47,823 bases of DNA from Parcubacteria group bacterium Licking1014_17 (GTDB taxonomy: Bacteria; Patescibacteriota; Minisyncoccia; 2-02-FULL-40-12; IGHO2-01-FULL-4-A). This document shows, in pieces, positions 1 through 47,823 of this stretch. The stretch covers positions 72,717-120,539 of the forward strand of contig VMGJ01000004.1 in the NCBI GenBank assembly GCA_007376485.1, in the 5' to 3' direction. Numbering within the stretch: the stretch's first letter is position 1; each line of letters starts with the position of its first letter. The notes under the pieces are model-generated. The model made no database searches. It was not told the origin of the DNA and saw nothing but the letters and a program-made list of their open reading frames with translations. Position numbers and translations under genes: made by a program.

Positions 1-33
1 AAGGCGGACGTTCTGCCACTGAACTACGGGCCC
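1..33 (-). tRNA. 5' half of a tRNA cut by the window edge; anticodon starts with U (Ala-UGC or Val-UAC most plausible)
   Basis: Reverse complement reads GGGCCCG TA GTTC AGTGGCA GAAC G TCCGC CTT: acceptor strand, D-arm and 5' anticodon stem. Confidence 0.8.
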
Positions 34-45
34 CCTTCATACACA

Positions 46-70
46 AACATCAGGCGCTTGCCTGATGTTT
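46..70. terminator. Hairpin/terminator downstream of the LOG gene
   Basis: AAACATCAGGC-gctt-GCCTGATGTTT inverted repeat. Confidence 0.55.
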
Positions 71-98
71 ATAACATAAATATTGATAATTGGGAAAC

Positions 99-926
99 CT
101 AAAATTCCGTTCTTTCCGGCGCGTGCTTTATAATTTCCATCGCTTCTTCGGCTGAATTTACGATTCTAAGGATAGCCAAATCGCCGGGATCTATGCCCTC
201 AAATTTTTTCAACACGGTCTTCTCCAAAAATTCAACCATAGGCAGCCAATAATCCCTGCCTATTAATACCACCGGAACGCGGTCATTCATTTTTTTGCAT
301 TGGACCAGCGTGATAATTTCAAACAGCTCATCCAACGTGCCGTAGCCGCCGGGGAAAAACACGTACGCCTGAGCGTAATATGAAAGCATCATTTTACGGA
401 CAAAAAAGTAGTGGAAAGCAATCGCCTTTTCCACGTAAGGATTGATTCTTTGCTCAAACGGCAGTTTAATATTTAAACCTATGGAATCTCCGATATTTTT
501 GTTATCCTCCCCGAATTTTTCCTTTGCTTCAAAGGAGCCGCGATTTCCCGCTTCCATTATTCCCGGTCCCCCGCCGGTGACCAAATCAAAATCGGCGGCG
601 GCGACCATGTAACCGAGCTTTCGCGCTTCTTCGTACCACTGGCTTCCTTCCGGAAACCTAGCCGAGCCGAAGAACGTGACACTCCTCTTTTTCATGTCGG
701 CGAGGAATGTCCAGCCGTCAACGAGTTCCGCCATCACCCTGAATACCCGCCAATGAAAAGACGAACGGAAATCTTTCTCGCCGACATCCTCCTTCTCCAC
801 TAACGGGAGCTTGGAAACCGGCACGTTCATTGACGCCCTTTTTTGTGCTCTGATATCGGCTATCGTTTTTACGTCGGGATTTTCGTGGTCAGCGTCGGCA
901 GGAGTATTTATTTTCTTGGTTGCCAT
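99..926 (-). CDS. LOG family (TIGR00730-like) nucleotide phosphoribohydrolase
   Basis: FGSAR, TGGGPGIMEA, FFVRK and FPGGYGTLDELFE motifs. Confidence 0.9.
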   Translation of the reverse strand: MATKKINTPADADHENPDVKTIADIRAQKRASMNVPVSKLPLVEKEDVGEKDFRSSFHWRVFRVMAELVDGWTFLADMKKRSVTFFGSARFPEGSQWYEEARKLGYMVAAADFDLVTGGGPGIMEAGNRGSFEAKEKFGEDNKNIGDSIGLNIKLPFEQRINPYVEKAIAFHYFFVRKMMLSYYAQAYVFFPGGYGTLDELFEIITLVQCKKMNDRVPVVLIGRDYWLPMVEFLEKTVLKKFEGIDPGDLAILRIVNSAEEAMEIIKHAPERTEF

Positions 927-992
927 ACTAAGTTATTTTAACAAAAAAACGGGATGTTGTTGTCAACATTTGATATTTGGAGATTAATTTTG

Positions 993-1064
993 TGGGTGCG
1001 CCAGGAATCGGACCTGGGGCCTCCGTCTTATCAGGACGGCGTTATACCACTTAACTACGCACCC
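993..1064 (-). tRNA. tRNA-Ile(GAU), CCA not encoded
   Basis: Cloverleaf GGGTGCG..CCGTC CT GAT AA GACGG..CCAGG TCCGATT CCTGG CGCACCC A. Confidence 0.93.
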
Positions 1065-1115
1065 AAGTTTGCAAAACCGGAAATTCTATTTATGATATGA
1101 TAGAATACCAAAAAC

Positions 1116-1664
1116 ATGGATAAAAAGCAAAAACTTGAATATATCTGGGGGGCGATTAAAAGGGCTTATCCCAAGCGGAAACTTGTTTTTAACGACGGTT
1201 CTCCCGACTCGCAAATCATGATAATCGGCGAGGCGCCGGGAGTAGACGAAGAAATCCAGGGCAAGCCGTTTGTCGGGCGCGCCGGAAAACTGCTCAATGC
1301 CACGCTTGAAACTCTGGGCTGGCAAAGGTCGGATTTTTACGTTTCCAATATCGTGAAATACCGCCCGACCGATGAGTTCGGGCGCAACCGTACGCCCACG
1401 CCGGAAGAAATCGAAAAATTCCGGGCGGCTATTGAAAAAGAAATAGAAGCGGTGGACCCGAAAATTGTCGTGCTTTTGGGGAAGGTAGCAATGTCAGGGC
1501 TGGGCGTTGAGGGTGCGATGGGAGAAAACCGTGGCAAGGTTTTTGATAAATTCAACAGAAAAGTTTTGATTACCTATCATCCGGCGGCGATTTTGAGAAA
1601 CATAAACTGGGAGGCGAATTTTAGGTCAGACTTGTCTAAAATAAGGGAATTGCTTGACGCCTGA
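1116..1664 (+). CDS. Uracil-DNA glycosylase, family 4
   Basis: IGEAPG..E..G.PFVGRAG, N.VK.RP and TYHPAA motifs; the Fe-S cysteines are not evident. Confidence 0.92.
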   Translation: MDKKQKLEYIWGAIKRAYPKRKLVFNDGSPDSQIMIIGEAPGVDEEIQGKPFVGRAGKLLNATLETLGWQRSDFYVSNIVKYRPTDEFGRNRTPTPEEIEKFRAAIEKEIEAVDPKIVVLLGKVAMSGLGVEGAMGENRGKVFDKFNRKVLITYHPAAILRNINWEANFRSDLSKIRELLDA

Positions 1665-1665
1665 T

Positions 1666-2694
1666 CTATAGATATTTACTTGCTTCGAGCACATGTTTCA
1701 AAAGCATAGCACAGTAGCCCCATTCATTATCGTACCAGGCGAAAACTTTTACCAAATCTCCATCAACAACTTTAGTCAGCGACAAATCAACAATAGCTCC
1801 GTGAGGGTTGCCTAAAATATCGCTTGAAACCAGCGGTTCTTCCGTGACTTCTATTATGTCTTTCCATCCCAGATTGGCGGCCGCATTTTTGAAAATATTG
1901 TTTATTTCCTCAACCGTTGTTGGCCTACTGGCGATAAAAGTCAGGTCTATTAATGAACCGGAAACAATTGGTATTCTTATAGCCACACCGTCAAATTTAC
2001 CCTCTAGTTCTGTAATGACCCTTGTCGTAGCCTTCGCGGCATTGGTTGTGGAAGGGACTATATTTTGCCCAGCTGCCCTGCCCCGGCGAAAATCACCTTT
2101 TCCTTGGTCTGAACCCGTCGAAGACTTGTCGGGCCCATCAACCAAATTTTGAGTGGCGGTGTAGGCATGGACGGTATTCAGTAAAGCCTTTTTTATTCCG
2201 ATGGATTGGTTGAGTATAGCCACTACCGGGTTGACAGCATTCGTGGTGCAAGAAGCATTTGATGTAATCTTGCCTTTCTGAAGATTCTCCATATGCACAT
2301 TGGGCGTGGCTATCGGCATTGACTCGTCTTTCCCCGCGGCTGTTAAAACAACCCTTTTTGCTCCGGCATCCAAATGTGCCTTGGCTTTTTCGGTCGTTTC
2401 AAAAACGCCGGTTGACTCTACAACGACATCTATCCCCAACTCTCCCCACGGCAGTTTTGCCGGATCTTTTTCCTGAAAAACTTTGATGCTTTTTCCGGCA
2501 ACAATCAGATTTCCATTTTGGAACGAGACATCCTTGTCATATTTCCCATAAACAGTGTCATATTTCAGAAGATAAGCTAAACTTTCCCCTGAACCCAGAT
2601 CGTTGATAGCAACGATCTCTATTTCAGGCGCGCCAAACGCCTGCCTAAAAAATATCCTGCCAATCCTTCCGAAACCATTAATTGCGATTTTCAT
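1666..2694 (-). CDS. gap: Glyceraldehyde-3-phosphate dehydrogenase (type I)
   Basis: INGFGRIGR, SNASCTTN and WYDNEWGY motifs. Confidence 0.97.
   Translation of the reverse strand: MKIAINGFGRIGRIFFRQAFGAPEIEIVAINDLGSGESLAYLLKYDTVYGKYDKDVSFQNGNLIVAGKSIKVFQEKDPAKLPWGELGIDVVVESTGVFETTEKAKAHLDAGAKRVVLTAAGKDESMPIATPNVHMENLQKGKITSNASCTTNAVNPVVAILNQSIGIKKALLNTVHAYTATQNLVDGPDKSSTGSDQGKGDFRRGRAAGQNIVPSTTNAAKATTRVITELEGKFDGVAIRIPIVSGSLIDLTFIASRPTTVEEINNIFKNAAANLGWKDIIEVTEEPLVSSDILGNPHGAIVDLSLTKVVDGDLVKVFAWYDNEWGYCAMLLKHVLEASKYL
2103..2125 (-). repeat. Short REP-like element inserted in frame in gap (encodes ~SSTGSDQ)
   Basis: TCTTCGACGGGTTCAGACCAAGG resembles CCTTCGACCGGCTCAGGACAGG at 31253-31274; it sits in the DGP..D.RR S-loop. 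Confidence 0.6.
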
Positions 2695-2703
2695 AAGTAT
2701 ATT

Positions 2704-3342
2704 TTATGCCAATTTTGAAACCGGTGCAAAGCTTCGGCGGTGGATTTCGGTGGGACCAAAAGCCAAAAGCGCGGTTTTATGGAGTTTTGTCCCATAGCCC
2801 TTATGTTTTTCAAAGCCGTAATTTGGGTAGCGCTTGGCGTAATTTATCATCCTTTTGTCGCGGTGGACTTTTGCCAAAATTGAGGCGCAGGCGATGGCAA
2901 AAACCCGCCTGTCGCCTTTTACGATTGCCGATTGTTCGTATTGTAAATTTTGGATTTTTGCCGGACCGTCAACGAGAATAAAAGTTTTTCGAGGATTTAA
3001 TTTTAGTTTTTTGACCGCTCGTTTCATCGCTCTTCTCGCCGCCTGATAGATGTTTATTTTGTCTATGGTTTTTGGCAGGCAATAAGCCAGCTCATAGCGA
3101 ATCCCCTTTTCTTTTTTGAGTTCCTCGGCGAATTTTTCGCGTTGTTTATGCGAAAGCAATTTTGAATCGCGCAGCCAGCACAATTTTTTGTGAGTCTTTT
3201 TATAGAAATTTTTTGTGAAAGTGACGGCGCAAACCACCACGGGTCCGGCAAGACAGCCCATTCCGACCTCATCTATGCCACAAACAAACCGCCAGCCGTC
3301 GGCAAAAAGTTTTTTTTCAATTGTCTTGGTGGGTAGTTTCAC
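2704..3342 (-). CDS. rnhB: Ribonuclease HII (probable GTG start at 3342; the ORF track extends it to 3426 into a repeat)
   Basis: GIDEVG.G.LAGPV, DSK.L, KGD, ASILAKV.RD, HKGYGT and HRRSF motifs. Confidence 0.93.
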   Translation of the reverse strand: MKLPTKTIEKKLFADGWRFVCGIDEVGMGCLAGPVVVCAVTFTKNFYKKTHKKLCWLRDSKLLSHKQREKFAEELKKEKGIRYELAYCLPKTIDKINIYQAARRAMKRAVKKLKLNPRKTFILVDGPAKIQNLQYEQSAIVKGDRRVFAIACASILAKVHRDKRMINYAKRYPNYGFEKHKGYGTKLHKTALLAFGPTEIHRRSFAPVSKLA

Positions 3343-3349
3343 TGAGTCT

Positions 3350-3537
3350 GGGGCTGATGTGTTTTTCGGGACTGGATTTTCTCCATGGCCTCGACTGAGC
3401 TCAGCCGAAGTCCGAAGAAAATCCATCTGGTGAAGTCGTTGTCATTTGTCAAGATATTCGTCCGCTCTAGGCGGACTCAATCATTGACAAAACCATGCTG
3501 ACAGCGACTTCAACAGCCCTCAAAACACATCAGCCCC
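3350..3537 (-). repeat. Long multibranched palindromic element A (tandem-G.A hairpin family)
   Basis: Terminal stem GGGGCTGATGTGTTTT-GA-GGG / CCC-GA-AAAACACATCAGCCCC, with internal stems GGATTTTCT/AGAAAATCC and TGAAGTCGTTGTCA/TGACAGCGACTTCA. Confidence 0.8.
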
Positions 3538-3543
3538 GCCTGT

Positions 3544-4011
3544 TTATCGTCTTCTTTCATTAATTTTGTAAAGCGCTATCCCCGTCGCTACAGCGACATT
3601 CAACGATTCTTTTTTGCCGTGCATTGGGATTTTAATGACGTTATCCGTGTATTTGAGAATAATTTTACTCAAGCCCTTTTTCTCATTGCCGACCATCAAA
3701 GCCAGTGGAAACTTCGGTTTGTATCGGGCTAATAAACTGCTTTTCTCGTTTATCTCCAGGGCGGCAATACGGTAGCCCTTACTTTTCAAGTTTCTCAAAA
3801 GTTCCCAGGTGTGGTTATATTTTTTCCAAGGGACGACTTTTTCGGCGCCGAGGGAAGTTTTGGCGACTTTCTTGCTGTTTGGCGTCGGCGAATAGCCACA
3901 GATAAAAACCTCGCTGACCCCCATGGCATCGGCGGTGCGCATTATGGAGCCCACATTATATGCGCTTCTTACGCAATGGATTACCAGCGCCAATTGTTGC
4001 TTAAACTCCAT
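3544..4011 (-). CDS. SpoU/TrmH family RNA 2'-O-methyltransferase
   Basis: N.GSI.RTA, GNE..GL and IPM.G..ESLNVA SPOUT motifs. Confidence 0.92.
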   Translation of the reverse strand: MEFKQQLALVIHCVRSAYNVGSIMRTADAMGVSEVFICGYSPTPNSKKVAKTSLGAEKVVPWKKYNHTWELLRNLKSKGYRIAALEINEKSSLLARYKPKFPLALMVGNEKKGLSKIILKYTDNVIKIPMHGKKESLNVAVATGIALYKINERRR

Positions 4012-4053
4012 GTATGCTATATTACTATCATATAATATTTAATTAATAAACCT

Positions 4054-4812
4054 ATGAACGAAAATCAAAAAAAGGTTCTTTTTTGGGTGGGGATAATAGC
4101 CGGTATTTCGCTGATTATCTTCCTTTTGGTCAGCGCTCAGCACACCTATAATACAGCGGCGACGACCAACACGGTTTCGTTTTCCGGCGAGGGTAAAGTG
4201 ACAGCGAAACCGGACATTTCGGTAATGAATTTCACCATTGAAACCCGCGCCGCCGATTCAAAAACCGCCCAGGACAGCAATACCAAGAAATCCAATGCCG
4301 TCGTGGACTATCTGAAACAGCAAGGCGTTGAAGACAAAGATGTCAAAACGTCCTCTTATTTCATCCAGCCGGAATACGGCGCTTGGTGCTACTATCCGAA
4401 ATGCAATCCCGAAAGACCGGGGAAAATCATCGGCTACATAGTTAACCAAGGTTTCGAGGTAAAAATCAGGGACTTAACGAAAGTGAGCATCATTACCGAT
4501 GGCGTGGTGACAGCGGGCGCCAATCGGATTGATGGCATTACTTTTACCATTGAAGATACTGACGCGCTGAAGGCAAAGGCGAGGGAGGAAGCTATTAAGA
4601 AAGCGAAACAAAAAGCCGTCGAACTTGAACAGCAGGTGGGTATTGATCTGGGTAAAATCGTAAACTTTTCCGAGAGCGGTAATTTCCCCGTGCAGATGGC
4701 GTATGATAAAGCCAATCTGGGTATAGGCGGAGGTGGCGGCGCTGGCCCGTCGCTTCCCACCGGCGAGAACGATATCGTGGTTGATGTGACAATAACGTAT
4801 CAAATAAAATAA
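4054..4812 (+). CDS. SIMPL domain (YggE/BP26-like) membrane-anchored protein
   Basis: N-terminal TM helix, V.FSGEG.V.AKPD, GAN.I.GI.F and the C-terminal V.V.ITY strand. Confidence 0.88.
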   Translation: MNENQKKVLFWVGIIAGISLIIFLLVSAQHTYNTAATTNTVSFSGEGKVTAKPDISVMNFTIETRAADSKTAQDSNTKKSNAVVDYLKQQGVEDKDVKTSSYFIQPEYGAWCYYPKCNPERPGKIIGYIVNQGFEVKIRDLTKVSIITDGVVTAGANRIDGITFTIEDTDALKAKAREEAIKKAKQKAVELEQQVGIDLGKIVNFSESGNFPVQMAYDKANLGIGGGGGAGPSLPTGENDIVVDVTITYQIK

Positions 4813-4865
4813 CAGCCGGTATAGTCGGTCAATTATCAGTTAATCGATTTACTTGGTTATAAAAT

Positions 4866-5174
4866 ATGAGTGGGTTTATAGAAGATATGCCAGGCAAAAG
4901 CCCCGAGGATGATATAAGAAATGAGGGATTGAGAGAAATCAAAGGAATCATTCGCGAAAATTCCGACAGGGGAGCCTCAATCATTAGAGAAGCACTTACT
5001 AAATTTGTTGCGGGCGGTGGCACCGACAAGGATTTAGATAAATTTATGGACGACATCAGAGAGGTATTTTTAGATGGCATGAAAAGAGTAGACCAATCGA
5101 TGAAACAGCATAAAATAGATAAAGCCAATCTTGATTTCAGCTCGCCGGAAATTTCAGAGAAAGACGACGAATAA
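4866..5174 (+). CDS. Hypothetical protein (102 aa, charged)
   Basis: ATG ORF co-oriented with the SIMPL gene and followed by a terminator. Confidence 0.6.
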   Translation: MSGFIEDMPGKSPEDDIRNEGLREIKGIIRENSDRGASIIREALTKFVAGGGTDKDLDKFMDDIREVFLDGMKRVDQSMKQHKIDKANLDFSSPEISEKDDE

Positions 5175-5198
5175 ATAAAATAAGGATCTATAAACACT

Positions 5199-5222
5199 AA
5201 AACCGCCCCGGAGGGCGGTTTT
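5199..5222. terminator. Bidirectional intrinsic terminator between the + genes and the 16S trailer
   Basis: AAAACCGCCC-cgga-GGGCGGTTTT. Confidence 0.75.
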
Positions 5223-5536
5223 AGATAGATGTAATTTCTTACCGAGAACCAGACCATTGCGAATTATTCGATATCCGCGAACGCCAACAGATTAAGCCAA
5301 GTTGGCTGGCTGCAAATCACGCGAGTTGAACGTTATGCCGAGGGCGCATTTACCAGCCCCCAACATAACGTGTCTACCGACAAGCCGCCTTCGCCCTTAC
5401 GGGCTTCGGCGAGCCGAGGCAAACCTCGCATAACCTGCATCGACACTCAAAGTTTTCTATACTCAAACCTTTCTCAAGGTTGTTTTATATAGAAAGGAGG
5501 TGATCCACGAGCAGGTTCTCCTACCCGTGCCTTGTT

Positions 5537-6445
5537 CATGTTCTTCCACGTGTTTCCACGGGCATGGACTATATCTTCACCCAGCTCCGATTTAAAAGAC
5601 TGGGGCTGGGGCCGACGTGTTATGGCGCATAATCTAAGCGCCATCCGATCCTTTTGGATCAAGTCTCTACAGGGCCAGGAAAATCACATCTTCAACCGAG
5701 TTTATACCGCATTGAAGGAATTATATAGTCTACAATTAGGTTGTGGAATTTTTGGGCGGACGATTTATTTATGTACATTCTATAATGCCCATGATTTTTT
5801 TCTAAACCCATGCTTAAGTCGTACATCTTTGACAGCATTCCTTTTATTTTCACATTTTCTTCGTCAGTAAACGACTGCGAATTAATGTGATATCCACGAA
5901 AGTACCCACTTGCCTTAATTGCATTTCCATCATCCATAAACCAAACTGCTAATGTTACTGGATTTTTAAGATAGGCATCTATATTTGAGGGGATAATCTT
6001 TCTACCATTTCTATAAAATTCATTTCTTAATTCTGTTCTTAATTCTGTTATTTCTCTATGACTGACAGTTCTAAACTGGAACGAATTATTCCACCCATCT
6101 AACTTTGGTGCTGTTAGCACCCATTCTTTAAAGATCTCATATTTCCAAAACACATAATCTTTGTGTTTTATATTATGATTGACTTTCAATTTATAGTTCG
6201 TTTTTGACCAATTTGGTTCAAGATGTCCATCCCCAAGTATGTTGCCTATTAACACCGCCCTTTGATATTCGGTCAATGTTAATTTCTTGATGAGGTTTCT
6301 AATTTCAGTTGAATATGTGATTTTCCTAGCTTCCCTCGGTATTACCTGCATACCTTATTTTAGCACAAAATAAGAGTGAAGGCTTCACCGATTTCAGTCA
6401 GATTTGTTGTCAAGATTGCTCTTGACAAGTCGCTCATTTTATTGG
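5537..6445 (-). mobile_element. Group I intron after 16S U1498 (909 nt)
   Basis: Splits AAGTCGT|AACAAGG. The 5' exon ends in U and pairs with IGS GCGACTT; the intron ends in G; R (GTAGAGACT) and S (AAGATATAGTCC) core elements are present. Confidence 0.92.
5692..6351 (-). CDS. Intron-encoded LAGLIDADG homing endonuclease
   Basis: LIGNILGDGHL and LAVWFMDDG motifs; lies inside the S1498 intron. Confidence 0.92.
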   Translation of the reverse strand: MQVIPREARKITYSTEIRNLIKKLTLTEYQRAVLIGNILGDGHLEPNWSKTNYKLKVNHNIKHKDYVFWKYEIFKEWVLTAPKLDGWNNSFQFRTVSHREITELRTELRNEFYRNGRKIIPSNIDAYLKNPVTLAVWFMDDGNAIKASGYFRGYHINSQSFTDEENVKIKGMLSKMYDLSMGLEKNHGHYRMYINKSSAQKFHNLIVDYIIPSMRYKLG

Positions 6446-6572
6446 ACGACTTAGTCCTTGTTACCGAGCCTACCGTAGTGCCATTTATAAATAAACGGAC
6501 CTTCGGGTATTCCCGGCTCCCCTGACTTGACGGGCGGTGAGTGCAAAGCTCGAGAACGTATTCACCGCGGCG

Positions 6573-6611
<39 letters not shown>

Positions 6612-7133
6612 GCAAGTTTCAGCCTCCAATCCGAACTGAGGGCGTATTTGATGGGATTAGCTCCGCCTTACGGCTTGGCAGCCCATTGTTGCGCCCATTG
6701 TATCATGTGTGTAGCCCAGGGTATCAGAGGGCCACGCTGACTTGACGTCATCCCCGCCTTCCTCCCGGTTAACCCGGGCAGTCTTGCCTGACAACATATA
6801 ACAGGCAACGGGGGTTGCGCTCGTTTACCCACTTAAGGGAACCAGTCGCCTGACGAGCTGACGACAGCCGTGCAGCACCTGTACAGCACCCTCGAAGGCG
6901 GCCCGACTTTCGTCAGGCTTGCAGCTGTATTTCAAACCCTGGTGAGGTTTTTCGCTCTGTGTCGAATTGAACCACATGATCCACCGCTTGTGCGAGCTCC
7001 CGCCTATTCCTTTGAGTTTTAATCTTGCGATCGTACTTCCCAGGCGGCAGACTTAACGCGTTAGCTACGCCACTGGGAGGGTCGATGCTCCCAATAGCCA
7101 GTCTGCATCGTTTAGGGCGTGGACTACAAGGGT

Positions 7134-8127
7134 CTACTTGTTTAATTGCAACAAAAATTGTTGCGCTCCAATTACTTGGAGGATCGGACTATATCATTCT
7201 CTGAAATTTTTCCATTTCTTTTTCTTTTCATCAGTATATTTTTGGACTAAATCTTCTGGAAACCCAGTTAATTTGGAAACTTCAGAGATCCAGCGTTGTT
7301 GTAATTCAATGTTTTTGTAAAGAAGCGTAACCTTAGGCAACATTTGGGGTACTTTAATATAGGGCAAAATAATTCGCAGAAGTTTTTGCAATTCTTCGCT
7401 GGAGCGGATCCATAACCGATAATACTCAATATGTTTTCCATTCCAATCTCGATTTATCTTCCCGATATGAGTAGTCACGCCCCATACCTTTAATAAGTAT
7501 CGGGCAAGAATTTTCTGGTCTTCTAATGTGAATGGGTCGGTGCATAAGACGCCGCGTCTTCCATTTACAATCAGTGAGCCATCATCAAGCCACCAAATTG
7601 CCAGAGATAAAGGGCTTAACATGTTCAACCATTTGCGGCGAACACGAAACTTACCCTTATCATTCGTCAAATCATGTAGGTTAGTAAGCGATTCAAGAGC
7701 TAGGCTTTGAAATCTTAATTTTTCTCCGCCTAGACCATCAGACTCCTTACTTTTCCAATAATATGATTTGCTAGTGATTTCTTTTAGTTGTTCCGCTTTC
7801 CAGAAAAAATATTCTTTCTGGTTAATCGAATGCCTAAAAGAAAATCTCGCGTTCCTATAAGGCGGATGGATTTTTAACGACCCATCGCCCAACAAAGAAC
7901 CCAAAATTATTTCTTTACATTTATCCGACAAAAATGATTTAATCATTTTCTATCTTTTGATATTACATAGTCTCTACGGGGTCCGACGTTACGTCGGACT
8001 TCCCTCGGGATTACCCTTCAGATAAGAAGGGTTTCCCCGATACAGCTGGATGCACATCTCGATATCACTATCGAGAGGGACACCGTTTAGCATGCTCCTC
8101 GATTTTTATCGATGCACGCAAGGATTT
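7134..8127 (-). mobile_element. Group I intron after 16S U793 (994 nt)
   Basis: Splits GGATTAGAT|ACCC; ends in G; R (CCGTAGAGACTA) and S (ATGATATAGTCC) present. Confidence 0.92.
7194..7946 (-). CDS. Intron-encoded LAGLIDADG homing endonuclease
   Basis: ILGSLLGDGSL and LAIWWLDDG motifs; lies between the R and S elements. Confidence 0.92.
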   Translation of the reverse strand: MIKSFLSDKCKEIILGSLLGDGSLKIHPPYRNARFSFRHSINQKEYFFWKAEQLKEITSKSYYWKSKESDGLGGEKLRFQSLALESLTNLHDLTNDKGKFRVRRKWLNMLSPLSLAIWWLDDGSLIVNGRRGVLCTDPFTLEDQKILARYLLKVWGVTTHIGKINRDWNGKHIEYYRLWIRSSEELQKLLRIILPYIKVPQMLPKVTLLYKNIELQQRWISEVSKLTGFPEDLVQKYTDEKKKKWKNFRE

Positions 8128-8404
8128 ATCTAATCCTTTTTGATCCCCACGCTTTCGCGATTGACCGTCAGCAAAGCCCTAGCAAGCTGCTTCCGCTTTT
8201 GGTGTTCCGTGTGATATCAACGCATTTCACCGCTACACCACACGTTCCGCTTGCCTCTGACTTGCTCTAGCCCGTACGTTTCTGACGCGGTTTCACCGTT
8301 AGGCGGTGAGATTTAACGACAGACTATACGAGCCGGCTGCTCGCGCTTTACGCCCAGTAAATCCGGATAACGCTCGAGGTCTCTGTATTACCGCTGCTGC
8401 TGGC

Positions 8405-9270
8405 TATACTATTTGTATTAGTAGTATGGACTATATCATCACCCAGTTAAAAAACTGGGGCTCAGCGTGTTATGGATGCCAACCGACCTCCATCCGTCGT
8501 GTTTAAACGACAAGTCTCTGAGGGGTATCTAAATCGAGGTAATTTATATCTAAAGCAATCAAGTACATGGGGCGAGATCAGTTGTGTGAATCTGCTTCGT
8601 CCTCGCGCTCCGATATATATTCTCGGCTGCCGTTTTCCACGGCAAAGCGTATAATGTACCGACGTGCTTATTTTGAAATTGGAATCCAGTGCACTGGCAA
8701 GTCTCTTCGCTTCTCTTAGAGTAAAGCAGTTGGTGCATAAATGAAACGCGCAGTGATCGTTTTTTCTATAATCAAGCGTGCCGTCATCCATAAACCAAAC
8801 TGCCAAACTGACAGGAGAAATCAGCAGTTTATCGATATTTTCAGGAACTTTTTTGACTCTATTTTTATAGAACAAACCATGAAGTTCATTTAACTCCTTT
8901 GAGTAAAATGAACGCGCATACCATTGCTGGTTATCTGTCCTTTGTTTTGGTTCTGTATGAAATAAATCATACAGATTTTGATACAGCCAAAAAACATATT
9001 CCTTATATCGATTAGCCTGCTTGATACTTAAACTGGTAGTTCCAGCTTTCGAGTAATGAATATAACTATCACCCAATAAAGTGCCTATAATTATACTCTT
9101 TTGATACTCGGTCATACCTCATTTTAACATACTTCCCTGCGGATTGTCTTTTACCGTGCCTTGCCATAATGCAAGGTATTCAGCGGACGACAAAAGATGT
9201 TCCCGCATATAAGCTGAGTTTTCCTATCTCTCATTACTGAGAGAGCTCTGCGCCGACTCTTTTTGAGTCC
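8405..9270 (-). mobile_element. Group I intron after 16S U516 (866 nt)
   Basis: Splits CTCTGT|GCCAGC. IGS GGCGCAGAG pairs with both exons; Q (AATCCGCAGGGAAG), R (TCAGAGACT) and S (GATATAGTCC) present. Confidence 0.9.
8462..9115 (-). CDS. Intron-encoded LAGLIDADG homing endonuclease
   Basis: IIGTLLGDSYI and LAVWFMDDG motifs. Confidence 0.92.
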   Translation of the reverse strand: MTEYQKSIIIGTLLGDSYIHYSKAGTTSLSIKQANRYKEYVFWLYQNLYDLFHTEPKQRTDNQQWYARSFYSKELNELHGLFYKNRVKKVPENIDKLLISPVSLAVWFMDDGTLDYRKNDHCAFHLCTNCFTLREAKRLASALDSNFKISTSVHYTLCRGKRQPRIYIGARGRSRFTQLISPHVLDCFRYKLPRFRYPSETCRLNTTDGGRLASITR

Positions 9271-9485
9271 ACAGAGTTGGCAACCTCTTATTCTCGTGGT
9301 ACCGTCATTGTTCTTCCCACGCAAAAGGAGTTTACAATCCGAAGACCTTCTTCCTCCACGCGGCGTCGCTCGATCAGGCTTTCGCCCATTGTCGAATATT
9401 CTCGGCTACTGCCACCCGTAGGTGTATGGACCGTGTCTAAGTTCCATCGTTGGGGAACACGCTCTCACGCCCCCTACCCGTCGTA

Positions 9486-9520
<35 letters not shown>

Positions 9521-9698
9521 AGGACCTAGGCCGCTCCTGAAGCGTCTTGCGACTTTACTCTTGCGAGACCATCGGGGATTAGTTCGCCTTTCGGCGAATT
9601 ATACCCGTCTTCAGGGCACGTACCAGGGTGTTACTAACTCGTTTGCCGCTATACAAAATCCTTGCAGACTCTGTATCGCACGACTTGTATGCCTTATC

Positions 9699-9738
<40 letters not shown>

Positions 9739-9789
9739 TTAAAGAATAGTTCCAACATCCGGCGTTAAACCGGAGCGTCGGAGCTATAG

Positions 9790-9853
9790 ATCCCGAACGA
9801 AGTAAGAAACCTATGGTTTCTGCCGAAATGAAATTTCGGACTTCGTACGGGAT
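9790..9853. repeat. 64-bp three-way-junction repeat, copy 1 (16S leader)
   Basis: ATCCCG..CGGGAT ends with two internal hairpins; 54/64 identical to 39268-39331 by manual alignment. Confidence 0.8.
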
Positions 9854-9996
9854 AGATCTGGTTCACGGTAGGAAATTGCATCATCCCTACCGCTAATTTT
9901 TAATGTCCTATCAATTAAATATTCGGGACTGTTCCCGGAACTTCGTCTCCCAGAAACACTCCCGAATGTTTAAACGCTCTTGTAAATTGTGGATAT

Positions 9997-10044
9997 ATTT
10001 TACATGGCTATGACGAGTTTAGCAAAGGGGTTATGCACTGTCAA
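9997..10044 (-). promoter_or_regulatory. Overlapping tandem sigma70 promoters for the 16S gene
   Basis: TTGACA-17-TAAACT (10044-10016) and TTGCTA-17-TAAAAT (10025-9997). Confidence 0.65.
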
Positions 10045-10062
10045 TACTACCCCCGGCTTTTA

Positions 10063-10890
10063 TTAATATCTATGTTTTTTGTGTAAGATCTCGCTGAAAA
10101 TACTGCCGCCGATATTCTCTATCACCCGCACCTTCTCTTTTTTCTGATGGTTTTCCACTCTCGCTTCCTCTGTAATGTCTCTTTTTTGCGCTTCATAGTC
10201 GCGGAATATGCCCTCAAGTTCCGGCTTTGCCAAAAGCATATTCATCAATTTTGCTATTTCCCTGTCATATTTGCTTTCCGTATTGGTAATCTGCGCCTGT
10301 GTTCTTACTCTTATGTTTTCTGTCATATTTTTCCTGTTTTTCTTGGGAGCGTTTTTTTGTATTTCTTCTTCGTTTTTGTCGGCTTTATCCACCAACTCGT
10401 CTATTTTTTGGTCTTTTTCGGCTCTTAAAGCTCGTATATCGTAAACAGCATCCGCGATTTCTCCGGGATTGTTTTCGGCAATAATATTAAACGTTTCGTC
10501 TTCAAGTATCGCGAGTTTCAAAGAAATCTCATTCTCGGTTTTTTTATCTAAATTTTGCTCGTATTTTATCGTAGCTGTATTTATTCCTGTCCTGACGCCC
10601 TTTCTAATAGCCTGATTTTTAGAATAATAGTAAGGGTATCCGCCGGCGTGGGCTTTTTCTATTGAGCCCAAAACCAGTGTCATGGCTATGACCGTAATCG
10701 CAAGTTTTGCTTTAAATCCTTCGAATGCACGACTTCCCGGACTTTTCTCGGATAAAAATTTCCCAGCATCTCTTTCGACGCATTCTTCGCCCATTTTTTT
10801 AATACCCTCCGCTCCTTCGTCTAATTTTTCCAGCTCTTCTTTGTTCGGTGGTTCTGGGTTTCTTCCAAGTTGTTCTATGAAACGTTCCAT
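10063..10890 (-). CDS. Hypothetical protein with one hydrophobic segment and a coiled-coil-like C-terminus
   Basis: 275-aa ORF in the trmD operon; LAITVIAMTLVLG..AHA segment. Confidence 0.7.
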   Translation of the reverse strand: MERFIEQLGRNPEPPNKEELEKLDEGAEGIKKMGEECVERDAGKFLSEKSPGSRAFEGFKAKLAITVIAMTLVLGSIEKAHAGGYPYYYSKNQAIRKGVRTGINTATIKYEQNLDKKTENEISLKLAILEDETFNIIAENNPGEIADAVYDIRALRAEKDQKIDELVDKADKNEEEIQKNAPKKNRKNMTENIRVRTQAQITNTESKYDREIAKLMNMLLAKPELEGIFRDYEAQKRDITEEARVENHQKKEKVRVIENIGGSIFSEILHKKHRY

Positions 10891-10895
10891 TGTGG

Positions 10896-11198
10896 TTATT
10901 TAATCAAAAAATTCTCTTCTCTTAACACTTTATCCAGAAGATTGGTATCGTTTTCCAAAAAAGCTTTTTTCTTGAGGCGGATTATTTCAGTGACATTTTT
11001 CAGCTTTTCGGGGATTTCGTTTATGTATTCCGCGACTGCCTCAACCGCTCCCTTCGGCGCCTTTAACATAATAGTTTCCCACATTGCCCTATCCTCCGGA
11101 CTCAATTCCGAATGTTCAATAAAATTCTGGAAATTCCGCATACCCTGATTATATATCAAATCTTTCTGGCTCGCCAAGTCGAGTGGCGCTTCCGCCAT
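10896..11198 (-). CDS. Hypothetical protein
   Basis: ORF packed between trmD and the next gene; start uncertain because it overlaps the trmD end. Confidence 0.6.
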   Translation of the reverse strand: MAEAPLDLASQKDLIYNQGMRNFQNFIEHSELSPEDRAMWETIMLKAPKGAVEAVAEYINEIPEKLKNVTEIIRLKKKAFLENDTNLLDKVLREENFLIK

Positions 11199-11866
11199 TC
11201 TTCTATTTTTTTGTGGTCGCCGGATAAAAGCACTTTAGGTACCTGTCTTTTTTTGCCGTTAATTTCTATAATATCGGGTCGCGTATAATGAGGGTACTCA
11301 ATAAACTCAAACTGTTGTTTACCGGCGATGGTGTTTTTCACGGCGCTGTTGAAGGTCTCGTCTTTTAGCGATTCCAGTTTGCCGACGGCTCCCGGCAGTA
11401 ATCTCGTGACCGCTTCAATGACAACCATTGCCGGAACCTCTCCGCCGAAAAGCACGTAATCCCCGATTGAAATTTCTTCGTCGGCGATATATTCAGCCAC
11501 TCTTTCGTCGATGCCTTCGTATCTGCCGGATATTAAAATCAGCTGGTCCAGTTTCGCGTACCGCCTCGCCGTCGCTTGCGTGAATTTTTTGCCTTTCGGC
11601 GAAAAAATCACAACCCTGGATTTGCTCCCCGCCCCTTTTTTCTTTATATCTTTAACGGCTTTCATTATCGGTTCAACCATCATAACCATGCCGGCGCCTC
11701 CGCCGTAAGGCCTATCATCAACGGTTTTATGCGCGTCCGCCGTCCAATCCCGGAGACTGTGGAGGTTTATAGAGACGATTTTTTTCTTTTGGGCGCGAGC
11801 AATAAGGGCTTGTTCGGCGAAGCCGTTAAAAATGTCCGGGAAAATTGTGATAATATCGAACCTCAT
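11156..11866 (-). CDS. trmD: tRNA (guanine37-N1)-methyltransferase
   Basis: VDDRPYGGGAGMVM, GRYEGIDERV, SIGDYVL.GGE and EYPHYTRP motifs; start MRFDIIT at 11866. Confidence 0.97.
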   Translation of the reverse strand: MRFDIITIFPDIFNGFAEQALIARAQKKKIVSINLHSLRDWTADAHKTVDDRPYGGGAGMVMMVEPIMKAVKDIKKKGAGSKSRVVIFSPKGKKFTQATARRYAKLDQLILISGRYEGIDERVAEYIADEEISIGDYVLFGGEVPAMVVIEAVTRLLPGAVGKLESLKDETFNSAVKNTIAGKQQFEFIEYPHYTRPDIIEINGKKRQVPKVLLSGDHKKIEEWRKRHSTWRARKI

Positions 11867-11920
11867 CCTATTAACGAAAATACTCCCGAAGGAGTATTTT
11901 CGCAAATGTCTTTTTAATGA

Positions 11921-12241
11921 TTACATCCCGATTTCTCCGACGACGTCCTCAATGTTTTTGGACTTCTCTCCGCCTCCCTGGTGCGTGCTTCCTTCGGGTT
12001 CAATTATTCTTAGGTTTACCCGGGCATTGTTACGGATGCCGATTATGCGGGCAAGAACCCTGATTGCCTTAGCCGTTGAGCCGGAGCGGCCTATCAGAAG
12101 ACCCATATCGTCCGGACTTACTTTGACTTCCAAGAGGACTCCCATTTCATCTGTTTTTCTGCTGACTTGGACTTCATCCGGTTTATTCACTATCTGCTTA
12201 ATAATGTATTCCACGAAACTTTGGTCAAGTGGTTTATCCAT
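11921..12241 (-). CDS. khpA: KH-domain RNA-binding protein KhpA
   Basis: DMG.LIGRSG.TA.AIR motif; rpsP-KH-trmD gene order. Confidence 0.9.
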   Translation of the reverse strand: MDKPLDQSFVEYIIKQIVNKPDEVQVSRKTDEMGVLLEVKVSPDDMGLLIGRSGSTAKAIRVLARIIGIRNNARVNLRIIEPEGSTHQGGGEKSKNIEDVVGEIGM

Positions 12242-12399
12242 TTGATTGGCGATGAAAGCATTTTCCTTCTTACCGAATTTGTCAGACGGAACCTACTTTT
12301 CTCGCGTTGGCTAAAATAAAAACGTGTTTTTAATCGGCGCGCAACGTAACAATTGCCCGCCTCACGACCATTCACTATGTTATGTAAAAGCAGCAATCC

Positions 12400-12789
12400 T
12401 TACTGCGCGGCAGCCGGTTCGCTTTCGGTTTTTGGCTCCGCTTCTTTCGGCGCTTCTTCCTTGGGGGCTTCCTCTATTTTCTTTTCTTCGGGTTTCTTTT
12501 CCTCCGTTTTTTCCTGCTCTCTTTTCTTGGGTTTCCAGACGCGCAGTTTTTCGCCCTTTATTATGCCTTCATTAATGAAAAGATTGTGGATGGTTCCCGT
12601 GGGTTGGGCGCCATTGGAGAGCCAGTAGGCGGCGCGTTCTTTATCCACGCTCATTTTGTTGGCATGGGGGTCGTATGACCCGAGCGATTCCAAATAAGCC
12701 CCGCCCGTGCGCTTGGTGTGCTCAAGAACCACGACCTTGAAAAATGCCTGTTTCTTTTTACCCGTTCTTTGTAAGCGAATTTTAAGCAT
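12400..12789 (-). CDS. rpsP: 30S ribosomal protein S16 with a K/E/A/P-rich tail
   Basis: MLKIRLQR.GKK, E.LGSYDP and YWLS.GAQPT motifs. Confidence 0.96.
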   Translation of the reverse strand: MLKIRLQRTGKKKQAFFKVVVLEHTKRTGGAYLESLGSYDPHANKMSVDKERAAYWLSNGAQPTGTIHNLFINEGIIKGEKLRVWKPKKREQEKTEEKKPEEKKIEEAPKEEAPKEAEPKTESEPAAAQ

Positions 12790-12920
12790 TTTATTTATCC
12801 CGAACGAAATAGCCCGCTTGCCTTTATGTCCGGCAGGACGGGCGCGATTTCGCATGGGATAAAGTTAGCATCAAAAGCGTTTTTTGGCAATATCTCGCGC
12901 CAGCTCTTTTTCAAGACCAT

Positions 12921-13092
12921 TCCGTCCAGCCGGAACGTCTTTTCGTCACGTTCAAGATTCTCCAGCGGAATCTCTCACTCGCTAGAGGCTGTGGATTCGG
13001 CAATAGTTGGCTATACGCCAGATATTATACTATTGCCGACCAATCAATCCACAGCCTCTAAGCGGCCTCAAAGACATTCCGGCCTGGACGGA
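12921..13092 (-). repeat. Long palindromic element B (tandem-G.A hairpin family) at the defence-island edge
   Basis: TCCGTCCAG(G)CCGGAATGTCTTT-GA-G / C-GA-AAAGACGTTCCGGCTGGACGGA; inner stems TAGAGGCTGTGGATT/AATCCACAGCCTCTA and TCGGCAATAGT/ACTATTGCCGA. Confidence 0.8.
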
Positions 13093-13158
13093 CCTATACT
13101 TATTGATATGAAAAAAGTCGGCTCGCTTTTGGCCGTATCTGCCATGTATTACGGGCTA

Positions 13159-13536
13159 CTACAGATTTACTTCTTTTATTTCAAGCTGGGATTTTCCTTC
13201 TTTTTTGGGCTGCTGAAAGTTTATGAGAAGACCGTGTTTGATTTTAAGGATTTTCATGTAGCCTTTGATCTGAACTTCTTCCGACGGACCCATGGCTCCG
13301 CCAACGGCTTTTAACTCAAGGATAAACTTGTTTTTTCCGGAGCCGACGATAATGTCCGGATATCCCTCACCGACATAATGGTCTTTATATTTGAGCTCCA
13401 CCACCTTCTGGCTTTCGTATTTAATCTTAGCCAAACGAAGTCCCACCTGCATTGCTTTATCGTAAACATCCTCCGAAAACCCCGAACCCAGTGATTTATA
13501 AACATCCTTTACGATTTTAATGATTATTCTGTTCAT
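13159..13536 (-). CDS. GxxExxY family PD-(D/E)xK nuclease-like protein
   Basis: LG.GFSEDVY, D.IV, ILELKA, Q...Y and GLLINF motifs. Confidence 0.9.
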   Translation of the reverse strand: MNRIIIKIVKDVYKSLGSGFSEDVYDKAMQVGLRLAKIKYESQKVVELKYKDHYVGEGYPDIIVGSGKNKFILELKAVGGAMGPSEEVQIKGYMKILKIKHGLLINFQQPKKEGKSQLEIKEVNL

Positions 13537-13569
13537 AATTTGTTTATTATTTTTTAAGATATTTCATTA

Positions 13570-14586
13570 TTACTTACTTAGTTTTCGCAATAATGAAACA
13601 AATTTCTCAACTTGCTCCCCGTTTTTAAAGTAGCCACCATAATAATTATCATCCCATCCATATCCTTTTTCGGTTGTGCACGGTGGTAAATAATTTTTTA
13701 TATCCTGTGCTTTAGTTTTGAAATATTGTTGAAAATGAGGTAATCGAATTTCAATAAATAGCCCCTTATTTTGATTGCTGTATTCCGGGAGTATGCTGAT
13801 AATTGACCTCCTGCTTTTTTCTTTGCCGGCTATGCCTATAAATACGATACTACTTCTTGTGGTAGCAATGTATTCAATATATTTTTTTATTTCATTAACC
13901 GACTTATTATACAAATCGCCAACTCCATTTTTTATTGCGATATTTTCAAGCTCCTCCACCGTTAATGGCGGCTTTCGTTTTGAAGTAGATTTAGATTGTG
14001 TGCGGTAGTCGGCCTCGCTCGGTTCTATCAAAAATACTCTCGCCATAAATTCCTTGCCGCCATGTTTAAAATATTGAAAGGTCGCTATATTGATACTCAC
14101 CCCGTAAGTTTTTGATAGATACTCGATAATCCTTTCAGAACTATTATCGATTTCTGATCCAACAATAAGCATTTTATGGTGCTCGTTAAGGGTTTCTGGC
14201 AGCTCGGTGCCAAATTTTTCCATGAATGCATCTTCGAGTGTCCTTTTGGTGCCAAAATAATTTTTCGCGATGTTACTGATCTTTTCATTCGTTAAGCCTT
14301 CAACCCATGATGCGTAATCCAGCACTTGAGCAACTATATCTCGCGGTGTTTTGTCACGTTTTAGTTCAATTATTATGAGATCGCCATTATAGTCCAGACA
14401 CAATAAATCAATTACCCCATCAAAATCCGTCTCAATTTGGCGTCCTATCACCAAAAAATCATTAGATATGGTTGAAATATCGTTTTCAGCCCATGTTTCC
14501 AGCCTCTCTTCAAGATTAAGTTTATCCTTTTTTACCTCGTGTAATTTTTCTTCTATCACTTCCCAAATTTTTATATCTTGTGCCAT
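13570..14586 (-). CDS. NucS/DUF91-like PD-(D/E)xK endonuclease domain protein with an unknown C-terminal domain
   Basis: E..LE.W, IGRQ, IDLL.LD..G.L.IIELKR and Q.LDYA motifs; start MAQDIK at 14586. Confidence 0.8.
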   Translation of the reverse strand: MAQDIKIWEVIEEKLHEVKKDKLNLEERLETWAENDISTISNDFLVIGRQIETDFDGVIDLLCLDYNGDLIIIELKRDKTPRDIVAQVLDYASWVEGLTNEKISNIAKNYFGTKRTLEDAFMEKFGTELPETLNEHHKMLIVGSEIDNSSERIIEYLSKTYGVSINIATFQYFKHGGKEFMARVFLIEPSEADYRTQSKSTSKRKPPLTVEELENIAIKNGVGDLYNKSVNEIKKYIEYIATTRSSIVFIGIAGKEKSRRSIISILPEYSNQNKGLFIEIRLPHFQQYFKTKAQDIKNYLPPCTTEKGYGWDDNYYGGYFKNGEQVEKFVSLLRKLSK

Positions 14587-14692
14587 ATTATTATTTATAA
14601 GTTTATATTTAAATTTTTTACGATTTTGATTTTTGCCGATGGGATTTTGCAAAAAATATCTGATGCCTTTTTTTATCTCTCGTTATTTATTT

Positions 14693-15115
14693 TTATATCT
14701 CACTTATTAATTTTACTAAGTGTTCGGGATCCCAACTCCAAAAAGTAATTTCATTCTCCCTAATGAATTTAGGTAATGTTGTTCTTTCTACGCCCTTTAT
14801 AGCCATAGTTATAATTGTTTTTTTCTCCTCGCCACTTGTCTCTAGTTCCCAATCAACCCATCTACTTTTGTGTGTGGTTTCGCCGATTAAACAAATGGTT
14901 ACACTTGCCCTCTTGATTTGTTCTCGGATAACTCTCTTTATATAGTTTGCATTGAGACTATCAATTGGTTCTTTAATTGACTCATCATAAAATTCAAGCT
15001 CAAAATTGGGATTATCTTTTAATAAACGCAGCCCCCTCACATGGTCTAGATCCTCAGACGCAAAGCTTAAAAACACTCGTTTCTTTTCTTTTGAATTGTG
15101 ATTATTGTGATACAT
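14693..15115 (-). CDS. TIR-domain protein (MTH538/DUF1863, ThsB-like)
   Basis: RVFLSF, IK..I...I..ASVTICLIG.TT..S.WVDWE with the catalytic Glu. Confidence 0.88.
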   Translation of the reverse strand: MYHNNHNSKEKKRVFLSFASEDLDHVRGLRLLKDNPNFELEFYDESIKEPIDSLNANYIKRVIREQIKRASVTICLIGETTHKSRWVDWELETSGEEKKTIITMAIKGVERTTLPKFIRENEITFWSWDPEHLVKLISEI

Positions 15116-15124
15116 AAAATTATT

Positions 15125-17455
15125 TCATTTAAACGATTCTACTTTAGCATATAAGCTTTTCTGAAACGCGAAGAAAACAGAGCGTATATCCTCTACCCCA
15201 CCCAATGCCTCTTCCGCATCAGCAATAGCGTGGTACTTCAGATTTAAAAGGATTGGCAATTTTTCCTCATCAAGTTCTTCCACGCCTCTGTCTTCATATT
15301 TTGCCAGCACGAATTCCAAAAATTCTTTTTGCCGCGCGTCTAACCCTTCAAAAATCTTTGCTCTCGCTTGTTCTACTCTTTGCTTCCTTGTAATCGGTTG
15401 AGTTACGAAAGAAATATACGCCAAAACATCAAACAGATCACTTTGCTCCGCGTTTATCATTTTTTGCAGTGTTTCTAACTCATCCTTGCCATAGCCAAGC
15501 GTACTGATTTTTTCCAAAAAAGTTTTCCGTGTTATGGGATTAGACCAGATTTTGCGAAGCTCTTCTTCGCTCTTGAAAAACTCAGGCAATGCTCCAAACA
15601 TATTATCCATAAATTCTTTTACAGAAATCGGCTTACCGTCCGCGCTCCAAAACGAGGTGGTAATCATATGCTGAATCTCTCGCTCCTTGCCGTCACGTAG
15701 CTTGATTAATAATGTTTTCATAGGTTCTTCTGGCGGTTCGGGTGGGAGTGGTAACTCTTTCGGTTCTTCGAGTTCTTTTGATTTGCGTGGTTCTTTCTCT
15801 GTAGTTTGATCTATCGGCTCGCCATCCCATTCAGGATCAGAAAAATGATGATAAGCATTTACAAAATCAAGGATCGTAAAGTATTCTTTGCCATCAAAAA
15901 GACGGGTGCCACGTCCAATAATCTGCTTAAACTCGATCATAGAATTAACTGGCCGCATCAAAACGATGTTCCGGATGTTGCGCGCGTCCACGCCTGTCGA
16001 AAGCTTTTGCGAAGTGGTCAAAATTGTAGGGATTGTTTTCTCGTTGTCCTGAAACTCACGCAAATATTGCTCACCACGGGTGCCGTCATTGGCAGTTACA
16101 CGTACGCAATAATTCGGTGCTTTGCTTATCTTGAATTGATTTATTAAATCCCGAACGGCAAGGGCGTGATCTTGTGTGGCACAGAACACGATCGTTTTTT
16201 CATTCTGGTTTATTTCGCTTAACATTATCTTTACCCGTTTTGCTTCCCGTGCCTTAATCTTAATGATTCTATTAAAATCTTCTTCCTGGTAAATTTTACC
16301 TTCTTCAACCTCGCCCTCAATAATCTGGTCATCGGATGTGTAGACGTACTCATCCAAAGTGGTCTGAATTCGCTTAACTTTAAATGGCGTCAGAAAGCCA
16401 TCATTGACTCCTTCCTTTAGTGAGTAGATATAGACCGGATCGCCAAAATATTTGTAGGTATTAACATTGTCTTTTCTTTTTGGTGTTGCAGTCAAGCCGA
16501 GCTGTACGGCCGGAGAAAAGTATTCCAAAATGCCACGCCAATTGCTTTCATCATTTGCGCCGCCGCGATGACATTCATCTATAATAATAAAGTCAAAAAA
16601 GTCCGGCGGATAATCACCAAAATACGGCGTATCGCCAGGCCCGCTCATAAATGTTTGAAAAATGGTAAAGAAAACGCTTCCGTTCGTGGGTACGCCGCCC
16701 TTCTTTCTTATATCTAATGGATTAATCCTTACCAGCGTATCCTCTGGAAATGCCGTGAAAGTATTATATGCCTGATCAGCGAGGATATTTCTATCGGCAA
16801 GAAAAAGAATTCTCGGCCGTCTCCCGCCGTCACATTGCAAGGTCCACCTTGTTTGATATAGCTTCCATGAAATCTGAAACGCGATCGCTGTTTTTCCAGT
16901 GCCAGTAGCAAGTGTTAGTAAAATTCGTTTTTTATTTTCGGCTATGGCGTTAGTGGCATTATTAATAGCTATCTCTTGGTAGTATCGCTTTCCAAGCTCT
17001 CCTTCTAATGGAATAGAAGCAAATTTTTCTTTCCATTTGTTTTGACCTGCCTCGCCGGCGGGCGGGTCAGAATAAACGGTATTCCACAGCTCTTCCGGTG
17101 TCGGGAATTTCTCTATGTAGCCCTCCTTACCGGTTTTCATTGATATCTGGTAAATCTCTTTGCCGTTAGTCGCATATGTGTGCTCGATCTTCAATTTCTC
17201 GGCGTAGGCTTTGGCTTGTGCGACACCCTCGGTTGCCGACAAGTTTTCTTGTTTGGCTTCAATCACTGCCAATTTCTGATTTTTGAAAACTAAGATATAG
17301 TCGGCAATTTCCGGCTTGGCTCGTATTCCGCCAGTCAAAATGCGCCCTTCGGTAATGCGAAACTCCCGAAGAATTTTTGATCCTTCTACTTCACCCCAGC
17401 CGCTCGCTTTTAACTTTGGATCAATATATTCGGCTCTTGTTTCCGCCTCATTCAT
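15125..17455 (-). CDS. hsdR: Type I restriction enzyme R subunit (EcoEI-like)
   Basis: ADY..VIEAK nuclease motif, ATGTGKT, DECHRG, LTATP and QIIGRGTR; ATG at 17455 overlaps the fic stop (ATGA). Confidence 0.95.
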   Translation of the reverse strand: MNEAETRAEYIDPKLKASGWGEVEGSKILREFRITEGRILTGGIRAKPEIADYILVFKNQKLAVIEAKQENLSATEGVAQAKAYAEKLKIEHTYATNGKEIYQISMKTGKEGYIEKFPTPEELWNTVYSDPPAGEAGQNKWKEKFASIPLEGELGKRYYQEIAINNATNAIAENKKRILLTLATGTGKTAIAFQISWKLYQTRWTLQCDGGRRPRILFLADRNILADQAYNTFTAFPEDTLVRINPLDIRKKGGVPTNGSVFFTIFQTFMSGPGDTPYFGDYPPDFFDFIIIDECHRGGANDESNWRGILEYFSPAVQLGLTATPKRKDNVNTYKYFGDPVYIYSLKEGVNDGFLTPFKVKRIQTTLDEYVYTSDDQIIEGEVEEGKIYQEEDFNRIIKIKAREAKRVKIMLSEINQNEKTIVFCATQDHALAVRDLINQFKISKAPNYCVRVTANDGTRGEQYLREFQDNEKTIPTILTTSQKLSTGVDARNIRNIVLMRPVNSMIEFKQIIGRGTRLFDGKEYFTILDFVNAYHHFSDPEWDGEPIDQTTEKEPRKSKELEEPKELPLPPEPPEEPMKTLLIKLRDGKEREIQHMITTSFWSADGKPISVKEFMDNMFGALPEFFKSEEELRKIWSNPITRKTFLEKISTLGYGKDELETLQKMINAEQSDLFDVLAYISFVTQPITRKQRVEQARAKIFEGLDARQKEFLEFVLAKYEDRGVEELDEEKLPILLNLKYHAIADAEEALGGVEDIRSVFFAFQKSLYAKVESFK
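17046..17066. repeat. 21-bp GC palindrome inserted in frame in hsdR (PPAGEAG)
   Basis: CCTGCCTCGCCGGCGGGCGGG; related to 44283-44303. Confidence 0.7.
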
Positions 17456-18324
17456 ACGCCAATTTTCCAAACATTCTTTTCCAGAAAAGCTTCGATGGTT
17501 TGGCGATTAGCTTTATTGATGAGATTCGAATGGGAGAGTTTCTTGCTCTTTGCGTACTCAGCGAGCGTCATAATTTTCTTGCCTTCTAAATACGCTAATC
17601 GCTTATGGTAGCTATTTGTGAGCGCTTTCCCTACGATTTCTTCCATAAGATCGGCTTTATTTTTTAGATCAAACTCTCTAAATGCTTCGTAGTATCTTTT
17701 TCGATCAATGAATTTGATATTAATGGAAACAAATCCCTCCCGAATCAGCAAATAATTGTTGATGACGCGTCCAATACGACCATTGCCGTCAATGAATGGG
17801 TGGGCATACTCAAACCCAAGATGCAATCGCGCGATACGCTTGATAATATTTTCGTGACTTGTTGCATGATACTCCGCAAGCATCTTTTTAAGACGATCTT
17901 GTGACTCTTGCGGACTTGGGGATATGTGAGTTCCGATACGGACATATTCATCATTCATGCGAAATCTTCCGGCAATGTCATCACGGATATTCGAAATCAG
18001 CATTTTATGAAGTGATAAAATGACTTCAAGAGAAAGCTCTTGCTCTTTAGCTCTCGTATCAATATAACTGACGACACGCGCAAGGTTTTTTGCCTCAAAA
18101 ATTTCACGTTGACTGATATATCTATCCAAGTCAATTTGGAGAAGAATCTTTTCCGTTTCCTCAAGCGTCAGTGTGCTGTTTTCGATAGCGTTGGAGTTGT
18201 AAACCTGCTCGGCAACTTCTGCTTCTGATATAAGCTTAATAAGCGCATCCTTGCCTATGGAAGCCTTATAGTATCTCTCGCGGAGAGAACTTATCTTACT
18301 GTATACATTGAGTGTTTTTGCCAT
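17452..18324 (-). CDS. Fic family protein with an N-terminal inhibitory motif and a C-terminal HTH-like tail
   Basis: HPFIDGNGRIGR catalytic motif; SNAIEN matches (S/T)xxxE(G/N). Confidence 0.92.
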   Translation of the reverse strand: MAKTLNVYSKISSLRERYYKASIGKDALIKLISEAEVAEQVYNSNAIENSTLTLEETEKILLQIDLDRYISQREIFEAKNLARVVSYIDTRAKEQELSLEVILSLHKMLISNIRDDIAGRFRMNDEYVRIGTHISPSPQESQDRLKKMLAEYHATSHENIIKRIARLHLGFEYAHPFIDGNGRIGRVINNYLLIREGFVSINIKFIDRKRYYEAFREFDLKNKADLMEEIVGKALTNSYHKRLAYLEGKKIMTLAEYAKSKKLSHSNLINKANRQTIEAFLEKNVWKIGV

Positions 18325-18332
18325 ATATTGGT

Positions 18333-18361
18333 ATTCTAATCTTTCTTCACTCTTTTGTCAA
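18333..18361 (-). promoter_or_regulatory. Internal sigma70 promoter for fic-hsdR-TIR
   Basis: TTGACA-17-TAGAAT, 8 nt before the fic ATG; inverted repeat CGTGAAA..TTTCACG just upstream (18368-18402). Confidence 0.65.
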
Positions 18362-18409
18362 CATAATCGTGAAAAGTGTAAGCAAATCACCATGCTTTCA
18401 CGGTTATGA

Positions 18410-19612
18410 CTACAATTTCCCCAAAAATGCCTCTTTCAGCACAGATTTTTTAAGCTCTTCCAAATCTGCTAGCTTTTTGCGATATACCTCCTCCAGTTTC
18501 CTCGTCTCCCCCGCCAACCCATCAAGCTTCTTGACGATGGACTTTTGCTCGGAAAGTGGCGGCAAGAATATTTTATGTTTTTCTATCTTCTCGATCGTTA
18601 AGGCATTGTATGCCGAGCCTTGCGATAACTTCTTTATCTTTTCAACGAATGACATCAAAACAAATTTCATAAAGTACGAATCCGCGGAATCAAAATCCTT
18701 GAACCAAAGTACGTTCCCATCCTTAAAATAGAACTCCTCATTTTTTCCAACCACATAGATCTCACCGATTGTTCCCACGGCAGTCATAAGAATGTCGCCC
18801 TCCAATGGCACACCGAAAACATTTTTAATTTCAGAATATCTTTTTTTAGAAATGAATAACTCCACTGATATATCATGTCCGTTAGCCAGTTCCTTAATCT
18901 CCTTGATTCGATAAAATGGCACACCCTCTTTTACATATTCTTTCTTATAGATTCTCTTGCTTGATGTGATTTGCCCCAGTTCTTCAAGTCTCTTCTCTGC
19001 CCATCCCTTCCCCGGATTCGCAAACGCACCTTGTAAATATGACTCGAAAAGCTCGCGGGCGTTGCGCAAATTCTTTTCCGCATTCTCCTTCGCCTTCTCC
19101 ACCCCCTCAAAAACCTCATCCAACTTCCCTACAATCCGCCTCTGCTCGGCGATCGACGGGAGTGGGATTTCGATCATTCCTAAATTCTTCCGGCTAATTC
19201 TTTTTCTCGTTGTACCCGATGTTTTAGATTCAACATCTTGCAAATATTGATTTGTTTGTAAGTAGTAGTTAAAAAAATGCGGTAGTACTGCCTTATCTAG
19301 TCTTAAAATACTACAATCGACAGCTGTGATCATCTTCTCTTTAATATCAGGAATGACGCAAGCCCTACCGACAGGATCAGGTAAGCGCGACACCAAAATG
19401 TCGCCAGGCATTATTTCTGTGCATTTTAATCTTTTGAACGTCTTTTCAGAAATGTATCTCGCCTTTCCTCCCCTGTTTTTAAAAATTCCATTTCCTATAT
19501 TACCAGTTTGAATAAGCCGAATCCCTTCGTCTGATTGATCCTTGCTTTCAATCCAATTGCCGTCGGTAAAGAAATCACAAACCTCGCCAAGTTTTTTGGT
19601 TCGCCAGGTCAT
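18410..19612 (-). CDS. hsdS: Type I R-M specificity subunit
   Basis: Two TRDs; W..KKLGEVC, IPLPSIAEQRRIV, LPPLSEQK.IV and LKKSVLKEAF.GKL. Confidence 0.95.
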   Translation of the reverse strand: MTWRTKKLGEVCDFFTDGNWIESKDQSDEGIRLIQTGNIGNGIFKNRGGKARYISEKTFKRLKCTEIMPGDILVSRLPDPVGRACVIPDIKEKMITAVDCSILRLDKAVLPHFFNYYLQTNQYLQDVESKTSGTTRKRISRKNLGMIEIPLPSIAEQRRIVGKLDEVFEGVEKAKENAEKNLRNARELFESYLQGAFANPGKGWAEKRLEELGQITSSKRIYKKEYVKEGVPFYRIKEIKELANGHDISVELFISKKRYSEIKNVFGVPLEGDILMTAVGTIGEIYVVGKNEEFYFKDGNVLWFKDFDSADSYFMKFVLMSFVEKIKKLSQGSAYNALTIEKIEKHKIFLPPLSEQKSIVKKLDGLAGETRKLEEVYRKKLADLEELKKSVLKEAFLGKL

Positions 19613-19959
19613 TATTTAGGGGTTAACTGAGTGGCAAATTGATCCAATGATGCCACTTTCTTAATCTTTCCATTATAGACTCGCGACCTATAGTACAGAG
19701 CGACCACCGCACTGATTATTGCCAAAAAGGTAAAAGCGAACGCACTCCATAAAAGAGATGGGCTTTTGGCGCTCGTAATATACGCCGTCCAAAATCCTAC
19801 AGCGATGGAAAGCGAAATTGAAGCAAGTGAGAAAAAAACTTCATAATGACGAAGTTCATTCCCCTGTACAAGTTCTATTTGTACGCAAGAAGGTAAATAA
19901 ACCTCTACGGAAGTTTCATTTTTTGTTGCACCTGTTTTGGTTTTAATGGTTTGCTTCAA
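19612..19959 (-). CDS. Hypothetical membrane protein with two TM helices
   Basis: Two hydrophobic stretches (VFFSLASISLSIAVGFW; LLWSAFAFTFLAIISAVVALYY); stop coupled to the hsdS start. Confidence 0.75.
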   Translation of the reverse strand: MKQTIKTKTGATKNETSVEVYLPSCVQIELVQGNELRHYEVFFSLASISLSIAVGFWTAYITSAKSPSLLWSAFAFTFLAIISAVVALYYRSRVYNGKIKKVASLDQFATQLTPK

Positions 19960-19966
19960 GATAACG

Positions 19967-20401
19967 TTATTTAGTAAGTTCGGTCTCTACTATATTTTCT
20001 CCGGTTGCAGTTAGTTCCCATGCTTTCTTTGAATCTTTTTTTTCTTCTGCCTCCATAATACGGCCTCCGCGGATATTCATGTTTATTTTGTCATTAATAT
20101 TTAGCGGTAATGGAATCTTTGCTAAACGGAAGGCTTTTTTCAGATCATCAGTGTTAAACGGCATTATATTCTCCATATGTTCAATAAAGTATGCAATTAC
20201 TAGTGTACGCTTAACGTCATCGTCCACTTTTTTTGTCATAAGAAATTCCTTAATCGACAATTTCTTAATGTTACCCTGCGAGATAGTGGGCTCGTTACTA
20301 CTGAGCTGATTTTTTTCTAGTTTTTCAATCCTTTTTTCAATTCGTTGTTCAAATTTATCCATACGCGCCAATATTTTATGTTCAAAATCGTTATTCTCCA
20401 T
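19967..20401 (-). CDS. Hypothetical protein: N-terminal coiled coil plus a probable winged helix
   Basis: Ends W.LT.TGE, typical of wHTH wings; tight operon spacing. Confidence 0.7.
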   Translation of the reverse strand: MENNDFEHKILARMDKFEQRIEKRIEKLEKNQLSSNEPTISQGNIKKLSIKEFLMTKKVDDDVKRTLVIAYFIEHMENIMPFNTDDLKKAFRLAKIPLPLNINDKINMNIRGGRIMEAEEKKDSKKAWELTATGENIVETELTK

Positions 20402-20402
20402 A

Positions 20403-20798
20403 TTATTGTTGATTATTTTTTTTAAATCGTGCTATGACCCGTAGAAGTTTATAATTGGGCAAATAGTATTGGCCCTTGTCAGACTTAATATCCTTTGATT
20501 CAAGAAGTTTTTTTAGAGTGTTTTTGATACTTCCCTCTGGTGCAATTTCCAATTTGATAATTTCCAGTGGCGTAATCTTTTCATCTGAACCAAGAACAAG
20601 ACTTCTTGCCTTTACGGCACAGAGCACGATAAGAATTCTGTCAGCGTTTGTTAGTTCAAGAAACGTTCCTGAAAAATCAAAAGATTGTGTCTCCTTATTT
20701 ATTGACAAATATGGAGACAGCAAATCTGCGAGAGCCTGCCTATCGACCGCCTGTGATTCACTAACAATCAATTTTTGAAGTGGGTCTGATTGATTCAT
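20403..20798 (-). CDS. Hypothetical protein, probable winged helix
   Basis: ITPLEI...PEGSIKNTLKKL....I.SDKGQYYL pattern. Confidence 0.7.
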   Translation of the reverse strand: MNQSDPLQKLIVSESQAVDRQALADLLSPYLSINKETQSFDFSGTFLELTNADRILIVLCAVKARSLVLGSDEKITPLEIIKLEIAPEGSIKNTLKKLLESKDIKSDKGQYYLPNYKLLRVIARFKKNNQQ

Positions 20799-20920
20799 AA
20801 TTTTTAGTTATTTTTTACTCTCATAATTACTATTGTACTCCTGCATAGAAATAAATCAAGTCTTATATAAGTGACTTTCGCATTGAAATAGTTTTTATGT
20901 TCGCGGCTCCTGTAAGTACA

Positions 20921-20954
20921 ACAAAAAAACCCTTATATATAAGGGTTTTTTTGT
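20921..20954. terminator. Perfect 34-bp palindrome downstream of hsdM
   Basis: ACAAAAAAACCCTTATA|TATAAGGGTTTTTTTGT. Confidence 0.65.
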
Positions 20955-20997
20955 CATAATCCTTAGACACTCTAAGTCTGTAATAGTAACTGTATTT

Positions 20998-22452
20998 TTA
21001 CACCATTGATGCTATCTTTTCTAAGTTATCCACAGCCTCTGCATCTAACATCTTTATTTCTTTCAAAAGCTCTTTTGGACTTCGTAGTGCCACTTCCCCA
21101 CTTTTGTTGGGGTTTTTGACGGAGAGGTCGAAGGTGGTGGGGTCGATTTTGGAGGCGTCCACGCTCCATGAATTCTCGGAGTCGGTTTTGGTTTTTTGGA
21201 GATTTACGAAGTCGGCAAGATCGGATTCGTTGAGCGGATTGGTTTTGCCAAGATTGCGGGAAAGATTAAGCTGATAGTACCAGATTTTCTTGGTTGGCGC
21301 GCCTTTTTCAAAAAACAAGATTACTGTTTTGACACCGGCACCGGCAAAGACACCGCCGGGCAGATCAAGCACAGTGTGGAGATTGCAGCTTTCAAGGAGT
21401 AACTTGCGCAAACTGACCGAGGCATTGTCGGTGTTGGAAAGAAAAGTATTTTTAATAACGATACCCGCTTTGCCACCGGCTTTAAGAATTTTTACAAAAT
21501 GCTGGAGGAATAGAAATGCCGTCTCGCCGGTTTTGATGGGAAAGTTCTGTTGAATTTCTCTTCCTATGCCGGCGCCGAAAGGCGGATTTGCCAGAATAAT
21601 ATCATAGCGGTGTTTTTCTTGAATGTCGTTTATGTTTTCTGCAAGGGTGTTGGTATGAAGAATATTCGGGGCTTCAATGCCATGCAGAATCATATTCATT
21701 ACGCCGATAATATAAGCAAGTGATTTTATTTCTTTGCCATAGAATGTGTCTTTTTGAAGTTTTACTGATTCAGCAGTCGATAAATCATTACTTTTCTTCA
21801 GATAGTCAAAAGCCTCCACAAGAAAACCCGCCGAGCCACACGCGCCATCGTAAATCTTGTTGCCAACTTTGGGCGCAACTACTTTAACAATTGCCTTAAT
21901 GAGCGGCCGGGGCGTGTAATACTCTCCGCCGTTGCGGCCGGCATTACCCATCTTTTTAATTTTCTCTTCGTAAAGATGGGAAAGCTCATGTTTTTCATGG
22001 TCGGTACGAAAGTGCATACCGTCAACAATATCCAAAACCTCGCGAAGTCTGTATCCGCTCTGTATCTTATTTTTCAGCTCAATAAATATCTCGCCGATTT
22101 TGTATTCAATAGTGTCCGGGCTGTCGGCTTCTGCTCTGAATTTTTTCAGATATGGGAATAGTTTGTCATTCACGAAATCTCTTAAATCATCGCTCGTGAG
22201 CGCTTTATTATGATCCAGCTTGCCGTCGGCTGTTTTTGGTTCGACCCACGCCTCCCAGCGATATTGCGGGGCGATAATAAATTCGTGCTTCTTGCCGGCA
22301 AGCGCCGCTTCAGTCTTTTTAGTCTGCTCTAAATCATCAAGATATTTCAAGAAAAGAATCCATGAAGTTTGCTCGATATAATCAAGCTCGGTGGCGCATC
22401 CCGCGTCCCGGTGCAGTATATCATCTATATTTTTGAAAGATTGTTCAAACAT
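20998..22452 (-). CDS. hsdM: Type I R-M N6-adenine methyltransferase subunit
   Basis: GEYYTPR, YDGACGSAGFL and LANPPF motifs. Confidence 0.96.
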   Translation of the reverse strand: MFEQSFKNIDDILHRDAGCATELDYIEQTSWILFLKYLDDLEQTKKTEAALAGKKHEFIIAPQYRWEAWVEPKTADGKLDHNKALTSDDLRDFVNDKLFPYLKKFRAEADSPDTIEYKIGEIFIELKNKIQSGYRLREVLDIVDGMHFRTDHEKHELSHLYEEKIKKMGNAGRNGGEYYTPRPLIKAIVKVVAPKVGNKIYDGACGSAGFLVEAFDYLKKSNDLSTAESVKLQKDTFYGKEIKSLAYIIGVMNMILHGIEAPNILHTNTLAENINDIQEKHRYDIILANPPFGAGIGREIQQNFPIKTGETAFLFLQHFVKILKAGGKAGIVIKNTFLSNTDNASVSLRKLLLESCNLHTVLDLPGGVFAGAGVKTVILFFEKGAPTKKIWYYQLNLSRNLGKTNPLNESDLADFVNLQKTKTDSENSWSVDASKIDPTTFDLSVKNPNKSGEVALRSPKELLKEIKMLDAEAVDNLEKIASMV

Positions 22453-22673
22453 AGGGATTAAAAACGACGTCAGATACTTTTTCCCTTATTTGTCGGCATT
22501 TTACCTCATTTCCGGGAAATTTTCAATGGTGATTTTTATCTTAATGCATTTCGGACTGGCCAGGACAAAAAAGATGTTAATATTTTCCTGTTCAGAGATC
22601 CCCTATTTTCTTGACCCCTCAAAACAAAAATTGGCAAAAATGCCAATTATAAGGGGGGTGGTTGGTTTTTTGT

Positions 22674-23267
22674 TTATTGTTGTTTAATTAATCGGATAAG
22701 TTCGGGAAATTCTTTCTGGTTGAAATGCCCGCGGTCTTTAAATATGATCGCCTTGGCTTTTGGCAGTTGTTTCCGAAACGCTGCGAGCTCACTGAACGGA
22801 ACAGAGGGGTCGTCTTTGCTGTGAAAAAGGTAAATATTTTTTGTTTGTTCACTTATCTTTTTTAGAGATTTCGGAAGTAAAAAATCCCCTATGTCCTCGG
22901 TTCTATTGTGTGGTGAAGCAATAAGAAACAACTTCTTAATCCGCTTTGGAAAATCATTTTCCGCTAAATATTTTGCGAGAAACATCCCGCCGAGAGAATG
23001 ACCGATAAGAATAACCTCACCATTTAAGAATGGGAACATTCTCTCAAACCAAATTTTCCATTCTTCATATCGGGCGTTCGTTTTATTCGGCATTCGCGGC
23101 ATGAGAACGTCATAACTTTTTCCAAGCTTTTGAGGTAATGTCACCTTCCAGTCCTTATAGTGCCTAAATTTATCAATAGTGACTTCCCAATTTTTGAGTG
23201 ATGAGATGTATTCTTTATAGGTATTAAACGAATCCCCGCCCTGAATTACTATAATTTGTTTTGCCAT
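22674..23267 (-). CDS. RBBP9/YdeN family alpha/beta hydrolase
   Basis: GHSLGG, HSKDDPSVP and GHF catalytic triad motifs. Confidence 0.9.
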   Translation of the reverse strand: MAKQIIVIQGGDSFNTYKEYISSLKNWEVTIDKFRHYKDWKVTLPQKLGKSYDVLMPRMPNKTNARYEEWKIWFERMFPFLNGEVILIGHSLGGMFLAKYLAENDFPKRIKKLFLIASPHNRTEDIGDFLLPKSLKKISEQTKNIYLFHSKDDPSVPFSELAAFRKQLPKAKAIIFKDRGHFNQKEFPELIRLIKQQ

Positions 23268-23288
23268 AAATTTATTTAACTAGACTAC

Positions 23289-23395
23289 CCCGAAAAATAC
23301 AAGCGAGCCGACTTTTTTGAGGGCTCTTGAGATTGCCGCCTTTCCAATCGGGGAATGTGTCTTTAAGCAGTACAGCGAGCCAGTTGGCGGACTGC
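23289..23395 (+). repeat. Truncated or miniature tandem-G.A family element D
   Basis: 23352-23385 matches 37931-37964 at 32/34; 23289-23323 forms CCC-GA-AAAA..TTTT-GA-GGG. Confidence 0.7.
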
Positions 23396-24085
23396 CTACC
23401 AGCTCTTTTTCATCAGCGCGTCTTCGGCTGCCGCTTGCTGGGCTTCCTGTTTGGACGAACCGACGCCTTCGCCGATAAGTTCTTTATTTAAATAAACGCC
23501 TATCCGGAATTGTTTCATGTGGTCGGGACCCCAATTTTCCAAAACTTCATAAGAGGGCGTAATTCCCGTCCGCTCCTGCGCTTCTTCCTGCAAACTGCTT
23601 TTCGGGTCTTTATAGCTTTTTTCCTTGAGGACGGTTGTGAGTTCCGGCAGAAGATATCTTGAAATAAAAACTTTGGTGGCTTCATAGCCGCCGTCAAGAT
23701 AAACGGCGCCAATGACGGCTTCCATAGCGTTGGCTAGAATATATTGCCTCGCCCGCCCGCTGTCTTTTGCTTCTCCTCTTGAGAGAAGGATGTGCGAATT
23801 CAAATCAAACTTAGACGAAATCACGGAGAGCATATCGGCATTCACCAAAGCCGAACGCCAGCTGGTCAGTTCGCCTTCGGGATTCGGGAAATTTTCGTAC
23901 AAGTATTCGGTGACAACCAGTTCAAGCGCCGCGTCGCCCAAAAACTCCAGCCGTTCGTTGTGCGGCAGCCGCCAGTCGGGATTTTCGTTGAGATACGAAC
24001 GATGGGTAACCGCCTGCAAAAGCAGGTCTTTGTTTTTAAAACTATAACCTAAAGATTTTTCCAGCTGCGAGATATTGTTTTCCAA
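23396..24085 (-). CDS. rnc: Ribonuclease III
   Basis: HNERLEFLGDA signature and a C-terminal dsRBD (DPKS.LQE). Confidence 0.97.
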   Translation of the reverse strand: MENNISQLEKSLGYSFKNKDLLLQAVTHRSYLNENPDWRLPHNERLEFLGDAALELVVTEYLYENFPNPEGELTSWRSALVNADMLSVISSKFDLNSHILLSRGEAKDSGRARQYILANAMEAVIGAVYLDGGYEATKVFISRYLLPELTTVLKEKSYKDPKSSLQEEAQERTGITPSYEVLENWGPDHMKQFRIGVYLNKELIGEGVGSSKQEAQQAAAEDALMKKSW

Positions 24086-24151
24086 AATGGTAGCCCCTTA
24101 CATGCGGATGCTTCAGATATTTCATCGGCAGCATTCGCATGAAAAGGAAAT

Positions 24152-24613
24152 TTATTGTTGCTCTTTTTTGGGCGGGTGACTGTCCTTTCCGGGCTCTCCT
24201 ATCTCGCGGTAAATCGTGCCAAGCACTCCGTTAATGAATCTGCCCGAAGCCGAACCGCCGAATGTTTTTGCCAATTCTATGGATTCGTTGATAGCCACTT
24301 TAGGCGGGACTTCTTCGTGATTGCCGAAAAGAAGTTCGTAAATGCCGAGCCGGAGCACCGCCCTGTCCACCATGGCGATTTGGTCTATGGGCCACTGCGG
24401 CGCCGCTTTCTCGATTATGGGGTCGATCTGGTCGATTTTCTTCACGGCTCCCTTAGCCAGTTTGTCAATAAATTCAGTATCTTCTATGCCCGGGCCGAAC
24501 TCTTTAATATTATGCTCGATAATCGAAGGCAGAAGTTCCATCTTCTTGCCTTTGAAATCCCATTCATAAAGGGATTGCATCGCGATACTTCTTGATAAAT
24601 GTCTGGAAGCCAT
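24152..24613 (-). CDS. nusB: Transcription antitermination factor NusB
   Basis: [27 protein letters not shown] and FINGVL motifs. Confidence 0.96.
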
Positions 24614-24618
24614 AAACT

Positions 24619-24840
24619 TTATTTTTTAGCCTTCTGTTTCTTTTCTTTCTTTTTCATTTCTCTCGCTATAACATTAACAATTTCTTTGCCGCCGTAATAC
24701 CCGCAATTATTGCACATGCGATGAGACATCATCGGTTTCTTGCAATGTGAGCACGGAACCAAAGCTAAACGCGACAAACCGAGATGGCTTCTACGCCTCC
24801 CTTTTTGGGCTCTGGTTGAGTGGGCTCGTGGTACTCCCAT
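24619..24840 (-). CDS. rpmF: 50S ribosomal protein L32 (zinc-ribbon type)
   Basis: MGVPR..RRRSH and CxxC..H..CxxCGYY. Confidence 0.95.
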
Positions 24841-24892
24841 AGTCAGCCAAATCTAACACAGCTTGAACCGATTTACAAGCGTTTGAGAAAAA

Positions 24893-26608
24893 TTATTGGT
24901 TGTCTACGGTTACGATAAATCCGGTTTCGTTGCTGGTTCCGAGATTATTGGTGATTGAAACTCTGTATTCTCCGGTTATGATAGGCCTGATTCCGGGATT
25001 GCACGGCGGATCCATAAGAACGCAGGACGGAGTGATGTTTTGAGGGACGGTGAAGATTAGGGATTTTCCGTCTGCCGAGGACACATCCATGATAATACTG
25101 ATGCCGAAATTAACGGTATTTGAAAGGGTGAATCCCTTGCCTATAACCATGACTCTTGTGCCCACCGGACCCGAAATTACGTCGGTGTAGAAAATCGTCG
25201 GCTTCAGCGGAATGACAGCATTTACCGTGACTTCTTTTGGAGCGGTCACATCCGTTTGTACTTTGACTTTATAGGTCGCCTCTTTATTGTATGTATGAGA
25301 CACGGATATTACGTTACTGGTGAAATTCCCCCCGAGTTTACAGGGATTTGTTACCAATTTGGTGCCGTCGCCGAAATCCCAAGTTAAGGGAGCATCGCAG
25401 TTGGTAAAATTTGATATCGTGGCTTCCAAAGTCACTTTGAACGGAATGTTGCCGGAGGTTTCGAGCGGCAGCACTTCTATGGACGGTTTCGGCGTAGGGG
25501 TAATTTGAGACACGGGCTTAGCCGGCGCGGAAGTTGGACTGGCGGTCGGGTTCGAAGCAGGTTCGGCTGAAGGAGCCGGCGTATTGCTTTCGGGCGACAG
25601 CACATTTTTAACCTCGCCGCTTATTTTATCTTCAACGTTGATCAATGCATCGGCGTTTGAAGCCAAAATTGTGGCTTCCTGAATGTGGCTTATCGCGCTC
25701 TGGTAATCATTGTTATCCAGTTCCGTTTTAGCGGTAAGCAGGATATCGTTTGCCCGGGATAATTGATTTTGGGCTTCCTTCAGGGAATCACTGCTGCCGC
25801 TCGCAACACTTATGGAATCGGCGATGTTCTTAATTTCACCGGATGCGGCATCGTAGGAATTTTGGGTCATTGCCTTGGCATCGGCCGCCGGCTCGTTATT
25901 TATGGTATCTTGCTTCCTCTGAACAATGCCGGCGTTTTTATCGTTAAGGATGGCGACGGTTTTATCAACTGCTTCGATAGTGGTGAGTATCTGCGCTTTC
26001 GGACCGTTGGTGGTTTTCTCTTCCAACCTTTTCAGAATTTCACGATGCGCGTTCAAAGCAGCCTTGAATTTGATGGAAGTCATCAAGGCTTTATCCGGAT
26101 TTATTGTTTCCAGTTTGGATATTTCCTTTTCCGCCCTCTGGAGCTGTGTTTCCAGAACTGTGCCCGTTTCTTTCAGCACTTTCGATCCGGTATTCTTTGA
26201 GGCGCTGACTTCGGTGGTTTCGCGTAAACGTTCGCCGGCAAGCATGACCTCAAAATCAGCCCTGCTGCCGACGTCCAGTTTCATCGCGGCTTTCAGCCGT
26301 TCATTGATATTTATTTTCCAGCCGTAAAGTGCGTCGCCCGGCTTTGCCCCGCGCGCGGCGGCGCTCAAGCTGCCGCCTAAAACCAGAACTACCGTTAAAA
26401 CAACCGGAGCCATTTTCCAGCCGATGCCGTTAAATACTTTTAAAAGATTGGCAACCGGCGATACCTGCCATTTGGTTTTCGCCGCTTGAATCAATGGCTT
26501 GGTTTTTACGTACGCCAAAAGTTTCTGCCTATTTAACTCAAGCCAGTTTTTGTCGGCGAACTCCGCCTTTTTTATTTCTTCCAGATTTTTGAATATGTCT
26601 CTGTTCAT
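24893..26608 (-). CDS. Membrane-anchored DUF5667-like protein with helical region, Pro/Ser linker, PKD-like and IPT/TIG-like domains; candidate anti-sigma factor
   Basis: TM helix then A.PGD.LY..K...E; WDFGDG..SHTY; GPVGT.V...GKGFT; starts 3 nt after the ECF sigma stop. Confidence 0.75.
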   Translation of the reverse strand: MNRDIFKNLEEIKKAEFADKNWLELNRQKLLAYVKTKPLIQAAKTKWQVSPVANLLKVFNGIGWKMAPVVLTVVLVLGGSLSAAARGAKPGDALYGWKININERLKAAMKLDVGSRADFEVMLAGERLRETTEVSASKNTGSKVLKETGTVLETQLQRAEKEISKLETINPDKALMTSIKFKAALNAHREILKRLEEKTTNGPKAQILTTIEAVDKTVAILNDKNAGIVQRKQDTINNEPAADAKAMTQNSYDAASGEIKNIADSISVASGSSDSLKEAQNQLSRANDILLTAKTELDNNDYQSAISHIQEATILASNADALINVEDKISGEVKNVLSPESNTPAPSAEPASNPTASPTSAPAKPVSQITPTPKPSIEVLPLETSGNIPFKVTLEATISNFTNCDAPLTWDFGDGTKLVTNPCKLGGNFTSNVISVSHTYNKEATYKVKVQTDVTAPKEVTVNAVIPLKPTIFYTDVISGPVGTRVMVIGKGFTLSNTVNFGISIIMDVSSADGKSLIFTVPQNITPSCVLMDPPCNPGIRPIITGEYRVSITNNLGTSNETGFIVTVDNQ

Positions 26609-26610
26609 GA

Positions 26611-27108
26611 TTAAACCATTGATTTCAATTTTTCGACTGCTCTGTGAAGAATGACTGAAGCGTTATTCTCGGTAATGTCCATCGCTTGAGCCACTTCTTT
26701 GATCGAGAGGTCGTTGATGTAGCGCAAAATAATCGCCTCCCGATAATTATCCGGCAGCTGGTGAAGTTTCTTCCTGATATCATTCACCATGCCTTTTTGG
26801 TCCACGTCCTGAATGAAATCGCTCTCCTCCGGAATATCTATCGGGTTATCGGGATTGTCCAGCGACACTTCCCTTGCCTCCTTGTTTTTCCGGTAGTGGT
26901 CTATTATCAGGTTGTGGGCTACTTGGTATAAAAATGCTCGGATGCTGTCTATCTTATTGCCGGCGCTTATGTAATCCCAAACGCGCGTGAAAACCAGGGA
27001 AGCTAGATCTTCCGCGTCTTCTTTTGAGTTAACCCTGAAGTAGCAATATTTGAATATCCTCTGGGCGTACTCATCATATACGGCGATGAAAGACTGGTCA
27101 TCCAACAT
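26611..27108 (-). CDS. ECF RNA polymerase sigma factor
   Basis: DAEDL...VF, FLY.VA.N..IDHYRK and region 4 LSIKEVA...V.LHRA. Confidence 0.94.
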   Translation of the reverse strand: MLDDQSFIAVYDEYAQRIFKYCYFRVNSKEDAEDLASLVFTRVWDYISAGNKIDSIRAFLYQVAHNLIIDHYRKNKEAREVSLDNPDNPIDIPEESDFIQDVDQKGMVNDIRKKLHQLPDNYREAIILRYINDLSIKEVAQAMDITENNASVILHRAVEKLKSMV

Positions 27109-27242
27109 ATTTAGACGTTTTTACTGGGCTTTTATTACATTATGCCAGTTGGCGGATTATAGCACAAATTACGGCTGTTCTTAATAAAATAAAGCCGCCG
27201 CCTCGCGGTGGCTCTAAAATAAAGAAAGTATGTCGGGTTTTG

Positions 27243-27479
27243 TCATGAATTTATGGCTAATTTCCCTCTTTCGGTCAGGCGGGGTTTGCCGTCGATTTCA
27301 TGGATAAATCCCGCGGCGGCCATTCTATCAAGAAGAGGCAGAATTACGGTCGGATTTACTTCGTAGCCGCGGCGCCTAAGTTCTTTTTCAATCACTTCCA
27401 CCGGAGCCTGATTGCTGAAAAGTCCTGAATTTGCCGCCGCTCTTAAAAAATCCTTGGCGAATCTGATTTTCTCTCCCAT
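27243..27479 (-). CDS. Small hypothetical protein, possible winged helix
   Basis: SD AGGAGGG before the ATG; ends ..LTERGK; hairpin downstream (27191-27215). Confidence 0.6.
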   Translation of the reverse strand: MGEKIRFAKDFLRAAANSGLFSNQAPVEVIEKELRRRGYEVNPTVILPLLDRMAAAGFIHEIDGKPRLTERGKLAINS

Positions 27480-27626
27480 TTTTGAACCCTCCTGACCATT
27501 AAGACGATATTTTTAATGAATACTTACACTTATGTCAATTATGTGTTCTGGTAGGGACGGACGATTAAGCAAAATCTTACACTTGTCAAAATTGTTTTTT
27601 AGCCCGCGGGAGTATAGAATATTCCC

Positions 27627-30600
27627 ATGCGTTTTACTCATCTTCATGTTCACACCCATTATTCTTTTCTTGATGGCTTAACCAGAGTTGGCGATCTCAT
27701 GGAGAGGGTCAAGGAACTCGGGATGGACGCGGTGGCGATCACCGATCACGGCGTGCTGTATGGAGCTGTGGAGTTTTATCAGAAGGCCAGGAAAGCAGGC
27801 ATCAGGCCGATTATCGGCTGTGAGATATACGTGACCGAAAATATGAACGCCCGGCAAACCGGCGTGCGCGATTATTTTCATTTGGTATTGCTGGCGGAAA
27901 ACAACGAGGGCTACAGCAATCTGATACAGATTGTCACCAAAGCGCATCTGGAGGGTTTCTATTACAAGCCCAGAACGGACAAAAATTTCTTGAAAGAACA
28001 TTCGGGAGGGCTGATAGCTCTCTCGGCTTGTCTTGCCGGCGAAGTTTCGCGGGCGCTGGCTTCAAACGATGCCGAAAGAGCCAAAAGAGTAGCCGAGGAA
28101 TACAGGAATATTTTCGGCGTGGACAATTTTTTTCTTGAACTGCAGCATCATCCGAATATTGAAGAGCAGAATATCGTAAATCAGCGGATGATTGAGCTTT
28201 CGCGCCAGACCGGCATTCCCTTGGTAGCCACCCAGGATTCCCATTATTTAAGGAAAGAAGACGCCTATGCCCATGACGTTCTGCTCGCGGTTTCAACCGG
28301 CAGCAGCGTTGAAAGTGAAGACCGCCTGACCTTCAAAGATAATGATTTTTCACTCCTGCCGCCGGAAGAAATGGCGAAAAATTTTTCCGGTGTCAGCGAG
28401 GCCATCGAGAACACCGCCAAAATATCCGACCGCTGCAACGTGGAAATCCAGCTGGGTAAAACTTTTCTGCCGGAATTTCCCCTGCCCGGAGGCAAAACCG
28501 CGGATGAATATCTTCGGGGGCTGGCTTACGAGGGACTTGAAAAAAGATACAGCAATCCGTCCGCGGAAATAAAATCACGTTTGGAATTTGAACTTGGGGT
28601 CATAAAGCAGACGCAATTCGCCGCCTATTTCTTAATCGTGCAGGACTTCGTGAACTGGTCAAAAAACAACGGCATTATCGTGGGTCCGGGACGCGGCTCT
28701 GCCGCCGGCAGCTTGGTGTCTTATCTTCTCGGCATTACCAATTTAGACCCCATCAAGTATAATCTCGTGTTTGAACGCTTCCTCAATCCCGAAAGAATCA
28801 GCATGCCCGATATCGATTTGGACTTTGACGACGAACAGCGCGACAGGGTTTTTGAGTACGTTAAGCAAAAATACGGCGCCGACCATTTCGCGAAAATCAT
28901 CACTTTCGGCACCATGGCCGCCCGCGGCAGCATCCGCGACGCCGGCAGGGCTCTCGGCCTTTCTTACGATTTTTGCGACAGAATCGCCAAGCTGATTCCG
29001 TTTAATCCCCAGCAGAACGAAAAATCCGGCTATCTGAAAAAATGCGTTGAGGAGGTAAGCGAGCTGAAACAGCTCTACGAAACAAATGCCGACGCCAAAA
29101 AGCTGATTGACACCGCGATGCAGTTTGAAGGGCTGGTCAGGCACGCCTCCACCCACGCCTGCGCCGTGGTGATTACGCCGAAACCCTTGACCGAATATGT
29201 GCCGCTGCAAAAGGGCACGAATGAAGGCGACATTATCACCCAGTACGAAATGCACGCTATTGAAGACCTTGGATTGCTTAAAATGGACTTTTTGGGCTTA
29301 TCCAACCTTACCATCATCAGGAACGCGTTAAAGATAATAGAAAAAAGGCGGAATATTAAAATCGACGTTGATAATATCCCTCTCGATGACGAAAAAACAT
29401 TCAAACTTCTGCAGAAAGCCGAAACGACGGGGGTATTTCAGCTGGAAAGCGCGGGTATGAAACGCTATTTGAAAGAAATGAAACCCACGGAACTGGAAGA
29501 CATCATAGCCATGGTCGCCCTTTTCCGCCCGGGACCGATGGAACTTATTCCCGAATACATCGCCCGCAAGCACGGCAAAAAACCGGTGGAATATCTTCAT
29601 CATTTGCTGGAACCGGTTTTGAAAAACACATACGGCATAATGGTTTATCAGGAACAGCTGATCCAAGCCGTCAGGGTACTTGCCGGATTTACGCTGGCGG
29701 AGGCGGATGTTTTGCGCAAAGCCGTCGGCAAAAAAATCCGTAGTTTGCTGATGCAACAGGAGGATAAATTCAAAAAGGGAGCCGCCGACGTCGGCACGCC
29801 CAAAGCGATAGCGGACAAGTTCTGGGAACTCGTGGAGCCGTTCAACAGATACGCCTTCAACAGGTCGCACGCCGCCTGTTACGCGATGATTGCTTATGAA
29901 ACCGCTTATCTTAAAGCGAATTATCCCGCCGAATTCATGGCTTCGCTGATGAATTCCGAAATCGGCGATATCGAGCGGGCGGCGTTTTTAATCGAAGAAT
30001 GCCAGTCAATGGGCGTCGAAGTTCTGGCTCCGGATATTAATGAAAGTCTGGAGGGTTTCACGATTGTCACCCCCCCGTCCGAACCTAAAGTAAAAATCAG
30101 GTTCGGGCTCGCGGTAATAAAAAACGTCGGAACCAACGTCGTGAAATCCATAGTTGAAGAAAGAAAAAACAACGGCAGATTCACTTCCATTGAAAATTTC
30201 ATCAGCCGGGTGCAGGACAAAGACCTAAACAGGAAGTCCATGGAGAGTTTGATAAAAGCCGGCGCTTTTGACGGGCTCGAAGAAAGGGCAAGGATTCTCA
30301 ACAATCTCGACCAGATTTTGGGATACGCCAAGGAAGAGAAAAAAGCCAAAGACAGCAACCAGGTAAGTTTATTCGGCGGTTTGCAGATGTCGGCCGAGCC
30401 GGCGCTGCGCCTTAAAGAAACTCCGCCGGCGAGCCGTTCGGAGAAACTCGCGTGGGAAAAAGAACTGCTCGGGTTGTTTGTTTCCGACCATCCGCTCAAA
30501 GCTTTTCAGGAAAAATTGAGCTTGGAAAAAGGGCTGTCGGATATCAAAGATATTGCCGGCGGGGGCAAAGGCGGGCGGGTAAAAATAAGGGGTATTATCA

Positions 30601-30824
30601 CAAGGATACAAAAAATAATCACCAAAACCGGCAAGCCCATGATTTTCACATGGGTTGAGGATTTAACTTCCAAAATAGAAGTCGTGGTTTTTCCGAATGT
30701 TTTGGAACAGAACCCCGAGGCCTTTCAGGAAAACAGGATTGTGATTATTTCAGGCACGCTGAACGACAGGGACGGCGTCCCCAAATTATTGTGCAACGAG
30801 GTCAAAAAACTGGGCAATCTGTGA
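27627..30824 (+). CDS. dnaE: DNA polymerase III alpha subunit
   Basis: PHP domain HLHVHT.YS, GPGRGSAAGS, PDIDLDF, FNRSHA and a C-terminal OB fold. Confidence 0.98.
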   Translation: MRFTHLHVHTHYSFLDGLTRVGDLMERVKELGMDAVAITDHGVLYGAVEFYQKARKAGIRPIIGCEIYVTENMNARQTGVRDYFHLVLLAENNEGYSNLIQIVTKAHLEGFYYKPRTDKNFLKEHSGGLIALSACLAGEVSRALASNDAERAKRVAEEYRNIFGVDNFFLELQHHPNIEEQNIVNQRMIELSRQTGIPLVATQDSHYLRKEDAYAHDVLLAVSTGSSVESEDRLTFKDNDFSLLPPEEMAKNFSGVSEAIENTAKISDRCNVEIQLGKTFLPEFPLPGGKTADEYLRGLAYEGLEKRYSNPSAEIKSRLEFELGVIKQTQFAAYFLIVQDFVNWSKNNGIIVGPGRGSAAGSLVSYLLGITNLDPIKYNLVFERFLNPERISMPDIDLDFDDEQRDRVFEYVKQKYGADHFAKIITFGTMAARGSIRDAGRALGLSYDFCDRIAKLIPFNPQQNEKSGYLKKCVEEVSELKQLYETNADAKKLIDTAMQFEGLVRHASTHACAVVITPKPLTEYVPLQKGTNEGDIITQYEMHAIEDLGLLKMDFLGLSNLTIIRNALKIIEKRRNIKIDVDNIPLDDEKTFKLLQKAETTGVFQLESAGMKRYLKEMKPTELEDIIAMVALFRPGPMELIPEYIARKHGKKPVEYLHHLLEPVLKNTYGIMVYQEQLIQAVRVLAGFTLAEADVLRKAVGKKIRSLLMQQEDKFKKGAADVGTPKAIADKFWELVEPFNRYAFNRSHAACYAMIAYETAYLKANYPAEFMASLMNSEIGDIERAAFLIEECQSMGVEVLAPDINESLEGFTIVTPPSEPKVKIRFGLAVIKNVGTNVVKSIVEERKNNGRFTSIENFISRVQDKDLNRKSMESLIKAGAFDGLEERARILNNLDQILGYAKEEKKAKDSNQVSLFGGLQMSAEPALRLKETPPASRSEKLAWEKELLGLFVSDHPLKAFQEKLSLEKGLSDIKDIAGGGKGGRVKIRGIITRIQKIITKTGKPMIFTWVEDLTSKIEVVVFPNVLEQNPEAFQENRIVIISGTLNDRDGVPKLLCNEVKKLGNL

Positions 30825-30830
30825 TAAGTT

Positions 30831-31340
30831 CTATTTTATCTGCGCGAAAAGAATGACATAATTTTTGCCGTAAACTTTGGCGCACTTCGGGCAGGTAGTA
30901 TAGGAAAAATAAATCTTTTTCAGTTCTTTCCCTTGGTTTTTTACGTACTTTTGCATTTCTATCGCCCATTTGCCCGCGTCCTTATAGGGTCCCTCAAAAA
31001 CTTTTGTTAGGAATGTGCCTGAAATGGTTGCCATTTGCGCGCCCGGAACTTCTTTTGAGACATCAATATAAATATCGGCGCCCCAAGGGGATTTTTCGTC
31101 GGTGAGCATTAATTGGTAAGGCGCTTTGGCCCCCGCTTTTTCAATCAATCCCATGTTTTTTACAATCTTCTTTCCCATATTCAAGGGAATATGCAAAAAA
31201 CTCATAACATGGTCTTTGACGAAGACTTTATTTTCCCAGACTATCTCTTTCACCTGTCCTGAGCCGGTCGAAGGATCCTGCCACGGCTCTGGGTTAAACA
31301 GCTCACAGCAGCCAGTGGACTTTGTTGTTTGGTTTTCCAT
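30831..31340 (-). CDS. Conserved hypothetical protein (GyrI-like fold plausible; C-terminal CPKC)
   Basis: CC..F.PEPW, FEGPYK and YTTCPKCAK.YGKNY. Confidence 0.75.
   Translation of the reverse strand: MENQTTKSTGCCELFNPEPWQDPSTGSGQVKEIVWENKVFVKDHVMSFLHIPLNMGKKIVKNMGLIEKAGAKAPYQLMLTDEKSPWGADIYIDVSKEVPGAQMATISGTFLTKVFEGPYKDAGKWAIEMQKYVKNQGKELKKIYFSYTTCPKCAKVYGKNYVILFAQIK
31253..31274 (-). repeat. REP-like element inserted in frame (PSTGSGQ)
   Basis: CCTTCGACCGGCTCAGGACAGG within WQD-PSTGSGQV-KEI. Confidence 0.7.
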
Positions 31341-31369
31341 AGTTTCTTTAATTTAATATTTTATTTATT

Positions 31370-32185
31370 TTAAAAATGCTTCATTAAGCGGGCGCCGTAC
31401 ATTTTTATATACTCAAAAAATATATAAGACCATCCGTCGGGGTCTTTGAAATAATTTTCTCGCGTGTATTTTACGGAAGGGACCGGATGTCTAATCAAAA
31501 CAGGGTCCCACCCGACAACAGATTTAGCAGCAGATTTAAAAGTTAGGTATGAACGACGCATATGATATGTAAGTGTAATTAAAATAATCTTTTTGGGTAA
31601 AAAGCCAATCTCCCGGAGTTTAGAAATGGAATTGACGGCATTCTCGGGGGTATTTTTTGCCAAAGTTTCAAGAATCAAATTATCTTCGGGGACACCTTCT
31701 TTTTTCGCAATTTCTGCGTAATATTCAGCCTCTGTCACATCAACATCTTTCATATAGGAGGCCTTTTGTCCTGTAGAGAGGATTTTACTTCCAAAACCAT
31801 CCTTCCATAATTTTATCGCTTCATCTACCTTTTGAAGCCCAAATGCTCCAAAAACGAAAATAAGCTCGGCTTTTTCCAGTTTATCTTCCTCGGCTAAATA
31901 ATCCCACAAACGAATCAAGTTGTCTTTGATTCTGCCAGTTAGCTCAGCACTGTTTATTTTTTCAAAACTTCGAGAAACAAGATTTTTCAGAGAGCCGGGA
32001 TTTAAATTATTCAATGAAACAAGAGAGTATGGATCTTCTGAAAAACCGAGGGAACTTAAAGCGTCAGTGAGATATTCAAACCTTATTTTTTCGAACGGCT
32101 CCCGCTCCTTGATTGTTTTTGCCACATCACTAAGATATTTCTTGTCGGTGGGTAAATTGGGCTTGTATTCAGAATCTTTTGGCAT
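31370..32185 (-). CDS. YdcF/DUF218 family protein
   Basis: TEA.YY......GVP, E..A.NT.ENA and YHMRRS motifs. Confidence 0.85.
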   Translation of the reverse strand: MPKDSEYKPNLPTDKKYLSDVAKTIKEREPFEKIRFEYLTDALSSLGFSEDPYSLVSLNNLNPGSLKNLVSRSFEKINSAELTGRIKDNLIRLWDYLAEEDKLEKAELIFVFGAFGLQKVDEAIKLWKDGFGSKILSTGQKASYMKDVDVTEAEYYAEIAKKEGVPEDNLILETLAKNTPENAVNSISKLREIGFLPKKIILITLTYHMRRSYLTFKSAAKSVVGWDPVLIRHPVPSVKYTRENYFKDPDGWSYIFFEYIKMYGARLMKHF

Positions 32186-32244
32186 AAAGGTAAAATTTTT
32201 TGATATTTCGTGGAAAGGGCGAAAAGTACTGAGCTCCGAATAAA

Positions 32245-33045
32245 TTACTGGTCTTCCTTACTGACAAAATCATTATAACGGCTATGGCTGAAAAAATGGC
32301 ATATCCAAATTCGATGGCACCACGGATCTACGACCTTCCTCGCCAGGAAATGATACGGAGACCCAAGTTTCATATTTTGATGGGCATAGTTAAATTCGTT
32401 TATTGCCAGCCTTTCCCCGGTGTAATCATTATATAGTTCTACTTCCTTACCGACAACATTGTCAAAATAACAAAAGACACGGGGCAGGTAATATTTTTCT
32501 CCGGCTTCCAACATTTTCAGAGCAATAGTTGTGGAAGAGTAAAAATCAAAATCGTACGCAATAGCCGCGATTGGCGCCGGATTATATTTCTCAAAAAAAT
32601 CTACGGCTGTTTCCTTAATGTTTCCCAATACCAGTTTTGCTTTTTTCAGCTTTGCTTTTAGCGCCGGAACATCCATTTTGTAAAATCCCTTTTTCCAATG
32701 GTATGGTACATCCCTGTAATCCTGCGGCTCCGGCAGTCCTTCGCCCGTATCAAAACCGTAAATTTCAATTTCTATATCTAACATTTTGGAAATTTCCTGG
32801 GCGTGATACTCAAGATTCAAAAGACCATCTCCCTTGGCCACGCCAAATTCTAAAACGCTTATTCTCTTATATCCCAATTTCTTTGCCAAATTAGCCGCAT
32901 TATAAACACAATAGGCGTATTCCGGACGCTCCAGCGCCCCCGCTTCCAGTCACTGCCGACAGCTGCCGAACTTTTTAATGAGGCGCTTGAAAAGCGTCCT
33001 TAGCGGATACGGTTCAAGAATTAGTTTTTGTAGTTTGGATGGCAT
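32245..33045 (-). pseudogene. TylF/MycF-like methyltransferase-fold gene interrupted by an in-frame TGA at 32950-32952
   Basis: EFGVA.G, YGFDT.EGLP and D.DFYSST motifs; the frame continues upstream of the TGA to an ATG at 33045. Confidence 0.65.
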
Positions 33046-33380
33046 ATTTTCTGTACAATGTGGCAACTGGCGGTGTATTCTTGAAATAGCTCGAACGGAA
33101 TTTTTACCCCGTAGCGAGCTTGCTCTGCTTCGGGGCTGTCCTCGCCGCGCCTTGTGCGGTTCGGAATGGGCGGGCGGGCAAAATGAAAGGCGAAGCCGAG
33201 AACATTAACAATTTCAAGTTTTTAATTGAGTTAAGTATAACTCAATTCAGTGAATTTTTCAATTTAGAAATTATTGAAAAATTAGCTGTCTTTGGCGGCA
33301 AATTCTCGCTCTTTAAAAATGAAAAAGTCGCCCAACAGCACAATGGCTATCGGGCGACCGGACTGACGAACTGATGGTGG

Positions 33381-33818
33381 TCACTGAATCGCGTAGAGCT
33401 TGGCAGCGACATCGTTTCGAGTCTTCAATCCCCGAAACTCATGGTTCTCGCTTCGGCTCGTGACGACCGTGTTGTCTTCCGCTTTCTGCTTCTTCACCAC
33501 GAGCACGAACTGTACACGACCACGCTCTGCCTTGCGTAGGTTCTTCAGGGTAGCCTTGACTTGCTCACCTTCCCCCGAACTGTAAGACCCGTCGCTGTGG
33601 CGAGAAGAGTACCCGCCGCGCACCTCTGTGATGACCTGACCAGTCTTGCTGAGAAGATATACCTTCTCTTCATCGGATTCGTCGGTACCGAGGGCATCGT
33701 TGTCGTACCGAGAGAATGGGACGAGGGTCATGACCTCCTTGGCGGGACCAGCGAACACCACGGAATCACGAGGCACAACGTCTAGTCTTGCCAACCGAAC
33801 TTGCTCACCTACCTTCAT
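33381..33818 (-). CDS. Hypothetical protein (accessory, strong SD)
   Basis: AAAGGAGGTGA 3 nt before the ATG at 33818; TTGACT-17-TATCTT promoter at ~33909-33881. Confidence 0.7.
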   Translation of the reverse strand: MKVGEQVRLARLDVVPRDSVVFAGPAKEVMTLVPFSRYDNDALGTDESDEEKVYLLSKTGQVITEVRGGYSSRHSDGSYSSGEGEQVKATLKNLRKAERGRVQFVLVVKKQKAEDNTVVTSRSENHEFRGLKTRNDVAAKLYAIQ

Positions 33819-34069
33819 GATCTCACCTCCTTTCAAGGTGCAATTTTATCCACCTAGACACCGCGTCTAGGTTTCACTCAAAGATAGCATATTACACAAT
33901 AAAAGTCAATGAGCGGCAACTTGCCGCTCATTGAGAAAAATCAGTATGATTTTTTTTGCCCTTACAAAATATGGTTCGAGCCGATTTGTTTTCAGGTTCT
34001 TTGGCGGTTTGCCTTTTCGCTTCCGCTTCAAAGCGAGGCGGGCGGGAGGGGTGGGATTCGTCCCACACA

Positions 34070-34159
34070 TGGCGGAGAGGGCGAGATTCGAACTCGCGAT
34101 AGGGTTGCCCCTATAGATGCTTTCCAAGCATCCGCACTAGACCACTATGCGACCTCTCC
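34070..34159 (-). tRNA. tRNA-Ser(GGA) with encoded CCA
   Basis: GGAGAGG..GATGC TT GGA AA GCATC, long variable arm ATAGGG-GCAA-CCCTAT, TTCGAAT T-loop and CCTCTCCGCCA end. Confidence 0.96.
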
Positions 34160-34164
34160 GCCAT

Positions 34165-34304
34165 GAGAGGGATTGCGCTTATTTCTGTGCTCGCCATGAC
34201 TAAAACGTCATGACTGCGCTCAGATAAGTCGGGAAAACCCACGGTGCCATTTCTGGTACACGGTCTTTCCATGACTGCCAGTTAAACCACTCCTGCACCT
34301 CTCC
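34165..34304 (-). pseudogene. Second, degenerate tRNA-Ser(GGA)-like gene with a ~60-nt hairpin insertion in the T-loop
   Basis: GGAGAGG TG CAG GAGTGGTTTAA CTG G CAGTC AT GGA AA GACCG, variable arm, CGTGGG TT [insert 34175-34235] AAT CCC TCTC. Confidence 0.7.
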
Positions 34305-34349
34305 AATCACCTTACTATTTTATAATATTTTACGGGTTGTTTGTCCATG

Positions 34350-34478
34350 TTGACTTTTGCTTTCCGGGGGCTTATAAAGATATCAAAGGGTAGGATTAAA
34401 AAATAACTTAGATTTGCCAATTCGACTTTGCTTCACATTTTTACCTCCTTTTTGGCCCGATCCCCGGGTCATTTTTTT
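34350..34478 (+). ncRNA. Candidate small RNA unit: promoter, ~95-nt transcript and terminator
   Basis: TTGACT-17-TATAAA (34350-34378); TGGCCCG/CGGGTCA hairpin plus T7 (34453-34478); no + strand ORF. Confidence 0.45.
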
Positions 34479-34717
34479 ATTTCGAACTCCTCTGGTGCCA
34501 CCAATTGATTTGTTTTCAGCTCTGGTGTACTATTAAATCATTGTTCTCCCGATACTTCACTTTCAAGAGGCCCCCGTTCTACCAAAAGTCCGGGGGCTTC
34601 ACTATATAGAAATAATATAAAACAGCGTGAAAATCGGATTTTTTGATTCCAAGCGGCAATCGTACCCGAAGTAATCCAGTAAAAATACTGGATGCAGATT
34701 GGCTCGCTTTATTAAAC

Positions 34718-35605
34718 TCAAACCCTCAAATCACGGAGCCTTTTTATCCTTTCCTCTATCGGCGGATGAGTGGAAAAGAGATTGGCAAGACTTTTGCCCT
34801 TGAACGGGTTGGCGATAAACAAATGCGCCGTATTGGTTCGCGCTTGCGTCATCTGATAATCGTCTTCGGATATTTTCTGGAGAGCCGAGGCGAGACCTTC
34901 GGGGTAGCGGGTCAATAGCGCACCGGTCGTGTCGGCGAGATATTCTCTCTGCCGCGATACGGCAAGGCGTATCAATGTCGCCGCAATCGGCGCCAGTATA
35001 GCGGCGACAATCGCGATTATGCCGAAGATATTCCCCTTGCCGTTTCTATCGCTTGACTTCCCGAAAAATCCCCAACGGGAACGGATAAAAAAGTCGGAAA
35101 TTATCGCGATAAACCCCGCCAAAACGACGGCGATGGAAGCAATCAGAATGTCCCTGTTCCCGATATGCGACATTTCGTGGGCGATTACGCCCTCAAGCTC
35201 CGTTTTGGTCAGGCGCTGGAGCGCTCCGGTCGTTACCGCCAGCGCCGAATGTTCCGGATTTCTGCCGGTGGCGAAAGCGTTTATCTGGGGACTATCAATT
35301 ATATAAACTTTTGGCATCGGTAGGCCGGCGGTTATGGAAAGATTTTCAACCAGATGGTAAAGGTCGGTATTTTCTTCATGACTTGCCGGATGGGCGCCGG
35401 AAAGCGCCAGTGCGATTTTATCCGAATACCAGTAAGACAAAAAATTGCCGAAGATGCTGAAAGCCACGGCGATATAAAGAATCAGGGGGTTGTTATATGC
35501 CCTTGAAAAAATCCAGCCAACGGCGATTACCAGAACGGCGAAGAAAAACAGGTACAAAATCGACTTTCTGATATTGCTGTCTTTGTAGGTGTATAGGTTT
35601 TCCAT
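34718..35605 (-). CDS. htpX: Zinc metalloprotease HtpX (M48)
   Basis: NAFATGR, HEMSH, SRQREYLAD and FSTHPP motifs. Confidence 0.95.
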   Translation of the reverse strand: MENLYTYKDSNIRKSILYLFFFAVLVIAVGWIFSRAYNNPLILYIAVAFSIFGNFLSYWYSDKIALALSGAHPASHEENTDLYHLVENLSITAGLPMPKVYIIDSPQINAFATGRNPEHSALAVTTGALQRLTKTELEGVIAHEMSHIGNRDILIASIAVVLAGFIAIISDFFIRSRWGFFGKSSDRNGKGNIFGIIAIVAAILAPIAATLIRLAVSRQREYLADTTGALLTRYPEGLASALQKISEDDYQMTQARTNTAHLFIANPFKGKSLANLFSTHPPIEERIKRLRDLRV

Positions 35606-35622
35606 ACCCGTATGTTTTGAAA

Positions 35623-37251
35623 TTATTGAATTGCTTTTTCAATGAAGCCTTTGAATAAGGGGTGGGGAGATAAGGGGCGGGATTTAAATTCGGGATGGAA
35701 CTGGGTCGCCAGGAAAAATTTATGTTTCGGCAGTTCGATTATTTCCACCAGATTTGTTTTGGGATTTGTTCCCGAAACGACGAGGCCGTTTTTTTCCAGA
35801 GCGGAAACGTAATCATTGTTGACCTCGTATCTGTGGCGGTGGCGTTCCAAAACCACTTTTGTGTTGTACAGTTTTCTGGCAAACGTTCCGTTTTTCAGTT
35901 CGCAGGCGTAGCTGCCGAGCCGCATTGTTCCGCCCATATCTTTTTTGGAAATATTAACGGCTTGGTCGGGTATTGTGCTTATTACTGGATGGGGCGCCGC
36001 AGGGTCGATTTCCGTCGAGTGAGCGCCTTTAAGTTTGCAAACATTTCTCGCGTAATCAATGACCGCCATTTGAAGCCCGTAGCACAGCCCCAAAAACGGA
36101 ATATTATGATTCCGGAGATATTCAATCGCCTTTATTTTCCCCTCTGTTCCTCTTGTCCCGAAACCGCCCGGAACAATAACTCCGTGGTAAGACTCCAGTT
36201 CTTTAAGAGATTTGGAATCCTTCTCGTAATCCTCGGCGTTGAGCCAGACAATTTCCGGTTTTCTGCCCAATGACCAAGCCGCGTGTTTCACGGCTTCAAT
36301 GACAGAAATGTACGAGTCTTTTAAAGTGTAAGAGCCGCTGGCGAAATATTTGCCGACTATTCCGATTTTGACCGGCTTAGCGGATTTTTTAATGTTCTCA
36401 ATCAGTTTCTGCCACGCTCTGCCGTTTTTGCTTTTGGGTTTGATCCCAAGTTTTTCTATTAATCTCAAGCTGATTTTATCTTTTTCAAAGTTGACGGGAA
36501 TTTCGTAGATATTTGAAACATCAGGCGCGGAAATGACATCCTCCGGCTTCACGCTGCAGAATATCGATATTTTTTTCTTGCGGATAGCGTCAATCGGCGA
36601 CGACGCTCTGGCTATGATAATATCCGGCTGAATACCGGCGGTATTCAATGTCCTGACCGCGTATTGGGTCGGTTTCGTTTTCATTTCGCCCAAACTGCTT
36701 GGTACGGGCAGGTAACTGACAAGAACAAACAGAATGTTTTCCGGCTTCTGAAGTTTCAGCATTCTGGCGGCTTCAAGATAGACGAGGTTCTGATATTCGC
36801 CAACGGTTCCACCCACTTCCACTATCACGACTTCAGCTTTTGTTTTATGGGCAGCTACGTTCAAGCGCCTTATTACCTCTTCCGGTATATGAGGAACGGT
36901 TTCAACGCATTTGCCTCCAAATTCAAGATTTCTTTCTTTCTGAATTACGGTGAGATAAACTAGACCGCTTGTCATGTAATTGTCTTTTAGAATATTTTCG
37001 TCCAGAAATCTTTCGTAGTTTCCGATATCCTGATCACATTCCATCCCGTCTTCGGTAACAAAAACCTCCCCGTGTTCAATGGGATTCATAGTTCCGGCAT
37101 CAACGTTTAAATAGGGGTCAATTTTTACGGCAGTGGCTCTAATCCCAAGATTTTTTAGAATTCTGCCGATTGAGGCGACCGTAACGCCCTTGCCGATCCC
37201 CGACATTACTCCGCCAAAGATAAAAACGAATTTTGTCTGGTCTCCAGCCAT
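35623..37251 (-). CDS. pyrG: CTP synthase
   Basis: GGVMSGIGKG, KIDPYLNVDAGTM, GLCYGLQ and QFHPEF motifs. Confidence 0.98.
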   Translation of the reverse strand: MAGDQTKFVFIFGGVMSGIGKGVTVASIGRILKNLGIRATAVKIDPYLNVDAGTMNPIEHGEVFVTEDGMECDQDIGNYERFLDENILKDNYMTSGLVYLTVIQKERNLEFGGKCVETVPHIPEEVIRRLNVAAHKTKAEVVIVEVGGTVGEYQNLVYLEAARMLKLQKPENILFVLVSYLPVPSSLGEMKTKPTQYAVRTLNTAGIQPDIIIARASSPIDAIRKKKISIFCSVKPEDVISAPDVSNIYEIPVNFEKDKISLRLIEKLGIKPKSKNGRAWQKLIENIKKSAKPVKIGIVGKYFASGSYTLKDSYISVIEAVKHAAWSLGRKPEIVWLNAEDYEKDSKSLKELESYHGVIVPGGFGTRGTEGKIKAIEYLRNHNIPFLGLCYGLQMAVIDYARNVCKLKGAHSTEIDPAAPHPVISTIPDQAVNISKKDMGGTMRLGSYACELKNGTFARKLYNTKVVLERHRHRYEVNNDYVSALEKNGLVVSGTNPKTNLVEIIELPKHKFFLATQFHPEFKSRPLSPHPLFKGFIEKAIQ

Positions 37252-37253
37252 TT

Positions 37254-37805
37254 TTATTTTTGGCTGAAATCAACTTTGACGACTTCGCGCTCCTTTTCGC
37301 CGATTTCAAAGAATTCTTCTTTCTGGAAGCCCATCATTGAGGCGATAATATTTGTCGGAATTGTCTGAATTTTGGTGTTGTAAACCAGAACGTTGGAGTT
37401 GTAGAACCTGCGGGCAGCCTGGATTTTATTTTCGGTGTCGGACAGCTCTTCCTGAAGTTTCATGAAGTTCTCGGAAGCGCGGAGAGTCGGATACGCTTCG
37501 GCGACGGCGAACAAGCTCTTGAGGGTACTACTCAACGCGTTTTCGGCTTTCATTTTTTCTCCGACTGTCGTCGCGCTCATGGCGGCGGCGCGGGCTACCG
37601 TAACGTTTTCGAAAACTTGTTTTTCGTGAGCCGCGTAACCCTTCACGGTTTCAACCAAATTCGGGATCAAATCATAGCGGCGTTTCAGCTGGACGTCTAT
37701 GTCCGACCATGATTCTTTGACGCGATTCCGGCTTCTGACGAGCGTATTATACGAAAGCACGAGCCAGAGAGCTATGACGACAATAATTGCGGCGATGATT
37801 GGCAT
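37254..37805 (-). CDS. lemA: LemA family protein
   Basis: [28 protein letters not shown] and E.YP.L.A.ENF. Confidence 0.96.
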
Positions 37806-37926
37806 ATTATTATTGGCACATGACGCCTTTTAAAAAGCGGCATGCGAGTTATTTTTAATAACATTTAGTATAATCCTATCCATCCCGCGTGGCAACACTT
37901 AGTATAAGCGGATAATTTCCTACTTA

Positions 37927-38056
37927 TGAAGGAATGTGTCTTTGAGCAGTATAGCGAGCCAGTTTTGCTTGGTCTCCCGAAGGGAGAAAACTGGCGAGGT
38001 ATAAGTGAAGGCTTCGCCGGAAAGCCCGAACATCTGCGAAAAGATGTATTCCTTCA
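37927..38056 (+). repeat. Palindromic element C (tandem-G.A hairpin family)
   Basis: TGAAGGAATGTGTCTTT-GA-GCAG / CTGC-GA-AAAGATGTATTCCTTCA; inner stem GCCAGTTTT/AAAACTGGC. Confidence 0.8.
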
Positions 38057-38067
38057 GTTGCGGCCTG

Positions 38068-39258
38068 TTATTCGTAGCTTAATTTCTCAACCGTTAAATC
38101 GACTTCCCGCGCGATTTGTCCCAGTTCGTCGGTTTTGATGACGAGTATTTTTACCGGCGCGCCGTCTTTTTGAATTTCTCCTTCGCCGTCCGTTTTGGAT
38201 TCGTTTTTCTTGTCGTCGAGAATTATCCCCAAAGCATCCAGACCGGCACAGATTTTTTTTCGCATGTAGGACGAACGTTCGCCGATGGTAGCCGTGAAAA
38301 CAAGGGCATCTAGACCGTTAAGCGCCGCGAAGTAGGCGCCGATATATTTTTTAACCCTGTAAGCGAACATACCCAAAGCCAGAACTCCCCTTTCGTCGCC
38401 GGTCTTATCCAGTTCTATAAGCTCGCGCACGTCGGAAGTCAGCCCGCTCACGCCCCTTAGTCCGCACTGAAAATTCAAAAATTCTTCCATTTTTTCGGGA
38501 GACATTTTCAGTTCTTTTTGAAGATGAAGAATTAAGCCGGCATCTATATCGCCCGGGCGGGTGCCCATAACCAAGCCCTCAAGCGGCGTGAAACCCATTG
38601 AGGTATCCACGGATTTGCCGTTTTTAATCGCGGCTATACTGGCTCCGCTGCCGAGATGGCAAATAACCATTTTCTCCGGTGTTTTTTTGTACATTTCTTC
38701 CACTTTCCGTAAAACTGAAGCATAAGAGGTGCCGTGAAAGCCGTATCTTTGCGGCTTGTGCTGGTCTGGAATGTTTTGGGGAATCGCGTAAAGGCGAGCA
38801 TAATCCGGAATCGTAGCATGAAAACTTGTGTCAAAAACCGCTATCTGCGGGATATTCGGCAACAAGCCGGCGAATATTTTTATTTCTTTGATGGCGGGAG
38901 CGTTGTGGAGCGGCGCCATCGGTATCAACGCCTCAAGTTCTTTAATGATTTTTTCGTCAATTACCAGCGGCTGGCGGTTGGTTCCGCCGTGAACTACCCT
39001 GAAGCCGATGGCGGTTATCATTGAAACATCCAAAAGCAGATTTTCCCTGACGATTAATTTTAGAACCTCCTCGGCCGAATTTTTGTATTCTTCCGGCGTA
39101 ACATCAAAGGATTTTTTATTTTCCTTGATTTTAACTTCCAGAATGTAATCTTTGCCGACGGTTTCGTAATGGGCAATAAGCGCCAACTCGCCCTCGCGAT
39201 AGAGAGCGTATTTTTTTGACGCGCTTCCGGTATTTACAATGAGATAATTTTTCCCCAT
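38068..39258 (-). CDS. ackA: Acetate kinase
   Basis: N.GS.S.K, RVVHGG, APLHN, YGFHG, HLGSGAS and DTSMGFTPLEG motifs. Confidence 0.96.
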   Translation of the reverse strand: MGKNYLIVNTGSASKKYALYREGELALIAHYETVGKDYILEVKIKENKKSFDVTPEEYKNSAEEVLKLIVRENLLLDVSMITAIGFRVVHGGTNRQPLVIDEKIIKELEALIPMAPLHNAPAIKEIKIFAGLLPNIPQIAVFDTSFHATIPDYARLYAIPQNIPDQHKPQRYGFHGTSYASVLRKVEEMYKKTPEKMVICHLGSGASIAAIKNGKSVDTSMGFTPLEGLVMGTRPGDIDAGLILHLQKELKMSPEKMEEFLNFQCGLRGVSGLTSDVRELIELDKTGDERGVLALGMFAYRVKKYIGAYFAALNGLDALVFTATIGERSSYMRKKICAGLDALGIILDDKKNESKTDGEGEIQKDGAPVKILVIKTDELGQIAREVDLTVEKLSYE

Positions 39259-39267
39259 TTTATTTCC

Positions 39268-39331
39268 ATCCCGGACAAAGCAAGAAACCTCCGGTTTCTG
39301 CCGAAATTATATTTCAGTCTTCGTACGGGAC
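39268..39331. repeat. 64-bp three-way-junction repeat, copy 2, overlapping the xfp 3' end
   Basis: Similar to 9790-9853; contains the xfp stop codon. Confidence 0.8.
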
Positions 39332-41652
39332 CACTTCCAATTCGTAATTTCTTCCTGGTCCTCGCCATGCGCGATGGCATAATCCCTATGCTCCCGTATT
39401 TTTTGGGTGTATTCGGAAGTCAGCCGCTCGGCTTTTGCCTGTTCAACAACTCCTTTCGCTTTCATAAACTCTATTGCCTGGATAACCAAATGAAATCTGC
39501 TTGTCCGATTTCTTAATTGCATATCAAAAGGAGTCGTCGTTGAACCCTGGTCGCGGTAGCCGTTGACCAAAGTCCATCTCCGGTCGCACATTTTGAAAAA
39601 AGCGTGTTCGGCGATTGCCGGATAGCCGTAAAAATTAACAATTACCGGCTTGTCGGGGGCGAAATATCCGGCAAACTCTTCTTTAGTCAGCGGATCTTTT
39701 TCCCTGCCCAAACCCAATGTCGTCAACTGGGAAACATTTACGAATCTTATTTTAATTTCCGGAGCGGTTTCTTTGAGAATGCTTATCGCGGCCAAAACTT
39801 CTTTGGTTAAATAATCTCCGACGCCGCACATCACCAAATCGGGATTTTCTTCGCTGGCAAAATTCCAGGTCGCTATTCCCCGTTCAACATCGCGCTTGGC
39901 TTCTTCCATAGTCCGCCACTGCGGCTCCGGGGTTTTACCGGCAACCAAGAGATTCACCTCGTTCGTGCTTCTGAAGGCGTTGTCCATGGCAGCTAAAGTT
40001 GTGTTGGCGTCCGCCGGGAAATAGGCATTGACGAAATCCACGTGCTTTTCGAGCATTCCGCTGACAAAACCGGGGTTCTGGTGTGAAAAGCCGTTATGGT
40101 CCTGCCGCCAGCCCGGCGAAGTGAGAATATAAATGGTCGAAGCAATCGGATTGCGCCACGGATATTTTTTAGCTTCTTTTAAAAATTTTACGTGCTGGTC
40201 GGCCATGCTGGCAATCACCTCTATAAACGCCTCATAAGAAGCCAACGCCGCGTGGCGACCCGTGAGAATATAGCCCTCCATTAAGCCCTCCAATGTCTGC
40301 TCGCTCAAGAGCTCCATCACCCTTCCGTCGGGAGCCATATCTTTGTCCCATTTTTTGCCGGGCAGCACCCATGCTCTTTTGGTTTCTTCAAAAACGGCAT
40401 CAAGTTTGTTTGAGTATGTTTCGTCGGGAGAGAAAAGTCTGAAATTTTTTTCCTCTCTGTTGAGGGCGAAAATTCTTTTCATCATTTCGCCCAGAGCCTT
40501 CATACTGCTCGCTTCTTCCCTGCCGGGCGCCGATATTTTTATTTCAAGCTGGGACAAATCGGGCATCTTTAGCGGTTTGTAAATCTGACCGCTGAAAGCG
40601 TGGCGATTTTTGCCCATTCTTAAATCCCCTTCGGGCAGCAAATCTTTGATATCCTGGCAAAAACCCGTGTTTTCTTCGTATAATTCTTCGAACTTATAGC
40701 CGTGCAGCCATTTCTCGATTGTTTTCAGCGATGATTTGTTTGTTTTGGCGTCGGGGCAGACAACCTGATGTGAAGCGTAATTACCCTCAAGTTTTAATCC
40801 CTTGAATGATTTCGGGCCTGTCCAGCCTTTCGGGGTTTTGAGAATTATCATGGGCCAGCGCGGCTGGAACTGGACTTTTTCTTCACCCGCTTTTTTCTGG
40901 ATTTCTTTTATTTTCTGGTAAGCCGATTCAAAAACTTCCACCGCCTTTTCGAAAATCTTCGGGCTGAATTCAATTATCATGGGTTCATAGCCATAGCCGG
41001 TAAATAGCGCCTTGAGTTCGCGGTTGCTCATTCTGCCGAAAATTGTCGGTCCGGAAATTTTGTAGCCGTTCAAGTGCAGAATCGGAAGCACGGCGCCGTT
41101 GCCGGCGGGGTCAAGAAGCTTATTTGCGTGCCACGCGGCGGCAAGCGCTCCGGTTTCGGCTTCGCCGTCTCCAATAAGGCAGGCGGTAATCAGGTCGGGA
41201 TTATCCAAAACCGAGCCGAACGATGTCGAAAGCGAATAGCCCAACTCTCCGCCCTCGACAATCGCGCCCGGCGTTCCCGGATTTGAATGGCTGGGCGAAC
41301 CGTAGGGCCAGCTGAAACTTTTCGCCAGATAAGCGATGCCGTCGTAATCCCGCTTCGCTTTTTCGTCGTATTCTCCCAAAGTGCCCTCTATGAATAAATT
41401 AGAACGCAAGCCCGGATAACCGTGGCCCGGTCCGAGAACAAACATAATACTCGCGCTATATTTTTTAACCAGATACGCGAGATTAGCGTATGTAAAAGTA
41501 ATTCCCGGCACGCTCCCCCAGTGTCCCAAAAGCCGCGGTTTGATATGTTCTTTCTTGAGCGACTCTTTCAACAAAAAATTATCCTGCAGATAAATCTGAA
41601 CGGCTGACAGATAATTCGCCGCCCGGAAAAGCTTTTTGATATTTTCGATCAT
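39307..41652 (-). CDS. xfp: Xylulose-5-P/fructose-6-P phosphoketolase
   Basis: LLGHWG, GPGHG, EGGELGY, GDGEAETG and QDHNGFSHQNPGF motifs; start MIENIKK at 41652. Confidence 0.96.
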   Translation of the reverse strand: MIENIKKLFRAANYLSAVQIYLQDNFLLKESLKKEHIKPRLLGHWGSVPGITFTYANLAYLVKKYSASIMFVLGPGHGYPGLRSNLFIEGTLGEYDEKAKRDYDGIAYLAKSFSWPYGSPSHSNPGTPGAIVEGGELGYSLSTSFGSVLDNPDLITACLIGDGEAETGALAAAWHANKLLDPAGNGAVLPILHLNGYKISGPTIFGRMSNRELKALFTGYGYEPMIIEFSPKIFEKAVEVFESAYQKIKEIQKKAGEEKVQFQPRWPMIILKTPKGWTGPKSFKGLKLEGNYASHQVVCPDAKTNKSSLKTIEKWLHGYKFEELYEENTGFCQDIKDLLPEGDLRMGKNRHAFSGQIYKPLKMPDLSQLEIKISAPGREEASSMKALGEMMKRIFALNREEKNFRLFSPDETYSNKLDAVFEETKRAWVLPGKKWDKDMAPDGRVMELLSEQTLEGLMEGYILTGRHAALASYEAFIEVIASMADQHVKFLKEAKKYPWRNPIASTIYILTSPGWRQDHNGFSHQNPGFVSGMLEKHVDFVNAYFPADANTTLAAMDNAFRSTNEVNLLVAGKTPEPQWRTMEEAKRDVERGIATWNFASEENPDLVMCGVGDYLTKEVLAAISILKETAPEIKIRFVNVSQLTTLGLGREKDPLTKEEFAGYFAPDKPVIVNFYGYPAIAEHAFFKMCDRRWTLVNGYRDQGSTTTPFDMQLRNRTSRFHLVIQAIEFMKAKGVVEQAKAERLTSEYTQKIREHRDYAIAHGEDQEEITNWKWSRTKTEI

Positions 41653-41781
41653 ATAAACAATTATACCAGCAATTGAATTAATAAACACGGCGAGGTTGAC
41701 TTATACCACATGCCGGTTTATGCTGGTAGGCGGGTATTCGATGCCAGTCCTTTCAAAATTTACGCGAAAAAGGAGGAGACC

Positions 41782-42645
41782 ATGTTTCTTAATGAGTATT
41801 TGGATATCGAGTATTACAGGCAATCATATGGTGTAGACCTTTTTTCGGAAGGAGAGAGGAACACACCAACCATCGGCGTGAAAATTGATTCCCGTCATGT
41901 CTATCGCTTAAGTGTAGGGCTAAAAAGATTCGGGGAAGAGCATAAAAAGAACAGTAACTGGTCAATGAATTCGATCGATGAAAAAAATGAGCGGCGACTG
42001 CTTGTCAGGGCCGCACTGCCCGATGTTAATGAACTGGGAGATGGGTGCGCAGAGTGCGACGGCACCGGCGAAGATGAAGACGGTGCTGCGTGCCGCTTCT
42101 GCGAGGGTATGGGCTGCGAACACTTTGTAAACTACGCGATCGCCCACCAGTTTTTTGAAAGTTTGGGAAAGCTTTTCAATTTGTGCAATCGTTGGCAAGA
42201 CCATTATGACTTTTTCGTATTGGAACCGAAAAAACAGCTGATAGTCGTCAAATTATGGTTTGCCGCTACCGATGTTGTTGGTGGAAGTCGTGTCTATTCA
42301 ATCGGCGGCTATTTAAGCAGCATGTTGGAGGAGTGGATTTTCTCAAAAGTCGATGAAAAAAATTTCGCCGATAAAGTATCCCGTACCATGGGGGATATCC
42401 ACTACCACATATGCCAGCAAAGGATAAATTGTTCCTTGTTCATTGACGGGAAAGACCGTAGTTGGCAAATGACCTGCGGAGACCATGCCCTGATTCACTA
42501 CAATGCTATTTTTCCAGGTTCCGATTTAAAAAGGAGCAATCTCCTCAGATCGCATAATATAGAAAACCCCGTACACGCGCTGACGCTCTTTGGCGGTATC
42601 GCCGCTTTATGTAGTCTCGCCCGCGCTGAGGGCGTAGGTTGCTGA
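41782..42645 (+). CDS. Hypothetical protein with two CxxCxGxG repeats
   Basis: SD AAGGAGG before the ATG at 41782; CAECDGTG and CRFCEGMG. Confidence 0.7.
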   Translation: MFLNEYLDIEYYRQSYGVDLFSEGERNTPTIGVKIDSRHVYRLSVGLKRFGEEHKKNSNWSMNSIDEKNERRLLVRAALPDVNELGDGCAECDGTGEDEDGAACRFCEGMGCEHFVNYAIAHQFFESLGKLFNLCNRWQDHYDFFVLEPKKQLIVVKLWFAATDVVGGSRVYSIGGYLSSMLEEWIFSKVDEKNFADKVSRTMGDIHYHICQQRINCSLFIDGKDRSWQMTCGDHALIHYNAIFPGSDLKRSNLLRSHNIENPVHALTLFGGIAALCSLARAEGVGC

Positions 42646-42661
42646 ATTTGCTTCTTTTACG

Positions 42662-42692
42662 AAATTGCCCTCAACTAGAGGGCAATTTTTTT
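42662..42692 (+). terminator. Intrinsic terminator
   Basis: AAATTGCCCTC-aacta-GAGGGCAATTT followed by a T-run. Confidence 0.75.
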
Positions 42693-42750
42693 ACCAGCTT
42701 CCGCCTCCGCTACACAGTGGACAGCAAAAGGTGGTTTTTTTAATTGCCAA

Positions 42751-43497
42751 TTACCGGAATTTAATAGGTATTCTTATTTCGGCGGCGTTTTGAGGCAAGT
42801 CGGAAGGATTGTCTTTGACTAAAACCAAAGTTCCCTCGTCTGTCTGCGACACATTGAATTCAAGATTAGCCTCAAAGGGCACGAAGTTTTCCGTCATCCA
42901 GTCGGATTTTGCCGTAGCTTGGGTTTGGACAAATATGTTGCCGTCTCCGTCCAGTAATCTGACCGGGAATGACGCCTCAAAATACCAGGGACCCTTCGCT
43001 TCGCCTTTAATCACATATGGGCTTTTAATAACTTCCCCCAGGGTCGGCGAACTCACGCTAATCAAAGGATTTTGGACGAATAATTTCGAAACGGTAACCG
43101 TGCTGCCGGTTAGCGACCCCTCAACAATTAATCTGTCGCCGAGATTCCCGATATTCCATTTGGTGTCAAAGCAGGGCAGGTTGGTTATCCCCTGATTGCA
43201 GAAACTGCTGTCGTTGAATTTAAGAAATGCTTTCAGCGCCGGCTCGGGATCGCCGCCGGGTTCCTCGTAAAGCAAAGCCCATTGCTCACCACTGCCCTGC
43301 CCGGAAACGAGATTACCGTATTTTATGAACTTGCATTCTTCCGTGGGTTTCGGCGCGCTCGGATTGCCGTGCCTAACCCACTGGCCGTTGTCGCAAATCC
43401 AGGTATCCTCGTTCCCACCGATAAAAAACCTTATTCCAAACCACACCGCAATAACGAGCATGACGATTATCGCAACAACCGCTGTCTTTTTATTCAT
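42751..43497 (-). CDS. Membrane-anchored protein with a C-terminal Gmad2-like Ig domain
   Basis: N-terminal TM, EDTWIC..GQW..HG.P, G.WYFEASFPV and DNPS.LP motifs. Confidence 0.82.
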   Translation of the reverse strand: MNKKTAVVAIIVMLVIAVWFGIRFFIGGNEDTWICDNGQWVRHGNPSAPKPTEECKFIKYGNLVSGQGSGEQWALLYEEPGGDPEPALKAFLKFNDSSFCNQGITNLPCFDTKWNIGNLGDRLIVEGSLTGSTVTVSKLFVQNPLISVSSPTLGEVIKSPYVIKGEAKGPWYFEASFPVRLLDGDGNIFVQTQATAKSDWMTENFVPFEANLEFNVSQTDEGTLVLVKDNPSDLPQNAAEIRIPIKFR

Positions 43498-43600
43498 ATT
43501 AAATTGAGTTTATCTGAAGTTTTACGAAAAATCCACTTTTGATTCGGAGCTTAATTTAGACGCAGAAAAAAGTTTCGGGCTAGATTAGATCGGGGATGCC

Positions 43601-44599
43601 TCATTTGGTCATGATTATTTTTTTTGCCTTAATGGCATTTAGAATTTCTTTTACTTCGTCGAGGCTGGCTTCATCATGAATAGAGACGGCAATCGCTTTT
43701 TTGTTTATTTCTTGGAGTATTGAAATTTTCTTTTTGAGTTCGGCCGGAGACACCATATCGCTTTTGCTTAAAAATAGGTATTCTGCCTTTCCGGCCGATA
43801 ATTTGCTGTAATTTTCCAGCTCCCTTTTGACGATTCCGTAATCCGCGTCCGGATGTTCCGATTCGGCAGATATAAGATAGAAGAGAGCGCCCGTACGTTC
43901 AATGTGCTGAAGGAATTTTATACCCAATCCCTTGCCGGCTGAAGCACCCTCAATAAGCCCGGGGATGTCGGCTAAAATAAGCTCGTAATAGACGCCTAGG
44001 TTGGGTTCAAGGGTGGTAAAAGAATAATTGGCTACCTTGCTTTTCGCTCTGGTAAGTTCATTCAACAAACTAGATTTACCGGCGTTAGGCATGCCAATAA
44101 GTCCGACATCTGCGATGAGTTTAAGCTCAAAACGGATAGTAAATGACTCCCCCGGTTTGCCTTCGGTAAATTGTCTCGGGCTGGTATTCGTAGCGGACCT
44201 AAACTTAAAATTACCTATCCCGCCTTGCCCGCCCCTGGCTATGAGGAGCCTCTCGCCAATTTTCACGATTTCCCCCACTTCGCCTGCCTTGCCGGCAGGC
44301 AAACCTGTTTTAATCTTCGTAATAACCGTTCCTACTGGAATTTTAATCGTCAGATCTTTTCCGTTGCTTCCGTCTATGAATTGACCTCGCCCGCGTCCGC
44401 CATTTTCTGTTTTAACCTCTTTTTTATTTTTGAACTGCATCAGCATGCTTAGATCGGAAACTCCTTCACAGTAAACATCCCCACCTCTTCCGCCGTCTCC
44501 ACCAACAGGCCCGAGACTTTTTATATTTGTATTGAAGGCAACTGCTCCGTCTCCGCCATCTCCGGCATTAACCCTAATTGTAATATTATCAATAAGCAT
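43601..44599 (-). CDS. obgE: Obg/CgtA GTPase
   Basis: Gly-rich Obg fold; DVGLIGMPNAGKSSL, FTTLEPNLG, DIPGLIEGA and SKSD. Confidence 0.96.
   Translation of the reverse strand: MLIDNITIRVNAGDGGDGAVAFNTNIKSLGPVGGDGGRGGDVYCEGVSDLSMLMQFKNKKEVKTENGGRGRGQFIDGSNGKDLTIKIPVGTVITKIKTGLPAGKAGEVGEIVKIGERLLIARGGQGGIGNFKFRSATNTSPRQFTEGKPGESFTIRFELKLIADVGLIGMPNAGKSSLLNELTRAKSKVANYSFTTLEPNLGVYYELILADIPGLIEGASAGKGLGIKFLQHIERTGALFYLISAESEHPDADYGIVKRELENYSKLSAGKAEYLFLSKSDMVSPAELKKKISILQEINKKAIAVSIHDEASLDEVKEILNAIKAKKIIMTK
44283..44303. repeat. 21-bp GC palindrome inserted in frame in obgE (LPAGKAG)
   Basis: CCTGCCTTGCCGGCAGGCAAA; related to 17046-17066. Confidence 0.7.
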
Positions 44600-44628
44600 A
44601 ATTGAAACCGCTAATAATTCAGGTTGTC

Positions 44629-45930
44629 TTACCTTGGCTTCGTTTGCGGGCGAAAGCCGCGACGGCGAAAGTTCCCCCTGCGAGAGTATAAACTATACTG
44701 CGAGGACCGGGCTGGCATACCCATTGGCGAAGCGGGCTGATTCTGCCGTGGAGAACCAAAAGACCGAGTAGGTTGAACTGTCCGCACAAGAAGCAACTCC
44801 GGAAGTTTGGACACCGGCAAGCTCTTGCGAATAAGGCGCTCAATGGCACGAACTTCCCTGAACTCATCGGGCATGGCAAAGGTAATGGCATGGCCGCCGG
44901 CGCCGGCGCGGGCGGTACGACCGATGCGATGCACATAGCCATCAGAGGTTGAGGGCATATCGTAATTAATCACCAACTCAATACCACTGACATCTATACC
45001 GCGCGAAGCAATATCGGTAGCCACCAATGTCCGGTATTTGCCGGACTTAAATCCTGCCAGCGCCTCCCGCCTCTGGCCCAGAGAGCGATTCGAGTGAATT
45101 TCCACCGTGCTAATACCAACGACCCTCAACTGTCGCGCAATCTTATTGGCACCGTGTTTAGTTCTCGTAAAAATAAGAACCGAACCCAAATAACTTTCCA
45201 GTAATTTATTTAAAAGGGAAAATTTCTGAACATTGGATACAATAAAAAGCTCCTGAGTCACCTTTTCAACGATTGTACCTGTCGGCGCGATCTCTACCCG
45301 TATAGGCAGCTTCATGTGCCCGGCCGCCATCTTCATAATCTCCGGCGGCATGGTAGCTGAAAAAAGCATAGTTTGACGCTCTCCGGGCAATAGGCGAAAG
45401 ATTTGCTTTATCTGCGGAGCAAATCCCATGTCCAACATTCTATCGGCCTCGTCCAATACCACTACTCGGACATCGTTCAGGTGGATGTTTTTTTGCTGCA
45501 GGTGATCTATCAATCGCCCGGGAGTAGCGATAATAACATGCGGCTTGTTCGCAATAGCCCGTTTCTGTGGCCCCAGCGGAGCGCCGCCAATCAATACCAC
45601 CGTTCTTAATCTGATATCGCGGCCAATCCCGATAAGCGCCTCTTCTATTTGCAACGCCAACTCGCGCGTTGGTAAAATTATCAAACCCTGGCCCTTGATC
45701 TGGCTCAAACGCTGGAGCATAGGAATGCCGAATGCCAGAGTTTTACCTGTGCCGGTTTGAGCGATACCGACGATATCTTTACCCTGTATCGCAATAGGAA
45801 TTGCCTGCGCCTGAATCGGCGTCGGTGACTTGAACCCCGACTGCTCTAAAATATCCAAAAAACTGGGAGCGATTCCCATGCCATAAAAACTGGCTGTTTT
45901 CTCATGTTTGTGCCGTTCAATATTTTCCAT
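44629..45930 (-). CDS. DEAD-box RNA helicase (RhlE-like)
   Basis: Q motif, AQTGTGKT, PTRELA, DEAD, SAT and HRIGRT.R; start uncertain (45930 or 45957). Confidence 0.95.
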   Translation of the reverse strand: MENIERHKHEKTASFYGMGIAPSFLDILEQSGFKSPTPIQAQAIPIAIQGKDIVGIAQTGTGKTLAFGIPMLQRLSQIKGQGLIILPTRELALQIEEALIGIGRDIRLRTVVLIGGAPLGPQKRAIANKPHVIIATPGRLIDHLQQKNIHLNDVRVVVLDEADRMLDMGFAPQIKQIFRLLPGERQTMLFSATMPPEIMKMAAGHMKLPIRVEIAPTGTIVEKVTQELFIVSNVQKFSLLNKLLESYLGSVLIFTRTKHGANKIARQLRVVGISTVEIHSNRSLGQRREALAGFKSGKYRTLVATDIASRGIDVSGIELVINYDMPSTSDGYVHRIGRTARAGAGGHAITFAMPDEFREVRAIERLIRKSLPVSKLPELLLVRTVQPTRSFGSPRQNQPASPMGMPARSSQYSLYSRRGNFRRRGFRPQTKPR

Positions 45931-46166
45931 TAAATACTGGGGTTCGAAGAGAGCCAATCAATCAGTTTTTTTCGATGTCGGGTAATTGACCAGACATCCT
46001 TCTGCCTAAAAAGCGTAGGATGTGCCTCCTGAAACTTTTTTAGTGTCACAACTGTAGAACGGGGAAAGCCTGCTGGAATATTTTGATTATAGAACTCCAA
46101 AAACGCCGCAAATGTTACCGGCGCCTCGTTAAGCTCTTGTTGCTCCTTGTCCTTCTTGCTTCGCAT
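45930..46166 (-). CDS. Small hypothetical protein
   Basis: TTGATA-17-TATTAT promoter 7 nt upstream; stop coupled to the helicase start. Confidence 0.65.
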   Translation of the reverse strand: MRSKKDKEQQELNEAPVTFAAFLEFYNQNIPAGFPRSTVVTLKKFQEAHPTLFRQKDVWSITRHRKKLIDWLSSNPSI

Positions 46167-46360
46167 ACTTTAATAATACAATAGATTAATTAAAATATCA
46201 AGGTTTTGTCCCCTCCCCAACATAAACCACCCCGCTGGACGGGGTGGTTTCATTCATCGGGATTTGTCTGGAAAAAAGTTCGGATTTTGTTCAGGAGACA
46301 CAGCAAAATCGTTTTGCGATTTTGCTGCCGAATTAAAACGCTTACAAACTTTTGAAATTA

Positions 46361-46510
46361 TTCTGCCGAATTTAATTCACAAATGTAGAAAACGAAATCT
46401 AAACTGACGGAATTGCCCGCCCGCCGCCGAGCGGCGGGCGGGCAGAAAAACCCGTCGGCTTGCCCGCTCGCCGAAGTTGGCAAGCTTTAAAAACTTGACT
46501 TTTTAGATAC
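46361..46510 (+). repeat. Left arm of a long inverted repeat (pairs with 47634-47823)
   Basis: Near-identical reverse complement of the window end; contains the palindrome TGCCCGCCCGCCGC..GCGGCGGGCGGGCA. Confidence 0.9.
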
Positions 46511-46524
46511 TACGAAAACGAAAG

Positions 46525-46902
46525 TCATTTGAAAAATAAATTTTTCTTAATTTTTTCAGCAAGAGGAAAATTTTTCAAGAATTCAGTTTTTTGTTGAAAA
46601 ACATTAAATCCTTTTTCTTTGTATCTGGGTATCAAATGCCAATGGACAAAATTTGTTTCATCCATATAAACTAGATAAACTTTTTTCACTTTCAGAGTTT
46701 TTATCAAGGAATTCCTTACCGCAAAGACCATGTCCATAAGAAAATCATAATAAATGTCTGGCATTTTGCTCAAATCGTCAAACTCTTTTTTAGATACGAC
46801 AACTGTGTGACCCTTGGTAATCGGATATTTTGCTAAACAGGCATAAACATTATCGTCTTCAAAAATAATTGATTTTTTATTTGGTTTTGGTAGCTTGCTC
46901 AT
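46525..46902 (-). CDS. HIT family protein
   Basis: I.ED..VYA.L...PIT.GHT.V and a degenerate histidine triad FVHWHLIPR. Confidence 0.85.
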   Translation of the reverse strand: MSKLPKPNKKSIIFEDDNVYACLAKYPITKGHTVVVSKKEFDDLSKMPDIYYDFLMDMVFAVRNSLIKTLKVKKVYLVYMDETNFVHWHLIPRYKEKGFNVFQQKTEFLKNFPLAEKIKKNLFFK

Positions 46903-47021
46903 AAATTTTTCTCAATTTAATAATAGCACAATTAGATAAAAAAAGAAAGAATTATTATTTAAAATAAAAAAGTGGCAGTTACTATAATTCACTGCCACTA
47001 TGCGCGCGATTTCCTTCCGAA

Positions 47022-47532
47022 TCAGCGGGAACAGAGTTCTCTTTTCAAAAACTCTATTTCCTGTTTGAGTTCGTCGGAAGTTGCATATTCTCCTTCGAGA
47101 ATCAACGGGACGTTTTTGACGGAAAGCACTCGACCGACGAATTCCACTATCCTTCTGGTATTCGTTGCTTTGCAAACCAGCGAGTGGATATTGTCGCCTG
47201 TTTCTCCGCTCACGTGGAGATGTGCCAACTGATTTTTCAGCAATTCCAGTAAGTCAGCGGCATACCCCATTTCGTGGTCGTGCTCATAAGCATGCTGGAC
47301 ATCTAAAACGAAACGACAGCCAATGCTTACCAGTTTTTCCAGCTCTGACAGATTGAAGCCGCTATCCTTTCTTGAATCCATGTTTTCAATCGCCAAAGGA
47401 ATGCCGCCGGAAATCATTATTGGCTCCGGCTTGTTTCAAAATGCCTTCCTGTTGGCGCAACGAGTAGATTTCTTTCGCATACAACCAGCCACTTGAGGGA
47501 CCAATCATCAATCTCGTCTGAATGGGATTCAC
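47022..47532 (-). pseudogene. Xylose-isomerase/AP-endonuclease-2-like TIM barrel gene with an apparent internal deletion and frameshift
   Basis: SD AGGAGG and GTG at 47532 encode MNPIQ..KQAGAN, which joins out of frame at ~47418 to IENMD..LDVQH..HLHVS..H..ILE. Confidence 0.65.
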
Positions 47533-47633
47533 TTAGCACCTCCTGTTTAATTTTCGATGTGCGGTTACCACGACTCTCTCGTGGCGGAGGACATTCAAAT
47601 ACTATTTTGATGTCGCTTATATGATAGCATGGT

Positions 47634-47823
47634 GTATCTAAAAGTCAAGTTTTTAAAGCTTGCCAACTTCGGCGAGCGGGCAAAAAATGGAGGGGTTTTA
47701 GGGGAGGAAATTTTTTGCCCGCTCGCCGACGGGTTTTTCTGCCCGCCCGCCGCTCGGCGGCGGGCGGGCAATTCCGTCAGTTTAGATTTCGTTTTCTACA
47801 TTTGTGAATTAAATTCGGCAGAA
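47634..47823 (-). repeat. Right arm of the long inverted repeat (runs off the window end)
   Basis: Reverse complement of 46361-46510 plus an extra ~40 nt completing the hairpin GGCGAGCGGGCAAAAAA..TTTTTTGCCCGCTCGCC. Confidence 0.9.

Follow-up and report, generated by a model that had tools for sequence, protein, structure and literature searches.

Branched intergenic hairpins of a Parcubacteria genome as a candidate superfamily of structure-conserved interspersed repeats

A 47,823-nucleotide stretch of the genome of Parcubacteria group bacterium Licking1014_17 (the window) carries three elements, A, B and C, and a fragment, D, that belong to a multi-copy family of branched hairpins which fold on one strand, are biased in their orientation to genes and vary in presence between related genomes. 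These elements are best read as interspersed DNA repeats that depend on their structure, similar in kind to REP, ERIC and Correia elements. They are DNA insertions, separate from the neighbouring genes, and have multiplied in this lineage. We see about an even chance that A, B, C and D belong to one superfamily of patescibacterial interspersed repeats that carry no genes, conserve their structure and work by the mechanism proposed below.

Element A (3350..3537, GA strand minus) is a full A-type copy by RNA folding and alignment (A3), with a closing stem of 16 bp. Its tandem G.A and three-way junction are joined by a bulge-bearing long arm and a short arm with an extra hairpin inserted in its CGCUGG loop. 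It lies between the stop codon of a SpoU methylase gene and an RNase HII gene; its apparent overlap with the RNase HII reading frame is upstream of the RNase HII domain. Element B (12921..13092, GA strand minus), between the stop codon of a PD-(D/E)XK nuclease gene and rpsP (S16), is a full B-type copy whose closing stem spans 24 bp, identified by RNA folding and by two more copies on contigs C6 and C4. Element C (37927..38056, plus strand) is a full C-type copy that forms the first row of alignment A1 and scores 144.7 bits with the C-type model, R1. All three are real and very stable branched hairpins: the folding z-scores relative to shuffled sequences are -10.2 (A), -10.4 (B) and -5.2 (C), with none of 200 shuffles as good, and the GA strand folds at -106.5 (A), -99.2 (B) and -54.9 (C) kcal/mol as compared with -97.4, -88.8 and -45.3 kcal/mol for the respective complements.

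Element D (23293..23385, plus strand) is a cut-down composite of an A-type left part and a C-type left arm. The preliminary description had noted that 23352-23385 matches the left arm of C at 32 of 34 positions, which is correct, and the homology extends over the whole of 23293-23385, a segment that falls into family D9 at 94% and is 93% identical over 85 nt to another composite copy (C6:8146-8230). D lacks the 3' half of the GA strand and as a whole shows no significant fold relative to shuffles (z = -0.13); it is a decayed fragment. The neighbouring hairpin at 23289-23323, described as a permuted version of the motif, does have the letter pattern, but its stability does not exceed that of shuffles (z = -0.45). 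All four elements lie near an upstream stop codon, as had been reported, at distances of 6 nt (A), 66 nt (B), 10 nt (D, behind rnc) and 11 nt (C, behind the acetate kinase gene and with a LemA gene next). Since every gene flanking A-D is read from the minus strand, A and B indeed present the GA strand in sense orientation, and C and D present it in antisense.

The 790-kb host genome (99.75% complete, 11 contigs) contains 29 C-type, at least 14 A-type and 3 B-type copies, which confirms a true multi-copy family. The C-type count comprises 27 full copies, one diverged copy and D in an nhmmer search, and model R1 also returns 29. Copies of the three types are scattered over nine of the 11 contigs in both orientations, form no cassette arrays and together occupy about 0.8% of the genome. 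The interiors of A, B and C had been taken to differ; instead, the three types share a homologous Y-shaped plan, in which a long closing stem (13-24 bp) leads through the usual tandem G.A and a short helix to a three-way junction with two arms, the long arm carrying a 7-nt bulge (GCUUGGU) and the short arm a loop (CGCUGGA), over a total length of 125-190 nt. A, B and C all carry the UUU-GA-G / C-GA-AAA motif, as first described, and its GA/GA mismatch is common but not universal, with TC in place of the 5' GA and perfect pairing in four of 14 A-type copies and one of three B-type copies. In the closing stem, the outermost 3-10 bp vary between copies yet remain complementary; this part of the stem is locus-specific. 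At five of the 27 C-type arm tips the sequence is a perfect palindrome with zero spacer, and some copies are truncated, chimeric or nested.

Covariation in the stems is real for both of the larger types. In the C-type alignment both sides have changed in 23 of 42 pairs, and 96.2% of cells pair as against 86.5% after shuffling (none of 500 shuffles as high), while slid controls reach only 32-53%; in the A-type, at least two Watson-Crick types occur in 33 of 57 pairs. The counts of G-U versus A-C pairs on the GA strand are 86 to 23 (C-type) and 54 to 11 (A-type), and this wobble-pair excess identifies the GA strand as the folding strand. It is also the more stable strand in all 15 copies folded. 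The unpaired nucleotides at the junctions, bulge and loop are conserved, and the bulge and loop are kept across families of the class, a pattern as compatible with a functional RNA as with a recognition site.

An independent small RNA family, with GA-strand transcripts of 125-190 nt whose bulge and loop are bound by a protein or RNA, could account for the covariation, the conserved unpaired nucleotides and the wobble-pair excess, and the tandem G.A is a common RNA motif. Several features of the elements, however, make this explanation rather unlikely. A -10-like box is not position-fixed upstream (seven matches at 10-19 nt versus two on the control side, among 46 loci), and no U-tract follows the stem. 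The truncated, chimeric and nested copies, the fall in copy number from 29 here to 0-3 in relatives, and arm tips that are zero-spacer palindromes instead of stable RNA tetraloops also argue against it, as does the lack of an Rfam match: a search of Rfam 15 returned nothing at A-D at gathering thresholds, and at E-values up to 10 the best score was 18 bits, compared with cut-offs of 35-180 bits. The family is therefore without an Rfam name, in keeping with the initial failure to recognise it. Our literature search found no description of such repeats in CPR bacteria. A preprint from 2026 that deals with noncoding families makes no mention of Patescibacteria.

The GA strand is antisense to the flanking genes in 26 of 32 tandem contexts and sense in the other six (p = 5e-4; 47 loci). 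It lies on the C-rich strand at 36 of these 47 loci and on the G-rich strand at 11 (p = 3e-4), and at four of the five loci whose genes run against the skew, it follows gene direction. The bias could reflect function rather than survival. In relatives it is weak, about nine antisense versus seven sense as judged by eye.

The orientation data bear directly on a role as a cis-acting element of the mRNA 3' end, in which the elements would stabilise the transcript of the upstream gene as a hairpin, offer a site for its processing (by RNase III, for instance) or terminate it. The elements lie 8-75 nt behind stop codons, with the next start farther away than the upstream stop; their 13-24 bp closing stems have the length that RNase III requires, and a copy follows the RNase III gene, rnc, both here and in one relative (G020). 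In the 26 antisense contexts, however, the mRNA would carry the complement, the strand that folds less well and has A-C mismatches, and in addition no U-tract follows the stem, the neighbours are unrelated housekeeping genes and the rnc-rpsP site is empty in nine of 24 relatives. We therefore consider a cis-acting role quite improbable. The preliminary description had argued against it from the mixed strands of A-D, and its conclusion that the elements are inserted DNA and not gene-specific stands; the argument itself relied on four copies, and in the genome as a whole the orientation is strongly biased towards antisense.

If the elements are mobile DNA, a partner protein might be expected among known families, and the preliminary description had suggested recognition as folded single-stranded DNA, with REP, IS200/IS605 ends and attC as models. 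The constraint on pairing of the GA strand makes recognition of one strand plausible. The named analogues, in contrast, are not supported because their defining proteins or layout are absent. Derivation from an HUH-type element (IS200/IS605, or REP with RAYT) or from integron attC sites would agree with hairpins whose conserved mispair could set strand choice and which lie outside genes behind stop codons. The 99.75% complete genome, however, has no match to the Y1 HUH/RAYT family (PF01797; the control search matched six of 14 genomes), to the TnpB zinc-ribbon domain (PF07282) or to IS91-type Y2 transposases, and its only tyrosine recombinase is an Xer-like protein of 307 codons. Moreover, the copies are dispersed in both orientations rather than arrayed, and they are 3-5 times longer than REP units. 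This explanation is already largely refuted, and we give it hardly any credence. Rep_1 has no match in the genome either, although its control search also matched nothing, and no match was found for CsrA or L7Ae (PF01248).

Other candidates were considered and set aside. The tandem G.A is a symmetric 2x2 loop without the adjoining three-nucleotide bulge of a kink-turn, and there is no L7Ae-type protein; hammerhead or other ribozymes lack a core and an Rfam match; and the strand bias is the wrong way round for Chi sites. The genome encodes four reverse transcriptases, none adjacent to the elements, which speaks against retron ncRNAs and DGR RNAs. A classical MITE, with its conserved terminal inverted repeats and target-site duplication, does not agree with outer stems that differ between copies, nor with the flanks of 28 copies, in which inspection by eye found no direct repeat.

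The elements have the properties of the orphan interspersed palindromic repeats (ERIC, Correia, RPE): they are gene-less, multi-copy, intergenic, about 100-200 bp long and variable in presence. This grouping is functional and not one of homology. ERIC/IRU in Enterobacteria and Correia elements (CREE) in Neisseria are gene-less long imperfect hairpins of 100-170 bp with many intergenic copies; neither is known to have a dedicated transposase, and Correia hairpins are RNase III substrates. The present elements resemble them in size class, in the absence of genes and as intergenic multi-copy hairpins, but differ in having a Y-shaped branched core with conserved unpaired motifs, a sequence-variable closing stem, no TA duplication and a strong strand bias. 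Rickettsia palindromic elements, for which to our knowledge no transposase has been described, are palindromic insertions of about 100-150 bp in a reduced genome that often lie in frame inside genes, whereas none of the 47 loci here is inside a confirmed gene. REP units are short palindromes of about 20-40 nt, single or in inverted pairs. REPs and REPINs (PMC3116915, PMC8266576) are extragenic multi-copy hairpins that are kept by compensating changes, are thought to act as single-stranded DNA and persist in lineages. Unlike these, the elements here have no RAYT/Y1 and are branched units of 125-190 nt, not inverted pairs of short REPs. Integron attC sites, which follow their cassettes in same-orientation arrays next to an IntI integrase, differ in layout, given the dispersed copies in both orientations and the single tyrosine recombinase noted above.

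Further copies occur beyond this genome, in line with the idea of a wider family. Model R1 has matches in 12 of 60 genomes of the order, at 1-3 copies each, and in seven of 150 other genomes of the class; no match to C or A was found in phage and plasmid collections. Of particular interest is the rnc-rpsP site, which in many relatives consists of the two genes directly adjoining. In the nine relatives with an empty site, which hold no element, the S16 match starts 38-117 nt after the rnc stop, while 476-1058 nt separate the genes in eight others; rpsP was not found beside rnc within the locus in the remaining seven relatives, nor in the present genome. One genus has both an empty and a filled site. 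None of the empty sites comes from a relative close enough to fix the boundaries of the insertion.

In the window, B (left) and D (right) border in inverted orientation a defence island of about 10 kb (13100..23290, minus strand), as seen from Pfam scans and from synteny in 24 relatives. It encodes a PD-(D/E)XK nuclease, a NucS-like protein, a ThsB-type TIR protein, a serine hydrolase and the type I restriction-modification set HsdR, Fic, HsdS and HsdM. In a metagenome scan with the HsdS protein, the best relative was a 76% identical protein on short contigs. The PDDEXK_3 gene beside B co-occurs with R1 matches in only one of 12 positive relatives. Elsewhere, too, inverted element pairs bracket restriction-modification and other accessory genes; the ORFs between inverted pairs include a membrane-type one of 234 codons and one of 204 codons, which have no Pfam family and do not look like enzymes. 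The elements are lodged immediately downstream of stop codons and at a small number of intergenic hot spots where defence islands arrive as well.

This bracketing of accessory genes is one reason to consider the elements as targets of small GIY-YIG nucleases of the Ssn type, comparable to the Neisseria NTS/SRM repeats, with one strand bound and recombination or DNA uptake modulated. According to PMC11893778, Ssn enzymes need their hairpin repeats in single-stranded form and cut one strand only, and the repeats surround particular genes. Small GIY-YIG genes are abundant in the genomes studied here as well, with five in this genome (89-126 codons by open-frame length) and homologues in 53 of 60 relatives (1-13 copies). 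The degenerate SRM motif as printed in PMC11893778, however, has no match on either strand of the genome (five shuffled genomes gave 0-5), and the elements are 4-6 times longer than the Neisseria repeats. Only one of the five full-length genes has a nearby copy (C-type, 65 nt downstream), and by eye its sequence looks UvrC-like; none has copies on both flanks, no A, B or C copy accompanies a sixth, broken match, and the three 89-codon paralogues have different inverted repeats of their own. GIY-YIG genes also do not track the family, being present in 10 of 12 R1-positive and 43 of 48 R1-negative genomes. Taken with these points, an Ssn-type system is unlikely.

Returning to the interspersed DNA repeat, we propose that the element acts through its GA strand, folded and single-stranded and most probably in DNA form, and that a trans-acting factor may read the conserved unpaired bulge and loop. 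Maintenance of the stems would be due in part to selection and in part to template switching between the arms during replication. PMC8794818 describes template switching as one origin of changes of the kind seen in the TC-for-GA copies and the palindromic tips. The orientation bias would arise if the strand that forms the more stable hairpin is tolerated where it is antisense to genes and serves as the leading-strand template. By eye, the flanks of 28 copies show no target-site duplication and no conserved termini, and no mobilising enzyme was found among the candidate proteins searched in the genome. A bolder possibility, which we put forward tentatively and regard as on the doubtful side, is a new class of strand-specific, structure-defined mobile DNA in ultra-small bacteria that spreads without a recognisable transposase and whose landing sites double as entry points for defence islands. 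Its spread could take either of two routes, template switching at replication forks that copies the conserved core into hairpin tips, or an unrecognised single-stranded DNA enzyme that reads the bulge and loop.

Genomes of the candidate phyla radiation are among the smallest and most streamlined, and repeats that fill about 0.8% of such a genome therefore need an explanation. The elements also suggest caution in RNA discovery, since strong covariation may stem partly from copying between arms at the DNA level and not from selection on RNA. In addition, their position at hot spots where restriction-modification and Thoeris-like genes enter links them to the acquisition of defence systems. If a process that reads a folded single strand does move or copy the elements without a known transposase, it would represent a new route of genome change.

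The three longer elements in the window, A (3350-3537), B (12921-13092) and C (37927-38056), are hairpins, as the preliminary description had proposed: their RNA fold z-scores are -10.2, -10.4 and -5.2, and none of 200 shuffled sequences was as stable. The fourth element, D, is identical to the left arm of C at 32 of 34 bases and is contained in a longer fragment (23293-23385) that is 93% identical over 85 nt to a composite copy on another contig. Shuffle-tested folding gave no fold for D, and the neighbouring hairpin (23289-23323), previously described as carrying the same motif in permuted form, is no more stable than its shuffles. All four elements lie, as noted earlier, close after stop codons, 6-66 nt 3' of a minus-strand gene (A, SpoU methylase; B, PD-(D/E)XK nuclease; D, RNase III; C, acetate kinase). 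The strand that bears GA opposite GA in a tandem G.A mismatch (the GA strand) is, also as claimed, minus in A and B and plus in C and D.

These elements are part of a multi-copy family in the genome, which spans 790 kb in 11 contigs and is 99.75% complete. A profile search recovered 27 full C-type copies (that is, copies of C), one diverged copy and D, and R1, a covariance model built from 26 of the C-type copies, has 29 matches in the genome. In addition, there are 14 A-type copies (BLAST and alignment) and three B-type copies (BLAST); the three types combined account for 6.6 kb, or 0.83% of the genome. The interiors of A, B and C, which had been considered different, are not unrelated, since 15 folded copies of all three types display one body plan: a closing stem of 13-24 bp is followed by a 2x2 internal loop and a 3-4-bp helix, the 5' side of the long arm has a 7-nt bulge (GCUUGGU; GCAUGGU in A-type copies), and the short-arm loop is CGCUGGA. 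Among the folded copies, an A-type shell can enclose a C-type or B-type unit, and D is a broken composite of this kind.

The covariation anticipated for a conserved structure is present: 23 of the 42 predicted C-type pairs stay paired through two-sided changes among 26 copies. Pairing is found in 96.2% of C-type cells versus 86.5% after shuffling (0 of 500 shuffles as high), and falls to 32-53% in a control in which partner columns are slid by 1-3. In A-type copies, two or more Watson-Crick types occur at 33 of 57 pairs. G-U pairs are more numerous than A-C mismatches in C-type copies (86 to 23, an excess that comes partly from one inherited column) and in A-type copies (54 to 11), and in each of the 15 folded copies the GA strand folds more stably than its complement. 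Thus, the pairing constraint acts on the GA strand.

The GA/GA mismatch itself is frequently kept, as had been suggested, but is dispensable. Judged by eye from the alignments, 24 of 26 C-type, 9 of 14 A-type and 2 of 3 B-type copies have it intact, and the 5' GA is replaced by TC in four A-type copies and one B-type copy. Because TC pairs perfectly with the 3' GA, these five copies form an uninterrupted helix. About half of the 18 matches in relatives retain GA/GA and at least three carry ordinary pairs at the site (by eye); the bulge and loop are more broadly conserved than the mismatch.

Several features are signs of arm copying at the DNA level. The recurrent change of GA to TC turns two adjacent bases into the exact complement of the opposite arm. 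Five of the 27 C-type long-arm tips are perfect palindromes without a spacer and five more have a 2-nt centre, and three distinct 22-nt tip palindromes differ symmetrically, including at central bases that cannot pair in a hairpin. Also, two matched transversion pairs separate the outer stems of the closest C-type pair (94.6% identical). Template switching during replication is reported to produce perfectly matched stems and compensating changes of several bases at once (PMC8794818), so some of the covariation may have arisen without selection on RNA. Arm copying cannot account for the retained mismatch, the excess of wobble pairs on one strand, or the conservation of the bulge and loop; these features point to a factor that reads a single folded strand.

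Two rival explanations are that the elements are a small RNA family or an mRNA 3'-end element. No -10-like box was found at a fixed distance upstream of the elements, and no U-run follows the stem. Of 47 loci, 26 have the GA strand antisense to both neighbouring genes and 6 have it in sense (p = 5e-4), with nine of the remaining loci between convergent genes and five between divergent genes; A and B are among the few sense-oriented copies. The GA strand is also the C-rich strand at 36 of the 47 loci and the G-rich strand at 11 (p = 3e-4), and on contig C11 the orientation of the elements flips near 145 kb, where GC skew changes sign. Since gene direction and skew coincide, their two effects are hard to separate; at the five loci where they disagree, gene direction is followed in four. 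Relatives show only a weak bias (about 9 antisense and 7 sense, by eye). A survival filter may underlie the orientation bias, because stable hairpins are prone to deletion when on the lagging-strand template, as Trinh and Sinden reportedly found in 1991. PMC7999016 describes the general role of hairpins on the lagging strand. On contig C9, GC skew turns from minus to plus near 32 kb, possibly at a replication origin, and an A-type copy lies directly 3' of the sole tyrosine recombinase gene (307 codons; L100, G000:C9:27000-28600).

R1 matches occur in 12 of 60 same-order relatives, all from outside the genus, at 1-3 copies each and with scores of 28-70 bits, compared with 84-161 bits for full-length copies in the own genome; elsewhere in the class, 7 of 150 genomes have matches. 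The matches in relatives adjoin unrelated housekeeping genes (rpoC, ribosomal protein genes, frr, holA and others). Empty sites, which the preliminary description proposed to look for, are found between rnc (RNase III) and rpsP (S16), where, in 9 of 24 family relatives, 38-117 nt without an element lie between the rnc stop and the beginning of the S16 match. In eight others, 476-1058 nt, mostly folded DNA or a gene, separate the two genes, and in seven rpsP was not found beside rnc within the locus. One genus has an empty site (G022) alongside filled ones. R1 recognises only the fill of one relative, G020, and the other fills are different hairpin families. The rnc-rpsP spacer, which ranges from 38 nt to more than 1 kb among the rnc loci of the 24 relatives (L147-L170), is a family-wide hot spot, and the elements are inserted DNA sited at hot spots.

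In the own genome, D lies 3' of rnc and B before rpsP, mutually inverted, with a 10-kb defence island (window 13100-23290) between them. This island encodes a PD-(D/E)XK nuclease, a NucS-like protein, a ThsB-type TIR protein, a type I restriction-modification system in which a Fic/DOC gene separates hsdR from hsdS, a serine hydrolase and three small ORFs without a family. Three further inverted element pairs enclose accessory genes, namely a DNA methylase with a small ORF, a membrane-type ORF, and a glycosyltransferase. A hairpin repeat of about 30 nt with arms GGTCAA ... TTGACC adjoins several A- and C-type copies (L118, G000:C6:5648-8777; L114, G000:C8:36624-39762), so the intergenic gaps are mosaics of several repeat families.

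The IS200/IS605-like or REP-like (HUH) and attC (integron) models raised earlier failed their defining tests. The genome has no Y1 HUH transposase, TnpB domain, Y2 transposase, CsrA or L7Ae; its one tyrosine recombinase is Xer-like, and none of its four reverse transcriptases adjoins an element. No co-occurrence with R1 matches was seen across relatives for the PD-(D/E)XK gene next to B. The elements have no match in phage and plasmid collections or in Rfam 15, in keeping with the preliminary description, which recognised no named family in them. Ssn nucleases (PMC11893778) are GIY-YIG enzymes of 94 residues whose cleavage of hairpin repeats is confined to single-stranded DNA and to one strand. 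A third rival explanation is that the elements are targets of such nucleases. The genome contains five small GIY-YIG genes of 89-126 codons and 53 of 60 relatives have homologues; however, the published Ssn-related motif (SRM) has no match in the genome, A-, B- or C-type copies do not flank the GIY-YIG genes on both sides, and GIY-YIG presence does not follow R1 matches across relatives.

A separate T-shaped hairpin repeat of 63 nt (z about -9 as DNA) occurs in three copies (window 9790-9852 and 39268-39330; G000:C9:15993-16056). Its two ends (TCCCGAA ... TACGGGA) correspond to the inverted repeats bracketing three 281-bp cassettes (C9:55413, C6:86115 and C10:9485), each with an 89-codon GIY-YIG gene, and judging from this match it may be a gene-less derivative of the cassette. 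Elsewhere in the window, the 16S rRNA gene (6393-9736, minus strand) is split by two large insertions, each with one ORF (7194-7946 and 8462-9115); immediately downstream of the gene is a third, related ORF (5692-6351), and a 36-nt stretch (family D2) is common to the three. A perfect 143-nt inverted repeat (46361-46503 and 47640-47823; adjoining arms of 99 and 44 nt) at the extreme contig end encloses about 1.1 kb with a HIT-domain gene and two ORFs without a family; the segment may be invertible or mobile, or an assembly fold-back may have produced the arrangement. This repeat and three other sites carry G+C-rich palindromes belonging to the GGCGGGCGGG family.

No prior description of the elements was found in Rfam or the searched literature. 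They are of the same familiar kind as the orphan palindromic repeats ERIC, Correia, REP and RPE; what is new is that the core is branched and conserved, that the stem is free in sequence, and that the elements show a strand bias and a tie to defence-island hot spots. We give roughly an even chance to the reading that the elements are a structure-dependent interspersed DNA repeat, in which each element would work as one folded single strand and a putative trans-acting factor would read it in that form.

What the first reader, a model, noticed from the sequence alone, without database searches (positions are those of the whole stretch)
17046..44303. A second micro-palindrome family (CCTGCC..GCCGGCAGGC) adds exactly seven codons to HsdR and to the essential GTPase ObgE
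Seen: hsdR reads YSD-PPAGEAG-QNKW (CCTGCCTCGCCGGCGGGCGGG, 17046-17066) and obgE reads KTG-LPAGKAG-EVGE (CCTGCCTTGCCGGCAGGCAAA, 44283-44303). Both are 21 bp, GC-rich in AT-richer genes, in the same orientation and frame. Removing them leaves typical-looking sequence (SDQN.WK; TGEV.E). One host is a core gene and one an island gene. Inference: an active short-element insertion process filtered by selection for frame preservation. With the PSTGSG family this gives four coding insertions in 48 kb.
Basis: partly seen in the sequence, partly recalled or inferred. Interest (0 to 1): 0.75.

Follow-up and report, generated by a model that had tools for sequence, protein, structure and literature searches.

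The report
Tiny palindromes inserted in-frame in genes
Two genes of this tiny-genome bacterium each carry a 21-base copy of a very short GC-rich palindromic repeat that is scattered through many bacterial phyla and phage contigs and is simply translated as seven extra amino acids where it lands in frame in a tolerant loop.

Summary
hsdR reads YSD-PPAGEAG-QNKW and obg reads KTG-LPAGKAG-EVGE, and each insert is an exact 7-codon indel. It is absent from 20 of 21 Obg orthologues, from 101 of 120 HsdR homologues, and from a roughly 92% identical obg contig in a public run.

Both inserts belong to one repeat family. The arms are CCTGCCT/AGGCAGG and the centre is short and variable. A perfect 20-nt palindrome is the commonest form, alongside 18-nt and 21-nt variants.

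- The arms pattern occurs in 65 of 105 genomes of the order, with up to 42 copies per genome.
- The 21-mer occurs in 53 of 401 sampled Patescibacteria genomes.
- The 21-mer also occurs in records named Bacteroidota (including isolates) and other phyla, and on viral contigs.
- Reversed-pattern controls gave about zero hits.

Copies inside genes always add 3n bases and mostly read LPAGxAG. In two sampled genomes, 9 of 9 21-mers lie in long open frames, while most 20-mers lie outside confirmed genes.

HsdR carries family inserts at one site only, in 10-11 separate lineages.

I found no target duplication and no linked transposase or recombinase, so the mobiliser is unknown. The kind is known (Rickettsia palindromic elements, intragenic REPs), but I found this family in no paper. 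Earlier notes of this scan report similar palindromes on other DNA, probably including this one.

The parts
17046..17066 (-). 21-nt palindromic repeat copy inside hsdR. On the coding strand it reads C CCG CCC GCC GGC GAG GCA GG, translated PPAGEAG. It has one mismatch to the family 21-mer.
   Evidence: Sequence and translation. The insert is absent from 101 of 120 homologues, including the 16 nearest. Empty-site DNA reads TCC GAT CAA in L301. The copy is 26 of 28 nt identical to the non-coding copy on contig C3.
44283..44303 (-). 21-nt palindromic repeat copy inside obg. On the coding strand it reads T TTG CCT GCC GGC AAG GCA GG, translated LPAGKAG. The arms GCCTGCC/GGCAGGC are intact.
   Evidence: Sequence and translation. 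The seven residues are absent from 20 of 21 orthologues. A contig of run X3, about 92% alike, has exactly 21 letters left out here. In the AlphaFold model the insert lies in a low-confidence loop between strands 91-96 and 108-110.
15125..17470 (-). Host gene hsdR (type I restriction enzyme R subunit, EcoAI/FtnUII family). The likely true start is the ATG five codons inside the listed TTG. The insert lies in the linker between the N-terminal nuclease domain and the helicase domain.
   Evidence: Pfam places HSDR_N_2 at 54-118 and ResIII at 161-332. NCBIfam NF046051 scores 831 bits. The database copy has 776 aa.
43601..44599 (-). Host gene obg (Obg/CgtA GTPase, short form of 332 aa). The insert is at residues 100-106, within the Obg fold.
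   Evidence: Pfam places GTP1_OBG at 3-161 and MMR_HSR1 at 164-265. NCBIfam ObgE matches at 1.8e-99.

Best explanation
**What it is.** The two inserts are copies of a very small selfish palindromic repeat. It has 7-nt inverted arms CCTGCCT/AGGCAGG around a centre of 4-7 nt. The commonest form is the perfect 20-nt palindrome CCTGCCTGCCGGCAGGCAGG. The 21-mers here carry one extra base, giving CCYGCCTGCCGGCRAGGCAGG.

**Shown.**
- The family is dispersed in many copies and in many unrelated contexts.
- Each genome has its own dominant variant.
- It crosses phylum boundaries and sits on viral contigs.
- Near relatives differ in presence or absence.

**Shown as a pattern, with selection as the inferred cause.** A copy that lands in a gene is seen only when the net addition is a multiple of three. 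It mostly sits in the frame read as LPAGxAG (or LPAGRQ), which has no Cys or stop, and in a surface loop or domain linker. There it is simply translated. Most 20-mers lie outside genes.

**Inferred.** Copies spread through a single-stranded hairpin intermediate, moved in trans by an enzyme not encoded next to them. A REP/RAYT-like or IS200-like tyrosine (Y1) transposase is my best guess, at about one chance in three. Insertion or retention is strongly site-biased.
For: **Family and non-randomness.**
- The 17-mer core occurs in 22 of 105 genomes of the order (31 hits), with 0 hits for the reversed control.
- The 21-mer (up to 1 mismatch) occurs in 53 of 401 sampled Patescibacteria genomes, control 0, with up to 30 copies.
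- The arms pattern occurs in 65 of 105 genomes, 410 copies in all, up to 42 per genome. The reversed-pattern control there hit only three genomes, with 1-2 matches per strand.

**Genome-specific dominant variants point to local amplification.**
- In one search's listing, G379 shows 9 of 9 listed copies as CCT..GAG, G137 shows 8 of 9 as CCC..GAG, and G494 shows 7 of 9 as the AAG type.
- G023 carries mostly the 18-mer.

**Cross-phylum spread.** Of the 80 rows shown from an exact 21-mer scan of species genomes:
- 26 carry candidate-phyla (CPR) names.
- 28 carry Bacteroidota names, including the isolates Agriterribacter humi, Arenibacter and Aureibaculum.
- 12 are labelled 'uncultured Gammaproteobacteria'.
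- 10 carry other phylum names.
- 4 are unnamed.

On viral contigs, the 20-mer occurs in 40 stretches and the 21-mer in 11.

**DNA homology, not protein homology.**
- The third G000 copy is non-coding, 3' of tRNA-Arg, and 26 of 28 nt identical to the hsdR copy.
- All six frames of the unit are open, and all six are seen in use.

**Recent presence/absence.**
- The obg site is empty in a contig about 92% alike.
- The nearest empty HsdR is 91.3% identical to the window's copy; the nearest filled one is 82.6%.

**Frame filter.** In G048 and G089 I examined 55 copies.
- 9 of 9 21-mers lie in open frames of at least 153 aa and read LPxxxAG (8 as LPxGxAG, 1 as LPGRQAG); 7 of these lie in open frames with a Pfam family match.
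- Of 46 20-mers, only 6 lie within or between Pfam domains of one frame. Five of those read LPAGRQ and one reads CLPAGR.
- In Map, the 20-mer plus one flanking base gives an exact 7-aa insert against 17 orthologues.
- In G023 obg, the 18-mer gives a 6-aa insert.

**Frames used.**
- Among the order hits, 23 have spanning frames of at least 150 aa: 11 read LPAG/PPAG, 5 read the reverse PAxPAG, and 7 use other frames.
- Among 52 fully open loci out of 123: 20, 14, 6, 5, 4 and 3 across the six frames.

**Tolerant sites.** The Obg insert lies in a loop with pLDDT below 50. The HsdR insert lies in an interdomain linker.

**Hairpin and Y1 hints.**
- There is no target duplication beyond chance in 156 of 167 unique copies.
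- Head-to-head dimers occur on two viral contigs.
- Y1-type genes bracketed by other palindromes exist in the same order.
Against: **No mobiliser was found.**
- Y1_Tnp hits are not associated with palindrome presence: 35 with and 30 without among carrier genomes, against 18 and 22 among non-carriers (Fisher p = 0.43).
- The high-copy genomes G009, G089, G095 and G038 have no Y1 hit.
- Among 20 Y1 loci from palindrome-rich genomes, 2 held a copy of this family about 500-650 nt from the Y1 match, none bracketed by two copies.
- 0 of 5 palindrome-bearing viral records have a Y1 hit.
- Genes lying between paired copies are unrelated: an orphan gene, a gene that by my own recognition resembles YraN, rpsP/glmS, and a 174-aa ORF that I did not scan against any family library.
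- The large serine recombinase next to the C3 copy is not generally linked. Only 2 of 30 recombinase loci hold a copy, and one of those is the starting case.

**Missing REP tag.** The GTAG/CGTC tag that defines the described REP superfamilies is absent.

**No insertion event was observed.** Precise hairpin-mediated loss could mimic gain.

**The single HsdR site is hard to square with untargeted insertion.** One site is occupied in 10-11 lineages and no other HsdR site is occupied.

**Unexplained context.** 11 of 167 copies sit inside tandem heptamer arrays, which this model does not explain.
Confidence: 0.7

Rival explanations
1. There was one ancient insertion per gene, followed by inheritance and many precise losses. 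In this reading the palindrome is old at each site. Replication slippage across the hairpin removes it cleanly and often. Scattered presence then reflects loss, not new insertion.
For: - Palindromes are known deletion hot spots (general knowledge, not tested here).
- The G000 and G023 Obg inserts share the site and the following residues EV.
- The HsdR variants PPAGEAG, LPAGEAG and LPAGKAG differ only by single transitions.
- In L316 a 1-nt repeat (C) flanks the insert.
Against: - A single gain in HsdR needs 23 precise losses, against 10 changes with an empty root.
- HsdR homologues from other phyla are empty: none of the readable sites among 80 species-genome loci carries the 7-aa family insert, though two carry unrelated 4-aa inserts.
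- Flanking 1-nt repeats are not enriched: 51 observed against 44.7 expected.
- The variant found at a site matches that genome's own dominant variant. G023 obg carries the 18-mer that has four further exact copies and one 1-mismatch variant in G023.
- This reading does not explain dispersal to hundreds of unrelated sites and to other phyla.
Confidence: 0.12
2. The palindromes are excision footprints of a cut-and-paste transposon. The 20-mer would be the two outermost 10 nt of that transposon's inverted ends, left behind and joined when it excised. The variable junctions would give the 18-, 19-, 20- and 21-nt forms.
For: - The length variation sits at or near the centre: 18 = 9+9, 19 = 9+10 and 20 = 10+10.
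- The arms are invariant.
- Copies are scattered at low number.
Against: - In G000, solitary half-sites are barely above chance: 9 exact 9-mers against 3.3 expected, and two of those are decayed 18-mers. This test covered only this one genome.
- No full-length element with these ends turned up between paired copies.
- The extra base of the 21-mers is off-centre and is the same in many phyla, which points to replicating lineages and not to random junctions.
- A footprint in an essential gene would require a prior transposon insertion in that gene.
Confidence: 0.08
3. The peptide xPAGxAG is itself selected: either a functional protein motif gained convergently, or positive selection for a 7-residue loop at these sites.
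For: - The LPAGxAG frame is preferred.
- The same HsdR and Obg sites are occupied repeatedly.
Against: - 71 of 123 loci are not open across the copy.
- The C3 copy lies behind a tRNA gene.
- All six frames are used.
- The DNA is more conserved than the peptide across unrelated proteins.
- The inserts fall in poorly ordered loops and linkers.

Positive selection for an insert at the HsdR site specifically is not excluded as the cause of that hot spot.
Confidence: 0.04
4. The resemblance is due to chance, or is an assembly or sequencing artefact.
For: None beyond the small number of copies (three 21-mers) in this genome.
Against: - Shuffle and reversed-pattern controls gave about zero hits.
- The same insert sits at the same codon in independently assembled homologues, with decayed variants.
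- Copies occur in isolate genomes.
Confidence: 0.01

Closest known systems
Rickettsia palindromic elements (RPE). Recalled as Ogata et al. 2000, and mentioned in the Background passage of PMC3733652 that I read.
   Same: A selfish palindromic repeat inserted in frame in protein-coding genes, including housekeeping genes. It is translated as an extra surface segment and the host protein stays intact.
   Different: By recall, RPEs are about 100-150 bp and confined to Rickettsia. This unit is 18-21 nt, adds only 6-7 residues, and is found with identical sequence in Patescibacteria, Bacteroidota, other phyla and viral contigs.
REPs and 'intragenic REPs' (GTAG- and CGTC-tagged palindromic repeats; Di Nocera et al. 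2013, PMC3733652; passages read), together with REP/REPIN-RAYT systems (recalled).
   Same: Palindromes of about 20-40 bp, mostly between genes, with some inside genes that still encode known proteins. Singletons and head-to-head dimers both occur. No target duplication is seen. Y1 genes bracketed by other palindromes exist in the same order.
   Different: There is no GTAG or CGTC tag. No RAYT gene bracketed by this palindrome was found, and presence shows no correlation with Y1 genes. REP families are mostly specific to a species or genus, whereas this one crosses phyla. Net length is tightly 3n in genes.
GC clusters of yeast mitochondrial genomes (recalled; PMC8811140 seen only in a search listing).
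   Same: Short GC-rich palindromic mobile sequences in an AT-rich genome, some of which lie in frame in coding genes.
   Different: They are organellar and eukaryotic, longer (tens of bp), and have their own target preference. No relation in sequence is known.
Miniature inverted-repeat transposable elements (MITEs).
   Same: Non-autonomous, with inverted ends, dispersed, and presumably moved in trans.
   Different: MITEs are 70-300 bp with 15-30 bp terminal repeats (PMC3733652 passage) and make target-site duplications (recalled). Here the whole unit is 18-21 nt, and no duplication is seen in 156 of 167 copies.

Membership tests
REP (GTAG/CGTC-tagged superfamilies, PMC3733652) | A short (20-40 bp) palindromic unit able to form a stem-loop | tested here: met
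   Units of 18-21 nt with 7-nt perfect arms; the 20-mer is a perfect palindrome.
REP (GTAG/CGTC-tagged superfamilies, PMC3733652) | A conserved GTAG or CGTC tetranucleotide at one end | tested here: not met
   The unit and its flanks hold neither tag. The flank logo of 165 copies shows only a purine at -1 (91%).
REP/REPIN-RAYT system | A cognate Y1 (RAYT) transposase gene flanked by the same repeats in carrier genomes | tested here: not met
   2 of 20 Y1 loci held a copy of this family, about 500-650 nt from the Y1 match; none was bracketed by two copies. There is no association across 105 genomes (Fisher p = 0.43), and four high-copy genomes have no Y1 hit. 0 of 5 viral records have a Y1 hit. 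The search was limited to this order and five viral records.
REP/REPIN-RAYT system | Predominantly extragenic location | tested here: inconclusive
   Only 6 of 46 20-mers in G048 and G089 lie in or between Pfam domains of one frame. By contrast, 9 of 9 21-mers lie in long open frames. 71 of 123 species-genome loci are not open across the copy.
Rickettsia palindromic elements | In-frame insertion in ORFs that stay intact | tested here: met
   Seen in Obg, HsdR, Map, Mur ligase, transketolase, RNR, PolA and L23.
Rickettsia palindromic elements | Sequence and size of the RPE families (about 100-150 bp, Rickettsia) | not tested
   Size differs (18-21 nt). RPE sequences were not at hand, and their size is recalled.
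MITE | Target-site duplication flanking terminal inverted repeats | tested here: not met
   Flanking direct repeats match the shuffled expectation, apart from 11 copies inside heptamer arrays. Filled and empty hsdR, obg and map sites show none.
IS200/IS605-derived palindrome-associated elements | Insertion 3' of a fixed 4-5 nt target without duplication, with strand bias relative to replication | tested here: inconclusive
   There is no duplication, but also no fixed tetranucleotide, only a purine at -1. Replication strand could not be assessed on these fragmented assemblies.

The most novel reading that the evidence does not exclude
This is a roughly 20-nt palindrome acting as a 'nano-transposon' that crosses phylum boundaries and has homing-like site choice. 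It enters the very same nucleotide position of orthologous genes again and again. In HsdR that is 10-11 separate lineages at one site, with no other site of the 780-aa protein occupied. In Obg, two different length variants sit at one site. This would imply a targeting or templating mechanism not described for REPs, RPEs or MITEs, carried by a trans-acting agent (perhaps phage-borne) that is not encoded next to the repeats.
Probability: 0.25. Interest if true: 0.85.

Novelty: new variant of a known kind. Interest (0 to 1): 0.62.

Why it matters
Short selfish repeats translated inside essential proteins are textbook only for Rickettsia. Here the same behaviour appears in a unit of just 18-21 nt, in a GTPase usually regarded as essential, a restriction enzyme, and many other housekeeping genes of ultra-small bacteria.

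The identical sequence also turns up in Bacteroidota isolates, other phyla and viral contigs.

If the family really moves, it is among the smallest mobile DNA units known. It would be a steady source of 6-7-residue loop insertions in proteins.

Three practical points follow:
- It creates exact indels that can mislead orthologue alignments, and palindromes at which assemblies may break.
- Because cultured isolates carry copies, its mobility and the cause of the single-site hot spots can be tested at the bench.
- The length contrast between copies in genes and copies outside genes gives a clean natural read-out of selection on reading frame.

Tried and rejected
**Large serine recombinase as mobiliser.** The C3 copy lies at the edge of an inverted repeat of at least 99 nt around such a gene. 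However, only 2 of 30 recombinase loci in the order (98.6 kb) hold a copy. Rejected.

**Y1/RAYT link.**
- There is no association with palindrome presence.
- No Y1 gene is bracketed by this family.
- The five viral records have no Y1 hit.

This is not supported, though it is not excluded as an agent acting in trans.

**Genes lying between paired copies.** These were:
- an orphan 137-aa gene found in 1 of 105 genomes;
- a gene that by my own recognition resembles YraN;
- rpsP/glmS and others;
- a 174-aa ORF of a viral contig, not scanned against any family library.

They have no common partner.

**Target-site duplication.** None was seen beyond chance.

**Full-length elements with these ends.** None is evident in G000.

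**Run X1.** Its contigs (95-99% alike) stop at 44251 and resume at 44401, so they say nothing about the obg site. Runs X2 and X4 do not cover it either.

**HsdR loci from species genomes.** None of the readable sites carried the 7-aa family insert, so filled-allele DNA came only from the window and one metagenome locus, L316.

**Literature.** No paper was found with:
- the four sequences;
- 'Rickettsia palindromic element' plus 'Candidate Phyla Radiation';
- palindromic, in-frame, CPR or Patescibacteria terms;
- REP, in-frame or GC-rich palindrome terms, beyond Di Nocera 2013.

**Earlier findings by sequence.** The look-up returned nothing.

Full report
**Observation.** The two stretches are as described. 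Window 17046-17066 reads CCTGCCTCGCCGGCGGGCGGG, and 44283-44303 reads CCTGCCTTGCCGGCAGGCAAA. Both lie in minus-strand genes:
- a 781-codon open frame (15125-17470) reading ...YSDPPAGEAGQNKW...;
- a 332-codon frame (43601-44599) reading ...KTGLPAGKAGEVGE....

NCBIfam and Pfam identify them as an EcoAI/FtnUII-type HsdR and an Obg/CgtA GTPase. The shared pattern CCTGCCTYGCCGGCRGG has 2 matches in the window against 0.05 expected, and 0 of 100 shuffles reached 2.

The window is part of a 790-kb, 11-contig genome of about 44% GC. By the names attached to its protein relatives, it belongs to the Patescibacteria or candidate phyla radiation.

**Are they insertions?** Yes.

For Obg, I took the orthologues from 21 related genomes.
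- 20 lack the seven residues.
- One of those 20 (L019) has an unrelated 4-residue insert.
- The closest orthologue (G023, 76% identity) has a 6-residue insert, GLPA-QAG, at the same place.
- Its DNA there is the perfect palindrome GCCTGCCTGCGCAGGCAGGC.
- A public groundwater run holds a contig about 92% alike that spans the site with exactly 21 letters left out between 44273 and 44306 (record 8, depth 3.5, one contig). A near relative therefore has the empty site.

For HsdR, I examined the 120 best homologues.
- 99 are exactly seven residues shorter at ...SD|QN...
- 2 more lack the family insert.
- 3 carry other inserts.
- 16 carry a family-like insert at the very same place: PPAGEAG 6 times, LPAGKAG 3, LPTGQAG 2, and LPAGEAG, MPAGEAG, LSAGEAG, LPDGKAD and PPNGEAS once each.
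- The 16 nearest homologues (86-92% identity) are all empty.

At the DNA level, the window reads TCT GA[C CCG CCC GCC GGC GAG GCA GG]T CAA. Empty relatives read TCC GAT CAA or TCA GAC CAA. A 76%-identical HsdR from a metagenome carries the canonical 21-mer at the same nucleotide position.

**What the unit is.** Aligning copies from other genomes shows a 21-nt unit, CCYGCCTGCCGGCRAGGCAGG. It has 7-nt inverted arms CCTGCCT/AGGCAGG, a GCCGGC core and one extra purine. No frame on either strand contains a stop codon.

A scan for the arms alone with a free centre shows that this 21-mer is a minority form of a larger family:
- The commonest member in the genomes listed is the perfect 20-nt palindrome CCTGCCTGCCGGCAGGCAGG.
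- There is an 18-mer, CCTGCCTGCGCAGGCAGG. This is the form in G023 obg, and it has four further exact copies and one 1-mismatch variant in that genome.
- There are a few 19-mers.
- There are several 21-mers with one extra base at differing off-centre positions.

G000 itself holds three 21-mers and two decayed 18-mer copies:
- hsdR and obg;
- a copy on contig C3, 44 nt behind tRNA-Arg(ccg), which is 26 of 28 nt identical to the hsdR copy;
- C6:968 and C8:47928, one of which reads GLSVQAGE in an 896-codon frame.

**Distribution.**

| Scan | Result | Reversed control |
|---|---|---|
| 17-mer core, order | 22 of 105 genomes, 31 hits | 0 |
| Arms pattern, order | 65 of 105 genomes, 410 copies, up to 42 per genome | hits in 3 genomes only |
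| 21-mer (up to 1 mismatch), even sample of the phylum | 53 of 401 genomes, up to 30 copies | 0 |

Of the 80 rows shown:
- 26 bear candidate-phyla names;
- 28 bear Bacteroidota names, among them the isolates Agriterribacter humi YJ03, Arenibacter sp. P308M17 and Aureibaculum sp.;
- 12 are labelled 'uncultured Gammaproteobacteria' (labels as given);
- 10 bear other phylum names (Omnitrophota, Elusimicrobia, Planctomycetota, Nitrospirae, Spirochaetia, Ignavibacteriaceae, Endomicrobiales, WOR-1 and one Bathyarchaeota MAG);
- 4 are unnamed.

Viral contigs hold the 20-mer in 40 stretches and the 21-mer in 11, two of which are head-to-head dimers.

Each genome tends to have its own dominant variant (listings). 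Among 165 unique 21-mers, the two variable positions are tightly linked: T..A 74, C..G 53, T..G 35 and C..A 3. Both features are what amplifying sub-lineages would give.

**Frame filter.** I examined 55 copies from the two copy-rich genomes G048 and G089.
- 9 of 9 21-mers lie in open frames of at least 153 codons and read LPxxxAG (8 as LPxGxAG, 1 as LPGRQAG). Seven of these lie in open frames with a Pfam family match (FemAB, PolA, L23, MraZ, class II RNR, Wzy_C, Gmad2).
- Of the 46 20-mers, most lie in short frames.
- Only six lie inside, or between, Pfam domains of one frame: a GT4 glycosyltransferase, a Mur ligase, transketolase, a pseudouridine synthase, Map and enolase.
- Five of those six read LPAGRQ and one reads CLPAGR.

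For Map I aligned 17 orthologues. The 20-mer plus one flanking base makes an exact 7-residue insert. In genes, therefore, the net addition is 18 or 21 nt in every case I could measure (obg twice, hsdR, map).

Frame use among copies is biased but not exclusive:
- Among the order-wide 21-mers, 23 have a spanning frame of at least 150 codons. Of these, 11 read LPAG/PPAG..AG, 5 read the reverse PA(S/L)PAG, and 7 use the other four frames.
- Among 123 species-genome loci, 71 are not open across the copy. The 52 that are open split 20, 14, 6, 5, 4 and 3.

The Obg insert (residues 100-106) falls in a coil between strands 91-96 and 108-110, where pLDDT is below 50 for residues 98-104. The model as a whole has mean pLDDT 75. 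The HsdR insert lies between the nuclease domain (to residue 118) and the helicase domain (from residue 161).

**Site recurrence.** In the 120 HsdR homologues, peptides encoded by the family occur only at this one site, residue 131 of the database numbering. No other position of the roughly 780-residue protein carries one.

On a tree built after removing the insert, the 16 filled sequences fall in 10-11 groups.
- Parsimony gives an empty root and 10 changes.
- A single gain would need 23 precise losses.
- For every group, the nearest empty homologue is closer than the nearest filled homologue of another group. For the window's own copy the figures are 91.3% against 82.6%.
- Flanking residues follow each clade and are not shared among filled alleles.

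Obg shows the same thing on a small scale. There is a 21-mer in G000 and an 18-mer in G023 at one site, while a contig about 92% alike is empty.

I cannot tell targeting, positive selection for a loop at that site, and very short-patch transfer apart without DNA for the filled alleles.

**How it might move.**
- There is no target-site duplication. Flanking direct repeats of 0-4 nt match the shuffled expectation in 156 of 167 unique copies.
- The only flank signal is a purine at -1, in 91% of copies.
- The other 11 copies sit in the middle of tandem heptamer arrays, such as (GAAATTG)n and (GATTTCG)n, with perfect 7-nt repeats on both sides. Heptamer arrays also adjoin the 20-mers on a viral contig. 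I have no explanation for this.

I tested two candidate mobilisers.

*Large serine recombinase.* The C3 copy lies at the outer edge of a perfect inverted repeat of at least 99 nt that brackets such a gene, and the contig ends inside the second palindrome. However, only 2 of 30 such loci in the order hold a copy.

*Y1 (IS200/RAYT-type) transposases.*
- They are common in the order, in 53 of 105 genomes.
- They are unrelated to palindrome presence: 35/30 against 18/22, p = 0.43.
- Four of the seven richest genomes have none.
- 2 of 20 Y1 loci held a copy of this family, about 500-650 nt from the Y1 match, none bracketed by two copies.
- 0 of 5 viral records have a Y1 hit.
- Some Y1 genes are tightly bracketed by other palindromes (L545, L560, L558), so REP/RAYT-like systems do operate in these genomes.

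Genes lying between paired copies have nothing in common.

My best guess is a trans-acting Y1-type enzyme working on the hairpin in single-stranded DNA, at about one chance in three. It rests on the palindromic form, the lack of duplications, the dimers and this context. It is inferred, not shown.

**Comparison with what is known.** In-frame palindromic repeats inside intact genes are known from two sources:
- Rickettsia palindromic elements (RPE);
- 'intragenic REPs' of several species, described by Di Nocera et al. 2013 (PMC3733652). I read passages of its abstract, background, results and discussion.

That paper defines its REP superfamilies by a GTAG or CGTC tag, which this family lacks. 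It also notes, as I find here, no obvious correlation between tyrosine transposase genes and repeats.

I found no paper containing any of four family sequences. I also found none linking RPE-like behaviour to the candidate phyla radiation.

Earlier AI notes of this scan report many in-frame palindromes in Patescibacteria on other DNA. One of them, e1-3837645, describes a 21-nt palindrome in rpoB and ruvX whose 20-base form occurs in many phage and bacterial genomes. It is probably this same family, but its letters were withheld and I could not check that.

**Verdict.** This is a new, very small, cross-phylum variant of a known kind of selfish repeat. It has a clear reading-frame filter and an unexplained single-site recurrence. 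Its mobiliser is not identified.

Noticed in passing
G000:C3:19698-21333 (L031 4581-6334): A large serine recombinase gene (Resolvase + Recombinase + Zn_ribbon_recom) next to tRNA-Arg(ccg) is bracketed by a perfect inverted repeat of at least 99 nt. The contig ends inside the repeat. G000 has 8 paralogues of this recombinase, one just upstream of the window (C7:71172-72395). In relatives, many paralogues sit 75-300 nt from contig ends. This may be an invertible or mobile segment.
   Followed up: partly
L186, L200, L204, L210, L214, L216, L224, L232, L251, L294, L297; L567 315-360 and 911-1021: The palindrome sits in the middle of tandem heptamer arrays, such as (GAAATTG)n, (GATTTCG)n, (GACTTTG)n and (GAAATTA)n, in genomes of several phyla. 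Heptamer arrays also adjoin it on a viral contig. This is unexplained.
   Followed up: partly
L545 1273-2015; L560 1272-1975; L558 1265-1793: Y1 (IS200/RAYT-like) genes of about 220-250 codons in this order are tightly bracketed by two copies of other perfect palindromes, for example a 24-nt one in G048. The architecture resembles a REPtron.
   Followed up: no
Related genomes G001-G040: A near-full-length Obg match was found in only 22 of 40 related genomes with this query, plus one fragment at a contig end. Several genomes rated 100% complete (G003, G004, G016) gave only weak hits to other GTPases. Obg may not be universal in this lineage.
   Followed up: no
Window 31257-31274 (-), in the 169-codon frame 30831-31340: The PSTGSG site belongs to a different 24-nt repeat family, with 20 copies at up to 4 mismatches in G000, including tandem arrays on contig C5. 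Only one exact PSTGSG peptide occurs in the window.
   Followed up: partly
G000:C6:968 and G000:C8:47928: These are two decayed 18-mer copies of the same family. One is read as GLSVQAGE in an 896-codon frame. The other is read as GLPAQVG in a 138-codon frame.
   Followed up: partly
L036, L050, L051 (G059, G036, G027): One orthologous gene of about 450-490 codons carries the 21-mer in the reverse frame (..GGPASPAGGHFTRTIAFG) at the same site in three genomes of two families, with different subtypes. This is another case of same-site occupancy.
   Followed up: no
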